Shown here: positions 1-64,000 of the stretch, piece after piece
Position numbering within the stretch: position 1 is the first letter of the stretch
How the letters are laid out: each line of letters begins with the position of its first letter
Assembly: GCA_964016885.1 (NCBI GenBank)
Contig: OZ024740.1
Span: 27,094,001-27,158,000 of the forward strand
DNA: 64,000 bases
Source: Eledone cirrhosa
Taxonomy: Eukaryota
Direction of reading: 5' to 3'
Made by a program: the position numbers and the translations under genes
The notes under the pieces: model-generated
What the model was told of the DNA's origin: nothing
The model's input: the letters and a program-made list of their open reading frames with translations, nothing else
Database searches by the model: none

Positions 1-711
1 TATCGAATGCCTTAGATTGATCCAAGTTGATCAGGGCCCCACCAAAGCCGGGTTCGTTCCCAACCCTCTCTATGATGTATCGCATGAGGTGGAGGTTATC
101 GTGGATGGACCTGGACGGGATAGCACATGTCTGCGCATCTCCCACCAGGTTGCCCACGACAAGCGCCAACCTCTTTGCTAGCACCTTGGCCAAAATCTGT
201 AACTCTGTATTTAGCAGAGTTATGGGCCTGAAATTATTTATATCGTCCCCCTTGTTCTCGTCCTTCCTCACTAGAGTGACTACGCCCTTGGTCACAGCAC
301 AGGGAATTCTCCCGTTCTGTCGCCAGTTGCAGTAGACCGCCTCGAGGAGTTCGGGGAACAAGTCCGGCATAGCTAGATATAGTTCGTATGGAAGACCATC
401 GAGACCCGGGGATTTGCGTTTGCCGCATTGGCTCAACACGTCCTCTATCTCAGCGGCTGAAATCGGCTCCTCGCAGGACTTCGCCTCCCTGTCCGAGAGA
501 CGCGGCAGGCCGTCGAGGTATGGACCGAAGTCCACGTCCCCAACCGGCCCCCCGCCCCTTCCGAACAATTCGGCAAAGTGCTTTTGAAAAGCCTCGCACA
601 TCTGCTTAGGTTCAAGGATCACCCGTCCATCCTGGTCTCGCAAAGACCGGATAGTGGATCTGCTCCCTCTTTTGGCTTCTGTCACGCGGGCCCAGCTAAC
701 AGCTTTGGTCC
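1..711 (-). mobile_element. 5'-truncated Tx1-like LINE ORF2 fragment (linker/RT N-terminal part), continuing off the window
   Basis: Minus strand reads GTKAVSWARV...KSPGLDGLPYELY...NFRPITLLN...IHDNLHLMRYI...INLDQSKAFD, homologous to but diverged from ORF2 at 25413-28832. The 5' end abuts (AGAT)n at ~712-740. Confidence 0.9.
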
Positions 712-954
712 CAGATAGATAGATAGATAGATAGATAGATATAAAAGGAAATGTATATATAAGAACATACTCTCATATAAAACATACTTTAGTATTCAAA
801 AACTTTACATTTATGTATCTACGCCTAGAATTACATTTAAAATTAGGAGTTAATGAAACAGACTCCAGCTTTCTCATTATACGTAGATATCGATATTTCC
901 AGCTGGTAAATGAGAAAATGTTTAAACATGGAATTTCTATAGATTCTGATAATC

Positions 955-1200
955 ATCATCATCCTTTTACGTCCGCTTTTCCCTGCTTGCAAGGGTGGGA
1001 CAGGTCCTATTCAGCACAGCATCTTTCCACTTGTCACGGTCCTTCGTCATCTCCACCATGAGCTTCAGCGACCTTAGGTCTGCTCTCACCACCTCCGCCC
1101 ATGTTGTTCGTCGTCTTCCTCTACTGCGTCTTCCTTCAACTGGCATTTCTTGGCACTTGAATTCTTCTATGGACACCAGCCCAGAAACCTCACATCTATT
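955..1200 (-). mobile_element. RTE-like LINE 3' end fragment
   Basis: ORF 967-1176(-) VEGRRSRGRRRTTWAEVVRADL...DRDKWK is a typical RTE C-terminus. A short (GAT)n tail follows. Confidence 0.7.
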
Positions 1201-1233
1201 GAATTGATTTCAGTATATAATTTGGTACCCCTT

Positions 1234-1527
1234 CTTTGACCTTGAAATAATAAACATGGCACAAGGTCAGCAATTATCCCAGTGTATTCTGGTACTTTAT
1301 TTTATCGACCACGTAAGGATGAAAGGCAAAGTTAACCTCGGCGGGATTTGAACTCAGACCATAAAGGGCCGTAACTGGTCCGAGTTCAAATCCCGCCGAG
1401 GTTAACTTTGCCTTTCATCCTTACGGGGTCGATAAAATAAAGTACTAGTAATACACTGGGGTAATTGCTGGCCTTGTGCCAAAAGTAGAAACAATTATTT
1501 CAGAGATTTATTATTTCAATGTCAAAG
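1234..1527. repeat. Fold-back inverted repeat made of two opposed partial SINE copies plus inverted flanks
   Basis: 1257-1361 is the reverse complement of 1376-1481 with few mismatches. 1234-1254 also matches the reverse complement of 1507-1527 (20/21). Confidence 0.9.
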
Positions 1528-1814
1528 TTCTGTACTAATGGTATCTAATTTAGAGACAAGTCCAGCAAATAGGGCGAGGAGAAGGTGATTCTATCGACAC
1601 CAGTATTTATCTGGTATTTTATTGAATCATTCCCGGAAGAAATGATATGCCAAAGAGATTTCGGTCGCATTTGAAATCAGAAGGTATAAAAAGGAATTTA
1701 TTGATTACGCCAATACACAATTCCGGTATGTAAATATGGTGCAATATATAAATATGGTGTTTTAACATGAGAGAGATATAATTTTAGTAGTGTGTGTATA
1801 TATATAATATATAT

Positions 1815-1846
<32 letters not shown>

Positions 1847-2006
1847 GGGATAACAAGATATCATTATATGTAATCCAGTTAGAGGTGGTGAGTGCTCTGC
1901 GTCGTGGATAATTTTAGCGTAGGGCTTGTTTTGACTCAACAAGATGCTTCCATAGTTAGGCAGCGAGTTCGCGGTAATTTTTATGCAGGTTATACTTGGA
2001 GTAATA

Positions 2007-2281
2007 ATAGTTAAAAAATGAAGATTAACATGGTTGGCTGTACAATAAGGGCTTTATTTAAAGTACTGACAATTGTTTCGTTGATCAGGTGGGTCTAGAG
2101 TTCGCTAATCGCTTGGTGTTGCGTTATTCGATCTCCAATACATTATTCAACTATGGTCAACACATCAGAGTATGTAGATATCAGTTCGCGAACTCTAGAC
2201 CCACCTGATCAACGAAACAATTGTCAGTACTTTAAATAAACCCCTTATTGTACAGCCAACCATGTTAATCTTCATATTTTT

Positions 2282-2288
<7 letters not shown>
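2007..2288. repeat. ~100-bp-arm inverted repeat, probable Penelope-like pLTR remnant
   Basis: 2007-2105 is the near-perfect reverse complement of 2188-2288, and the region contains a hammerhead-like motif. Confidence 0.8.
2064..2172 (-). ncRNA. Putative minimal type I hammerhead ribozyme-like motif (variant core)
   Basis: Minus strand: TACT-CTGATGT-GTTGA..(long loop)..TCAAC-GAAA-CAATTG-TC-AGTA. Stems I and II pair and stem III is palindromic. The core is CUGAUGU instead of CUGAUGA. Confidence 0.5.
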
Positions 2289-2324
<36 letters not shown>

Positions 2325-2460
2325 TTCCCATCAGATATGAGGCTATGTAACCATGTTAAAACTCCATATATATAGATATATATACATATATATAAATACA
2401 TATATATATGGAGTTTTAACAAGGTCAGATATGTGAAGGGAGACACATATCATTTTGGAA

Positions 2461-2514
<54 letters not shown>

Positions 2515-2516
<2 letters not shown>

Positions 2517-3960
2517 TGAGTCCTCAACCAATTCTAGCGGTTTCCTGCCTACATTAGTGATCCCCTCTGGCTTCTCAACATTCTCTACCAGATATTTTGT
2601 TTTAGTCTCATTCATTCTCAGTCCCACACTCAACGACACAGTCTCAACATCCTGCATCAAATCCTCTGCCTTTTTCACTGTATTTGTCACCGAAACTATA
2701 TCGCCAGCAAATTCACCATCTGTTATCTTTTTCGCCTTAACTCTCCTGCTCTGAGCCTGTGTTACAGTAAAGCAAGAGTCCTGGTGTTTCTCCAGTGCAA
2801 GGCGCATACAATTGTCCACTACGATGAAAAAAAGGTAGGGAACCATTGTATCTCCCTGGAGCACTCTAGCCCATATCTCAAAGAACTCTGTCATCCCATC
2901 ACGTGTTATGACTTGGGCTTTGGTGTTGTTGTAGAGCAGTGATATCAGGTCCACTATCTTCTTGGGGATTCCATAAGCTTGTAAGATCTTCATCAGGCAG
3001 TGACGGTCCACAGAATCAAAGGCCTTCCTAAAGTCAATGAAAACCATGACCGCAGGAAGGCACATTGCTCTAGCTCCCTCTAATATCCTTCTCAACATCA
3101 GAATGTGACTCGTGGTTGATCTTCCCTCTCTAAAGCCGTTCTGGTTGTCCCTGAGCTTCTTCTCCATCTCAGGCTGGATCCTGTTAAGAATCATCCTGTT
3201 GAGGGTCTTTGCCACAAGTGACGTCCGTGAGATCCCCCTGTAGTTGTTGGTGTTAGAGAGATCTCCCTTCTTTGGCACTTGGACGATGTTACTGATCCCC
3301 CACTGTTTCGGGGCAACTCCTTTCTCCAGTGCCTGGTTACAGAACCCTAGGATGATATCATCGTAATCACACCTCTTCATCACCTCTGATGCCACTCCAT
3401 GTTCTCTATGAGCTTTGCCCTCCTTGATCTTCTTCTTGGCTCTCTGAAGCTCCTCTCTGGTGAAGGTCTCTGTCTCAATATCCATTTCTTCAAACAGCCG
3501 CCTGATCTCCCCAGTGCTCTGGGCTGTGGAAGGCGGCTCTCCTAGTAGGGTCCTAAAATGGTCTAGCCATTTCTTCTTCCTATCCTCGGGCCCTGTTCCC
3601 TGGATCTGACTCGAACACCTTCTCTTCCTCCCTGTGATCTCGTTGATGACCATCCAGCTCTCCTTACATCCAGACATGTCAACCGATCTCTCCACACTTC
3701 TGATCTTCTCTATCAGTGCCTCCTCTCCGGCCTCAGTGTAAGCGGTACAGAGTTCTTCCCTCATCACCTCCACAGTCTCCATCCTCTCTTCCGTAGGATC
3801 AGCATAGAATTGATCCTTGGCAGCTTTCAGGTGTTCTCTGGCTGCACACACTTTTGGGTCTTCAGAGCTGACGTGCTTCCTTTTGTTCTTTCTCTCCTCG
3901 GCACCAGGGTCTCACTTGCTTCCGCCACTGCATTGGTGAAGTACCCGTACCTCCTCGTCA
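2515..3960 (-). mobile_element. RTE-like LINE, inverted 5' segment (degenerate RT)
   Basis: ORF 2343-3851(-) has PKKGDLS...NYRGIS, QNGFR, FIDFRKAFDSV, VLQGD and a mutated FADD (FAGD). LINE homology ends at LELVED, next to (TA)n. Confidence 0.9.
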
Positions 3961-4519
3961 TTTGGCAGCAAAGATTGGGAATACGGAAGATGATGTAGTT
4001 GAGAGGAAGATCAAAGCCTGGGCAGCGTGCCACAGCTTGAGATCGGTGTGGAAGTCGGACTTTCGTAAAGACCTGAAAATCCGCCTCTTCATTGCTGTAG
4101 TGGAGTATGTGCTGTTGTACGGCTCTGAGACTTGGACACTGACCAGGAAACTCACTCAGATAGTGGATGGTTGCTACACGAGAATGCTGAGGATGTCTCT
4201 GAACATTAATCAGTATACACTGATGATGAAAAACTGAGAACTGTATGGGAGCCTCCTAAAAGTCAGCTCAAAAGTGACACACAGGAGATTGAGGTTAGCT
4301 GGATATGCTCACTGACATCCAGAGTTGACATTGCACTCAGTGCTTCTGTGGGAGTCCCTACATGGACACACTGGAAGAGGAAGACCAAGGTTAACGTATG
4401 TTGATGCCCTAAAGACAGACACTGGTCTGTTGGAAACGCAGGACATGGCAGCGATAATGAGGGACAGAGACCGCTGGAGAGAACTCGTCCATGGATCTCT
4501 GGAATTTTACCCGCCCTAG
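3961..4519 (+). mobile_element. RTE-like LINE, 3' segment continuing the RT in the opposite orientation
   Basis: ORFs 3962-4237 (VLLYGSETWTLT) and 4325-4519 (GRGRPRLTYVD...DRDRWR) continue the protein from where 2515-3960(-) stops. Confidence 0.9.
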
Positions 4520-4589
4520 AAAATATGTGTGGAGTTTTAACATAGTCAGATAGCTTCACAACTAATAGGAAAGATATATCATTTCAGGA

Positions 4590-4650
<61 letters not shown>

Positions 4651-5074
4651 AAATGGAAACTATATTTATAAAACCATATTTATTCTATTATATATATTTC
4701 AAGGTTACCAAAACTTTTGTAAGCTTTCATCAGATAAAATACAAAGTTTGTTTTATAAATTTTGACATAACCAAGAAAAGATACCTTAACGGTTCAGGTT
4801 TTTCTTGGATAGTGAAGGGAAAAGAGAAGAAGAGTAAGATATTTCAAATTATTAAGGTGAGTATGCAAATGAGGTTGAGGTATATGGCTGAAAAAACGTT
4901 ATTTTAAACGCTATGCAGAATTTAAATAATTAGGATATATGTATGTATGAGTAGGAAGATGAAAAAAAAGAAAGAAGAGCTTGTATTTACGTTAATTTAA
5001 AAGGAATTAACAATTTGCGGGAATGGTGGAATATGATTCCAGAATTTAAATTTATTTAGCTATATTATGAGTTA

Positions 5075-5257
5075 TAATTGTTTCTACTTTTGGCACAAGG
5101 CCAGCAATTGCCCAGTGCATTAGTGGTTCTTTATTTTATCGACCCCGTAATGATGAAAGGCAAAGTTCACCTTGGCGGAATTTGGAATTTGGAAAGGGCC
5201 GTAACTCCATGCATCAAAGCATGGCGTCCGACCCTCTACCTATACTGCCAATCCACT
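5075..5257 (-). mobile_element. tRNA-derived SINE, family S1
   Basis: Matches the recurrent element TGGCAGTA..GG (A box) ... TTCAAATCCCGCC (B box) ... TTTGCCTTTCATC...GGGGTCGATAAAATAA...GGCCTTGTGCCAAAAGTAGAAAC. Confidence 0.8.
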
Positions 5258-5439
5258 ATATATAATCAATTAGATTATATGAAGAATTATGGTTGTAAGT
5301 AGAATTTATCTTATTACATTAAAATAGGTTGTAAGTATATAAATATCTATATAGATTAATAATTGTGCATGTATAAGTATTATAGAAATAGAAATAATTT
5401 ACAATTATTAGTTGTTTACATTTCTAATTTGAGTTACCC

Positions 5440-7048
5440 AGGATGTTGATTATATTGTAAGAACTCAGGAAAAACTACAAAATAACATCAAATGAAGATC
5501 TTTCAACGTTAAATAGAGAAGCTTCTGAAATTATTTATGAATTAGGCATCCAAAATAGGGCTGAACCCTTTATACCTAGAAAACCGAAGATTAACTTGAA
5601 GGACCAAAAATGAAACTTTGAAATTGAACTACCAGTCAGACTCATCGCATCATCTAAATCGGACTTAGGCATAATTATCAAACATATATTAAATAGAATT
5701 AGACCACTACTTAAAGAAAAATCACACCTTAAACTATGGAACGGTACTAATGAAGTTCAATAACATAAAATTAAAACATAACAAAAAATTCATTCAAATG
5801 GATATTGCAAATCACTACTCCTCTATTACCTCTAGCTTACTTAATAAGGCACTTATCTCCGCTTCTAAACATACAGACCTATCTAGTGAAAAAATGAATA
5901 TAATTCTAACAGCACGTAAAACCCTAATAGAATTTAATAATCATCTCTGGACAAGAGCCGACAGAAAATACAATGTTGATATCACTATGGGATCATCGGA
6001 CTCGGCGCAAGTAACGGACCTCGTTGGATTATTTATTAATAATGTACTGCATAGGAAAATGCCAGAGATGACCGGAGGTTTATATCGCGACGATATATTA
6101 CTTTTAATTGAAAACCATAGCAATAGTGAAATTAATAGGAAAAGGAAATCCATAATACAATTTTTCAACAACTACAACCTTAATTTAGAAATCGAGAATA
6201 ATTACAAAATCGTTAACTTCTTAAATGTAACCTTAATTCTTAGCACAGGTCTTTACTATCCATTCCATAAAATTAACGAAAATCTAAATTACGTAAGTTT
6301 CAATTCTAATCATCCTAGGAATATTAAAAACACTATTGTCAATAGCGTTCAGCAACGGATTTCATGCATCTCTGCTAATAAACATATTGTTGATGATAAG
6401 GCAGAATATTACAATGAAGCTTTGCATAGAGCAGGATACTCGAATAAAATTACATACATAGATAACAATAATATGACAAATCATCCTATAATTAATTATA
6501 ATAATAATTGGTGCTACTTTTGGCACAAGGCAAGCAAATAACTAGTACATTACTGGTACTTTATTTTATCGACCCCGTAAGGATGAAAGGAAAAGTTAAC
6601 GTCGGCGGGATTTGAACTCAGATCATAAAGGGATGTAACTCTATGTTTCAAATCATGGTGTCCGACTCTCTACCGATACTTCCAATCCACCGCCCTTATA
6701 CTAATAATAAACAATTTAACTTAAACACTAAACCAAACAAAAAAACTAGAACTAGAAATATTATTTGGTACTCTCCTCCATTCTCATTAAGCGTTAAAAC
6801 ACCTTTAGCAAAGCTATTTTTTAAAGCACTAGATAAATGTTTTCCTAAAACCCTCAGATACCACTCTATTTTTAACAGACACACTATAAAACTATCCTAC
6901 TCTACTACTATGAACATAGCACAAAATATAAATAGAATTAATAATAGAAACTTAAATTTAAACCCTAACCAAACTAACCAAGATAGCAATAATAATATTT
7001 CTAACAACAATATTCAGAATAATAGTACCGTTCCGAACAACAACAACT

Positions 7049-7050
<2 letters not shown>
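5440..7050 (+). mobile_element. Degenerate Penelope-like element RT, interrupted by a SINE and truncated before any GIY-YIG domain
   Basis: Motifs PVRLI..SKSDLG, MDI..HYSSI, DITMGSSDSAQVTDLVGL, GLYRDD, FLNVTL, SNHP and RNIIWYSPPFS (ORFs 5750-6541 and 6643-7113). Confidence 0.8.
6505..6693 (-). mobile_element. tRNA-derived SINE S1 inserted in the Penelope-like element
   Basis: Near full-length copy with A/B-box head and GGCCTTGTGCCAAAAG-like tail. Confidence 0.85.
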
Positions 7051-7086
<36 letters not shown>

Positions 7087-7555
7087 ATTAAAGTCAGATT
7101 GCTTCATATCTGACGGGAGACACAAAGCCTTTAGAAGTATATTATTTTAGAAGTCTGTTGCTTGCAGCGACTAGTATAAGTGAAGTTACGTTTGAAGTGA
7201 ATCGATATCTGAACCATTGCTAAATCACGATCAAAAAGCAGAGGTCCTTTGAGTTTGAAAGGTTTCTTCACACAGCAACATCTGATAGCAGGGCAAAAAT
7301 ATTCAAGAAACCATCCTGTAGGCAATTCTTGTGTAATACAAACCATGCAGTTAGATTTTCATAGCGGAAGGTCATTAAACTTCCAAAATCGGAATAATTC
7401 AACATGCAATGGTTCATGTTAGAATTCTCCTGTGACATTTGATCCTGATAGCAATGTGACACAATATTTTACTGGTGATATTCCTCTCTTTGAAATAACA
7501 TTTTAGAAGATAAACTGTTCCAAGATAGCCGACACTTACCTATATTTGTTTTTTA

Positions 7556-7760
7556 TTTAGGCACAGGGCCAACAAATTTGGGGAAAGCCAAACGTTGATT
7601 GAATCAAACATAGTATTTGATTGCTACGTTATTTTATCAACCCCAGAAATATGAAATAGAAAGTTGATCTCGGCAGATTTTAAAATCAGAGGTTAAAGGG
7701 CCAGAACAAATATCGCAAAGACATTTTGTCCGACGGCCTACTAATTCTGTTTATACCTTA
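7556..7760 (-). mobile_element. Degenerate S1-related SINE (similar relics near 1550-1690 and 40930-41120)
   Basis: TTTTATCAACCCC...GAAA...GTTGATCTCGGCAGATTT core is recognisable. Confidence 0.6.
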
Positions 7761-7777
7761 CCATTGTGGATATTTAC

Positions 7778-7796
7778 CTTCTTCTTCTTCTTCTTC

Positions 7797-7844
<48 letters not shown>
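7778..7844 (+). repeat. Compound (TTC)n(TTA)n microsatellite at the left edge of the retrotransposon array
   Basis: Seen directly. Confidence 0.95.
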
Positions 7845-7845
<1 letters not shown>

Positions 7846-8620
7846 AGCTGCATTTATCTTGCTTTATGTTCATACGAGTTATCACCAAGTCACAACCAGT
7901 GACCTCAAGAGACAACAAGGTCCGCCATGTTCAAGAAAGAACATACATACTCACACATGCATCTTTAGTGTTTAGACTTGTGATGTACTTATATTGACAG
8001 AATCTTCCTTAGTATATGGGCAGTTCCCATTAGTACTATCTTTTGTATTTCTCCTATACGTGGGTTTCCTGGGATTTGCGATAAGTAATCATTAGACCCC
8101 TTAGGTATCATTCCTAGAGCGCCTACAACCACTGGTATTGTTTTAGTTCTCAATTTCCACATTTTTCCAATTTCTATCTCTAGGTCCTTATACTTGCTCA
8201 ATTTTTCAAATGTTTTTATATATACATTCTTGTCTATTGGAACAGACATATCAATTAGCAGGCATACCCTCTTTTTAAAGTCCTTCAATATTATATCAGG
8301 TCTATTTGCATCTATTTTTCGGTCTGTTTGGATGCTAAAGTTCCACAAGATTGAGATGTGATCTTTTTCAAGTATGGGAGGTGGTTGATGCTCCCACCAA
8401 TTCTTTTGATGGGGCAGGTCAAAATGCTTACACATTATCCAATGTATGTATTGTGCAGCTCTGTCATGCCTGTTTAGGTATTCGGTTGGAGCTATAGGAC
8501 TGCACATTGAAATTTTATGGTCAATGGTCTCTGGTTGTTTTTTACATACACGGCATAATGGGCTGCATCCATTTTTTTTATTATGTTGGCTTGGTAATTT
8601 TTTGTTGGCAGACACTGATC
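7845..8620 (-). mobile_element. 5'-truncated R4/Dong-like RLE non-LTR retrotransposon (copy D1)
   Basis: ORF 7989-8615(-) has CRVC..ETIDH...C zinc knuckle, RHD, NRPD...IDMSVP..K..KYKDL and VVVGALG. (TAA)n lies on both sides in element orientation. Confidence 0.9.
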
Positions 8621-8869
8621 TTTATTATTATTATTATTATTATGGCCGCACATGTGTGAAGACAGTACAAATCTGCGGGGGAAAAGGTTCGTAACTTTAA
8701 GCTGTTTTAAAGTGTCATTTTTTATATTTTCTTGTCGTTAACGAAACTTAAGGTACACATCTTGATTTAAAGAGAAGGATACCTCTCAATGTTCGGGCTT
8801 TAAGCCCGAATATTCAGATTTATTTTTAAAAACTTCGAAAAAAAATTACTTCCCTACCAAACGAAAATT

Positions 8870-10050
8870 ATGGAAATTTTTGACCTTGAAACAGTAAACA
8901 ACGTTCAGGTCAAAAGTTTAACGGCAGCCACTTTAGATTTCACCACGACTACGACGGCTACAGTCATGCCTGTCATCCACTCTACAGAATGTGAAGGCAA
9001 AACTCAAAAGCTACCATCACAACCTTCTGCGATAGCAGCAGTATCATCTGAAAACGATATCACCACCACCACCGCCACCACCACCACCACAACAACAACT
9101 CAGAGCAATAACGACAATAACACCGACAGCTTCAATGTAAACAAGGATGGCGGTGGCAACACCAATAACAACAGCAAGAATGACAACAACAACAATAAGA
9201 GCATCAGAAACACCAGTGCTTATTGAATATTGATATTGATATTAGCGATAAAGACGAACAGTTGGCCAAAGCGTGGTGGCTAATTAAACGGGAGAGGTCC
9301 TGGGCAAACCTGACTATCTCGGACGAGGCAATAGCGGCCATGCAAAGGAGGACGGTGTTCTTTCGATGTATTTCGGTGCAGACACGAACAGTGGAACTTG
9401 CGAGCCAAGCAGAGGTAGAGGCTGCTTTGGAGTACATCGGAAGTAACATAGAGTACAAAGCAAGAGGCAAACAGTTCGGTACCATATCTGTACTGTTCAA
9501 AACCGAGGCCCTCGCTATTAAGCACTCGGTGACCCCCTGCAGAACGGAACGCATTATCATGCATCCGTCCTATATGGGTAAAAGGACAGTGAAGGTACGC
9601 ATTCCCAGCATCCCACCAGGAATGAACACACAAATACCTGAAATTGCAGACACCACACCTACAACAAACATAGACATACCCAAAACAACACAACCAAAAC
9701 CATCGCCACCACCTTCACCAAAACGAAAACAAATAAAACCACACCAACAATATGTTAAAAACTTCGTGCTTGTCAGAAGAGCCAACGATAAACGGATGGC
9801 CCTTTTAGCGCGAAGCGAGGACATTCAAACAGAGGGGGAGATTTTGAAATGAGCACATTTGCGTGCCAGAAGATTTGCTTCTGGTCCGAATGTCACTCAA
9901 TTCCTTCAAAGAAATTCGAGAGAGCTTTCCTCAAGACGTGGGAACCCCTAATGTGAAACACACATCAAGACTTTTAAAGGGGTTCCCAAAAGGACCCCAC
10001 CAGCCATGGAGGTCGAACCACCCGACCTTCACAAGACCCGGGAAATAAGT
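8870..10050 (+). pseudogene. ORF1 of A1, disrupted by deletions at ~9217 and ~9626
   Basis: ORFs 8870-9226, 9223-9852 and 9863-10048 align in pieces to the ORF1 of A2. Confidence 0.8.
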
Positions 10051-10083
10051 AAACCTTCCCTCTCTCTCTCTTAGCTTACCAAT

Positions 10084-13000
10084 ATGGCCATATTAAGAGT
10101 AGGAAGTTTAAATGTTCGCGGCCTGGGGTCACCCTGGAAGAAGGGTCGCCTTCTCAAAGACCTCCGGTCGCTGGTAATGGCTGTGATTGCCGTCAGCGAG
10201 ACCAGAATTTCCGACACGCGCGCACTAGCCCCCAATTTCGACGACTATCAGATCTTCGCATCTGTTAGCAGGCCGGGAATGGGGGGTGGAGTGGCAGTGC
10301 TGTTGAGGAAAGGACTGGATCTCGAGGTAAGGTCGAACTTCCGGGACCCGAACGGTAAGTTGGTGGTCTTGGATGTGAGCAGTAGCGAAGGTGGTGCCTT
10401 TAGACTGCTGGCCGTCTACGCCCCTACAGGGGCCGGACGACCTGACTTCTTTAGGCGCCTGGAGACCTTTCTGGGTACGTCTCGCCCTTTACTGTTAGCG
10501 GGGGACTGGAATGGCATCTTAGACGCACGCTGGGATTGTGTGGGAGTAGCCGATAGGAGCGGGGTGTGCAAAAGCCTCAAGCACCTACTCAGCCAGTTCC
10601 GACTGTCTGACAGGTATCGACTAGATTTCCCCAATCTGCCAGTATGGACATGGACCAACCGAATGGGATGGGGTCATCTAGATCGTATATAGACAGGATC
10701 TTCATTAGTAAAATAGATAGAAATAGTGTGGGCTGTCCACTTTTTAAAGCGGTCGCCTATTCAGATCACAAATTTGTGATCTGTACGGTCGACCTAAATA
10801 AAACGCGTAGGTTAGGACCGGGTTACTGGAAGCTGAATATGTCATTACTGGAAGCTGAATATGTCATTTCCGGCACGTAGGGCTTACAGGGACTAAGTCA
10901 ACAATTTAGTTAAGCAAAAGTTGACGGGGGATCATCAACAACAGATGGTGGGTGGCTTTCAAACGAGAGATTAGAGTAACTTCGATAGAGTTCAGCAAAG
11001 AACTAGCGTGAAAGAAAAATAGAAAGGAGGGGAGCTGGTAGATAAGTTAGACGAGGCTATTTGTAGTGGCATCACAACTGACGTGCTAGTGGCGAGAATG
11101 GAATTAGACCATTTCTTCAATGCCAAACACGAAGGTTGCATTGTCAGAGCTAAGGCGCGTGCGCTGAGAAACGAGGGAACTAAAGCTGTTCGATGGGCCC
11201 GCGTGGCGGAGGCGTAGCGTGGTAATATAACCACAATTCGGTTTTTGGCGGACCGAGACGGACACGAGATAAGTGATTCCAAGCGGATGTGTGAGGCCTT
11301 TCGCCAGCACTTTGCTCGGTTGTTCAGGGAGAGTGGCGAGTCAGAGAGAGTAGCGGATTTCAGTCCCTACCTTGACGGCTTGCCGCGCATCTCGACGGTC
11401 GACGCTGAGCGCTGCGAAAGGCCGATTACTTCAGCCGAAATTCAGGACGCCCTTGTCGGCTGCATGAGGCGCAAGTCACCCGGTTTGGATGGTCTACCCT
11501 ACGAGCTTTACGTAAATATGCCAGACTTGTTCTCTGAACTCCTCGAAGCACTCTACTGCAACTGGCAGCAGAATGGGAGTATTCCCAGTTCTGTGAGCAG
11601 GGGAGTAGTGACGCTGATAAGGAAAGACGAGAACAAGAGGGATACATTAGACAACTTCAGGCCCATAACTCTGCTCAACACAGAGTTTAAGATTTTGGCC
11701 AAGGTGTTAGCAAAGAGATTGGTTCTTGTCGTCGAGGATTTGGTTGGGGAGCCGCAAACTTGCGCAATCCCAGCCAGGTCCATACACGACAATCTCCACC
11801 TCATGCGATACATCATAGATGAGGTAGGGTGTAAACCTGGCTTCGGTGGGGCACTGATCAATTTAGATCAATCGAAATCATTCGATAGGGTCGACCATCG
11901 GTATCTGGAGTTTGTCCTCAAAGCAGCTGGCTTCGGCCCTGTCTTTAGAAGCTGGATCGTTGCAATGCACAGCGACACATGCTCGGTGGTCAAGGTTAAT
12001 GGCCACCTCTCGGAACCATTTCGGCTCTCCCGATCGGTCCGTCAAGTGTGCCCTCTCTCTTCCCTTCTGTACGTATTGACTCTCGATCCTTTACTGCGGA
12101 AGCTGGAGCTGTTGCAGGGCATCCCGTCGAACCGGCACGTGGAAAGGCGGTGTCGGCTTATGCGGACGACATCACCGTGATGGTGTCGAACACCTCAGAA
12201 ATCGAGCTGGTCGGCACCTTATTGAAGGAATATGAAATGTTGACAGGAGCCAAACTTAACCCGGTAAAGTTGGTGGGCTTGCAGCTCGGAACCTGGAGAG
12301 GCAAGCCCATGCCGTCCAACAGCGTCGTGGGACGCTGGACGGACGGACCGGTAAAGTTGCTCGGGGTTTGGTTCGGACCAGACCTCCAGGTGGAAAAGAA
12401 TTGGGACGAGGAAACGAGCAGAGTAGCCAGTCTCACCCAAAAATGGGCTGGGAGGAAGCTATCACTGAAAGGTCGCGCGGAGGTGGCGAATGCGTACATC
12501 GCGTCCGTCATCTACTACCGCCTGACCGTCGTGCTTTGCCCCCGTCCGCGCCTCGTCAAGCTGGAACGGCTCCTCTTTAAATTCTTGTGGAGGGGACAAG
12601 TTCCGTTGGTGAGGTGGTCCATCTGCTGCCAGCACCCTCTACGCGGAGGGCTGGGCATGCCGTGGCTAATGATGCGCAGACATGCGTTGAGGCTGCGACA
12701 TCTTCAGATATTCTCCCTCAACGGTGAACAGGTGTGGTCGCCGTTTATCAGACGGGCCTTTCCGCAGCTCATTTCTTTGACTGAGCTGCAGTCCTGGGTC
12801 AAGAAGAGACCGAGACTGAGTGACTGGCACCTGGAATCTTGCCAGGCACTCACTGCCCTCTACCAAGCGGGCAATGCGATCAGTGGAACTTCCACTCTCG
12901 AGTTCTATAGAGGATTAGTGGTGGGCAAGTGCGATGACGCATTCGGAGAAGCTTTGGGCCTCGACGAAGTCAGACACTTTTCTCTTCGGCCAATCCCTCA

Positions 13001-13145
13001 TCAACTTCTTCAAGTTTCACCTGGAAAGGAAGGTGAGGGTGGAGAGAGAAGTGCTGCCCCCCCCCCCAGTACATTTGCTAAAAGGTGGGTGAATGTGGCG
13101 AGAATGGCTCGTGTGAATGGGCCTACTCTGACCATGCGCCTATAG
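10084..13145 (+). pseudogene. ORF2 (APE-RT) of A1, frameshifted, C-terminal zinc knuckle deleted
   Basis: ORFs 10084-10692, 10644-10880, 11245-12180 and 12048-13145. Deletion at ~12970 relative to A2. Confidence 0.9.
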
Positions 13146-13436
13146 GCTATCTAACTTGAGAAGAGGGGTGCTCTCCCTGGATGCCCTAGAAGCGCAGGGT
13201 GGTTCAGGAATGGTGGGGTACCTGAAGCACCCCAGCGTCGTACACCCCCTATCGGGGAATTTATTTTGTTATATTTATGCATAGTTTATTTTATATTTTT
13301 ATATTTTCATTGTTAAATTAGTCTTGCCATTGTGCACTTTTACTCCACCTTATTGTAAACCCCCACTGTCCCTGTCTTTGTATTGTCCCCTACATGTCGG
13401 CCCTGGTGGCTAATAAATGAAATCATTATTATTATT

Positions 13437-16400
13437 CTCTACTGAATGTGAAGGCAAAACTAAAAAGCTACCATCACAACCTTCTGCCATAGCAGCAGTA
13501 TCATCTGAAAACGACATCACCACCACCGCCACCACCACCACCACCACAGCAACAACTCAGAGCAATAACGACAAAAACACCGACAGCTTCAATGTAAACA
13601 AGGATGGCGGTGGCAACAGCAAGAATGACAACAACAACAATAAGAGCATCAGAAACACCACATTTGCTGCAGTAGCAGCAGCAAAAACAAAGCGCTTATT
13701 GAATATCGATATTGATATTAGCGATAAAGACGAACAGTTGGCCAAAGCGTGGAGGCTAATTAAACGGGAGAAGTCCTGGGCAAACCTGACCATCCCGGAC
13801 GAAGCAATAGCGGCCATGCAAAGGAGGACGGTGCTCTTTCTATGTTTTTCGGTGCAGGCACGAAAAGTGGAACTTGCGAGCCAAGCAGAGGTAGAGGCTG
13901 CTTTGGAGTACATCGGAAGTAACATAGAGTACAAAGCAAGAGGCAAACAGTTCGGTACCATCTTGTTACTGTTCAAATCCGAGGCCCTCGCTATTAAGCA
14001 CTCGGTGATCCCCTGCAGAACGGAACGCATTTTCATGCATCCGTCCTATATGGGTAAAAGGACAGTGAAGGTACGCATTCCCAGCATCCCACCAGGAATG
14101 AACATATGGTGGCTGCTGGGATGCGTAATCGAGGAGGGGACAGACACCACCCTCCTGGACATCAAAAGGACAGAGAGAGAAGACTGGTCCGGAATGGATT
14201 TGGAGATTCTTCTCCAAATGAAACCGGAGGATATAAATAACATCCCAGATTTTGCCCGCCTGCAGGACGGGACAACAATCCAACTAATGATTGACGGAAG
14301 AAGGCCACGTTGCTTCGTTTGAGGGGAAGCCACGCATCTTCAAGCCTTGTGCCCTCAGCGCAAAAATGCAGGGGGTCGCAAACCTCCTTTGTTGCCAACG
14401 CCAGTGTCAGCACGGAAAGCTGCACCACCACCACCAAAAACAACATCAACAAAAACACGGACACCAACATCAAAAGCAGCCGGATCACCACCAACACCAA
14501 AACCAATCCAAGGAGAAAATGAGGAAAGCTCTCCCACTCCCCCTACCCCCCCCCCCCAACTATATACATAGACAAAAAAAAATAAACGCACACACAGACA
14601 CAGAGACACTCACAGACACAGACCCTTTGTCTTCCAGCAGCGAAGATGAAGGAAAACCCAAAAGTGCAAAAAACAGAGAAAACTCACAAAAAAAAAAGCC
14701 CCAACAAAACACAAAAACACACACAACAAAAAATACAGACACCACTAACGCAGACACTTCCCCAATAACATCAGCACCATCAGCAACATCGACACCACCT
14801 CCACAATCCCCGAAACGCAAACCACCTAAACAAACACAAGTACAAATAAACACACAAATACCTGAAATTGCAGACACCACACCTACAACAAACATAGACA
14901 TACCCGAAACAACACCACCAAAACCATCGCCACCACCTTCACCAAAACGAAAACAAATAAAACCACACCAACAAAATGTTAAAAACTTCGTGCTTGTCAG
15001 AAGGGCCAACGATAAACTGATGGCCCTCTTAGCGCGAAGCGAGGACATTCAAACGAGGGGGAGATTTTTGAAATGAGCACATTTTGCGTGCCAGAAGATT
15101 TGCTTCTGGTCCGAATGTCATTTCCGGCACGAATGTCATTTCCGGCACGTAAGGCTTACAGGGACCGAGTCAATAAGTTAGTTAAGCAAAAGTTGACAGG
15201 GGGGTCATCAACAACAGATGGTGGGGGGCTCTCAAAAGAGAGATTAGAGTAACTTCGATAGAGTTCAGCAAAGAACTAGCGTTAGAGAAAAATAGAAAGG
15301 AGGGGGAGCTGGTAGATAAGTTAGACGAGGCTATTTGTAGTGGCATCGCAACTGACGTGCTAGCGGCGAGAATGACATTAGATCATTTCTTCAATGCCAA
15401 ACACGAAGGTTGCATTGTCAGAGCTAAGGCGCGTGCGCTGAGAAACGAGGGAACTAAAGCTGTTCGATGGGCCCGCGTGGCGGAGGCGCAGCGTGGTAAT
15501 AAAACCACAATTCGGTCTTTGGCGGACCGAGACGGACACGAGATAAGCGATTCCAAGCGGATGTGTGAGGCCTTTCGCCAGCACTTTGCTCGGTTGTTCG
15601 GGGAGAGTGGCGAGTCAGAGAGAGTAGCGGATTTCAGTCCCTACCTTGACGGCTTGCCGCGCATCTCGACGGTCGACGCTGAGCGCTGCGAAAGTCCGAT
15701 TACTTCAGCCGAAATTCAGGACGCCCTTGTCGGCTGCATGAGGCGCAAGTCACCCGGTTTGGATGGCCTGCCCTACGAGCTTTACGTAAATATGCCATAC
15801 TTGTTCTCCGAACTCCTCGAAGCACTCTACTGTAACTGGCAGCAGAATGGGAGTATTCCCAGTTCTGTGAGCAGGGGAGTGGTGACGCTGATAAGGAAAG
15901 ACGAGAACAAGAGGGATACATTAGACAACTTCAGGCCCATAACTCTGCTCAACACAGAGTTTAAGATTTTGGCTAAGGTGTTAGCAAAGAGATTGGTGCT
16001 TGTCGTCGAGGATTTGGTTGGGGAGGCGCAAACTTGCGCAATCCCAGCCAGGTCCATACACGACAATCTCCACCTCATGCGATACATCATAGAGAGGGTA
16101 GGGTGTATAGCTGGCTTCGGTGGGGCACTGATCAATTTAGATCAATCGAAAGCAATCGATAGGGTCGACCATCGGTATCTGGAGTTTGTCCTCAAAGCAG
16201 CTGGCTTCGGCCCTGTCTTTAGAAGCTGGATCGTTGCAATGCACAGCGGCACACGCTCGGTGGTCAAAGTTAATGGCCATCTCGCGGAACCATTTCGGCT
16301 CTCCCGATCGGTCCGTCAAGGGTGCCCTCTCTCTTCTTTTCTGTACGTATTGACTCTCGAGCCTTTACTGCGGAAGCTGGAGCTGTTGCAGGGCATCCCG

Positions 16401-18111
16401 CTCGAACCGGGACGTGGAAAGGCAGTGTCGGATTATGCTGACGACATCACCGTGATGGTGTCGAACACCTCAGAAATCGAGCTGGTCGGCACCTTATTGA
16501 AGGAATATGAAAGGTTGACAGGAGCCAAACTTAACCCGGAAAAGTCGGTGGGCTTGCAGCTCAGAACCTGGAGAGGCAAGCCCATGCCGTCCAACAGCGT
16601 CGTGGGGCGCTGGACGGACGGACCAGTAAAGTTGCTCGGGGTTTGGTTCGGACCAGACCTCCAGGTGGAAAAGAATTGGGACGAGGTAACGAGCAGAGTA
16701 GCCAGTCTCACCCAAAAAATGGGCTGGGAGGAAGCTATCACAGAAAGGTCGCGCGGAGGTGGCGAATGCGTACATCGCGTCCCTCATCTATTACCGCCTA
16801 ACCGTCGTGCCTTGCCCCCGTCCGCGCCTCGTCAAGTTGGATCGGCTCCTCTTCAAATTCTTGTGGAGGGGACAAGTTTCGTTGGTGAGGCGGTCCATCT
16901 GCTGCCAGCACCCTCTACGTGGAGGGCTGGGCAATCCGTGGCTAATGATGCGCAGACATGCGTTGAGGCTGCGACATCTCCAGATATTCTGCCTCAATGG
17001 TGAACAGTGTGGTCGCCTTTTATCAGACGGGCCTTTCCGCAGCTCATTTCTTTGACTGAGCTGCAGTCAAAGCTGGGTCAAGAAGAGACCGAGAGTGGGT
17101 GACTGGCACCTGGAATGTTGCCAGGCACTCACTGCCCTCTACCAAGCGGGCAATGCGATCAGTGGAACTTCCACTCTCGAGTTCTATAGAGGATTAGTGG
17201 TGGGCAAGTGCGATGACGCACTCGGAGAAGCTTTGGGCCTCGACGACGTCGAACTGACCAGTCTGTACCGGAGGACTTTTGAGCCGGGGACGATGGACAA
17301 TTTCCAGAAATCTCTCGCTTGGCAGTGCTACCGGGGGGCACTGCCGGTTCGGGATAAACTCTACAGGCACGAAAGTGCTGTCAGACGGACCTGCCCAAGA
17401 TGCGCACAGAACGACGAAACCGTTCTGCACGCACTTGTGCAATGTCCGTGCATTACTGACTTGTGGAGTTATGTCGAACAGCTACTGTCGCGTCTGGAAC
17501 GAATCCGATTATCGGCCGAGCCCATAGTGAAGATCGAGCCGCCACCTTCCTTAGGTCAGGAAGAGCAGGACATTTTCCTCTGTCTGGTGGCAGTTGCGAA
17601 AGAGATTATATGGTGGACCAGGTTGAAAGGACTAAAGACAGACACTTTTCTCTTCGGCCAATCCCTCATCAACTTCTTCAAGTTTCACCTGGAAAGGAGG
17701 GTGAGGGTGGAGAGAGAAGTGCTTCCCCCCAGTACATTTGCTAAAAGGTGGGTGAATGTGGCGAGAATGGCTCGTGTGAATGGGCCTACTCTGACCATGC
17801 GCCTATAGGCTGGCTAACTTGAGGAGAGGGGTGCTCTCCTGGGTGCCCTAGAAGCGCAGGGTGGTTCAGGATTGGTGGGGTACCCGAATCACCCCAGGGT
17901 CGTCCACCCCCTATTGGGGAATTTATTTTGTTATATTTTGCATAGTTTATTTTATATTTTTATATTTTCATTGTTAAATTAGTCTTGCCATTGTGCTCTT
18001 TTACTCGACCTTATTGTAAACCCCCACTGTCCCTGTCTTTGTATTGTCCCCTACATGTCGGCTCTTGTGGCTAATAAATGAAATCATTATTATTATGATT
18101 ATTATTATTAT
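13437..18111 (+). mobile_element. Tx1-like LINE lineage A, copy A2 (5'-truncated in ORF1, APE domain deleted)
   Basis: Begins right after the A1 (ATT)n tail at sequence matching ~8980. ORF1 relic 13437-15115. RT ORF 15357-17003. CPRC...H...C in 17095-17808. AATAAA at 18073, (ATT)n at 18086-18111. Confidence 0.92.
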
Positions 18112-21100
18112 CCTCCGAGGCACGGGCCTTCGCACCGATCTTCGGTGGCTACGATGTATACGCATCTCCCAGCCGTCCGGTATCGGGGGAAGGGGTTGCC
18201 GTCTTTTTTCGGAGAGACTTGGATCTCGCGATACGGGCCATCTTCCTGGACCCAGAAGGTAAGTCGGTGGTGCTGGACGTGACCGGCAGCGAAGGCAATG
18301 CTTTCAGGCTAGTAGCCGTCTACGCCACAGCAGGGGCAGGACGGCCAGATTTCTTCAGACGTCTAGAGACCTTTCTTGGAACGTCCCGCTCTTTAGTGTT
18401 AGTGGGCGACTGGAACGGTATCTTTGATGCACGCTGGGATCGTGTGGGGCTAGTGGATAGGGGAGGAGGGTGCAAGAGCCTCACCAACCTGCTCAGACGT
18501 TTTGAACTGTCTGACAGGTATCGACTGGATCACCCGAATGTGCCAATGTGACATGGACAAACCGCATCGGGTCATCCAGATCGTATCTAGATAGGGTATT
18601 CTGCAGGGAACTAGATAAGGCTAGTATAAGTTGTCCACAATTTAAAATAGTCGACTACACAGACCACAAATGGGTGATCTGTGAGATCGACATAGACAGA
18701 CTCATAGACAAGGGCCTGGTTATTGGAAGCTGAACGCGTCTTTCCCGGCGCGCAAAGCCTACAGAGACCGGATTAGCGTATTAGTTAAGCGGGCGTTGAC
18801 GGGGGCCATCATTAGCAACAGGTGGTGGTTCGCCCTGAAAAGGGCAATTAAAGTAGAGTCGATTAGGTTTAGCAAAGGAGTAGTGATAGAGGAAAATAGA
18901 GTAGAGGGAGAGCTAGTCAGAAAGCTAGAAGAGGCGTTTAGGACAGGCATCGCAACCGACGTGCTTGCGGCGAGATTGGCACTCGACCAATTCTTCAACG
19001 CAAAACACGAAGGCTGCGTTGTCAGAGCTAGAGCGCGTGCTCTGAAACACGAGGGGACAAAAGCCGTCCAATGGGCCCGGGTGGCAGAGGCGCGACGTGT
19101 CAATAAAGCCACAATTCGGTCTTTGTCTGACTAAAACGGGTGCCTGATGCTCGAACCCGAGCGGATGTGTGAAGCTTTTCAGCAGCACTTTGCTGAACTG
19201 TTCGGGAGCGGCGGCGGCCCGGATCGGGACATGGACTTCAGTGCATACCTCGACCGACTGCCTCGGCTCTCGTGGACCGCAGCACAGTGTTGCGAAAAGC
19301 CAATAACAGCCGGTGAAATACGGGAAGCGATGGCTAACTGCACAAGAGGTAAATCGCCAGGTTTAGATGGTCTGCCCTACGTGCTTTACGCATTTGTGCC
19401 AGACTTGTTTGGTGACCTCTTGGCAGACGTCTACTGCAACTGGCAGCAGAACGGGAGCATTCCCAGTTTTGTGAGCCGGGGATCAGTGTGGCTGCTGAGA
19501 AAAGACCCGAACAAGGGGGATGTTATTGATAATTTCAGGCCCATAACTCTGCTAAACGCAGAATTCAAGATTTTGGCCAGGGTATTAGCAACGAGGTTGG
19601 CGCTTGTCGTCAAGGGTCTGGTGGGAGAGGCGCAGATATGCGCCATTCCGGACAGATCCATACACGACAACCTCCACCTCATGCGATACATCATAGAGAG
19701 GGTGGTTAAGGAACCTGGCAAGGGTGGGGCCCTGATCAACTTGGATCAATCCAAAGCATTCTATAGTTCGACCATCGGTACCTGGCGGCGGTCCTCGAGG
19801 CAGCCGGTTTCGTGCCCGTTTTCAGGCGTTGGATCGCAGCAATGTATAGCGACATCTGCTCAGTTGTGAGGGTGAACGGTCACCTGTCGCAGCCGTTCAG
19901 CATCATGCGCTCAGTCCACCAGGTTTGTCCCCTCTCGTCCCTCTTGTACGTATTGGCTCTCGAGCCGTTACTGCACAAACTGGGGGCAATGAGGGGCGTC
20001 CCTCGCGAACTAGGATGTGGGAAATCCGAGTCGGTTTACGCTGACGACGTCACGGTGGTGGTGTCGAGCACCAGACACGTCCAGATGCTCGGCACTGCTC
20101 TCAAGGAATACGAAACGGTGACAGGAGCAAAGATAAACCAGGAAAAGTCGGTGGGCTTGCAGCTAGGCACCTGGAGAGGCAAGTCCATGCCGTCCGACAG
20201 CGTCGTGGGGCATTGGACGGACGGACGGTTAAATTGCTCGGGGTCTGGACCGGACCTCCAGATGGAGAAAAACGGGAACGAGGTGACGAGCAGGGTGGCC
20301 TCCCTCACCCGGAAATGTGCTGAGAGGAAGCTGTCCCTGAAAGGCCGGGCGGAAGTGGCGAATGCGTACATCGCATCCGTCATCGGCTACCGTCTCACCG
20401 TCGTCCCTTGCTCCAACCTAACTCTCACCAAAATGGAAGGTACGCACTCCTATGGTCAGACGATCCATCTGCTGTCAACACCCGTTGTGTGGAGAACTGG
20501 GCATGCCATGGCTGATGATGCGCAAACATGCGCTGAGGCTGCGATATCTCTGATGCTTCCTTGATGATGAAAGGGTGTGGTCGCCGTTCGCCAGGCACAT
20601 TTTCCCACAGCTCGTCTCCTTGACGGAGCTGCAGTCCTGGGTCAGAAAAAGACCGAGGGATAGCGCTTGGAAACTGGAATGTCTCCAGGCGCTCACTGCC
20701 CTCTTCCAGTTGGGCACCAGTATCGGTGGAACATCCACCTCGGCGTTCTATAGAGGACTAGTGGAGGGGAAGAGCGACGACGTTCTCGGAGAGATATTGG
20801 GCGTCGAAGAAGATCAGCTGCTTGCTCTCTTCCGGAGAACTTTCAGCCCGGGGCCTATGGATAACTTCCAAAAATCCCTGGCCTGGCAGTGCTACCGGGG
20901 AGCGCTGCCGGTTCGAGATAAGCTCTAGAGGCACGGAAGTGCCGTCAGCCGAGCCTGTCCGAGATGCGCGCATAGCGACGAAACCCTTGTGCACGCACAC
21001 GTTCAGTGCTCGAGCATTGCTGACTTGTGGAGCTATGTCGAACAGTTGCTGTCACGTGTGGGATTGATCCGGTTGCCGACTGAGTCCATTGTGCAGATGG

Positions 21101-21660
21101 TCTCGCCGTCTTCCTTTGAGGAGGAAGGGCAGGCCGTTTTCATCTGCCTGGCGGCCATGGCGAAAGAGATTGTGTGGTGGACAAGGTTAAAAGGATTAAA
21201 GACAAACACTTTCCTCTTCGGCGAATCCCTGATTAACTTTTTCAAGTTTCACTTGAAGAGGAAAATCAGGGTGGAGAGGCAAGTGTTGCTTTCTAGCAAG
21301 TTTGTTGAAAGGTGGGTAAATGTAGCAAGAATGGTCCGAGTGAACGGGACCACTCTGAATATAAGTCTGTAGTTTGAGAGATGGAAACATTGAGAGAGGG
21401 CGCTTGCCCTGGTAGTCAGGGTGGCCGTGGTCTTTTGTGTGGTTTTCGCCACGAGTAACCCTCGGAGGTTTCCCCCCCTATTGGGGAATTTTTCATTGTT
21501 TCAATTTTCATTTTATTGTTTATATATATATATGTTTTATGTCTTTTCTTTTCATATATAAATAATAAAAATATTTACACGCACAAAACCCACATCGTAC
21601 CGTCCTGTTCTGTCTGTGATGTTTGTCTTGATGTTAGCCCTTGTGGCCAAAAAAGAAATG

Positions 21661-21704
<44 letters not shown>
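18112..21704 (+). mobile_element. Tx1-like LINE lineage C, 5'-truncated in APE, degenerate ORF2
   Basis: ORF fragments from 18219 to 21372 cover APE, RT (YADD) and the C-terminus. Distinct 3'UTR. (ATT)n tail at 21661-21704. Confidence 0.9.
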
Positions 21705-21705
<1 letters not shown>

Positions 21706-21818
21706 GTCCTGCTTCTTCTTCTTCTACTTCTACTTCTTCTTCTTCTTCTTCTACTTCTTCTTCTTCTTCTTCTTCTCCTCCTCCCCCATCTTCTTCTGCC
21801 TCTTCTTCTTCTTCTTCT
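21661..21818 (+). repeat. (ATT)n followed by an imperfect (TTC)n tract between two LINE copies
   Basis: Seen directly. Confidence 0.95.
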
Positions 21819-22923
21819 TGGGCATGCCGTGGCTGATGATGCGCAGACACGCGCTCAGGCTACGACATCTCCACCTCTTCCCCGACGGTGATCAGGTGTG
21901 GTCGCCGTTTGCTAGACCCGTCTTTCCCCAGCTCGTTTCCTTAACGGAGCTGCAGTCCTGGGTCAAGCGAAGACCGAGAGGGAGCGGTTGGAGACTGGAA
22001 TGTCTTCAGGCACGCACAGCCCTCGACCAATCGGGCAATGTGATCGGTGGAAACTCCACCTCGGCGTTCTATAGAGGATTAGTGGAGGGGAAGAGCGACG
22101 ACGTACTTGCCAATCTCAACTAGCCAATCTCTTCGGAAGAACTTTTGGGCCGGAGCCTATTGACAACTTCCAGAAATCCCTGGCCTGGCGGTGCTACCGA
22201 GGAGCGTTGCCAGTTCGGGATAAACTGTACAGGCATGGAGGTGCCGTCAACCGGGCGTGTCCGTGATGCGCGCAGGGCGACGAAACCGTCCTGCACGCAC
22301 TCGTCCAGTGTCCGAGAATTGCTGACTTGTGGGTTTATGTCGAACACCTGCTTTCGCGTGTAGGACGGATCCAGCTATCAGCTGAATCCATCGTGAGGAT
22401 TACCCCGCCCTCTTCCTTCAGCCGGGAAGGGCAGGCAGTTTGTATCTGTCTGGTGGCCATGGCGACAGAGATAGTATGGTGGACACCTTTGAAAGGGCTG
22501 AAGACGAGCACTTACCTCTTCGGTGATGCCCTGATTGACTTTTTCAAATTTCATTTGAAAAGGAAAATCAGAGTAGAGAGGGAAGTGCTCTCTTCCCACC
22601 ATTTTGTTGAAAGATGGGTGAGAGAAGCAAGAATGGCCCGAGTGAATGGACCTACTCTGAGTATGTGTCTGTAAATTAAAGGTGGAAAACTGGGAGAGGG
22701 CACTTGCCTTGGTGGTCAGGGTCACTGTGGCCTTTTATTGGGCTTTCTCCACAAATGTCCCTCCGAAGTCTCCCCCCAATTGGGGAATTTTTCATTGTTA
22801 TTTTTTTGTTACATCCTCTGTTTATGTTTTTTACACGCAGAAATGCCCATTTGTACCGTCCTGTATTATCCTGCACTGTCCTTAATGTCTACTTTATGTA
22901 AACCCTTGTGGTTAATAAAGAAA

Positions 22924-22980
<57 letters not shown>
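21819..22980 (+). mobile_element. Tx1-like LINE lineage B, short 5'-truncated copy B1
   Basis: Matches 27959-29095 (GMPWLMMRRH to the end, plus 3'UTR). (ATT)n at 22926-22980. Confidence 0.92.
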
Positions 22981-22981
<1 letters not shown>

Positions 22982-23050
22982 AGCTGCATTTATCTTGCTT
23001 TATGTTCATACGAGTTATCACCAAGTCACAACCAGTGACCTCAAGAGACA
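22981..23050 (-). mobile_element. ~70-bp 3'-terminal stub of the R4/Dong-like element (copy D2)
   Basis: Identical by eye to 7845-7914, with (TTA)n on both sides. Confidence 0.88.
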
Positions 23051-23283
23051 TTATTATTATTATTATTATTGAATGCCATGGTTGACGGAGGCTCGGCTCT
23101 GTAAGGTATAGTAATTTTTAACCGTTAAAACAATTGTAAATTGTTTAAAACTTGAACCAAATTGTTGATAAAGACACCCTCCTCCTCGTGAGAGGGGTCT
23201 TTCTGTCCGTTATTTGGCCCTTCGGGGTTAAATAGCCAGTTATTGGGGTTTTGTACCCAAAATTTCATTTTAAACAAAAAAAC

Positions 23284-25377
23284 ATGGCTACCAAAAAAAA
23301 AAAATTTCATACGTCACTCCCACTCATTCCGTCTTCTTCTTCCTCAATCATCACTACAGGAGAGAGAAGATTGTCTCTCTCCCTCCCTTCTTTAAATGTG
23401 TCTCTCTCCCTACCTTCTCTTTCGCAAGCGACGAAAGAAAAGAAAAGTCTCGTGCAAAGCGTGCAAGGTTTCTCCACGACGACGACGACAGCGACGAAAC
23501 AGGTGTGCGGGAAATACGAAAACCCAGTTCATTCGTCTGACGTCAGGAATAATAGCAGTAGCAGCCGTAATAACAACAGCAACAGTGACAATGAAAACAA
23601 CAGTAGCAGCCGCAACAGCATCACCAGCAGCATAAACAACAACAGCATTAGCAGCAGCAACACCAACAACAACCACAGCAACAGCGGCGGAGGCAGTAGT
23701 CGTAGTACCTGCAGCAACAACAAAAGTACCAGCAGCTCTGACGACAACAACAACAGCAGAGAAAAACCAATCTCATTTGCAGGTATTGCGAAAAACCTGG
23801 AAACAATCCTCATAACAAATGAGGAATTAGAGGAAGCGAAGAAGATGGTGACAAAGAACGGACACCGAGCAATCTGCAAGGCAGCGAAAAATTTTTTCGA
23901 AACCCAAGAGCACTGTACGGTCACGTACCGTACAGTAAGTACAAAATCCCGTAGGGTGGAAAGAGCCACAGAGGCCCAAATACAAAAAGCCTTGGGGTCT
24001 GTGTGGCAGAGGAAAACGCACATCACCCGAGGCAAAAAATACGCCACCGTAGACGTACTTTTTGCCACACCCCAGGAGGCAAAGGCCCAATCAGTAGTGA
24101 CCCTAAGGAGCGAGGAAATGGTGTTGGTGCCCTCCTACTGCGGGCAAAAAATTGTGAGGGTCAAACTGACCCACGTCCCCCCCGGAATGACCCCTTCTTG
24201 GCTGGCCGCGTCTGTCCTCGTCGGAATCGAGGACAAAACAACTGTACTGCAAGTACAGAAAAAAGTAAGAGAAGATTGGGTCGGCTCCTCCATTGAGATG
24301 CTAATCCAAACCAACCAGGAGTGCATCGAAGCTATCCCGGATGTGATAGACTTCGATAACGGCACTCAACTGCCCATAAGTGTTGAGGGCAAACGCCCGA
24401 AATGCTTTCGCTGTGGATCGAAGACTCACCTCAGGGCCTTCTGCAACGAGAAGACCCTGAGAAAGGAGAAAACCCCCCTCCTCCCGAATCCGGTTCCACG
24501 GCTACCAGCAACAGGACAAGCGGCAACCAGGAACGATAGGTCCGTGGCACCCATACCCACTCCACGGAAATCAAAGACAGCAGCAGCAGTGGAAATATCA
24601 ACAACAACAACAGCAATACCAAATGCAGCTGCAACAGAGACTCCAGTGCAAACATCACCAACAACAACAAGTGAAAGAGTGGAGCTGGTACCCCTCCCCG
24701 ACCTTACAGAATCAGACATGGAGTGTGAGGTGGGAGAGGGATGGCAAAAGGTCTCAAGAAGGCACAAACGCAGAAGCAGCGCATCGTCGCCTTTGAAAAG
24801 GGAGGAAAGAAATGAGAAAAGGGTAAAGTCTACTGCAAAGAGACCCACAGCAGCAACACCACCAACACCATCACCACCCACACCAGCACCACCATCACCA
24901 CCGGCGACAACCCCACCGCCAACAACACCTTCAACACCACAAGCACCAACATCGCAAACACAACAACAAAACACACACACCCAGCAACAACGACAAGAAA
25001 ATAGCAGAACCACACCCCACCCCCAGAAAAACAAATGCACGGCAATAAACACACACAACAAGAAACTAATGACTTACATAATTGAACACACAGACATTTC
25101 ACAACAGGACTACATAATACCAGCACCAATCAAAACGCCAACTAACATAAGACTGCTAAAAATAGCACAGAAACAATACACAAACATTAAAACGAAATTC
25201 CCCAACGCAGTTGGTGATTTCAGGGACCTAGGAGGAACCATTAATCGAAGAGTATATTCAGACATTCTCTTAGAAGAGCCGACGACCAGCCGAAGGGACG
25301 ATTCAACGGTCCCTTCACCAGACGATCAAGTGAAAAGGGATGTAAAAACCATCCCTCCTCTACCAAAAGTACGGTAA
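23284..25377 (+). CDS. LINE ORF1 protein, ~697 aa, gag-like nucleic-acid-binding protein with CCHC knuckle
   Basis: Open frame from the first ATG at 23284. CFRCGSKTHLRAFC (CX2CX4HX4C), Asn/Ser-rich and Pro/Thr-rich tracts, basic RRHKRR patch. Confidence 0.88.
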   Translation: MATKKKKFHTSLPLIPSSSSSIITTGERRLSLSLPSLNVSLSLPSLSQATKEKKSLVQSVQGFSTTTTTATKQVCGKYENPVHSSDVRNNSSSSRNNNSNSDNENNSSSRNSITSSINNNSISSSNTNNNHSNSGGGSSRSTCSNNKSTSSSDDNNNSREKPISFAGIAKNLETILITNEELEEAKKMVTKNGHRAICKAAKNFFETQEHCTVTYRTVSTKSRRVERATEAQIQKALGSVWQRKTHITRGKKYATVDVLFATPQEAKAQSVVTLRSEEMVLVPSYCGQKIVRVKLTHVPPGMTPSWLAASVLVGIEDKTTVLQVQKKVREDWVGSSIEMLIQTNQECIEAIPDVIDFDNGTQLPISVEGKRPKCFRCGSKTHLRAFCNEKTLRKEKTPLLPNPVPRLPATGQAATRNDRSVAPIPTPRKSKTAAAVEISTTTTAIPNAAATETPVQTSPTTTSERVELVPLPDLTESDMECEVGEGWQKVSRRHKRRSSASSPLKREERNEKRVKSTAKRPTAATPPTPSPPTPAPPSPPATTPPPTTPSTPQAPTSQTQQQNTHTQQQRQENSRTTPHPQKNKCTAINTHNKKLMTYIIEHTDISQQDYIIPAPIKTPTNIRLLKIAQKQYTNIKTKFPNAVGDFRDLGGTINRRVYSDILLEEPTTSRRDDSTVPSPDDQVKRDVKTIPPLPKVR

Positions 25378-25412
25378 GTGGTCTTTCCCATCTTTTCCAC
25401 TCTATTTTAAAC

Positions 25413-28400
25413 ATGACCTCACTCAGAATAGGCAGCATAAATGCGCGTGGCTTGGGGTCGTCATGGAAGCAGGGTCACCTGCTCAACGACCTCAGGTCAC
25501 TAAACATAGATGTAGTGGCCATCAGCGAGACCAGAATCTCCGAAGCACGGGCCTTCGCACCGATCTTCGGCGGCTACGATGTGTACGCATCTCCCAGCCG
25601 TCCTGGATCGGGTGGAGGAGTTGCTGTGCTTTTTCGGAGAGGTTTGGATCTCGCCATACGGGCCATCTTCCTGGACCCAGAGGGTAAGCTGGTGGTGCTG
25701 GACGTGACCAGCGGAGACGGGCAAGCTTTCAGGCTAGTGGCCGTCTATGCCCCGACAGGAGCAGGGCGGCCTGATTTCTTCCGGCGTCTGGAGACCTTTC
25801 TTGGAACGTCCCGCTCTTTAGTGTTAGTGGGCGACTGGAACGGGATCTTAGATGCACGCTGGGACTGTGTGGGATTAGCGGATAGGGGTGGAGGGTGCAA
25901 GAGCCTCACCAACCTGCTCAGGCGTTTTGAACTGTCTGACAGGTACCGATTGGATTTCCCGAATGTGCCAATGTGGACTTGGACAAACCGCATAGGGTCA
26001 TCCAGATCATATCTAGATAGAGTATTTTGTAGGGAAATAGATAGGTCTAGCATAGGCTGTCCACAATTCAAGATAGTCAGCTACACGGACCACAAATTCG
26101 TGATCTGTGTGCTTGACTTAGATAGGCTTCATAGACGAGGACCCGGCTACTGGAAGCTAAACGCGTCCTTACCAGCGCGCAAGGCCTACAGAGACCGGAT
26201 TAGCGAACTAGTTAAGCGGGCGTTGACGGGGGCCATCGTCAACAACAAGTGGTGGTTTGCTCTGAAAAGAGCGATTAGAATAGAATCGATTAGGTTTAGT
26301 AAGGCTTTAGCAATAGAGAAAAATAGAGCAGAGGGAGAACTAGTTAGAAAATTAGACGAGGCGCTTAGCAAAGGCATTGCGACCGACGTGCTTGCGGCGA
26401 AATTGGCCCTTGACCAATTCTTCAATGCAAAGCACGAAGGCTGCGTTGTCAGAGCTAGGGTGCGTGCTCTCAGACACGAGGGGACGAAAGCCGTTCAATG
26501 GGCCCGAGTGGCGGAGGCGCGTCGTGGCAACAAAGCCACGATCCGGTCTTTGGTGGACCACGACGGGCGCATGCTACTCGATCCCGGGCAAATGTGTGAA
26601 GCTTTTCAGCGACACTTCACTCAGCTGTTCGGGGGCAGCGGGGGGCCGGGTAGAGGGATGGACTTTAGTGTCTACCTCGACGGACTGCCGCGGCTCTCGG
26701 CCACTGAGGCGAAGTGTTGCGAAAAGCCGATAACAGCCGCTGAAGTACGGGAGGCAATGACTGGCTGCACAAGGGGTAAATCGCCTGGTTTGGATGGTCT
26801 GCCCTATGAACTTTACGTACAGATGCCAGACTTGTTCGGAGGCCTCTTGGCGGACGTCTACTGCAACTGGCAACAGAACGGGAGAATTCCCAGTTCTGTG
26901 AGCCGAGGAGCGGTGGCACTGCTGAGAAAGGATCCGAACAAGGGGGATAACATAGACAATTTCCGGCCCATAACTCTGCTAAACACAGAGTTTAAGATTT
27001 TGGCCAAGGTGCTAGCAAAGAGGTTGGCGCTTGTCGTTGGTGGTCTGGTGGGAGAGGCGCAGACATGCGCCATTCCCGACAGATCCATCCACGACAACCT
27101 CCACCTCATGCGATACATCGTAGAGAGGGTAGCTAGGGAACCTGGCACGGGTGGGTCCTTGATCAATTTAGATCAGTCGAAAGCTTTCGATAGGGTCGAC
27201 CATCGTTACCTAGCGGCAGTCCTGAGGGCGGCTGGCTTTGGGCCCGTCTTCAGAGGCTGGATCGCTGCCATGCACAGCGACATCTGCTCTGTGGTAAGAG
27301 TGAACGGTCACCTGTCGGAACCGTTCAACATCATGCGCTCGGTCCGCCAAGGATGTCCCCTCTCGTCCCTCTTGTACGTATTGACTCTCGAGCCATTACT
27401 GCACAAACTGGAGACGTTGAGGGGAGTCCCGCGCGAACTAGGATGCGGAAGATCCGTGTCAGCATATGCGGACGATGTCACCGTAGTGGTGTCGAACGCC
27501 AAACACATCGAGGCGATCGGCACTACACTAAGAGAATACGAAGCGGTGACAGGAGCAATGATCAACCAGGAAAAGTCAGTGGGCCTGCAGCTCGGCACCT
27601 GGAGAGGCAGGTCCATGCCGTCCAACAGCGTCGTCGGGCGCTGGACGGACGGACCGGTTAAATTGCTAGGGGTCTGGTTCGGTCCGGACCTCCAGACGGA
27701 CAAAAACTGGGACGAGGTGACGAGCAGGGTGGCTTCTCTCACCCAGAAATGGGCGGAGAGGAAGCTATCCCTGAAAGGTCGAGCGGAGGTGGCTAACGCG
27801 TACATCGCGTCTGTCATCTGCTACCGCCTAACCGTCGTACCTTGTCCTAAGCCTCGCCTGACTGCGCTGGAGCGTTTGCTCTTTCGCTTTTTGTGGATGG
27901 GACGTGCTCCGATGGTCAGGCGGTCCATCTGTTGTCAACACCCGCTACGTGGAGGGCTGGGCATGCCGTGGCTGATGATGCGCAGGCACGCGCTCAGGCT
28001 ACGACATCTCCACCTCTTCCTCGACGGTGATCAGGTGTGGTCGCCGTTTGCTAGACGCGTTTTTCCCCAGCTCGTTTCCTTGACGGAGCTGCAGTCCTGG
28101 GTCAAGCGAAGACCGAGAGGGAGCGCCTGGAGACTGGAATGTCTTCAGGCGCTCACAGCCCTCGACCAATCGGGCAATGTGATCGGTGGAAACTCCACCT
28201 CAGCGTTCTATAGAGGATTAGTGGAGGGGAAGAGCGACGACGTACTTGGGGAAACTCTAGGCGTCGACGAAAATCAACTAGCCAATCTCTTCGGAAGAAC
28301 TTTCGGGCCAGGGCCTATGGACAACTTCCAGAAATCTCTGGCCTGGCAGTGCTACCGAGGAGCCTTGCCAGTTCGGGATAAACTCTACAGGCATGGAGGT

Positions 28401-28832
28401 GCCGTCAGCCGGGCATGTCCGAGATGCGCGCAGGGCGACGAAACCGTCCTGCACGCACTCGTCCAGTGTCCGAAAATTGCTGACTTGTGGGTTTATGTCG
28501 AACACCTGCTGTCGCGTTTAGGACGGATCCAGCTATCATCTGAGTCTATCGTGAGGATTGCCCCGCCCTCCTCCTTTAGCCGGGAAGGGCAGGCAGTTTT
28601 TATCTGTCTGGTGGCCATGGCGAAAGAGATAGTATGGTGGACACGTTTGAAAGGGCTGAAGACGAGCACTTACCTCTTCGGTGATGCTCTGATTGACTTT
28701 TTCAAATTTCATTTGAAAAGGAAAATCAGAGTAGAGAAGGAAGTGCTCTCTTCCCAGCATTTTGTTGAAAGATGGGTGAGAGAAGCAAGAATGGCCCGAG
28801 TGAATGGGCCGACTCTGAGTATATATCTGTAA
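25413..28832 (+). CDS. LINE ORF2 protein, 1139 aa: APE endonuclease + reverse transcriptase + CCHC
   Basis: SINARG, SET, VYAP, GDWN, YLDR, TDH (APE). KSPGLDG, FRPITLLN, DQSKAFDRV, RQGCPLS, YADD, LGVWF (RT). CPRCAQGDETVLHALVQC. Confidence 0.96.
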   Translation: MTSLRIGSINARGLGSSWKQGHLLNDLRSLNIDVVAISETRISEARAFAPIFGGYDVYASPSRPGSGGGVAVLFRRGLDLAIRAIFLDPEGKLVVLDVTSGDGQAFRLVAVYAPTGAGRPDFFRRLETFLGTSRSLVLVGDWNGILDARWDCVGLADRGGGCKSLTNLLRRFELSDRYRLDFPNVPMWTWTNRIGSSRSYLDRVFCREIDRSSIGCPQFKIVSYTDHKFVICVLDLDRLHRRGPGYWKLNASLPARKAYRDRISELVKRALTGAIVNNKWWFALKRAIRIESIRFSKALAIEKNRAEGELVRKLDEALSKGIATDVLAAKLALDQFFNAKHEGCVVRARVRALRHEGTKAVQWARVAEARRGNKATIRSLVDHDGRMLLDPGQMCEAFQRHFTQLFGGSGGPGRGMDFSVYLDGLPRLSATEAKCCEKPITAAEVREAMTGCTRGKSPGLDGLPYELYVQMPDLFGGLLADVYCNWQQNGRIPSSVSRGAVALLRKDPNKGDNIDNFRPITLLNTEFKILAKVLAKRLALVVGGLVGEAQTCAIPDRSIHDNLHLMRYIVERVAREPGTGGSLINLDQSKAFDRVDHRYLAAVLRAAGFGPVFRGWIAAMHSDICSVVRVNGHLSEPFNIMRSVRQGCPLSSLLYVLTLEPLLHKLETLRGVPRELGCGRSVSAYADDVTVVVSNAKHIEAIGTTLREYEAVTGAMINQEKSVGLQLGTWRGRSMPSNSVVGRWTDGPVKLLGVWFGPDLQTDKNWDEVTSRVASLTQKWAERKLSLKGRAEVANAYIASVICYRLTVVPCPKPRLTALERLLFRFLWMGRAPMVRRSICCQHPLRGGLGMPWLMMRRHALRLRHLHLFLDGDQVWSPFARRVFPQLVSLTELQSWVKRRPRGSAWRLECLQALTALDQSGNVIGGNSTSAFYRGLVEGKSDDVLGETLGVDENQLANLFGRTFGPGPMDNFQKSLAWQCYRGALPVRDKLYRHGGAVSRACPRCAQGDETVLHALVQCPKIADLWVYVEHLLSRLGRIQLSSESIVRIAPPSSFSREGQAVFICLVAMAKEIVWWTRLKGLKTSTYLFGDALIDFFKFHLKRKIRVEKEVLSSQHFVERWVREARMARVNGPTLSIYL

Positions 28833-29093
28833 ACTAAAGGTGGAAAACTGGGAGAGGGCACTTGCCTTGGTGGTCAGGGTCATTGTGGCTTTTTACTGGG
28901 CTTTCTCCACAAATGTCCCTCCGAAGTCTCCCCCCTATTGGGGAATTTTTCATTGTTATTTTCATTGTTATTTTTGTTACATCCTCTGTTTTTGTTTTTT
29001 TTACACGCAGAAATGCCCATTTGTACCGTCCTGCATTGTCCTGCACTGTCCTTAATGTCTACTTTATGTAAACCCTTGTGGTTAATAAAGAAA

Positions 29094-29137
<44 letters not shown>

Positions 29138-29350
29138 GGCGACCTACGTAGGAAATCGTATTATTGTGAGCTCAGCAAATGTTTGTTGTTTTTAGTTGTT
29201 TAAAATTGCAATTTATGGAAATGTTTTATTGTTAACTGTATATAAGTGCTTATACATTGTTTTCTGAAAAGGACACTCAAAATGATTGCGGCCTTGAGCC
29301 CAAATTTAAACTTTTATAATTATCAAACAAACATTTCTTTAAAAAAAATC

Positions 29351-31284
29351 ATGGACGATTCACAGTCACACCTTCCTCACAAACTAACACCTCACACCGA
29401 CACCACCATTGTAAATATTACTACGTTTGCCAACACTAAAAATATAAGCAGTAGCAATAATTTAAATTTGTCACATGCAGGCATTCATTTCCCGCCATTA
29501 CCAATGACTGCAGGTGTTGAAGTTGCCACCCCCACCACCACCACAGCGACAACAGAAACAAAAGAAAAAAAATTATCTCGTGACATCGAAATGGATTCAC
29601 ACAAAACCGACACATCCACACCGAACACCACTGACGCCACTACTACCACAACTGAAACAAAAATAAAAATAATAAAAATAACGATAACAACAACAGCAAC
29701 AACAAAAATGAGAATAAGAAAACCACCCACTCTTTTGCCAGAGTAGCAAAAAAGTGCGAAGCAATCCAGGTAACTCAGGAGGGATTAGATGAGGTCAAGA
29801 GAATGGTAAAGAAAGATGGGTACATGGTCAGCCTCACTCCCCCGCCCCACCTATTAAAATAGAGCATCGGCGCCTATGCACCGTGTCTTATCGGACGATT
29901 AACATAAAATCGCGCCGAGTGGAACGAGCATCCGTGTCCCAAATCAAAAAAGCTTTGGGACATGTGTAGGCACAAAATACCCTCATCAGACGTGGGCAGA
30001 AATATGTAACCGTGGACCTGTTCTTTGGAACACCACAGGAGGCCAGAGAACACTCCATGGCCCCATTAAGAAGTGACGACTTCACACTCGTCCCAGGCTA
30101 TTGTGGCCAGAGACTCGTGAAGATCAGGGTGACCCACGTTCCACCGGCCATCGAAATTCCCTGGCTAATGGCTGCCATCCTCGCCGGCATCGAGGCCAAC
30201 ACCAAGATAATCGAAATAGCGAAAGAAAAGCAGGAGAACTGGTCCGGATCTGGGATGGAGCTCCTGATCCAAGCGGACCAAAAAAGCATTGAGGAGATCC
30301 CAGAGGTAATAAACCTCACTGACGGCAGCCACCTCACTGTAATCGTCGAGGGCAGAAGGTCTAGGTGTGTCGTTTCTGGTGAAGGAACCCACCTAAGGGC
30401 TTTCTGCCCTCAGGCTAAAAGGTTGAGGCCACCTCTCTTACCCACCCCAGTGACTCAATAATAAACACCACCAGAAGCAGAAATGGCAGCAACAACGGTA
30501 GCAGCAACAACAGAAGCAACTGTAACAGCAACAACCACAGCAACAGTAGCAAAACCAACACCATCACCACCCAACGCGCCAGAAATAGCACCAGCTCCTA
30601 CAGCATCCACCACGCCACAACCAAAACTAACGCCTGTGGAGGATTTTCCACTCCCCGACCTATCACAGCTGGAGACAGATTGTGACGACGAGGAGTGGGA
30701 AAAGGTATCAGGAAAAAAGAAAAAAAGAAACCAAAAAAGAAAAAAAATCTCTTCCTTCCCCCTCCAAAAACAAAATACAGAGGGAAACAAATAAACTATC
30801 AAACAAAAAAGTTAGGACAGATATGCCACCATCCACACCAGCATCACCAACCCCATAACCACAAACACCAACACCATCACCATCATTAACCCCAACACGA
30901 CCATCACCAACACCACAAAAGTCACCAAAAAGCGAAACAGTAACAAACCCACAACAAACCCAAACAAAACAAAACAACCAAAACGATACACACTACTCAG
31001 CATTACATTTGAACAACAACCAATTATTACACTACATCCAACACAACGCCAGCATCATAGGAAAAGACTACACAACAACCCAAAAGTTCACACCACCTCC
31101 ACACATAAAAATCACTCGCATCACACAGAAAACGTACACGACACTAAAACAAAAATTCCCCAAAGACATCGGAGACTTCCGACAAACACACTCCAGGAGA
31201 ATTTATAAGGACATCCTTCCGGAGGAGACCACAAGCAGTGAAAAGGATGGTAAAACCATCCTTCCTCTACGAGAAGTAAGGTAA
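29351..31284 (+). pseudogene. Divergent ORF1 of B3 (frameshifts and stops)
   Basis: LVPGYCGQRLVKIRVTHVPP...VEGRRSRC...THLRAFC aligns to B2 ORF1 at protein level. Confidence 0.8.
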
Positions 31285-31318
31285 GTAGTCTTTCCCATCT
31301 TTTCCACTCCATTTCAAC

Positions 31319-34143
31319 ATGATCTCACTCAGAATAGGCGGCATAAATGCGCGTGGCATGGGGTCGTCATGGAAGCAGGGCCACCTGCTCAACGACCTCA
31401 GGTCACTAAACATAGATGTAGTGGCCATCAGCGAGACCAGAATCTCCAAAGCTCGGACCTTCGCACCGATCTTCGGCGTCTACGATGTGTACGCATCACC
31501 CAGCCGTCCGGGATCGGTGGGAGGAGTTGCTGTGCATTTTCGGAAAGGTTTGGATCTCGCCATACGGGCCATCTTCCTGGACCCAAAATGTAAGTTGGTG
31601 GTGCTAGACGTGACCAGAGGAGACGGGCAAGCTTTCAGGCTAGTGGCCGTGTATGCCCCGACAGGAGCAGGGCGGCCTGATTTTTTCCGGCGTCTGTAGA
31701 GCTTTCTTGGAACGTCCCGCTCTTTAGTGTTAGTGGGCGACAGGAACGGGATCTTAGATGCACGCTGGGACCGTGTGGGATTAGCGGATAGGGGAGGAGG
31801 GTGTAAGAGCCTCACCAACCTGTTCAGGCGTTTTGAACTGTCTGACAGGTACCGATTGGATTTTCCGAATGTGTCAATGTGGACTTGGACAAATCGCATA
31901 GGGTCATCAAGATCGTATCTAGATAGAGTATTCTGTAGGGAAATAGATAGGTCTAGCATAGGCTGTCCACAATTCAAGATAGTCAGCTACACGGACCACA
32001 AATTCGTGATCTGTGTGCTTGATTTAGATAGGCTTCATAGACGAGTACCCGGCTACTGGAAGCTAAACGCGTCCTTACCAGCGCGCAAGGCCTACAGAGA
32101 CCGGATTAGCGAACTAGTTAAGCGGGCGTTGACGGGGGCCATCGTCAATAACAAGTGGTGGTTTACTCTGAAAAGAGCAATTAAAATAGAGTCCATTAGG
32201 TTTAGTAAGGCTTTAGCAATAGAGAAAAATAGAGCAGAGGGAGAATTATTCAGAAAATTAGACAAGGCGCTTAGCAAAGGCATCGCGACCGACGTACTTG
32301 CGGCGAAATTGGCCCTTGACCAATTCTTCAATGCAAAGCACGAAGGCTGCGTTGTCAGAGCTAGGGTGCGTGCTCTCAGACACGAGGGGACGAAAGCCGT
32401 TCAATGGGCCCGAGTGGCAGAGGCGCGTCGTGGCAACAAAGCCACGATCCGGTCTTTGGTGGACCAGGACGGGCGCATGCTACTCGATCCCGGGAAAATG
32501 TGTGAAGCTTTTCAGCGACACTTCGGCAGTCCTGAGGGCGGCTGGCTTTGGGCCCGTCTTCAGAGGCTGGATCGCTGCCATGCACAGCGACATCTGCTCT
32601 GTAGTGAGAGTGAACGGTTATCTTTCGGAACCGTTCAACATCATGCGCTCGGTCCGCCAAGGATGTCCCCTCTCGTCCCTATTGTACGTATTGACTCTCG
32701 AGCCATTACTGCACAAACTGTAGACGTTGAGGGTGGGTCCCGCGCGAACTAGGATGCGGAAGATCCGTGTCAGCATATGCCGACGATGTCACCGTAGTGG
32801 TGTCGAACGCCAAACACATCGAGGCGATCGGCACTACACTAAGAGAATACGAAGCGGTGAGAGGAGCAATGATCAACCAGGAAAAGTAAGTGGGCCTGCA
32901 GCTCGGCACCAGGAGAGGCAGGTCCATGCCGTCCAACAGCGTCGTCGGACGCTAGACGGACGGACCAGTTAAATAGCTACGTGTCTGGTTCGGTCCGGAC
33001 CTCCAGACGGACAAAAACTGGGACGAGGTGACGAGCAGGGTGGCTTCTCTCACCCAGAAATGGGCGGAGAGGAAGCTATCCCTGAAAGGTCGAGCGGAGG
33101 TGGCTAACGCGTACATCGCGTCTGTCATCTGCTACCGCCTGACCGTCGTACCTTGTCCTAAGCCTCCCCTGACTGCGCTGGAGCGTTTGCTCTTTCGCTT
33201 TTTGTGGAAGGGACGCGCTCCGATGATCAGGCGGTCCATCTGCTGTCAACACCCGCTACGTGGAGGGCTGGGCATGCCGTGGCTGATGATGCGCAGACAC
33301 GCGCTCAGGCTACGACATCTCCACCTCTTCCTCGACGTTGATCAGGTGTGGTCGCCGTTTGCTAGACACGTTTTTCCCCAGCTCGTCTCCTTGACGGAGC
33401 TGCAGTCCTGGGTCAAGCGAAGACCGAGAGGGAGCGCTTGGAGACTGGAATGTCTTCAGGCGCTCACAGCCCTCGACCAATCGGGCAATGTGATCGGTGG
33501 AAACTCCACCTTGGCGTTCTATAGGGGATTAGTGGAGGGGAAGAGCGACGACGTACTTGGAGAAACTCTAGGCGTCGACGAAAATCAACTAGCCAATCTC
33601 TTCGGAAGAACTTTCGGGACGGGGCCTATGGACAACTTCCAGAAATCCCTGGCCTGGCAGTGCTACCGAGGAGCTTTGCCAGTTCGGGATAAACTCTACA
33701 GGCATGGAGGTGCCGTCAGCCGGGCATGTCCGAGATGCGCGCAGTGCGACGAAACCGTCCTGCACGCACTCGTCCAGTGTCCGAGCATTGCTGATTTGTG
33801 GGTTTATGTCGAACACCTGCTGTCACGTGTAGGACGGATCAAGCTATCAGCTGAGTCCATCGTGAGGATTGCCCCGCCCCCTTCCTTTAGCCTGGAAGGG
33901 CAGGCAGTTTTTATCTGTCTGGTGGCCATGGCGAAAGAGATAGTATGGTGGACACGTTTGAAAGGGCTGAAGACGAGCACTTACCTCTTCGGTGATGCCC
34001 TGATTAACTTTTTCAAATTTCATTTGAAAAGGAAAATCAGGGTAGAGAGGGAAGTGCTCTCTTCCCAGCATTTTGTTGAAAGATGGGTGAGAGAAGCAAG
34101 TATGGCCCGAATGAATGGGCCTTCTCTGAGTATGTGTCTGTAA
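31319..34143 (+). pseudogene. ORF2 of B3, disrupted
   Basis: ORFs 31319-31699, 31727-32752, 32298-32723 and 33028-34143 are near-identical to parts of the B2 ORF2. Confidence 0.92.
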
Positions 34144-34407
34144 ATTAAAGGTGGAAAACTGGGAGAGGGCACTTGCCCTGGTGGTCAGGGCCACTGTGGT
34201 CTTTTAATGGGCTTTCTCCACAAATGTCCCTTGGAAGTCTCCCCCCTATTGGGGAATTTTTCTTTGTTATTTTATTTCAACCTCCGGTTTTTTACACGCA
34301 GAAATGCCCATTTGTACCGTCCTATATTGTCCTGTACTGTCCTTAATGTCTACTTTATGTAAACCCTTGTGGTTAATAAAGAAAACATTATTATTATTAT
34401 TATTATT

Positions 34408-35705
34408 GTTCTTTGAGTCACAGTCATTGATGTTAGTTAACTGGAAGGTTTGTTGAAATTAATATCAGGCCACTATCTGCAGCCTCAGATATTCAGGACG
34501 TATCGGAGGGTTCTTGCTGTTCCCAGCAAGCCTGCCTTTTGAAGCGTTCCAAAAAGCGTGGCGGGGCCAATTTTCTTTAACCATCCCTGGAAACCTTTTG
34601 AGATAGTACCTAGTGCGCCTATGACAATCGGGACCACTTTGACTTCATGGCAGTTCCAAATCCTTTTTACCTCCCACTTTAAGTCCTGGTATCGGTTAAT
34701 TTTCTCCCTCTCCTTCTCTTGCACTCTCGTGTCGAATGGGCAGGCCACATCCACAATCAGGCACGATCTTTTTTTTTTGTCCACAACCACCAGGTCAGGT
34801 CTATTGTGTTCCAGTTTCTTGTCCGTCTGTATCCTAAAATCCCACAGCACCTTCACCTGTTCGTTTTATATCACCGACTCTGGCTTATGCTCATACCACT
34901 TCTCAGAATGTGGTAAATTGTTTACTTTGCATAGGTGCCAGTGGATCACCCTGCCCATCACATCATGTCTCCAGCCCTTATAGTGAGTATGGGCTAGGTG
35001 TTTACACTCGGATACAATGTGAGCCACAGTCTCCTGTCTCTATCCAGTGAGCTAGCCCCCTCCTTGTAAATATGATGTTTCAACCACTTCGTTTTGAGGG
35101 CCTGCTCTTGCACAGCCATTAGAATTCCTTCTGTAGCCTTTTTAAGGTCTCCTCTTTTCAACCAGTTCCATGTCTGTGGATCTCTGAATTCAGTTTTCTC
35201 AAAGAAGGTACTATGAAGGGATTTTTCATGAAGGCTGCTCTTTCTCCTTGTTGTTATTTCCTCCCTGGACATCCCCTGGTCTATTGTCCTCTCCTTCAGT
35301 ACAGTTCTGAGCATTGGCTCCTTACTATCAGTCACGTATTTGTGTGGGTTGTTTTTCTCCATCTGAACACAGTCCTCTATGCTGATAAGACCTCTTCCAC
35401 CTTCAGATCTCCTTAAGTAGAGTCTATCGACATCACTCCTTTTGTGGAACATGTTGTAGATAGTCAATAGCTTCCTAATCTTCCTATCCATTTCTTTTTG
35501 TTCAGCAACATTCCATCTCAGAATTCTCGCACTGTACCTAACAATAGACACAGCTCGGGAATTTACTCCACTTATGGCATTCCTACTGTTCAGATGTGAC
35601 TTCAATACGCTCCTTACTCTTCGAATGTATTCAGATCTTATCAATTCCTTCATTTTTTTTTGTTCTTTATGTCATCAACCTCTAGAACACCCAAATACTT
35701 GTATC
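34408..35705 (-). mobile_element. 5'-truncated R4/Dong-like RLE element (copy D3, different subfamily from D1)
   Basis: YKYLG..., DVDRLYLRRSEGGRGL, ETVAHIVSEC, NRPD...VDVACP...YQDL and IVIGALG. The 3' end abuts (TAA)n and the 5' end abuts (GAA)n at 35706-35739. Confidence 0.9.
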
Positions 35706-37062
35706 CTTCTTCTTCTTCTTCTTCTTCTTCTTCTTCTTCGCCCACCTATTCCAGAGTGGGTGGTGGTGGCGGCGTCATTCTGATATAGTTTCGATGTCAT
35801 CTTTTACCGATTCCTCTGTTATCTGGTTTAGAGATTAGATTATTTCTTAGATTTTATTAAACAATCTACGAGAAGTAATATATATTTCAATTACATCCAC
35901 ATTTTCTTGTTTCAGCTGATTAAATAAATTTAACGCTATTTATTGTATAATGATTTGCGAATGAAGCCAGTGACGGTTTAATACATGATCCAATCAAACA
36001 TAACATTTTCTCAGGATTTTCCAAGCTTTTACTGGATATGCGTGTTAGATTAGTGTCGCTATGTTCACTTGAACTTCACTACCAACTTTTGACAGATTAA
36101 TTACTCATGGTGTTTAAAGCTGATAGAGATGCCACAGCATGTTTCTTTTATCTCCTACCATTTTTATAACCTTTAATTTGGTATCGAATAATATTAATTT
36201 ATACTTTTGAGACATTATGTCATAACAAATGTACAGAATCTAAACTATAATAAAGTAAGGAGTGCGGGACTGCATCCAGAATGTTTGTTTTTTTTATCGC
36301 GTTTGTAAAATAAGTTGGATTACTTTGAATACATAATGAATGAATATTACATAATTTATCTACTAAATTTCCTTATTTTAATTTAAATATAAATAATTTT
36401 GTTGTTTATTTAAAGATTCACTTCTTTAACATTTTCAAATGTCAACACTTCCGGTTAACGATTGCTTAAATAAACATTCATATAATTGCGTCACTAATTT
36501 TCTCCTAATGCAGTTTATATATAATATCGTCTTTTCTTAATGTATCATAGATTACGTTACTGATTACAGAAGACAGTGTAACGCAGTCTTCGTTCAATTT
36601 CTGTGTATTTTGTCAATTACGATGTTATTTGATGTATCATATCTACATGTATATATACTTGCCTATAATATCAATATACACACTACACATGCTAGCAGAA
36701 AACCACCCGAAGTGTCGTTTTTCTGCTAGTTAGTTTTAAAGACACTTCCGTTATACTATGTAATTACGAAATTGTTACGCAAGTGTTAGGTTGCAGAACA
36801 AAACCTCCATCACTCAAAAGCTATATGTTCGTTATTTTACGTGTTAATGATGCAGTGTTAAGGTACGTTGTTATAAGCTTTTGTTCACAGAAAGACATAA
36901 AACGAAATATTAGTGTATTTCTATTCGCACCTATATATCTACATGAATGCATCCGCACATATATTTCGAAAGCATACATACATATATACATACATACATA
37001 CCCGCTTGAACGAAAATATGACTGAACTTGAATTTGTGGACATACATATATGATGACTGCAA

Positions 37063-37590
37063 AATCTGCTAAGAAAGACTATTGCAATCACTTGTCAGAT
37101 TACAGTAAATGGTGCACTTTTTGGCTACAGCCAGCCACATGATCCTGTAACATATCCTGAAGAAGCAATGCCTGTGCTTTGAAGGTTTTTTTAAGTGGGG
37201 AAAGGCCTTGCACTCGATCAATCCCACTCTCTGAGCATCGAAAACACTACCCAAAAAGGAGAACTGGTCAACATCATCGGATGCTTCCGAATCCGCAGGG
37301 TTTTTTTTTCAAAATTTCCCTCTACTAAAAACGTGTTGAGACAGCAACTGGGGGGCCTTTCACTCCCAGGTGAAAAAGACAAAACAAAAAATAGTACTAT
37401 TTGGATGGCCGTTGACTCTGCTGAGTTCCTCCGCCCTTTGCCAGGTGTTGTATTTCATCCTGCAGGGTGTCCAAATATCACCCTCCTCACCAAGCAAGCT
37501 TGGTGGGGTTGCCGGTTTAGTCGACGACGACCCGACCCGACCATGAGACAGGTTGTACTGGGTTACATGTTACCAGTAGCACGTGAGAGC
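37063..37590 (-). mobile_element. Diverged partial copy of the RTE-derived non-autonomous element
   Basis: Shares GTGCTACTGGTAACATGT...TCTCATGGTCGGGTCG...ACTAAAC..GCAACCCCACCAAG with 38021-38628 and 53723-54347. Confidence 0.7.
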
Positions 37591-37639
37591 GACCGGATAT
37601 AACATATATACATACGTACATATATACATACATACGGTG

Positions 37640-37900
37640 TAAGAAAAATATAAGAAAAGGAGGGCATCTACGGACCATTGATGAGGAGTTTGCAGATCCA
37701 GTATCAAAGATACACCCTCAGCTTCATACCCAACATTATTGGAGCTAGAGGTTATATACCAGACCGCTTGGACCAAAGTATAACTGAACTTGGTTTTGTG
37801 GACAAAGAGCGCAGCGCCCTAATTCATAGAGAACAAATGGCTGCTATAGATGGCACCATCAAAATTTGCAAAATATTCTGGCGATTCACGGGATAAGAAT
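37640..37900 (+). pseudogene. C-terminal fragment of an RLE-type non-LTR ORF (related fragment at ~40240-40445)
   Basis: YGPLMRSLQ..Y....FIPNIIGARGYIP....ELGF....GTIKICKIF. Confidence 0.55.
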
Positions 37901-38020
37901 TTCTTTTCTTTCACAACCTTGCCACCAGGAAGGTGGTCGGTCAAAAATGTACTCGAAATTAAGAGATCGAGAAACATACATACAAACATACATACATACA
38001 TACATACATACATACATACA

Positions 38021-38628
38021 TGGTGGCTGCCAACTCGTTTTCGAGTACGGCCACTACTTTATATCCATGTAGGAGGACCCCTACCGATGCGCTGAACGAG
38101 TGTGACGTTTTAGTCCAGCCAGCGACTTGAAAACTCTGGTACAAACACTACACTTGTGACAATTATTGACACATAGTTCTGGGCCCGTGGTACCATGTGA
38201 CGACAAGTGCAGAGAGATCTCCAGATATAAAGCAATGCCTGTGCCGTGAAGCTTTTATAGTGAGCAAAGGCACTGAACAAAGCCAGTCTCACTCTCTTAA
38301 CCCAGATGATATTTACCAAAAAGAAGAACAAGTCAACATCATTGGATACCATCAGGGTTGCAGGTGTTACATCAGAGTTTTCCTTCTCCTAGAATTCTGC
38401 CTTGACAAAGGCTAAGGGGTCATCTCTCCCGGTGATTTTGGATGGCCATTGACTCTTAAGAGCTCCTTTGCCCTTTGACAGGTTTTGTTTTTAGTCCTGC
38501 AGGATGTCCAAAGTCAGCCTCCTCACCAAGAAACCTTGGTGGGGTTGCCAGTTTAGTCGCCAACGACCCGACCATGAGACAGGTTGTACTGGGATACATG
38601 TTACCAGTAGCACCAACTGGTGACCTGA
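38021..38628 (-). mobile_element. ~600-bp non-coding, RTE-derived non-autonomous retroelement
   Basis: Near-identical reverse complement of 53723-54347. (TACA)n on both sides. 3' end resembles the neighbouring RTE 3' end. Confidence 0.8.
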
Positions 38629-38753
38629 CATAAATACATACATACATACATACATACATACATACATACATACATACATCCATACATACATACATACATA
38701 CATACATACATACATACATACATACATACATACATACATACATACATACATAC

Positions 38754-39340
38754 TTGGAAGCCACCCCGTGTCCGAGTACGGCCATTCCTAAGAGAAAAAA
38801 AAACAGACATTAGCAAAAATGTGTTATTGATGTCATTGATGTCGCTTTAGAAACGAGGAAGTGACTTATATGTGATACCATAGAGTAAACATAAGTTCTC
38901 CGCCTGCTTGACTCTGATTGTTGTGGCATGTTATGTAGTGCTGTGTCAGTCATCCTGCACACTTTGGTACATATGCCACATACAAAATCGAAGTGTATAG
39001 GGTAATCAAGGGTGTTATTTCCATGAGAATAACGTCTGTCATAGCTTAGTAGTCCAGCCTTTGACATACATGCACGTCCACATAGCTCAAAGCTACGAGT
39101 GTCTTTCGAGCCGCTTTCTTGGAATGGACTAATATTCTTCATATATTTAGCTGCTCTCTTCAATTTCTTTTCATAATTCTGCTTCTTTTCACAATTCCCT
39201 CACACCGATAGAAATTGTATTCCACCACTGGGTTCTGTCTGATGCAAGATTTTCCCATGTTATGGTGTTGATGTTGACCTTCATCAGGATGTCTTTCAGG
39301 TATTAATAGCAACATTTGAACTACTTGAGTGGGCGCTAGA
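38754..39340 (-). mobile_element. RTE (BovB-like) LINE 3' fragment with (ATGT)n tail
   Basis: LKDILMKVNINTITWENLASDRTQW..., CGRACMSKAGLLS and CGICTKVC. Ends GGCCGTACTCGGACACGGGGTGGCTTCCAAG(TATG)n. Confidence 0.7.
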
Positions 39341-40069
39341 TAATATTCAAGCCATTGATACCCTGATCAATTGTAATCGGCACCGGAATTTTCCATATCA
39401 ACAATGTCGCATGATATCAGGTTTACAACACCTACTAGCTTCAGTTGTAGAAACCTACCCATGGAGCATACCTGTTTACTGCAGGTAGATAACATCACGA
39501 GTTCAAGAAGGGGTTTCCTGAGAAGTACTCCTTGAATAATGACCAAATAATGTTTTCAGAAGGATTCAGAATGAGAGTAATATAGATAGCCAAAGCAACA
39601 TATCTTGGATCAATAATCGATATATTAGCTCTTTCTTTGAATAATCGATATATTAACTCTGTGCTGTTGCAATCCAGCAACACGAACTGCCAACGATGCC
39701 ACAGTATATATAGATATGGTAGTAAAACCTAGCTGCAATAACAGTTGCAGATACAGTGAAATAAACATAGAAGATATCACACACATCAGCAGCTGTTAGA
39801 AGATACTATCAAGATACGATCTACTACTGAGGCATAATGCCGTAGCTAGAGAACTATGTAATGCAATCCGTAGAAAGAACAGTCGCGAAGATGAACATAT
39901 AAAATATTACACGATGTGGATGGACAATATTACAGTGCAATGTTCCTCACAAAATCCTAATAAAATATAAACATAACAAACTAGAGAAAATTATATATAA
40001 CATAAAATAGTAGGTATACACAGTGATGGAATCAGATTCCCAGCAGATATTAATATAGTGTTTATATAG

Positions 40070-40110
<41 letters not shown>

Positions 40111-40444
40111 TCAAAATATTATCAAAAATAGAACTTCATTGTGATCAAGTATATTTTATTATACATATTTCAGAGGTACTGAGCTAATTCTTTGATTTAT
40201 TCATCGGACCTTGTTTAACCTTTAAATATATATATATATAGTGTTAAAGATAAGTCACAGGAATAACATCTATACTGAACTAATGAGGAATCTACAGATG
40301 TTCCACGTGGACTGTAGGTTTATATTTGGCCAAGTGATCATTGAGGCCTTGAGCCATGCTACTATTGATCAAAATATTGAAAAGCTAGGCTTCAGAGAAC
40401 CAGAAAGATCACGGCTAATTTGGAGGCTACAAGTAGAGTCCATT

Positions 40445-40720
40445 AACCTTCTCTCTTCTTCGTCCACTTATTCCAGAGATGGTCGTGGCTGCAGAGTCCT
40501 CGTGCATTCCTTCCAGCAGGTCCTGTCAGAAGTAACCATAGCCAAGCGAGACCAGGATGTTATGCAGCTATTTTGCTCAGGGTCTACCTCTGGGTGACTT
40601 GCCGTTTGTTGTTGCCCGTAAAATCTGTCCAGCGATTCTTTCCTGAGACATTCTAATCACATGCCCTTAGTATTGGAGTAGCGGCTCCACCTCGTGTGAC
40701 TCCCTGATCTTCTATGGAAG
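40445..40720 (-). mobile_element. Degenerate LINE (RTE-like) 3' end
   Basis: Minus strand encodes ...SDRTCWKECTRTLQPRPS followed by a short GAA-rich tail. Confidence 0.4.
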
Positions 40721-41248
40721 TGTAAAAATATGTAAAACTTTCCAGAATTTTAGCATATAATAAATGCATATCCACACGTATATCACCAAATTCTGGGTTA
40801 GATTGTAACACTCTATTAGTGAAAAATGGAACAATAAAGACAGAACACAAATACACACACATAATCCAAGCACACATACAGACACTCATAAACAGATATG
40901 TCAATATTGGAAATGTTAAATATTTAATTTAGGCAGAAAGTCAGCAAATTGGGTAGAAAGACAATGTTAATCAACTCATCAAATAACAGGTAGAGATTTT
41001 TATCGATCCTGCAAAGATAAAAGGCAAAGTTGACCTCAGCAAGATTTGAACTAAGAACATAACTAAATGTTACAGAGCATTTTATTCAACACTATAATGA
41101 TTCTCCCAGTCTACGGCCCTCACATACAAAAATATGAATAACAAGAAACATTTGCTGAAGAAAGGATTCTATACTTATGGTAGAATAAAATATAGAACGT
41201 ATACTAGGTGAACTGTGAATTAAAGTTACAACTACACATATATATATG

Positions 41249-41367
41249 AAGGCGTGTGGCTGAGTGGTTAGAGAATTGGATTCGCAATCGTAAGGTTGTG
41301 AGTTCGATTCCTGGACCAGGCGATGCGTTATGTCCTTGAGCAAGACACTTTATTTCACGTTGCTCCT
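41249..41367 (+). mobile_element. tRNA-derived SINE, family S2 (partial)
   Basis: A box TGGCTGAGTGG, B box GTTCGATTC, then TGTCCTTGAGCAAGACACTTT central domain. Confidence 0.8.
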
Positions 41368-41845
41368 TCTATCTGGAGTTGCGACCGATAGATAATATTA
41401 GCAATTGGAAAGACCGACGGAAACATTGTTCCCTCGGTCCGATTTGACGAAAGTCGATCGTAAAAAAAATATATGTAGTTATATTTTGTGTATTTCACTT
41501 TCTGGACCGGCAATCGCTCTGTATAATCAGCTCCTGATTATTACTGGAATTCTATAAGAATCCAGATTCTATAATTTAAGGCGAAAACAGGGTGTGCGTG
41601 GCTCTGATGATCGCCAACAGCGTGAAACAGACTGTTAGCTTCTCTCCCTTCTTTCGCCGAAAAGAAGTAAGTGAAACAGTCACTACTTTATAACTGTTAG
41701 CGTATGATCTACAAAATGTGTTTAATTAAACATACGTGTATTGCCAAATATACTATACATACATTCATGTATACATCACTATTTCAGAGCACCAATCGTA
41801 ATATATATATATATACTGATATATATACTGATTAATATATATATG

Positions 41846-41902
<57 letters not shown>

Positions 41903-42219
41903 ATATATATATATATATATGAAAGTGGGTGGATATGTGTATTTTGATGTGTATGTGTACATATGTGTGTGTGTGTCTGACTGTAATATTCTGTCTCTAG
42001 TGACACCACATTGATACAGACAGTAAGACCCATTCTCCTGTACGATACACAATATTCCCTGCTGGTTACTCAGCATACTAAGCGATATTGATATTAACAT
42101 CCATGGCGTATCATCGACCTTATCTGTCAGACACTGCTTCACTGTACTTTATTTACACTGAATTTACACTGAATACTCATGCATAGAAATATGGCCATCA
42201 CTGCGTCTTACAAGCGATG

Positions 42220-42257
<38 letters not shown>

Positions 42258-42377
42258 CGATATATATACATATATATAAATAAATATATATACACGCACC
42301 CATTCATCTATCATCAATCTAACTCCTTATTCTCGCTCCCCCCTTCTCCCTCTCTCTCTCTCTCTCTCTCTCTATAC

Positions 42378-42418
<41 letters not shown>

Positions 42419-42541
42419 TAGACAGAGAGAGAGAGAGAGAGAGAATGCCTTATACAAATATAACTATACCATTAAATTCATTTATATATATATATATATG
42501 ACACTATATGTTCAAATATATGTTTATATGTATGTATGTAA

Positions 42542-42604
<63 letters not shown>

Positions 42605-42759
42605 TGTATATATGACGTGGTATTTATTATGTTTAAATCTGGAAGTAGATCAATAGAGAACAAGAGACTTAACAAATAACTTCACAATGAACGCTAATGA
42701 GGTGTATTTAGAAATAAATCCAGCGTCTTTCATTCCACTATATTCTTGCTATGGTATTA

Positions 42760-43845
42760 TTGTAGTTGTTGTAGTTGTGTTGGTGGTGGTGGTGGTGCTG
42801 ATGGTGTTGGTGTCAGTGGTGGTGTTGGTGTTGGTGTTGGTGTTGATGTTGATGGTGGTGTTGTATTTGTGTTGGTGGTGGTGTTGGTGTTGATGTTGAT
42901 GGTGGTGTTGTAGTTGTGTTGGTGGTGGTGTTGATGGTGGTGTTGTAGTTTTGTTGGTGGTGGTGGTGGTGTTGGTGTTGGTGTTGATGGTGGTGTTGTA
43001 GTTGTGTTGGTGGTGGTGGTGGTGTTGGTGTTGGTGTTGATGGTGGTGTTGTAGTTGTGTTGGTGGTGGTGGTGGTGTTGGTGTTGGTGTTGATGGTGGT
43101 GTTGTAGTTGTGTTGGTGGTGGTGTTGGTGTTGGTGTTGATGTTGATGGTGGTGTTATAGTTGTGTTGGTGGTGGTGTTGATGTTGATTCTGGTGGTGGT
43201 GTTGGTGGGGGTGGTGTTGATGGTGGTGTTGTAGTTGTGTTGGTAGTGGTGTTGGTGTTGGTGTTGGTGGTGATGTTCGTGGTGGCGGTGGTGGTGTTGA
43301 TGGTGGTGGTGGTGGTGGTGGTGGTGAAGTTCGTGGTGGCGGTAGTTGTGTTGATGGTGGGGTGGGGGTGGGGATGGGGGGTGATGTTCGTGGTGGCGGT
43401 GGTGGTGTTGGTGGTGGTGGTGGTTATGTACGTGGTGGCGGTAGTTGTGTTGATGATGGTGATGGTGGTGGTGTGTGGGGGGGGGGTGATGTTCGTGATG
43501 TTCGTGGTGGCGGTAATTGTGTTGATGGTGGTGGTGGTGGTGGTGGTGGTGGTGGTGTTCGTGGTGGCGGTAGTTGTGTTGATGGTGGTGGTGGTGGTGG
43601 TGATGTTCGTGGTGGTGGTGGTGGTGGTGATGTTCGTGGTGGCGGTAGTTGTGTTAATGGTGGTGGTGGTGGTGATGTTCGTGGTGGTGGTGGTGGTGGT
43701 GGTGGCGTTAGTGGTGGTGGTGGTTCTGGAGGTGGTGGCGTTAGTTGTGTTGATGATGGTGGTGGTGATGGTATGGTGGTGGGGGTCTCTCGTTTATGAT
43801 GCTGTAATTATGGTTGTTGTTGTAGTAGTTGTGGTTGTTGTTGCT
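42760..43845 (+). repeat. Degenerate (GGT/GTT/GAT)n low-complexity tandem repeat
   Basis: Seen directly. Sub-units such as GATGGTGGTGTTGTAGTTGTGTTGGTG recur. Confidence 0.95.
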
Positions 43846-43996
43846 GCATATGTATGTTAGTGTTTTGTGTTTGTGTTTTTACTTCTCATTTTCTCTGTCT
43901 TCTTTTTTTCCTTTCTTTTCTTCCTGTCTTGCTTCCTGCTTCTCTAATTGTCTCTAGAGATTCCATCTCTCTCCCTTTCTCTCTCTCTCCCTCTCT

Positions 43997-44065
<69 letters not shown>

Positions 44066-44102
44066 CACATACATATACACATACACACACACACACACAG
44101 AC

Positions 44103-44139
<37 letters not shown>

Positions 44140-44155
44140 CACATACATATATACA

Positions 44156-44207
<52 letters not shown>

Positions 44208-44246
44208 GTGTTTGTGTGTGTGTGTGTATGTATATATGTATATATG

Positions 44247-44284
<38 letters not shown>

Positions 44285-44689
44285 AGTGTGTGTGTATGTA
44301 CGTTTGTGTATGTTTGTATGTATGCATATATATATAAATGTATAATAAATATATATATATGTGTTTGTGTGTGTGTGTTAATGTATGTATGTCTCGTTTG
44401 TTGACATGAAATCCCATTCCAACACTGCCTCCACAAACAACACTAACAACAACACAATGAACAAGAGTAAACAACTATGAAATATATCCATGGCGACCGA
44501 ATCAAATGAAGTAATGATGGGATTATGGGATGATGTAGGTTAAATATAACTATGTCCTATATTCCTTACGATGTGGACTGAAGAATGACAAATAGAACAC
44601 ACTTTTCCACCATTATTGCGTTATAGCTGTCACTACTATCACTAACATCATTAGCACAACACATCCCTGTGTAGCCACTAACATCACCA

Positions 44690-47570
44690 TCAACACATTC
44701 TAACCATCACTATCACCACCACACCATCCTTACCATCAACACATTCTAACCATCACTATCACCACCACACCATCATCACCATCCTCACCATCAACACATT
44801 CTAACCATCACTATCACCACCACACCATCCTCACCATCATCACCATCAACACATTCTAACCATCACTATCACCACCACACCATCATCACCATCCTCACCA
44901 TCAACACATTCTAACCATCAGTATCACCACCACACCATCCTTACCATCAACACATTCTAACCATCACTATCACCACCACACCATCATCACCATCCTCACC
45001 ATCAACACATTCTAACCATCACTATCACCACCACACCATCCTCACCATCATCACCATCAACACATTCTAACCATCACTATCACCACCACACCATCCTCAC
45101 CATCATCACCATCAACACATTCTAACCATCACTATCACCACCACACCATCATCACCATCCTCACCATCAACACATTCTAACCATCACTATCACCACCACA
45201 CCATCCTCACCATCCTCACCATCAACACATTCTAACCATCACTATCACCACCACACCATCCTCACCATCATCACCATCAACACATTCTAACCATCACTAT
45301 CACCACCACACCATCCTCACCATCAACACATTTTAACCATCTCTATCACGACCACACCATCCTCACCATCATCACCATCAACACATTATAACCATCACTA
45401 TCACCACCACACCATCCTCACCATCAACACATTCTAACCATCACTACCACCACCACACCATCCTCACCATCCTCACCATCCTCACCATCATCACTATCAA
45501 CACATTCTAACCATCACTATCACAACCACACCATCCTCACCATCATCACCATCATCAACACATTCTAACCATCACCATCAACACCACACCATCATCACCA
45601 TCAACACATTCTAACCATCACTATCAGCACAACACCATCCTCACCATCAACACATTCTAACCATCACTACCACCACCACACCATCCTCACCATCCTCACC
45701 ATCCTCACCATCAACACATTCTAACCATCACCATCAACACCACACCATCCTCACCATCCTCACTATCAACACATTCTAACCATCACTACCACCACCACAC
45801 CATCCTCACCATCCTCACCATCCTCACCATCAACACATTCTAACCATCACCATCAACACCACACCATCCTCACCATCCTCACCATCAACACATTCTAACC
45901 ATCACTATCACAACCACACCATCCTCACCATCATCACCATCATCAACACATTCTAACCATCACCATCAACACCACACCATCCTCACCACCATCACCATCA
46001 ACACATTCTAACCATCACTATCACCACCACACCATCCTCACCATCCTCACCATCATCACTATCAACACATTCTAACCATCACTATCACAACTACACCATC
46101 CTCACCATCATCACCATCATCAACACATTCTAACCATCACCATCAACACCACACCATCCTCACCACCATCACCATCAACACATTCTAACCATCACTATCA
46201 CCACCACACCATCCTCACCATCATCACCATCAACACATTCTAACCATCACTATCACCACCACACCATCCTCACCACCATCACCATCAACACATTCTAACC
46301 ATCACTATCACCACCACACCATCCTCACCATCCTCAACATCAACACATTCTAACCATCACCATCAACACCACACCATCCTCACCACCATCACCATCAACA
46401 CATTCTAACCATCACTATCACCACCACACCATCCTCACCATCATCACCATCAACACATTCTAACCATCACTATCACCACCACACCATCCTCACCACCATC
46501 ACCATCAACACATTCTAACCATCACTATCACCACCACACCATCCTCACCATCCTCAACATCAACACATTCTAACCATCACCATCAACACCACACCATCCT
46601 CACCATCCTCACCATCATCACCATCAACACATTCTAACCATCACTATCACCACCACACCATCCTCACCACCATCACCATCAACACATTCTAACCATCACT
46701 ATCACCACCACACCATCCTCACCATCCTCAACATCAACACATTCTAACCATCACCATCAACACCACACCATCCTCACCATCCTCACCATCATCACCATCA
46801 ACACATTGTAACCATCACTATCACCACCACACCATCCACATCATCCTCACCATCCTCAACATCAACACATTCTAACCATCACCATCACCACCACACCATC
46901 ATCACCATCAACACATTCTAACCATCACTATCTCCACCACACCATCCTCACCATCAACACATTCTAACCATCACTATCACCACCATACCATCCTCATCAT
47001 CCTCACCATCAACACATTCTAACCATCACTATCACCACCATACCATCCTCACCATCATCACCATCAACACATTCTAACCATCACTATCACCACCACACCA
47101 TCCTCACCATCATCACCATCAACACATTCTAACCATCACTATCACCACCACACTATCCTCACCATCCTCACCATCAACACATTCTAACCATCACTATCAC
47201 CACCACACCATCCTCACCATCCTCACCATCAACACATTCTAACCATCACTATCACCACCACACCATCCTCACCATCCTCACCATCAACACATTCTAACCA
47301 TCACTATCACCACCACACCATCCTCACCACCATCACCATCACCATATTCTAACCATCACTATCACCGCCACACCATCCTTACCACCATCACCATCAACAC
47401 GATCTAACCACCACTATTACCACCTCACCATCATCACCGTCAACACATTCTAACCATCTCTATAACCACCACACCATCCTCACCATCACCACATTGTAAC
47501 CATCACATCACCACCACACCATCCTCACCATCATCACCATCATCACAGTCTAACCATCACTATCACCACC
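44690..47570 (+). repeat. Minisatellite: 37-bp core CATCAACACATTCTAACCATCACTATCACCACCACAC plus a variable number of 9-bp CATC(C/A)TCAC units
   Basis: Seen directly over ~2.9 kb. Confidence 0.95.
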
Positions 47571-47759
47571 ATCCCATCATCTTTATCATCATTTTATAAG
47601 CCCCACTGACATGACAACCCGGCTATGTCTACTATCATCTACAAGTGTGTGTGACAGCTCACACCTATGCACGTTTAGCTGGCCTCCTCCAAGTTATATA
47701 TTGTTGGAGGTGTCTTGGGTAATTTAATCATAGTGACCCCTCTCCTATTATCTTATTTC

Positions 47760-47897
47760 TACAGCTAAGTAAACTGGAGCAACGCGAAATAAAGTGTCTT
47801 GCTCAAGGAAACAACACATCAGCCGCTCCGAGAATTGAACTCACAACCTTTCGATTGCAAACCCAATGCACTAACCACTAAGCCATGTGCCTTCACA
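47760..47897 (-). mobile_element. tRNA-derived SINE S2
   Basis: Reverse complement of the 41249 element (TGGCTTAGTGG, GTTCAATTC, CCTTGAGCAAGACACTTT). Confidence 0.8.
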
Positions 47898-48329
47898 AGG
47901 CCGTTACCATAGCTACCACCAGCATGACCATCCTTACCTTACAAAGACCACAGTTATCACTAGCACTGGAACCATGAGAATTACAGACACCACTTCACCT
48001 TATAACCAACTTTAATGTCAGAACCACAAAGACTACAATTACAAACACAGCTACCATCGCCATCATTACAAACACTGTTTATACCATTATAACGCGGCTA
48101 ACTACATTGTCATTACACCAAACTACACCAGCACCATAACTACATCACCACCACAACTACCCTAACTACACTACCACCTTTACTACACTACCACCATAGC
48201 TACCCTAACTACACTACCACCATAACTACACATTCACCATAACTACAATGCCACCATAACTACACAACCACAATAACTACACCAACACCATAATTACACC
48301 ACCATCATAACTACCATAAGTAGACTACC

Positions 48330-51300
48330 ACCCAAATATGACCACAATACAACCACAATATAGCCACCATATAACCACCATTTAACCACCGTGTACTAAC
48401 TTTATAACCACAATATAACCCCAATATAACCATCTTATAACCACAATATAACCCAATATAACCAACATATTAGCACAATATAACCAGTATATAATCACAA
48501 TATAACTCCAATATAAACCCAATATAACCCCAATATAGCCCCAACATAACACCATATGACAACAATATAACCGCAATATAGCCCCGCTATAACCACAATA
48601 TAACCCAATATAACCACCATATAACCACAATATAACCACAATATAACCACCATATAACCACAATATAACCACCATATAATCACCATATAACCACAATATA
48701 ACCACAATATAATCACAATATATCCAACATATAATCACAATATAACCAGCATATAACCACATAAACCCAATATAACCCCAATATAACCACAATATAACCA
48801 CAATATAACCACAATGTAACCACCATATAACCCCAATATAACCACCATATAACCACAATATAACCACAATGTAACCACCATATAACCTCAATATAACCAC
48901 AATATAACCACAATATAAGCCCAATATAACCACCATATAACCACAATGTAACCACCATGTAACCCCAATATAACCACCATATAACCCCAATATAACCCCG
49001 ATATTACCACAATATAAGTCCAATATTACGACAATATAACCCCAATATAACCACCATATAACCACCATATAACCCCAATATAGCCACCATATAACCACCA
49101 TATAACCCCAATATAACCACAATATAACTACTATGTAAACAGGATATAACCACAATATAACCACAATATAACCACAATATAACCCCAATATAACTACAAT
49201 ATAACCCCAATATAACCCCAATATAACTACAATATAACCATCATATAACCCCAATATAACCACCATATAACCACCATATAACCACCATATAACCACGATA
49301 TAACCACAATATGACCCCAATATAACCACTTTATAAACACCATATAACCACGATATAAGCTCAATATAACCACCATGTAACCACAATGTAACCACAACAT
49401 AACCACAATATAACCCCGCTAGAACCACAATATAACCACAACATAACCACCATATAACCCTAATATAACCACCAAACAAACCACAATGTAACTACCATAT
49501 AACCACAATATAACCACAATATAACCCCAATATAACCACAATATAACTACAATAAAACCACAATATAACTACAATATAACCACGATATAACCCAAATATA
49601 ACCACCATATAACCATCATATAACCACAATATAAGCCCAATATAACGACCATATAACCACAATATAACCCCAATATAACCACAATATAGCCACAGTATAA
49701 CCACAATATAACCACAATATAACCACAACATAATCACAATATAACCACAATATAACCCCAAATAACCACGATATAACAACAATATGATCACAATATAACT
49801 CAATATAACCCCAATATAATAACAATATAACCACCATATAACCACAATATAACCGCAATATAACCCCAATATAACCACCACATAACCACAATATAACACC
49901 AATATAACCACAGTGTAACCACCATATAACCCCAATATAATCACCATATAACCATCATATAACCCCAATATAACCCCAATATAACAACAATATAACACCA
50001 ATATAACCACAATGTAACTACCATATAACCCCAATATAACCACCATATAACCCCAATATAACCACCATAAAACCACAATATAACCACAATGTAATCACAA
50101 TATAACCCCATATAACCACCATAAAACCACAATATAACCACCATATAACCCCCAAAAAAATCACAATATTACTACACTATAACCACGATATAACCACTAT
50201 ATAACCACAATATAACTACAATATAATCACAATATAACCCCAATATAACCCCAATATAACCACCATATAACCACAATATAACCGCAATATAACCCCAATA
50301 TAACCACCACATAACCACAATATAACACCAATATAACCACAATGTAACCACCATATAACCCCAATATAACCACCATATAACCACCATATAACCCCAATAT
50401 AACCCCAATATAACAACAATATAACACCAATATAACCACAATGTAAATACCATATAACCCCAATATAACCACCATATAACCCCAATATAACCACCATAAA
50501 ACCACAATATAACCACAATGTAATCACAATATAACCCCATATAACCACCATAAAACCACAATATAACCACCATATAACCCCCCCAAAAAATCACAATATT
50601 ACTACACTATAACCACGATATAACCACTATATAACCACAATATAACTACAATATAATCACAATATAACCCCAATATAACCCCAATATAACCACCATATAA
50701 CCACAATATAACCGCAATATAACCCCAATATAACCACCACATAACCACAATATAACACCAATATAACCACAATGTAACCACCATATAACCCCAATATAAC
50801 CACCATATAACCACCATATAACCCCAATATAACCCCAATATAACAACAATATAACACCAATATAACCACAATGTAACTACCATATAACCCCAATATAACC
50901 ACCATATAACCCCAATATAACCACCATAAAACCACAATATAACCACAATGTAATCACAATATAACCCCATATAACCACCATAAAACCACAATATAACCAC
51001 CATATAACCCCCCCAAAAAATCACAATATTACTACACTATAACCACGATATAACCACTATATAACCACAATATAACTACAATATAATCACAATATAACCC
51101 CAATATAAACCCAATATAACTCCAATATAACCACAATGTAACCACCATATAACACCAATATAACCACAATATAACCACAATATAACCACCATATAACCAC
51201 CATATAACCACAATGTAACCCCAATATAACCAACATATAACCGCCGTATAACCACAATATAACCACAATATAACGACTATATAACCCCAATATAACCAAC

Positions 51301-52027
51301 ATATAACCACCATATAACCACGTTATAACCCCAATATAACCACCATATAACCCCAATATAACCCCAATATAACCCCAATATAACTACAATATAAACACAA
51401 TATAACCCCATTATAACCCAATATAACCACCGCATAACCCCAATATAACCCCAATATAACCTCAATATAACCGCAACATAACCACCATAGAACCACCATA
51501 TAACCACAATATAACACTAATATAACCACAATATAAACACCATATAACCACAATATAACCACCATATAGCCACAATATAACGACAATATAACACCAATAT
51601 AACCCCAAGATAACCCCAAGATAACCCCAATATAACTACAATATTAATACGATATAAACCCAATATAACCCCAATATAATCTCAATATAACACCAATATA
51701 ACCCCAATATAACCTCAATATAACAACAATATAACCACCATATAACCACCATATAACCACCATATAACCACCATATAAACACCGTATAACCACCGTATAA
51801 CCACACTATAACCACAATATAACCACCATATAACCACCACATAACAACAATATAACCACCATATAACCACCATATAACCACAATATAACCACCATATAAC
51901 CACCATATAACCACAATAAAACCACAATATAACCACAATATAACCCCAATATAACCACCATATAACTACACTATAACCTCAATATAACACCATATAACCC
52001 CAATATAACCACAATATAACCACCATA
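48330..52027 (+). repeat. 11-bp satellite (AATATAACCAC / AATATAACCCC / CATATAACCAC) with 430-bp higher-order duplications
   Basis: Seen directly. The landmark TCACAATATTACTACACTAT recurs at 50161, 50591 and 51021. Confidence 0.95.
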
Positions 52028-52489
52028 TTTTTGGCCTTGTGCCAAAAGTAGAAACAATTATTTTCAAACAGTATTTGCAGTTCTTCTGCAAACTTCCTAC
52101 TTTCCTTTGTGGCTTGTAGTAGTAGTAGTAGTAGTAGTAGTAGCATTAGTAGTAGTAGTAGTAGTAGTAGTAGTAGCAGCAGTAGTAGTAGTAGTGATGG
52201 TGATGGTGGGGATATTTATGTATCTTATGTCTGCATACCACATAATAACATCAGTCGGAATATGACAAGGAGGAAACGAGGGATGTAACACCACTAGGTA
52301 TGTGGTGGGGAGGGAAGCAGGGATGTAACACCACTAGGTATGTGGCAGGGAGGGAAGGAGAGATGTTTACAATTTTTTTATTAATTTTTCAATTATTTTT
52401 CCTAAATAATTTTTCTTTTACCTTTGTTTATTAAATAATCGTATTTGTTTTTTTATTATATTTTTTGTTGTTTCTTCCTAATTTCTTTC

Positions 52490-52600
52490 TGATCTGTGTT
52501 CAAATCCCACCAAGGTTAACTTTACCTTTCATCCTTACGGGGTCGATAAAATAAAGTACCAGTAATTGCTGGCCTTGTGCCAACTGTAGAAACAATTATA
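52490..52600 (+). mobile_element. SINE S1, 5'-truncated
   Basis: GTTCAAATCCCACC...CCTTTCATCCTTACGGGGTCGATAAAATAAAG...GGCCTTGTGCC. Confidence 0.8.
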
Positions 52601-52659
52601 TTTTCCTTAGAAATGTCTTTTAGCTAGGTTTGTGAATTGTTTTTTAAGTAACATTATCT

Positions 52660-52851
52660 GCGTGTTGGATTGGCAGTATCGGTAGAGGGTCGGACGCCAT
52701 GCTTTAGCGCATAGAGTTACGGCCCTTGCCATTCTGATTTCAAATCCCGCCGATATTAACTTTGCCTTTCATCCTTTCGGGGTCCATAAAATAAAGTAAC
52801 AGTAATGCACTGGGTTAATTGCTGGCCTTGTGCTTAACGTAGAAACAATTA
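52660..52851 (+). mobile_element. SINE S1, near full length
   Basis: TGGCAGTATCGG A box, TTCAAATCCCGCC B box, conserved body and tail. Confidence 0.85.
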
Positions 52852-52859
52852 TATACGTG

Positions 52860-53635
52860 AGTATGCGCGTGTGTGCGTGTGTGTGTGTTTCTGTGTTTGT
52901 GTTTCTGTGTTTGTATGTGTGTTTCTGTGTTTGAGTGCGTTTCTGTGTTTGTGTGTGTGTTTCTGTGTTTCTGTGTGTGTGTTTTTGTGTGTGCGTGTTT
53001 GTGTGTGTGTGTTTGTGTGAGTGAATTTGTATGCGTGTTTGTGTATGTGTGTTTTTGTGTTTGTGTGTGTTTGTATGTGTTTCTGTGTGTTTGTGTGTGT
53101 TTGTGTGTGTGCGTGTGTGCGTGTGTGAGTGTGTATGTGTGTTTGCGTATGTGTGTGTTTTTCTGTTTGTGTGTTTGTGTGTGTGCGTGTTTGCGTGTGT
53201 GTGTGTTTCTGTGTGTGTCTGTGTGTGTGTGAGTTTGTATGGGTATTTGTGTATGTGTGTTTGTTTGTTTGTTTGTGTGCGTGTGTGTGTGTGCATGTGT
53301 GTGTGCATGTGTGTGTGTGTGCGTGTTTGTGTGTTCGTGTGTATGCGCGTGTGTGTGCGTGTTTGTGTGTGTTTCTGTGTGTGTATGTATTTGTGTGTGT
53401 GTGTGTGTGTTTTCGTGTGTGTGTGTGTGTCTGAGAGTTTGTATGTGTGTTTATGTATGTATGCGTTTGTGTGTTTGTGTGTTTGTGTGTGAGTTTGTAT
53501 GTGTGTTTGTGTATGTGTGTGAGTTTGAATCTGTGTGTGTGTTTGTGTGTTTGTGTGTGTGTGAGTTTGTATGTGTGTTTGTGAATGTGTGTGTTTGTGT
53601 CTTTGCGTCTGTCTAAGACTCTATGTGTGTGTAAA
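52860..53635 (+). repeat. Degenerate (GT)n low-complexity tract
   Basis: Seen directly. Confidence 0.95.
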
Positions 53636-53722
53636 TCCATTTTCGAGTTTATATGTTTGTACGTACGTATGCAAGCACGGATGTGCGTATGTATGTATTT
53701 ATGTATATAAGTATGTATGTAT

Positions 53723-54347
53723 GTCCCAGTTTGTCACCAGTTGGTCCCCAGTTGGTCACCAGTTGGTGCTACTGGTAACATGTATCCCTTTACAATCTGT
53801 CTCATGGTCGGGTCGTTGGCGACTAAACTGGCAACCCCACCAAGGTTGAGGAAGGTGACTTTGGACATCCTGCAGGACTAAAAACAAAACCTGTCAAAGG
53901 GCAAAGGAGCTCTTAAGAGTCAATGGCCATCCAAAATCACCGGGAGAGATGACCCCTTAGCCTTTGTCAAGGCAGAATTCGAGAAGGAAAACTCTGATAT
54001 AACACCTGCAACTCTGATGGTATCCAATGATGTTGACTAGTTCTTCTTTTTAGTAAATATCATCTTGGTTAAGAGAGTGGGACTGGCTTTGTGCAGTGCC
54101 TTTGCTCACTATAAAAGCTTCACGGCACAGGCATTGTTTTATATCTGGAGATCTCTCTGCACTTGTCGTCACATGGTAGCATGGGCCCAGCACTATGTGT
54201 CAATAATTGTCACAAGTGTAGTGTTTGTACCAGAGTTTTAAGTCGCTGGCTGGACTCAAAAGTCACACTCGTTCAGCGCATCGGTAGGGGTTCTCCTACA
54301 TGAATATAAAGTAGTGGCCATACTCGAAAACGAGTTGGCAGCCACCA
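53723..54347 (+). mobile_element. ~600-bp RTE-derived non-autonomous retroelement with (ATGT)n tail
   Basis: Near-identical to 38021-38628(-). Short CCAGTTGGTC reiterations at the 5' end. (ATGT)n on both sides. Confidence 0.8.
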
Positions 54348-54467
54348 TGTATGTATGTATGTATCTATGTATGTATGTATGTATGTATGTATGTATGTAT
54401 GTGTGTATGTGTGTATGTATGTATGTATGTATGTATGTATGTATGTATGTATGTATGTATGTATGTA

Positions 54468-55292
54468 TGGACTATTATATGCGCTGAAGAAAAACTAGGT
54501 CTCTGGCTCTACTGTAACACTGGCTCAGAGCAGGAGAGTTAAGGCGAAAAAAATATCAGATGCTGAATTTGCTGACGACATTGTTCTGGTAACAAACACA
54601 GTGAAGGAGGCAGATTTGGAGACTGTGTCGATGAGTGTGGCTCTGAGAATGAATGAGATTAAGACAAAATATCTGGTACAGAATATCAAGAAGCCAAAGA
54701 TGATTATGAAAATAGGCAGGAAGCCGCTAGAGTTGGTTGAGGACTTCCTGTATCTGGGACCAAAGATTGGGAACACATAGGATGATGAGGTTGAGAGGAA
54801 AAGCAAAGCCTGGGCGGCGTGCCACAGTTTGAGATCGGTGTGGAAGTCGGACCTTCGTAAAGACCTGAAGATCCGTCTCTTCGTTGCTACAGTGGAGTCT
54901 GTGCTGCTGTACGGGTCTGAGACTTGGACACTGACCAAGAAACTCACTCAGATGGTGGATGAATGCTACACGTGGATGCTGAGGATGGCTCTGAACATTA
55001 ATCAGTATACACTGAGGATGAAGAACTCAGAGCTGTAAGGGAGCCTCCCAAATGTCAGCTTAAATGTAACACAGAGGAGATTGAGGTTAGCTGGACATGC
55101 TCACTGACAGCCAGAGTTAACACTGCACTTAGTGCTTCTGTGGGAGACCCTACATGGATGGACAGGAAAACAGAGACCAAGGATGATATTGATGCACTGG
55201 TCTCTGTGAGACGCAGAACATGGCGGAGACGATGAAAGACAGAGACTGCTGGATAGAACTCGTCGATGGATCTCGGGAATGTTACCCTCCCT
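54468..55292 (+). mobile_element. RTE-like LINE 3' fragment (same family as 2515-4519, not inverted)
   Basis: FADDIVL...LELVEDFLYLGPKIG...VLLYGSETWTLT in one continuous orientation. Confidence 0.88.
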
Positions 55293-55872
55293 AGATGTAT
55301 GTATGAATGTATGTATGTATATGTGTGTGTGTATTTGTTTGTTAATGTACATGTTTGGAAGAGTGTCAGAACAAGTATACGAGGTACACGAATGGTTTGC
55401 GTAAGAAATATAATACGTTGAAAAACTGCATTTGTCTGAGATAGTCTAACCAATTCGTAGATAAATCCTCCCTAAGAGCTTTTTTGAAAATCTAAAAACT
55501 AGCAACCACGAAGGATAACTCCTTCAACCAACCCCATAAAAAAGTCAGTTCATGGAAATGTGTTAACAATAGATTTATTGCAGATTGAAGTGGATCTCGT
55601 TGCGGGTATGTTTCAGTCTCATTTGATATCGGCTAAGCCAATTGTACTAGATGGCAAAACTAAAAGTGTACAATATATAGCGAAATAACAGGAAGTTTGT
55701 GGAACTAATCAATTCCGATATGTCAAGATATGTATCTGAGAACTATGATCAATATGTGGGCTACGGTTTGTGAGTGCGTAAACCTTCTTCAATACATATG
55801 TGTATATGTATGATTGTGTGGTACCACTATCTTTACATCAGACTGTTTAATTTATTACAATGTGTGTCTCGG

Positions 55873-55926
<54 letters not shown>

Positions 55927-55947
55927 CACGTATATATATTCTCTTCA

Positions 55948-56054
55948 TAGATAGTGAGTCTTGTGACTTAGGAGTTTGGGCTGTTTATGAAAGGGTCATC
56001 TGATGACCCTGTTATAAACAGGCGAAACTCCAGACTAACAAGACTCAATATCTA
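55948..56054. repeat. Imperfect palindrome with a hammerhead-like core (Penelope-like remnant)
   Basis: 55948-56000 is the imperfect reverse complement of 56002-56054. The + strand has CTGATGA-CCCTGTTATAAACAGGC-GAAAC. Confidence 0.6.
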
Positions 56055-56120
56055 GCTATAATAAAATGAATATTCAAACTCTACTTCCGGTAGTGAGTAC
56101 TCTTTTCTCTCAGCAGCCAG

Positions 56121-56233
<113 letters not shown>

Positions 56234-56246
56234 GATACATATATAT

Positions 56247-56288
<42 letters not shown>

Positions 56289-56289
56289 T

Positions 56290-56608
56290 CTTTTACTCTT
56301 TTACCTGTTCCAGCTATCCGGCTGAGGCCATTCTGGCGCACCACCCTAGCTGCTACACGTTCCATCTTCAGCCTGTGTTGGCTGGCCATTGGTGCAAGAG
56401 GGAGTTCGTTGCTGCTGCTCTTAGGTTTCCTTCGCGCCGCCATGTGGGCCCATCCCATATCCTGGATAGTAGGTAGTCGAGATGTTCCTTGAAAACATAT
56501 ATGTCCACATCTTGCAGATCTCTCAAATTCCTCGGCAGCTTGTTGAAGAGTTGTGGGCCTTTGAACCCCAGCTTATTGCGATATCTGCTCCTTATTCTAG
56601 ATGGGAAT
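56290..56608 (-). mobile_element. CR1-like LINE 3' end
   Basis: GFKGPQLFNKLPRNLRDL..VFKEHLDYLLSRI.D.PT...AATNSLLHQ, then a short GTAAAAGA repeat tail. Confidence 0.65.
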
Positions 56609-57261
56609 ACATACATATATGCTGAGGTTCAAGAAAAAATAATTGTAAATACAGTCGGTTGTTATATGTAGCTGATAGGATCGGGTAAAGGCACTTATAG
56701 ACGAGGAAAACATTTGCCAGAGGCAGCTCCCTAATTTAGTAGGTCCGATTTTGTCAGGTCCCTTAGCTCAATGGTTAGAGCACCAAGCCTGTATCTGGGA
56801 GACATGAGGTTTCCTTATATATGTATATTAACATGTATGTCTGTGAGTCTATTTGTATATAATTTGCATGCATGTGGGAATGTATGGAAGCATGTGATAA
56901 TGTATGTTTGTTTGTATTTATGTATGTATGTAAAAATGTTTGTATATATGTATATGTATATGTATATGTATGTATATATATATGTATCTATGTATGTATG
57001 TGTATCTCATGGTCGGGTCGTCGGCGACTAAACCGGGAACCCCGCCAAGGGGACACCATGCGGGGGGAAATAGAAGACCCGGCAGCAGTCAATGAACGAC
57101 CATCCAAATAGTACATTTTTTATATAAATATATATATATTTATATATATATTTATACATACCTACATATATTCATACATACATTTATACATACATATATA
57201 TATATATATATGTATGTATGTATATATGTGTATATATATACATATGTGTGTCTATATACAT

Positions 57262-57346
<85 letters not shown>

Positions 57347-57356
57347 TGTATGTATA

Positions 57357-57915
<559 letters not shown>

Positions 57916-58269
57916 GTATGTATGTATGTTCGTATTAGTATATGTTAGTGTAGTGTCTTTATCACATCAGACGGTGACTTTGGCTTTTATCGGAAGGAAA
58001 AAACCTAAAAAAAACATTGATTAACATCAACAAGAATGCAGCTGCGAATGTTAGAGAAGAAGTTGAATTATTTAGAATTAATGATGACGATGATGGAGGG
58101 CCATCCTGCCAGACGAGCCGGCAGCCAGTCGAACAGATCAATATCGGAAGAAATCAATAAAGAAAATCGATAAGTGCAAGAAAGAGTAAAGACGTTCTCA
58201 CGGCATTTGTATTTGTTAAACGAGGTTAACTGAGGAGAGGATATGTAGACAATCAACTGTAAATACTGA

Positions 58270-59154
58270 CACGTATGTAGATATGTGTATAGATGTGTGT
58301 ATAGGTGTCTGTATATAGATGTGCGTGTATATAGATGTGTGTGTATGTAGATAAGTGTGTATATATAGGTGTATAGGTGTGTGTATGTAGATGTGTGTGT
58401 ATATATGTGTGTATAGGTGTGTGTATGTAGATGTGTGTATATAGATGTGTATGTATATAGGTGTGTGTATGTATAGGTGTGTGTATATAGGTGTGTAGTG
58501 TAGATGTGTGTGTATATAGATGTGTGTGTGTATAGTTGTGTGTATATATAGATGTGTGTGTATATAGATGTGTGTATATAGATGTGTGTGTATATAGATG
58601 TGTGTGTATATAGATATGTGTATATAGATGTGTGTATATGGATGTGTGTGTATATAGTTGTGTGTATATATAGATGTGTGTGTATATAGATGTGTGTATA
58701 TAGACATGTGTGTATATAGATGTGTATGTATATAGATGTGTGTGTGTGTGTATATATGTGTGTGTGTATATAAATATGTGTGTATATAGATGTTTGTGTA
58801 TATAGATATATGTGTGTATATAGGTGTATATAGATATGTGTGTATATAGATATGTGTGTGTATATATGTGTGTGTGTATATATATGTGTCTGTACATAGA
58901 TATGTGTGTATATAGATGTGTGTGTATATAGTCATCTGATGTATGTATGTATGTACACATGTATGTATATGTACATATGTATGTATATGTATGCACGTAT
59001 GTATATATATGTATGGACCTATGTATGTATTATATGTACGTATGTATGTATGTATGTATATGTATGTATTCATGTATGTATAGATATGTATAAGCATGTG
59101 ATAACTGTGTATGTATATATATATATATTCACACATATATATATATATATTTAT

Positions 59155-59206
<52 letters not shown>

Positions 59207-59431
59207 GTATATATACGTACATATATATATATATATACATACATACATATATATATACATACATACATACATTCATACCGACACAGAAGCAGGGAGAGAT
59301 AAAGGGAGATCGAAGATAAAAATATTGAGGTGAGACTTCAGTAAACACCTCACTATGTCTTCCTTACATCTCTTGATCGTATTGCACATAGTGTGCGTAC
59401 ACACACACACACATGAATATATATATATTTG

Positions 59432-59482
<51 letters not shown>

Positions 59483-59500
59483 GTATGTATACGCACATGT
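58270..59500 (+). repeat. Degenerate (TATAGATGTGTG)n / (TA,TG)n low-complexity tract
   Basis: Seen directly. Confidence 0.9.
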
Positions 59501-59546
59501 ACACATGCTTCTTGAATAACATTATCGTGTGTGTCACATATTTCAA

Positions 59547-59699
59547 TGAAGAAGAAGAAGAAGAAGAAGAAGAAGAAGAAGAAGAAGAAGAAGAAGAAGA
59601 AGAAGAAGAAGAAGAAGAAGAAGAAGAAGAAGAAGAAGAAGAAGAAGAAGAAGAAGAAGAAGAAGAAGAAGAAGAAGAAGAAGAAGAAGAAGAAGAAGA
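59547..59699 (+). repeat. Perfect (GAA)n microsatellite, ~50 units
   Basis: Seen directly. Confidence 0.98.
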
Positions 59700-59899
59700 T
59701 ACCTAGACATTCTAATCGTTAATTTGTGCACAAAGAGACTGAGTTTCCCCTCCCAGCCATGTACGCTAAACTTTTGTGTCAGTCCGAAGCTGTGTGACCA
59801 GGCTGGACATCTATCGTTGTCTTAACAACTCCACGTATGTGTTAATGTTCTCTCTCTTTCACTCACTACTTCTGTTTCTCCCACTCTCCCCATCTCTCA

Positions 59900-61030
59900 C
59901 GATGAAATGATTGTGTACAGTGCTCAGGTGCATTACAACTCGTCAAAGTTGCATGTATAGTACATAGAATAATATACAAATGTCAGGGAAGTGAATGGTG
60001 TATGAGTCATGATATACATGTGTACGTGTGTATAGAGGGGGAGTATTAGGTGTAGTGCTGGCGAATCTCAGGATGCATGGAGGTTTTATAGGATGCAGTG
60101 TCTCGACAGCTAACAACTGATGCAGGTAGTTTGTTCCATGGAGGTTTTAAAGGATGCAGTGTCTCGACAGCTAACAACTGATGGAGGGAGTTTGTTCCAT
60201 GGAGGTTTTATAGGATGCAGTGTCTCGACAGCTAACAACTGATGCAGGTAGTTTGTTCCATGGAGGTTTTAAAGGATGCAGTGTCTCGACAGCTAACAAC
60301 TGATGCAGGTAGTTTGTTCCATGGAGGTTTTAAAGGATGCAGTGTCTCGTCAGCTAACAACTGATGCAGGTAGTTTGTTCCATGGAGGTTTTAAAGGATG
60401 CAGTGTCTCGACAGCTAACAACTGATGCAGGTAGTTTGTTCCATGGAGGTTTTAAAGGATGCAGTGTCTCGACAGCTAACAACTGATGCAGGTAGTTTGT
60501 TCCATGGAGGTTTTAAAGGATGCAGTGTCTCGTCAGCTAACAACTGATGCAGGTAGTTTGTTCCATGGAGGTTTTAAAGGATGCAGTGTCTCGACAGCTA
60601 ACAACTGATGGAGGGAGTTTGTTCCATGGAGGTTTTAAAGGATGCAGTGTCTCGACAGCTAACAACTGATGCAGGTAGTTTGTTCCATGGAGGTTTTAAA
60701 GGATGCAGTGTCTCGTCAGCTAACAACTGATGCAGGTAGTTTGTTCCATGGAGGTTTTAAAGGATGCAGTGTCTCGACAGCTAACAACTGATGCAGGTAG
60801 TTTGCTCCATGGAGGTTTTAAAGGATGCAGTGTCTCGACAGCTAACAACTGATGCAGGTAGTTTGTTCCATGGAGGTTTTAAAGGATGCAGTGTCTCGAC
60901 AGCTAACAACTGATGCAGGGAGTTTGTTCCATGCTTCAGCAACTCTGAACGTGAAAAAATGTTTCCGAAAGTCATGGGAGCTGTGCTTTTTGACTTTGTT
61001 AGCATGCCCACGTGTGTTAGACACATGGAA
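59900..61030 (-). mobile_element. CR1-like LINE 3' end carrying an internal tandem amplification
   Basis: NTRGH..K.....[19 protein letters not shown] (ORF 60842-61024) is a typical CR1 C-terminus. Confidence 0.85.
60076..60933 (+). repeat. 61-bp minisatellite, 14 copies
   Basis: Unit CATGGAGGTTTTAAAGGATGCAGTGTCTCGACAGCTAACAACTGATGCAGGTAGTTTGTTC. CATG at 60076 and 60930 are 14 x 61 apart. Confidence 0.95.
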
Positions 61031-61429
61031 ATCAAAAAGGTACTCAGGGTTGTTGTTGGCAAGATGGTTAATAAGTTTGTGGGTGTTTACCGGAACCCAC
61101 CAACTGGCTGCCCCATGCCACCCGCGGACAAAATAGGCCTTTTAGTTACAACTAAAATCCATCTGATTTATTTCTAATCAGTTTTCTTTCATCCTATTTA
61201 ATATATAAGTCTTGGGTTGGGTGGAGCCGAGGTTATTTTAAAGACACGTGCAAAGGATTGTACAAATCTGAGATAAACAGGATTGTGTAGCGAATCCCTC
61301 ATATAATAAGACATTTCTGCATACTTCTTAATATCTCTGCCATGCATGGACCCAAAAATATCATATAAAACTATAGTGACGGCCACTCTCACGTAGCACA
61401 CTAAACATATACGCATATATATTTACAGA

Positions 61430-61955
61430 TATAAGCATACATAGAAACACTCGTATAAACACACACTTAAAAATATACATATTCTCACACATAAACAGAT
61501 ACATCTTACAGCGATACACACACACGCACACATACACAAACGCGCACTCACACACAAATACACACATATACACACAGATATACACACCTATGCACACAAT
61601 TGCACACACACAAATACAGACATATACTCACACACACAAATACACACATATACACACATATATACACACCTATGCACACAGATACACAAACACAAATACA
61701 CACATATACACACACACATACACACATATACACACAGACATATACACCTATGCACACAGATACACACACACAAATACACACAATTACACACAAATACACA
61801 CATATACACACAGATATACACATATATGCACACAGACATACACACCTATGCACACAGATACACACACAAATACACACATATACACACACACAAATACACA
61901 CATATACACACACACATATACATACATATACACACAGATATACACACATATGCAC
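61430..61955 (+). repeat. Degenerate (CA/TA)n low-complexity tract
   Basis: Seen directly. Confidence 0.9.
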
Positions 61956-62318
61956 AGAGCAGATCTGCAATGATGAGATTGCTATGTGGTAGAGACGAAG
62001 TGAGGAAGTTTGGTGCAGTAACAGTCTTCAGAAGCAGCTGGCATCCGACATGGTCAATATTATACCAATCTACTAAGAAAAATATAAAAACCTAAGAAAT
62101 TCTACTGTGGAATCTTCGGAAACACCACTCAAAGAAATTGTCTTTGATTTACAAATGGAGTATGTATGTGGCAGCGTGTATGGAAATAATGAGTATATAT
62201 AGGTGTGTTTCGGCATGTGTGTGAGTTTATTAGTTGTAAATCTGTGTATATGTGTGTGAACATCTATATAAGTCTGTTTGTACATGTATAGTTTTATGTT
62301 CGCACATGTATGTGTATA

Positions 62319-62375
<57 letters not shown>

Positions 62376-62541
62376 ATGTGTGCGTGTATATATATATATA
62401 TATATATATGCGGCTGTGTGCGTGTATATATATATATATATACACATATGTGTTTGAAAAATAAAAACAGAGATTAGGTGTAGGAGAGTTCAAATATATA
62501 TATATATACTCACTTACAATCATATATATATATGTGTGTGT

Positions 62542-62586
<45 letters not shown>

Positions 62587-62749
62587 CACGTCTATGTGTG
62601 TGAACGTATATATGTACGTGTATGTCTATATATATACATTACTATGTGTATCTATATACAATATTTTATGTAAGATTGAATGTTATACACAGTGACAGAG
62701 AAACCCCTCGCCCAGCATACGTTTTCTGACATTCTATATTTTCTTACCG

Positions 62750-63850
62750 ATCAACCTTAATTTTCTGGACATGGCAGATACGACCCCTGAAAGGACAGCG
62801 AGTCAACAATAGGAGGATCAGCTCCGGATTTTCTGTGTGACGCAAGTGAGAATCGTACAAACAGATCTGGGGGCTGTTTCATGTATTTTTTGGAACGGAG
62901 ATATCTACCTTTAAAAACAATATACAAAACTGGATGTAGACATTTGAAACCTATTGACAATGGGGAAACTCAATACAATGTTTGAGGACCGACCTACCCA
63001 CACTAGATGATCCAAAAAGTTATTGATATTGTCTGAGAGTCTGTTGAACACAGCCCAAGACGATTTTTACGGAGAAGAAGCCATTGAGTCTCTATACTGA
63101 AACCTTCAGAAAGGATCTTAAGAAGTACCCTACAGAATACAGCCCAAACAAAAGATTACAAAAGCTGATAAGACCTTGAGAAAGCCTGTGACTGAGAAAA
63201 TGCTATAGAAGTTGGAAAACAACCCAAATGTTCTGAATCTGTTGTGAACCTCTGAAGAAGCCGAATTTCACTTCGAGGGGAAGGTCATTTCTAAGTACAA
63301 TTTGCTCTTGGGGTCTGAAACCAGCCTCAGAAGTGGCTATGAAATCTTTCCATTCGGCTAAAGGCACTGTCAGGGCTGTCATTTTTGAGAGACGATTGGC
63401 CCATTCTTATTCGTAGAAAAAGATTTCACTACTACAGTTACAAAGAAAAGCTATGTGAAGATCTAAGAAGACATCAAATATGAGCTACAAAACAAATACC
63501 CATCACTAATGAATAATTTCTGACGCAACCAGCCGCCATATTACAATAAGTCGCTAGAATGGCGGGAAAATATCTATGGAAACAGTGTGATCCGTTTGAA
63601 ATCTGATTTTGACTGGTCTCCACAGTCCTGATTTAATCTCTCCAAATTTCTTTTTTTTTTTGTGTGGCTATCTGCAGTATAGCGTATAGGTCAACAAACC
63701 CAGGTCAATCACTGAACTAAAGGAAAGCATCAGGGAAGAGATTAGAGCCCCTAGGTCTGTGTTGATAGACGTGATGATAAACTTCAGCATGGGTCTAAAA
63801 AATTACATTGATTCAAATAGGGATCACGTAGAACATGTGGTGTAACTCTG
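62750..63850 (+). mobile_element. Highly decayed Tc1/mariner-superfamily transposase
   Basis: Remnants of PYRIQ, (W)TSEEAEFHFEGKV (SDEAHF-like), IGPF and DWSP.SPDL....FF.WGYL, with many stops and frameshifts. TIRs not resolved. Confidence 0.65.
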
Positions 63851-64000
63851 GACAAAACATTTAAAATAAGTGAATGTTTCATGTTTTTAATTATTTTAAA
63901 TATGTTCGGAACTTCATTAGTTAGTGTCAAACATTGAATAATGGGGACAAATATAATGGGGCAAGTGTGTTAGTTATATAGTGAGAAATGTGTTTGCTTG

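What the first reader, a model, noticed from the sequence alone, without database searches (positions are those of the whole stretch)
7778..35739. 28-kb head-to-tail retrotransposon array grown inside an (ATT)n microsatellite
Seen: nine consecutive non-LTR insertions with no unique host DNA between them. Every junction is a microsatellite: (ATT)n at 7798-7844, 8621-8643, 13425-13436, 18086-18111, 21661-21704, 22926-22980, 23050-23070, 29096-29137 and 34387-34407, plus (TTC)n tracts. All six Tx1-like copies are co-oriented, differ in 5' truncation and decay, and come from at least three lineages, so these are independent insertions and not a tandem duplication. Established: Tx1-clade elements are often sequence-specific (Kibi on (TC)n, Koshi on (TTC)n, Keno on U2, Mutsu on 5S). 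Inference: an (ATT)n-specific Tx1 group where each insertion leaves a new target, so the array keeps growing. I cannot tell from the sequence whether this family is already catalogued.
Basis: partly seen in the sequence, partly recalled or inferred. Interest (0 to 1): 0.85.

Follow-up and report, generated by a model that had tools for sequence, protein, structure and literature searches.

The report
Octopod retrotransposons that target ATT repeats
Nine retrotransposon copies lie packed in a short-repeat locus because this family sits almost only in ATT repeats across a genome that is likely an octopod's, and close relatives sit in two other repeats instead, which would make them a natural test set for how such elements likely choose their landing sites.

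Summary
The array is real: six co-oriented Tx1-like LINEs from three lineages (one with both ORFs open) plus three opposite-strand Dong/R4-like fragments, joined by (ATT)n. A 114-bp (CTT)n-rich spacer is probably host DNA, so it is likely two 14-kb sub-arrays. ATT is a target, not just a tail: 2,291 of 2,369 and 2,090 of 2,240 full-length heads of two types follow in-phase (ATT)3; 10 of 22 truncated copies also start at ATT (background 0.19% of positions); interrupted spacers are duplicated across insertions. Such arrays are common here (a 32-kb one was found). The same radiation (38,877 shared 3' ends) holds sister lineages in (ATCT)n and in a 72-bp repeat, two target switches on both the endonuclease and RT trees. 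And some new copies duplicate the spacer (34-885 bp) and up to 1.3 kb of the head of the copy downstream. Repeat-targeting Tx1 elements are known (Kibi, Koshi); I found no paper on an ATT-specific one, but Repbase could not be checked. Endonuclease specificity is inferred, not shown; read data could not test the assembly.

The parts
7778..7844 (+). left compound microsatellite (CTT)7(ATT)16
7845..8621 (-). D1: 5'-truncated Dong/R4-like LINE; C-terminal CCHC finger and PD..D..K-type nuclease motif (motif recalled); (AAT)n on both sides
   Evidence: translation; homologs are long RT proteins; family copies
8644..13424 (+). T1: Tx1-like copy, lineage A, with its head, internally deleted and decayed
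   Evidence: related head after ATT in L185
13437..18085 (+). T2: lineage A copy, 5'-truncated, endonuclease region deleted
18112..21660 (+). T3: third lineage, truncated inside the endonuclease domain
21705..21818 (.). probable host spacer: 9 bp plus imperfect (CTT)36; splits the array in two
   Evidence: junction 21-mer occurs once in the genome
21819..22925 (+). T4: lineage B copy, 1.1-kb 3' fragment, 5' junction at (CTT)n
22981..23049 (-). D2: 69-bp 3' end of the D1 family, identical to D1 over 69 bp
23071..29095 (+). T5: full-length lineage B element, both ORFs open; nearest sampled copy 99.75% identical
23284..25377 (+). T5 ORF1, 697 aa, with a CCHC knuckle; core resembles RRM/zinc-knuckle proteins
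25413..28832 (+). T5 ORF2, 1139 aa: APE-type endonuclease, RT, zf-RVT
29138..34386 (+). T6: lineage B ORF2 (95% to T5) with a different head and ORF1 (about 42% aa), internal deletion, decayed
   Evidence: 2,240 such heads genome-wide
34408..35706 (-). D3: 5'-truncated Dong/R4-like LINE of a second family; (AAT)n tail, 5' end joined to (GAA)n where the element itself reads GAAGAA
35707..35739 (+). right (CTT)11 tract, followed by single-copy flank
1..741 (-). 5' part of a truncated sister-lineage copy with (ATCT)7 at its 5' junction (713-741); its 3' end, outside the window, also runs into ATCT repeats

Best explanation
This is a pile of separate retrotransposon insertions from a family that sits almost only in ATT repeats, likely because its endonuclease nicks the AAT strand, and each insertion likely duplicates a piece of the repeat so that the next copy can land beside it. 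Shown: ATT on both sides of full-length and of many truncated copies, one orientation, mixed lineages and ages, duplicated interrupted spacers, Dong-like elements in the same repeat on the other strand. Inferred steps: (1) the APE domain nicks the (AAT)n strand; (2) a few AUU letters at the RNA 3' end pair with the nicked strand and prime reverse transcription; (3) the 5' end is joined by homology: by upstream AUU on full-length RNA, by microhomology for truncated cDNA, or, when a resident copy lies just downstream, by the cDNA invading that copy and copying its head and the spacer; (4) ATT now lies on both sides. Dong-like elements add (AAT)n tails that serve as further targets. In this window a host (CTT)7(ATT)n-spacer-(CTT)n locus likely took D1, T1, T2 and T3 in its ATT part, while D3 likely entered the CTT part and its tail took T4, D2, T5 and T6. 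Changes in the endonuclease likely moved sister lineages to (ATCT)n and then to a 72-bp repeat.
For: Heads: 2,291 of 2,369 and 2,090 of 2,240 follow exact in-phase ATTATTATT. Sample of 63 lineage-B copies from C1 1-44 Mb: 37 of 38 full-length and 10 of 22 truncated have at least 9 bp of ATT within 15 nt upstream, against 0.19% of positions in 19 arbitrary 10-kb regions (binomial p about 5e-22 for the truncated ones); 61 of 63 have ATT two bases after the conserved 3' end. A 16-bp target duplication with non-repeat letters flanks copy 30, and copies 6, 14, 24, 25 and 40 have only ATT or ATTA at the 3' junction. Cross-control: short copies of the ATCT lineage have ATCT-type repeats at the 5' junction in 12 of 30 and ATT in 0; short ATT-lineage copies have ATT in 13 of 35 and ATCT in 0. 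13 of 13 copies of a third lineage have the 72-bp unit on both sides at one fixed position. Target class needs only 2 changes on both the endonuclease and the RT tree. 4 of 16 adjacent full-length pairs have the spacer exactly duplicated with informative letters (34, 43, 43, 885 bp), and 2 of 11 same-head pairs are free of substitutions for 563 and 1,298 nt where 9 and 40 differences are expected; 0 of 217 non-adjacent pairs reach 5. Precedents: specific Tx1L endonuclease (PMC1950540, passages); uniform R2 5' junctions when the RNA carries upstream target (PMC3774820, passages).
Against: No nicking or transposition was tested. 12 of 22 truncated copies lack a long 5' ATT run (about six show short ATT at both ends or a duplication, one has (TTC)n, one (AAT)n, four nothing), so specificity is looser than the full-length figure suggests (37/38 vs 10/22, p 5e-6) and part of the 5' ATT of full-length copies may come from the RNA. 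The endonuclease hairpin loop differs little between target classes (I versus S at one place), and all differences fall on one or two branches, so they are candidates only. Both head-identity cases come from one array. Most spacers are pure ATT and cannot show a duplication. Samples are from the first 58 Mb of one chromosome. No empty allele was seen.
Confidence: 0.7

Rival explanations
1. Targeting is real but comes from base pairing, not from the nuclease: a relaxed nuclease or natural breaks in microsatellites give 3' ends, and only those that pair with the read-through (AUU)n end of the RNA prime. Target switches would then follow a change of tail.
For: Tail and 5' flank always match within a lineage; 61 of 63 junctions begin with ATT even in non-ATT surroundings such as (ACT)n or a minisatellite; the hairpin loop barely changes.
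Against: The 72-bp-repeat lineage uses one fixed position at both ends in 13 of 13 copies; several ATT copies have too little 3' ATT for much pairing; Tx1L endonuclease is specific on its own (PMC1950540, passages).
Confidence: 0.2
2. ATT is part of the element at both ends (a 5' repeat and a tail) and insertion sites are otherwise random.
For: Exact in-phase junction in 93-97% of heads; full-length copies have more 5' ATT than truncated ones.
Against: Truncated copies cannot carry the head, yet 10 of 22 start at ATT; 24 of 63 copies abut the tail of an unrelated Dong-like element; neighbours cluster on one strand 18-fold over chance.
Confidence: 0.04
3. The array arose by tandem duplication or unequal exchange, or is an assembly error.
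For: Elsewhere a 395-bp truncated copy is repeated with the same break point (L184) and two truncated copies share flanks (L055); D2 equals D1 over 69 bp and shares a minority 3' variant; reads gave no test.
Against: The six copies here are 70-96% alike, from three lineages, with different ends and deletions. In the 57.08-Mb array the middle copy matches its downstream neighbour for 1,298 nt but differs throughout from both neighbours in the rest, which a recent unequal exchange would not give.
Confidence: 0.04
4. Insertion is random and copies outside microsatellites were removed by selection.
For: None specific.
Against: Young copies (98-99.8% alike) are already at ATT, junction phase is exact, and sister lineages in the same genome sit in different repeats.
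Confidence: 0.02

Closest known systems
Kibi, Koshi and crocodilian microsatellite-targeting Tx1 families
   Same: Tx1-type APE elements in short tandem repeats: (TC)n, (TTC)n, (TTCC)n/(TTTC)n (PMC4494074, passages and section 15; PMC3812793, passages).
   Different: Target here is (ATT)n, with sisters on (ATCT)n and a 72-bp repeat; invertebrate host; tens of thousands of copies. Relationship to Kibi/Koshi not tested, no reference sequences.
Tx1L of Xenopus and Tx1-Mar
   Same: Specific insertion into another repeat; Tx1L has a sequence-specific endonuclease (PMC1950540, passages). The 72-bp-repeat lineage behaves this way.
   Different: Different target; here all three target classes share one 3' end and one recent radiation.
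Dong (R4 clade)
   Same: Known to target TAA microsatellites, including DongBg in a snail (PMC3812793, passage); Dong-R4 is abundant in cephalopods (PMC13282606 part 1, PMC8967140 passages). D1-D3 fit this.
   Different: Dong uses a restriction-like nuclease (recalled; also PMC4640811, passages, for the R4 clade) and lies on the opposite strand to the Tx1-like copies; it explains three of the nine insertions, not the six.
R2 uniform 5' junctions; L1 templated insertions
   Same: 5' junction set by annealing of cDNA to target or nearby homologous DNA (PMC3774820, passages; bioRxiv 10.1101/2024.08.27.596794, passage).
   Different: Here the template is a resident copy of the same family next to the target, giving duplications up to 885 bp and a borrowed head; no known ribozyme found in the heads.
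Octopus L1-Tx1 repeat families
   Same: L1-Tx1 is annotated in Octopus vulgaris (13 recently active families; 80 consensus families, 56 Mb; PMC13282606 Table 1 and supplement).
   Different: That paper has no occurrence of 'target' in main text or supplement; whether its families are these was not tested.

Membership tests
Tx1 clade (L1 group) | ORF2 with N-terminal APE endonuclease, RT and C-terminal zinc motif | tested here: met
   Pfam Exo_endo_phos, RVT_1, zf-RVT; best solved structure human L1 ORF2p, E 5e-52
Tx1 clade (L1 group) | ORF1 with RNA-binding domain and CCHC knuckle (feature recalled) | tested here: met
   C-x2-C-x4-H-x4-C in the sequence; Atlas hits to zf-CCHC and ZCCHC3-type RNA-binding clusters, 0.90-0.93 (a lead); no significant Pfam hit
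Tx1 clade (L1 group) | RT groups with reference Tx1 families | tested here: inconclusive
   Groups (98) with a protein named 'Transposon TX1 149 kDa' and fish/frog proteins, apart from two presumed vertebrate-type and two plant L1 rows, but the fork is open and no curated Tx1 references were available
Target-specific Tx1 | One kind of sequence in more than 20% of flanks (criterion of PMC4494074) | tested here: met
   93-97% of heads; 10 of 22 truncated copies
Target-specific Tx1 | Endonuclease cuts the target in vitro | not testable with these tools
   needs a nicking assay
Kibi / Koshi | (TC)n or (TTC)n target | tested here: not met
   1 of 63 lineage-B copies, plus T4, has (TTC)n directly at the 5' junction; 61 of 63 have ATT at the 3' junction
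Dong/R4 (D1-D3) | CCHC finger and PD-(D/E)xK nuclease after the RT, no APE (recalled) | tested here: met
   motifs read in the translation; homologs are long RVT_1 proteins, none of the 120 listed with an APE family; no solved-structure hit
Dong/R4 (D1-D3) | (TAA)n target | tested here: met
   most visible 5' truncation points of the D1 family abut (AAT)n, one (GAA)n; sample biased, taken beside ATT-flanked Tx1 copies
Dong/R4 (D1-D3) | RT groups with Dong rather than HERO/NeSL | not tested
   no reference sequences

The most novel reading that the evidence does not exclude
An uncatalogued octopod Tx1 radiation of tens of thousands of copies has switched tandem-repeat targets twice (ATT to ATCT to a 72-bp repeat) through a few endonuclease loop changes, and grows self-seeding arrays in which a new copy routinely completes itself by copying the head and spacer of its neighbour, which would explain its many full-length copies and its swapped heads and ORF1s.
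Probability: 0.3. Interest if true: 0.75.

Novelty: new variant of a known kind. Interest (0 to 1): 0.55.

Why it matters
How APE-type retrotransposons pick microsatellite targets is described as not well understood (PMC3812793, passage). One genome here holds close relatives (about 60-70% ORF2 identity) with three different targets and young, apparently complete copies, so nuclease versus RNA-tail control can be tested by direct swaps; that also bears on retrotransposon-based site-specific gene insertion. The arrays show how microsatellites turn into 30-kb repeat blocks in a large cephalopod genome, with two unrelated LINE classes feeding each other targets, and neighbour-templated 5' completion offers a route for ORF1 and head exchange.

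Tried and rejected
DNA search of the genome with the 3' UTR found nothing because common words are skipped; exact patterns were used instead. Phage records: no match. Reads and contigs of four runs on 17001-37000 were too short, skipped the repeats and mostly came from other copies, so they neither support nor refute the array. The right flank is single-copy, so no second haplotype was available. No known ribozyme or RNA family in the array: six matches, all far below gathering scores; a simple HDV-like pattern found none in 12 head regions. A metagenome scan for the unnamed 40-45% sister proteins gave no loci and their clusters carry no names, so their targets are unknown. Earlier scan notes: none. 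D2 as a local copy of D1: unresolved, the shared variant has 495 genomic matches. Tree limits: query-anchored alignments, quick search, SH-aLRT only, near-identical and long-branch rows left out, and rows c26, c27 and c62 picked up a neighbour's RT. Supplements of PMC4494074, which list Tx1 targets, could not be read; Repbase and Kojima & Fujiwara 2004 were not available.

Full report
Setting. The window is G000:C1:27,094,001-27,158,000 of a 3.0-Gb assembly. The closest named protein to the element's ORF2 is from Argonauta hians (73% over half the query), so the host is likely an octopod; this is inference.

Observation. All listed (ATT)n tracts are present. Between them lie six + strand copies of an L1/Tx1-type LINE and three - strand fragments of another LINE class. 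T5 (23071-29095) has an open 697-aa ORF1 with a CCHC knuckle and an open 1139-aa ORF2 with APE endonuclease, RT and zf-RVT; its best solved relative is human L1 ORF2p. T1/T2, T3 and T4/T5/T6 form three lineages; T6 shares ORF2 with T5 (95%) but has another head and ORF1 (about 42% aa). D1, D2 and D3 end in a CCHC finger and a PD..D..K-type motif (class recalled as R4/Dong); their homologs are long RT proteins without APE. The stretch 21705-21818 matches no element and its junction 21-mer is unique in the genome: probably host DNA, so the block is likely two sub-arrays of about 14 kb in one compound (CTT)/(ATT) locus. D3's 5' end joins (GAA)11 exactly where the element itself reads GAAGAA.

Is ATT a target? 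A 28-nt 3'-end pattern of lineage B has 6,573 exact matches. Among the first 100, 23 of 99 gaps are 7.5 kb or less, all same-strand, against 1.3 expected. For the T5 head, 2,291 of 2,369 matches follow in-phase ATTATTATT; for the T6 head, 2,090 of 2,240. I fetched the surroundings of 63 copies outside the window from the first 44 Mb of C1 and placed their 5' ends, four by hand: 38 full-length, 22 truncated, 3 with the 5' part replaced by other DNA. At least 9 bp of ATT lies within 15 nt upstream in 37 of 38, 10 of 22 and 0 of 3; background is 0.19% of positions in 19 arbitrary 10-kb regions. 25 of the 38 are not behind another Tx1 tail. 61 of 63 have ATT two bases after the conserved end, but in copies 6, 14, 24, 25 and 40 it is only ATT or ATTA, and copy 30 carries a 16-bp duplication with non-repeat letters on both sides. 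So ATT is a target and the 'tail' is probably mostly target DNA. Against a strict rule: 12 of 22 truncated copies lack a long 5' run. The excess in full-length copies (p 5e-6) and their exact phase suggest that full-length RNA carries upstream AUU that anneals to the target, as proposed for R2 (PMC3774820, passages). Downstream neighbours of the 63 copies are 24 Dong-like tails, 13 Tx1 heads, 3 SINEs and 23 other. In the arbitrary regions 7 of 13 (ATT)5+ tracts touch one of these elements.

Is the array special? No. C1 near 55.42-55.46 Mb holds five T5-type copies and two Dong-like fragments over about 32 kb, and three-copy arrays occur at 56.16 and 57.08 Mb.

A wider radiation. A degenerate pattern for the shared 3' end has 38,877 matches against 37 for the reversed control. 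Of the first 100, by eye, 36 run into ATT, 50 into ATCT/(AT)n/(CT)n, 13 into one fixed sequence and 1 into none of these. I fetched 60 stretches chosen by tail class (74 ends). Lineage, assigned by sequence similarity, agreed with tail class in 65 of the 67 ends that could be anchored. Short ATCT-lineage copies have ATCT-type repeats at the 5' junction in 12 of 30 (background 0.33%) and ATT in none; some of the 18 others are alignment breaks, not true ends. The copy at window 1-712 is of this kind. The third lineage has a 72-bp repeat unit on both sides in 13 of 13 copies, with both junctions at fixed positions; six of the 13 form one array. The unit also occurs beside an ATT-lineage copy (L042). 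On endonuclease (46 rows) and RT (61 rows) trees the target label needs two changes: ATCT plus 72-bp lineages form one branch (100, 100), the 72-bp lineage nests inside it (100, 99), and ATT lineages lie outside it, so ATT is likely ancestral (quick trees, query-anchored alignment). The hairpin loop that affects L1/Tx1L specificity (PMC1950540, passages) reads NR-I-G in 16 of 20 ATT rows (2 M, 1 T, 1 gap) and NR-S-G in 8 of 9 ATCT and 13 of 13 72-bp rows; the loop after YAP differs by class too. These follow the tree, so they are candidates, not evidence.

Borrowing from the neighbour. Of 16 adjacent pairs with a headed upstream copy, 4 have the spacer duplicated exactly on both sides of that copy with informative letters: 34, 43, 43 and 885 bp, the last including an 811-bp Dong-like fragment that is 100% identical although the adjoining Tx1 copies differ by 0.5-0.9%. 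In the 57.08-Mb array the middle copy equals the downstream one for 1,298 nt and then differs at 147 sites; the first equals the middle for 563 nt apart from an indel. Expected differences are 40 and 9; none of 217 non-adjacent pairs reaches 5. The best reading is a nick at the start of the spacer, with the cDNA invading the resident copy and copying its head and the spacer. Similar templating is reported for L1 as a minor event (bioRxiv 10.1101/2024.08.27.596794, passage). It is a minority route, both head cases are from one array, and the window itself shows no such case.

Comparison. Tx1 families on (TC)n, (TTC)n, (TTCC)n, (TTTC)n, satellites and transposons are known (PMC4494074, passages and section 15; supplements unreadable). 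Dong on (TAA)n is known (PMC3812793, passages). L1-Tx1 and Dong-R4 are annotated in cephalopods without mention of targets (PMC13282606, first third, passages and supplement; PMC8967140 and PMC10294476, passages; PMC9115989, passages). Searches for Tx1 with microsatellite, octopus, cephalopod, minisatellite, head-to-tail or ATT repeats gave no ATT-specific Tx1 in listings or in the papers opened. The library lacks subscription journals and Repbase, where such families may be catalogued.

Verdict. A real, independently built array; one example of a genome-wide, ATT-targeting Tx1-like family of a known general kind. What lifts it above routine is the three-target series in close relatives and the neighbour-templated duplications. 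Targeting is about 95% secure; nuclease-led targeting 0.7. The assembly of this locus remains unchecked by reads. Interest 0.55.

Noticed in passing
window 23211-23235, 8803-8829; heads in L077, L089, L122, L133-L137, L155, L159-L160, L168: Most head types, though otherwise unlike, carry a strong hairpin (AT-rich outer stem, G/C inner stem, T-rich loop) about 40-80 nt before the ORF1 start, with changed but pairing arms; it is degenerate in T6. Function unknown.
   Followed up: partly
window 13251-13261, 28930-28948 and equivalents: A C-run/TATT/G-run hairpin-like motif in the 3' UTR is kept across ATT and ATCT lineages; possible RT recognition signal.
   Followed up: no
L031, L057, L062, L065, L066, L087 and others: A SINE-like repeat ends in a sequence resembling the Tx1 3' end and is followed by ATT in most of 66 matches; likely mobilised by this family and also forming head-to-tail runs.
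   Followed up: partly
L132-L142, L042: 72-bp tandem repeat that is the target of the third lineage; shared flanks suggest it lies inside a dispersed repeat.
   Followed up: partly
L041, L089; window T5 vs T6: Chimeric copies and at least six different head/ORF1 types on related ORF2s; head swapping is frequent.
   Followed up: partly
L053, L061, L078: Three D1-family copies start at the same internal point (about 1 kb from the 3' end), each after (AAT)n; possible short non-autonomous derivative.
   Followed up: no
window 2343-3911 (-), with 2519-2799 and 3960-4520 matching 54480-55295: Separate RT-coding LINE fragment (Pfam RVT_1) embedded in another dispersed repeat.
   Followed up: no
window 5693-6541 (+): 282-codon frame with an RT-like YRDD motif, no Pfam hit; possibly Penelope-like (recalled).
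   Followed up: no
window 42777-43786, 44714-47578, 48335-52028, 60076-60933: Large simple and minisatellite blocks: (GTG)n, 55-bp, 11-bp and 61-bp units.
   Followed up: no
P0002-P0069: Unnamed proteins at 40-50% identity form the sister group of the octopod family; hosts and targets unknown.
   Followed up: partly
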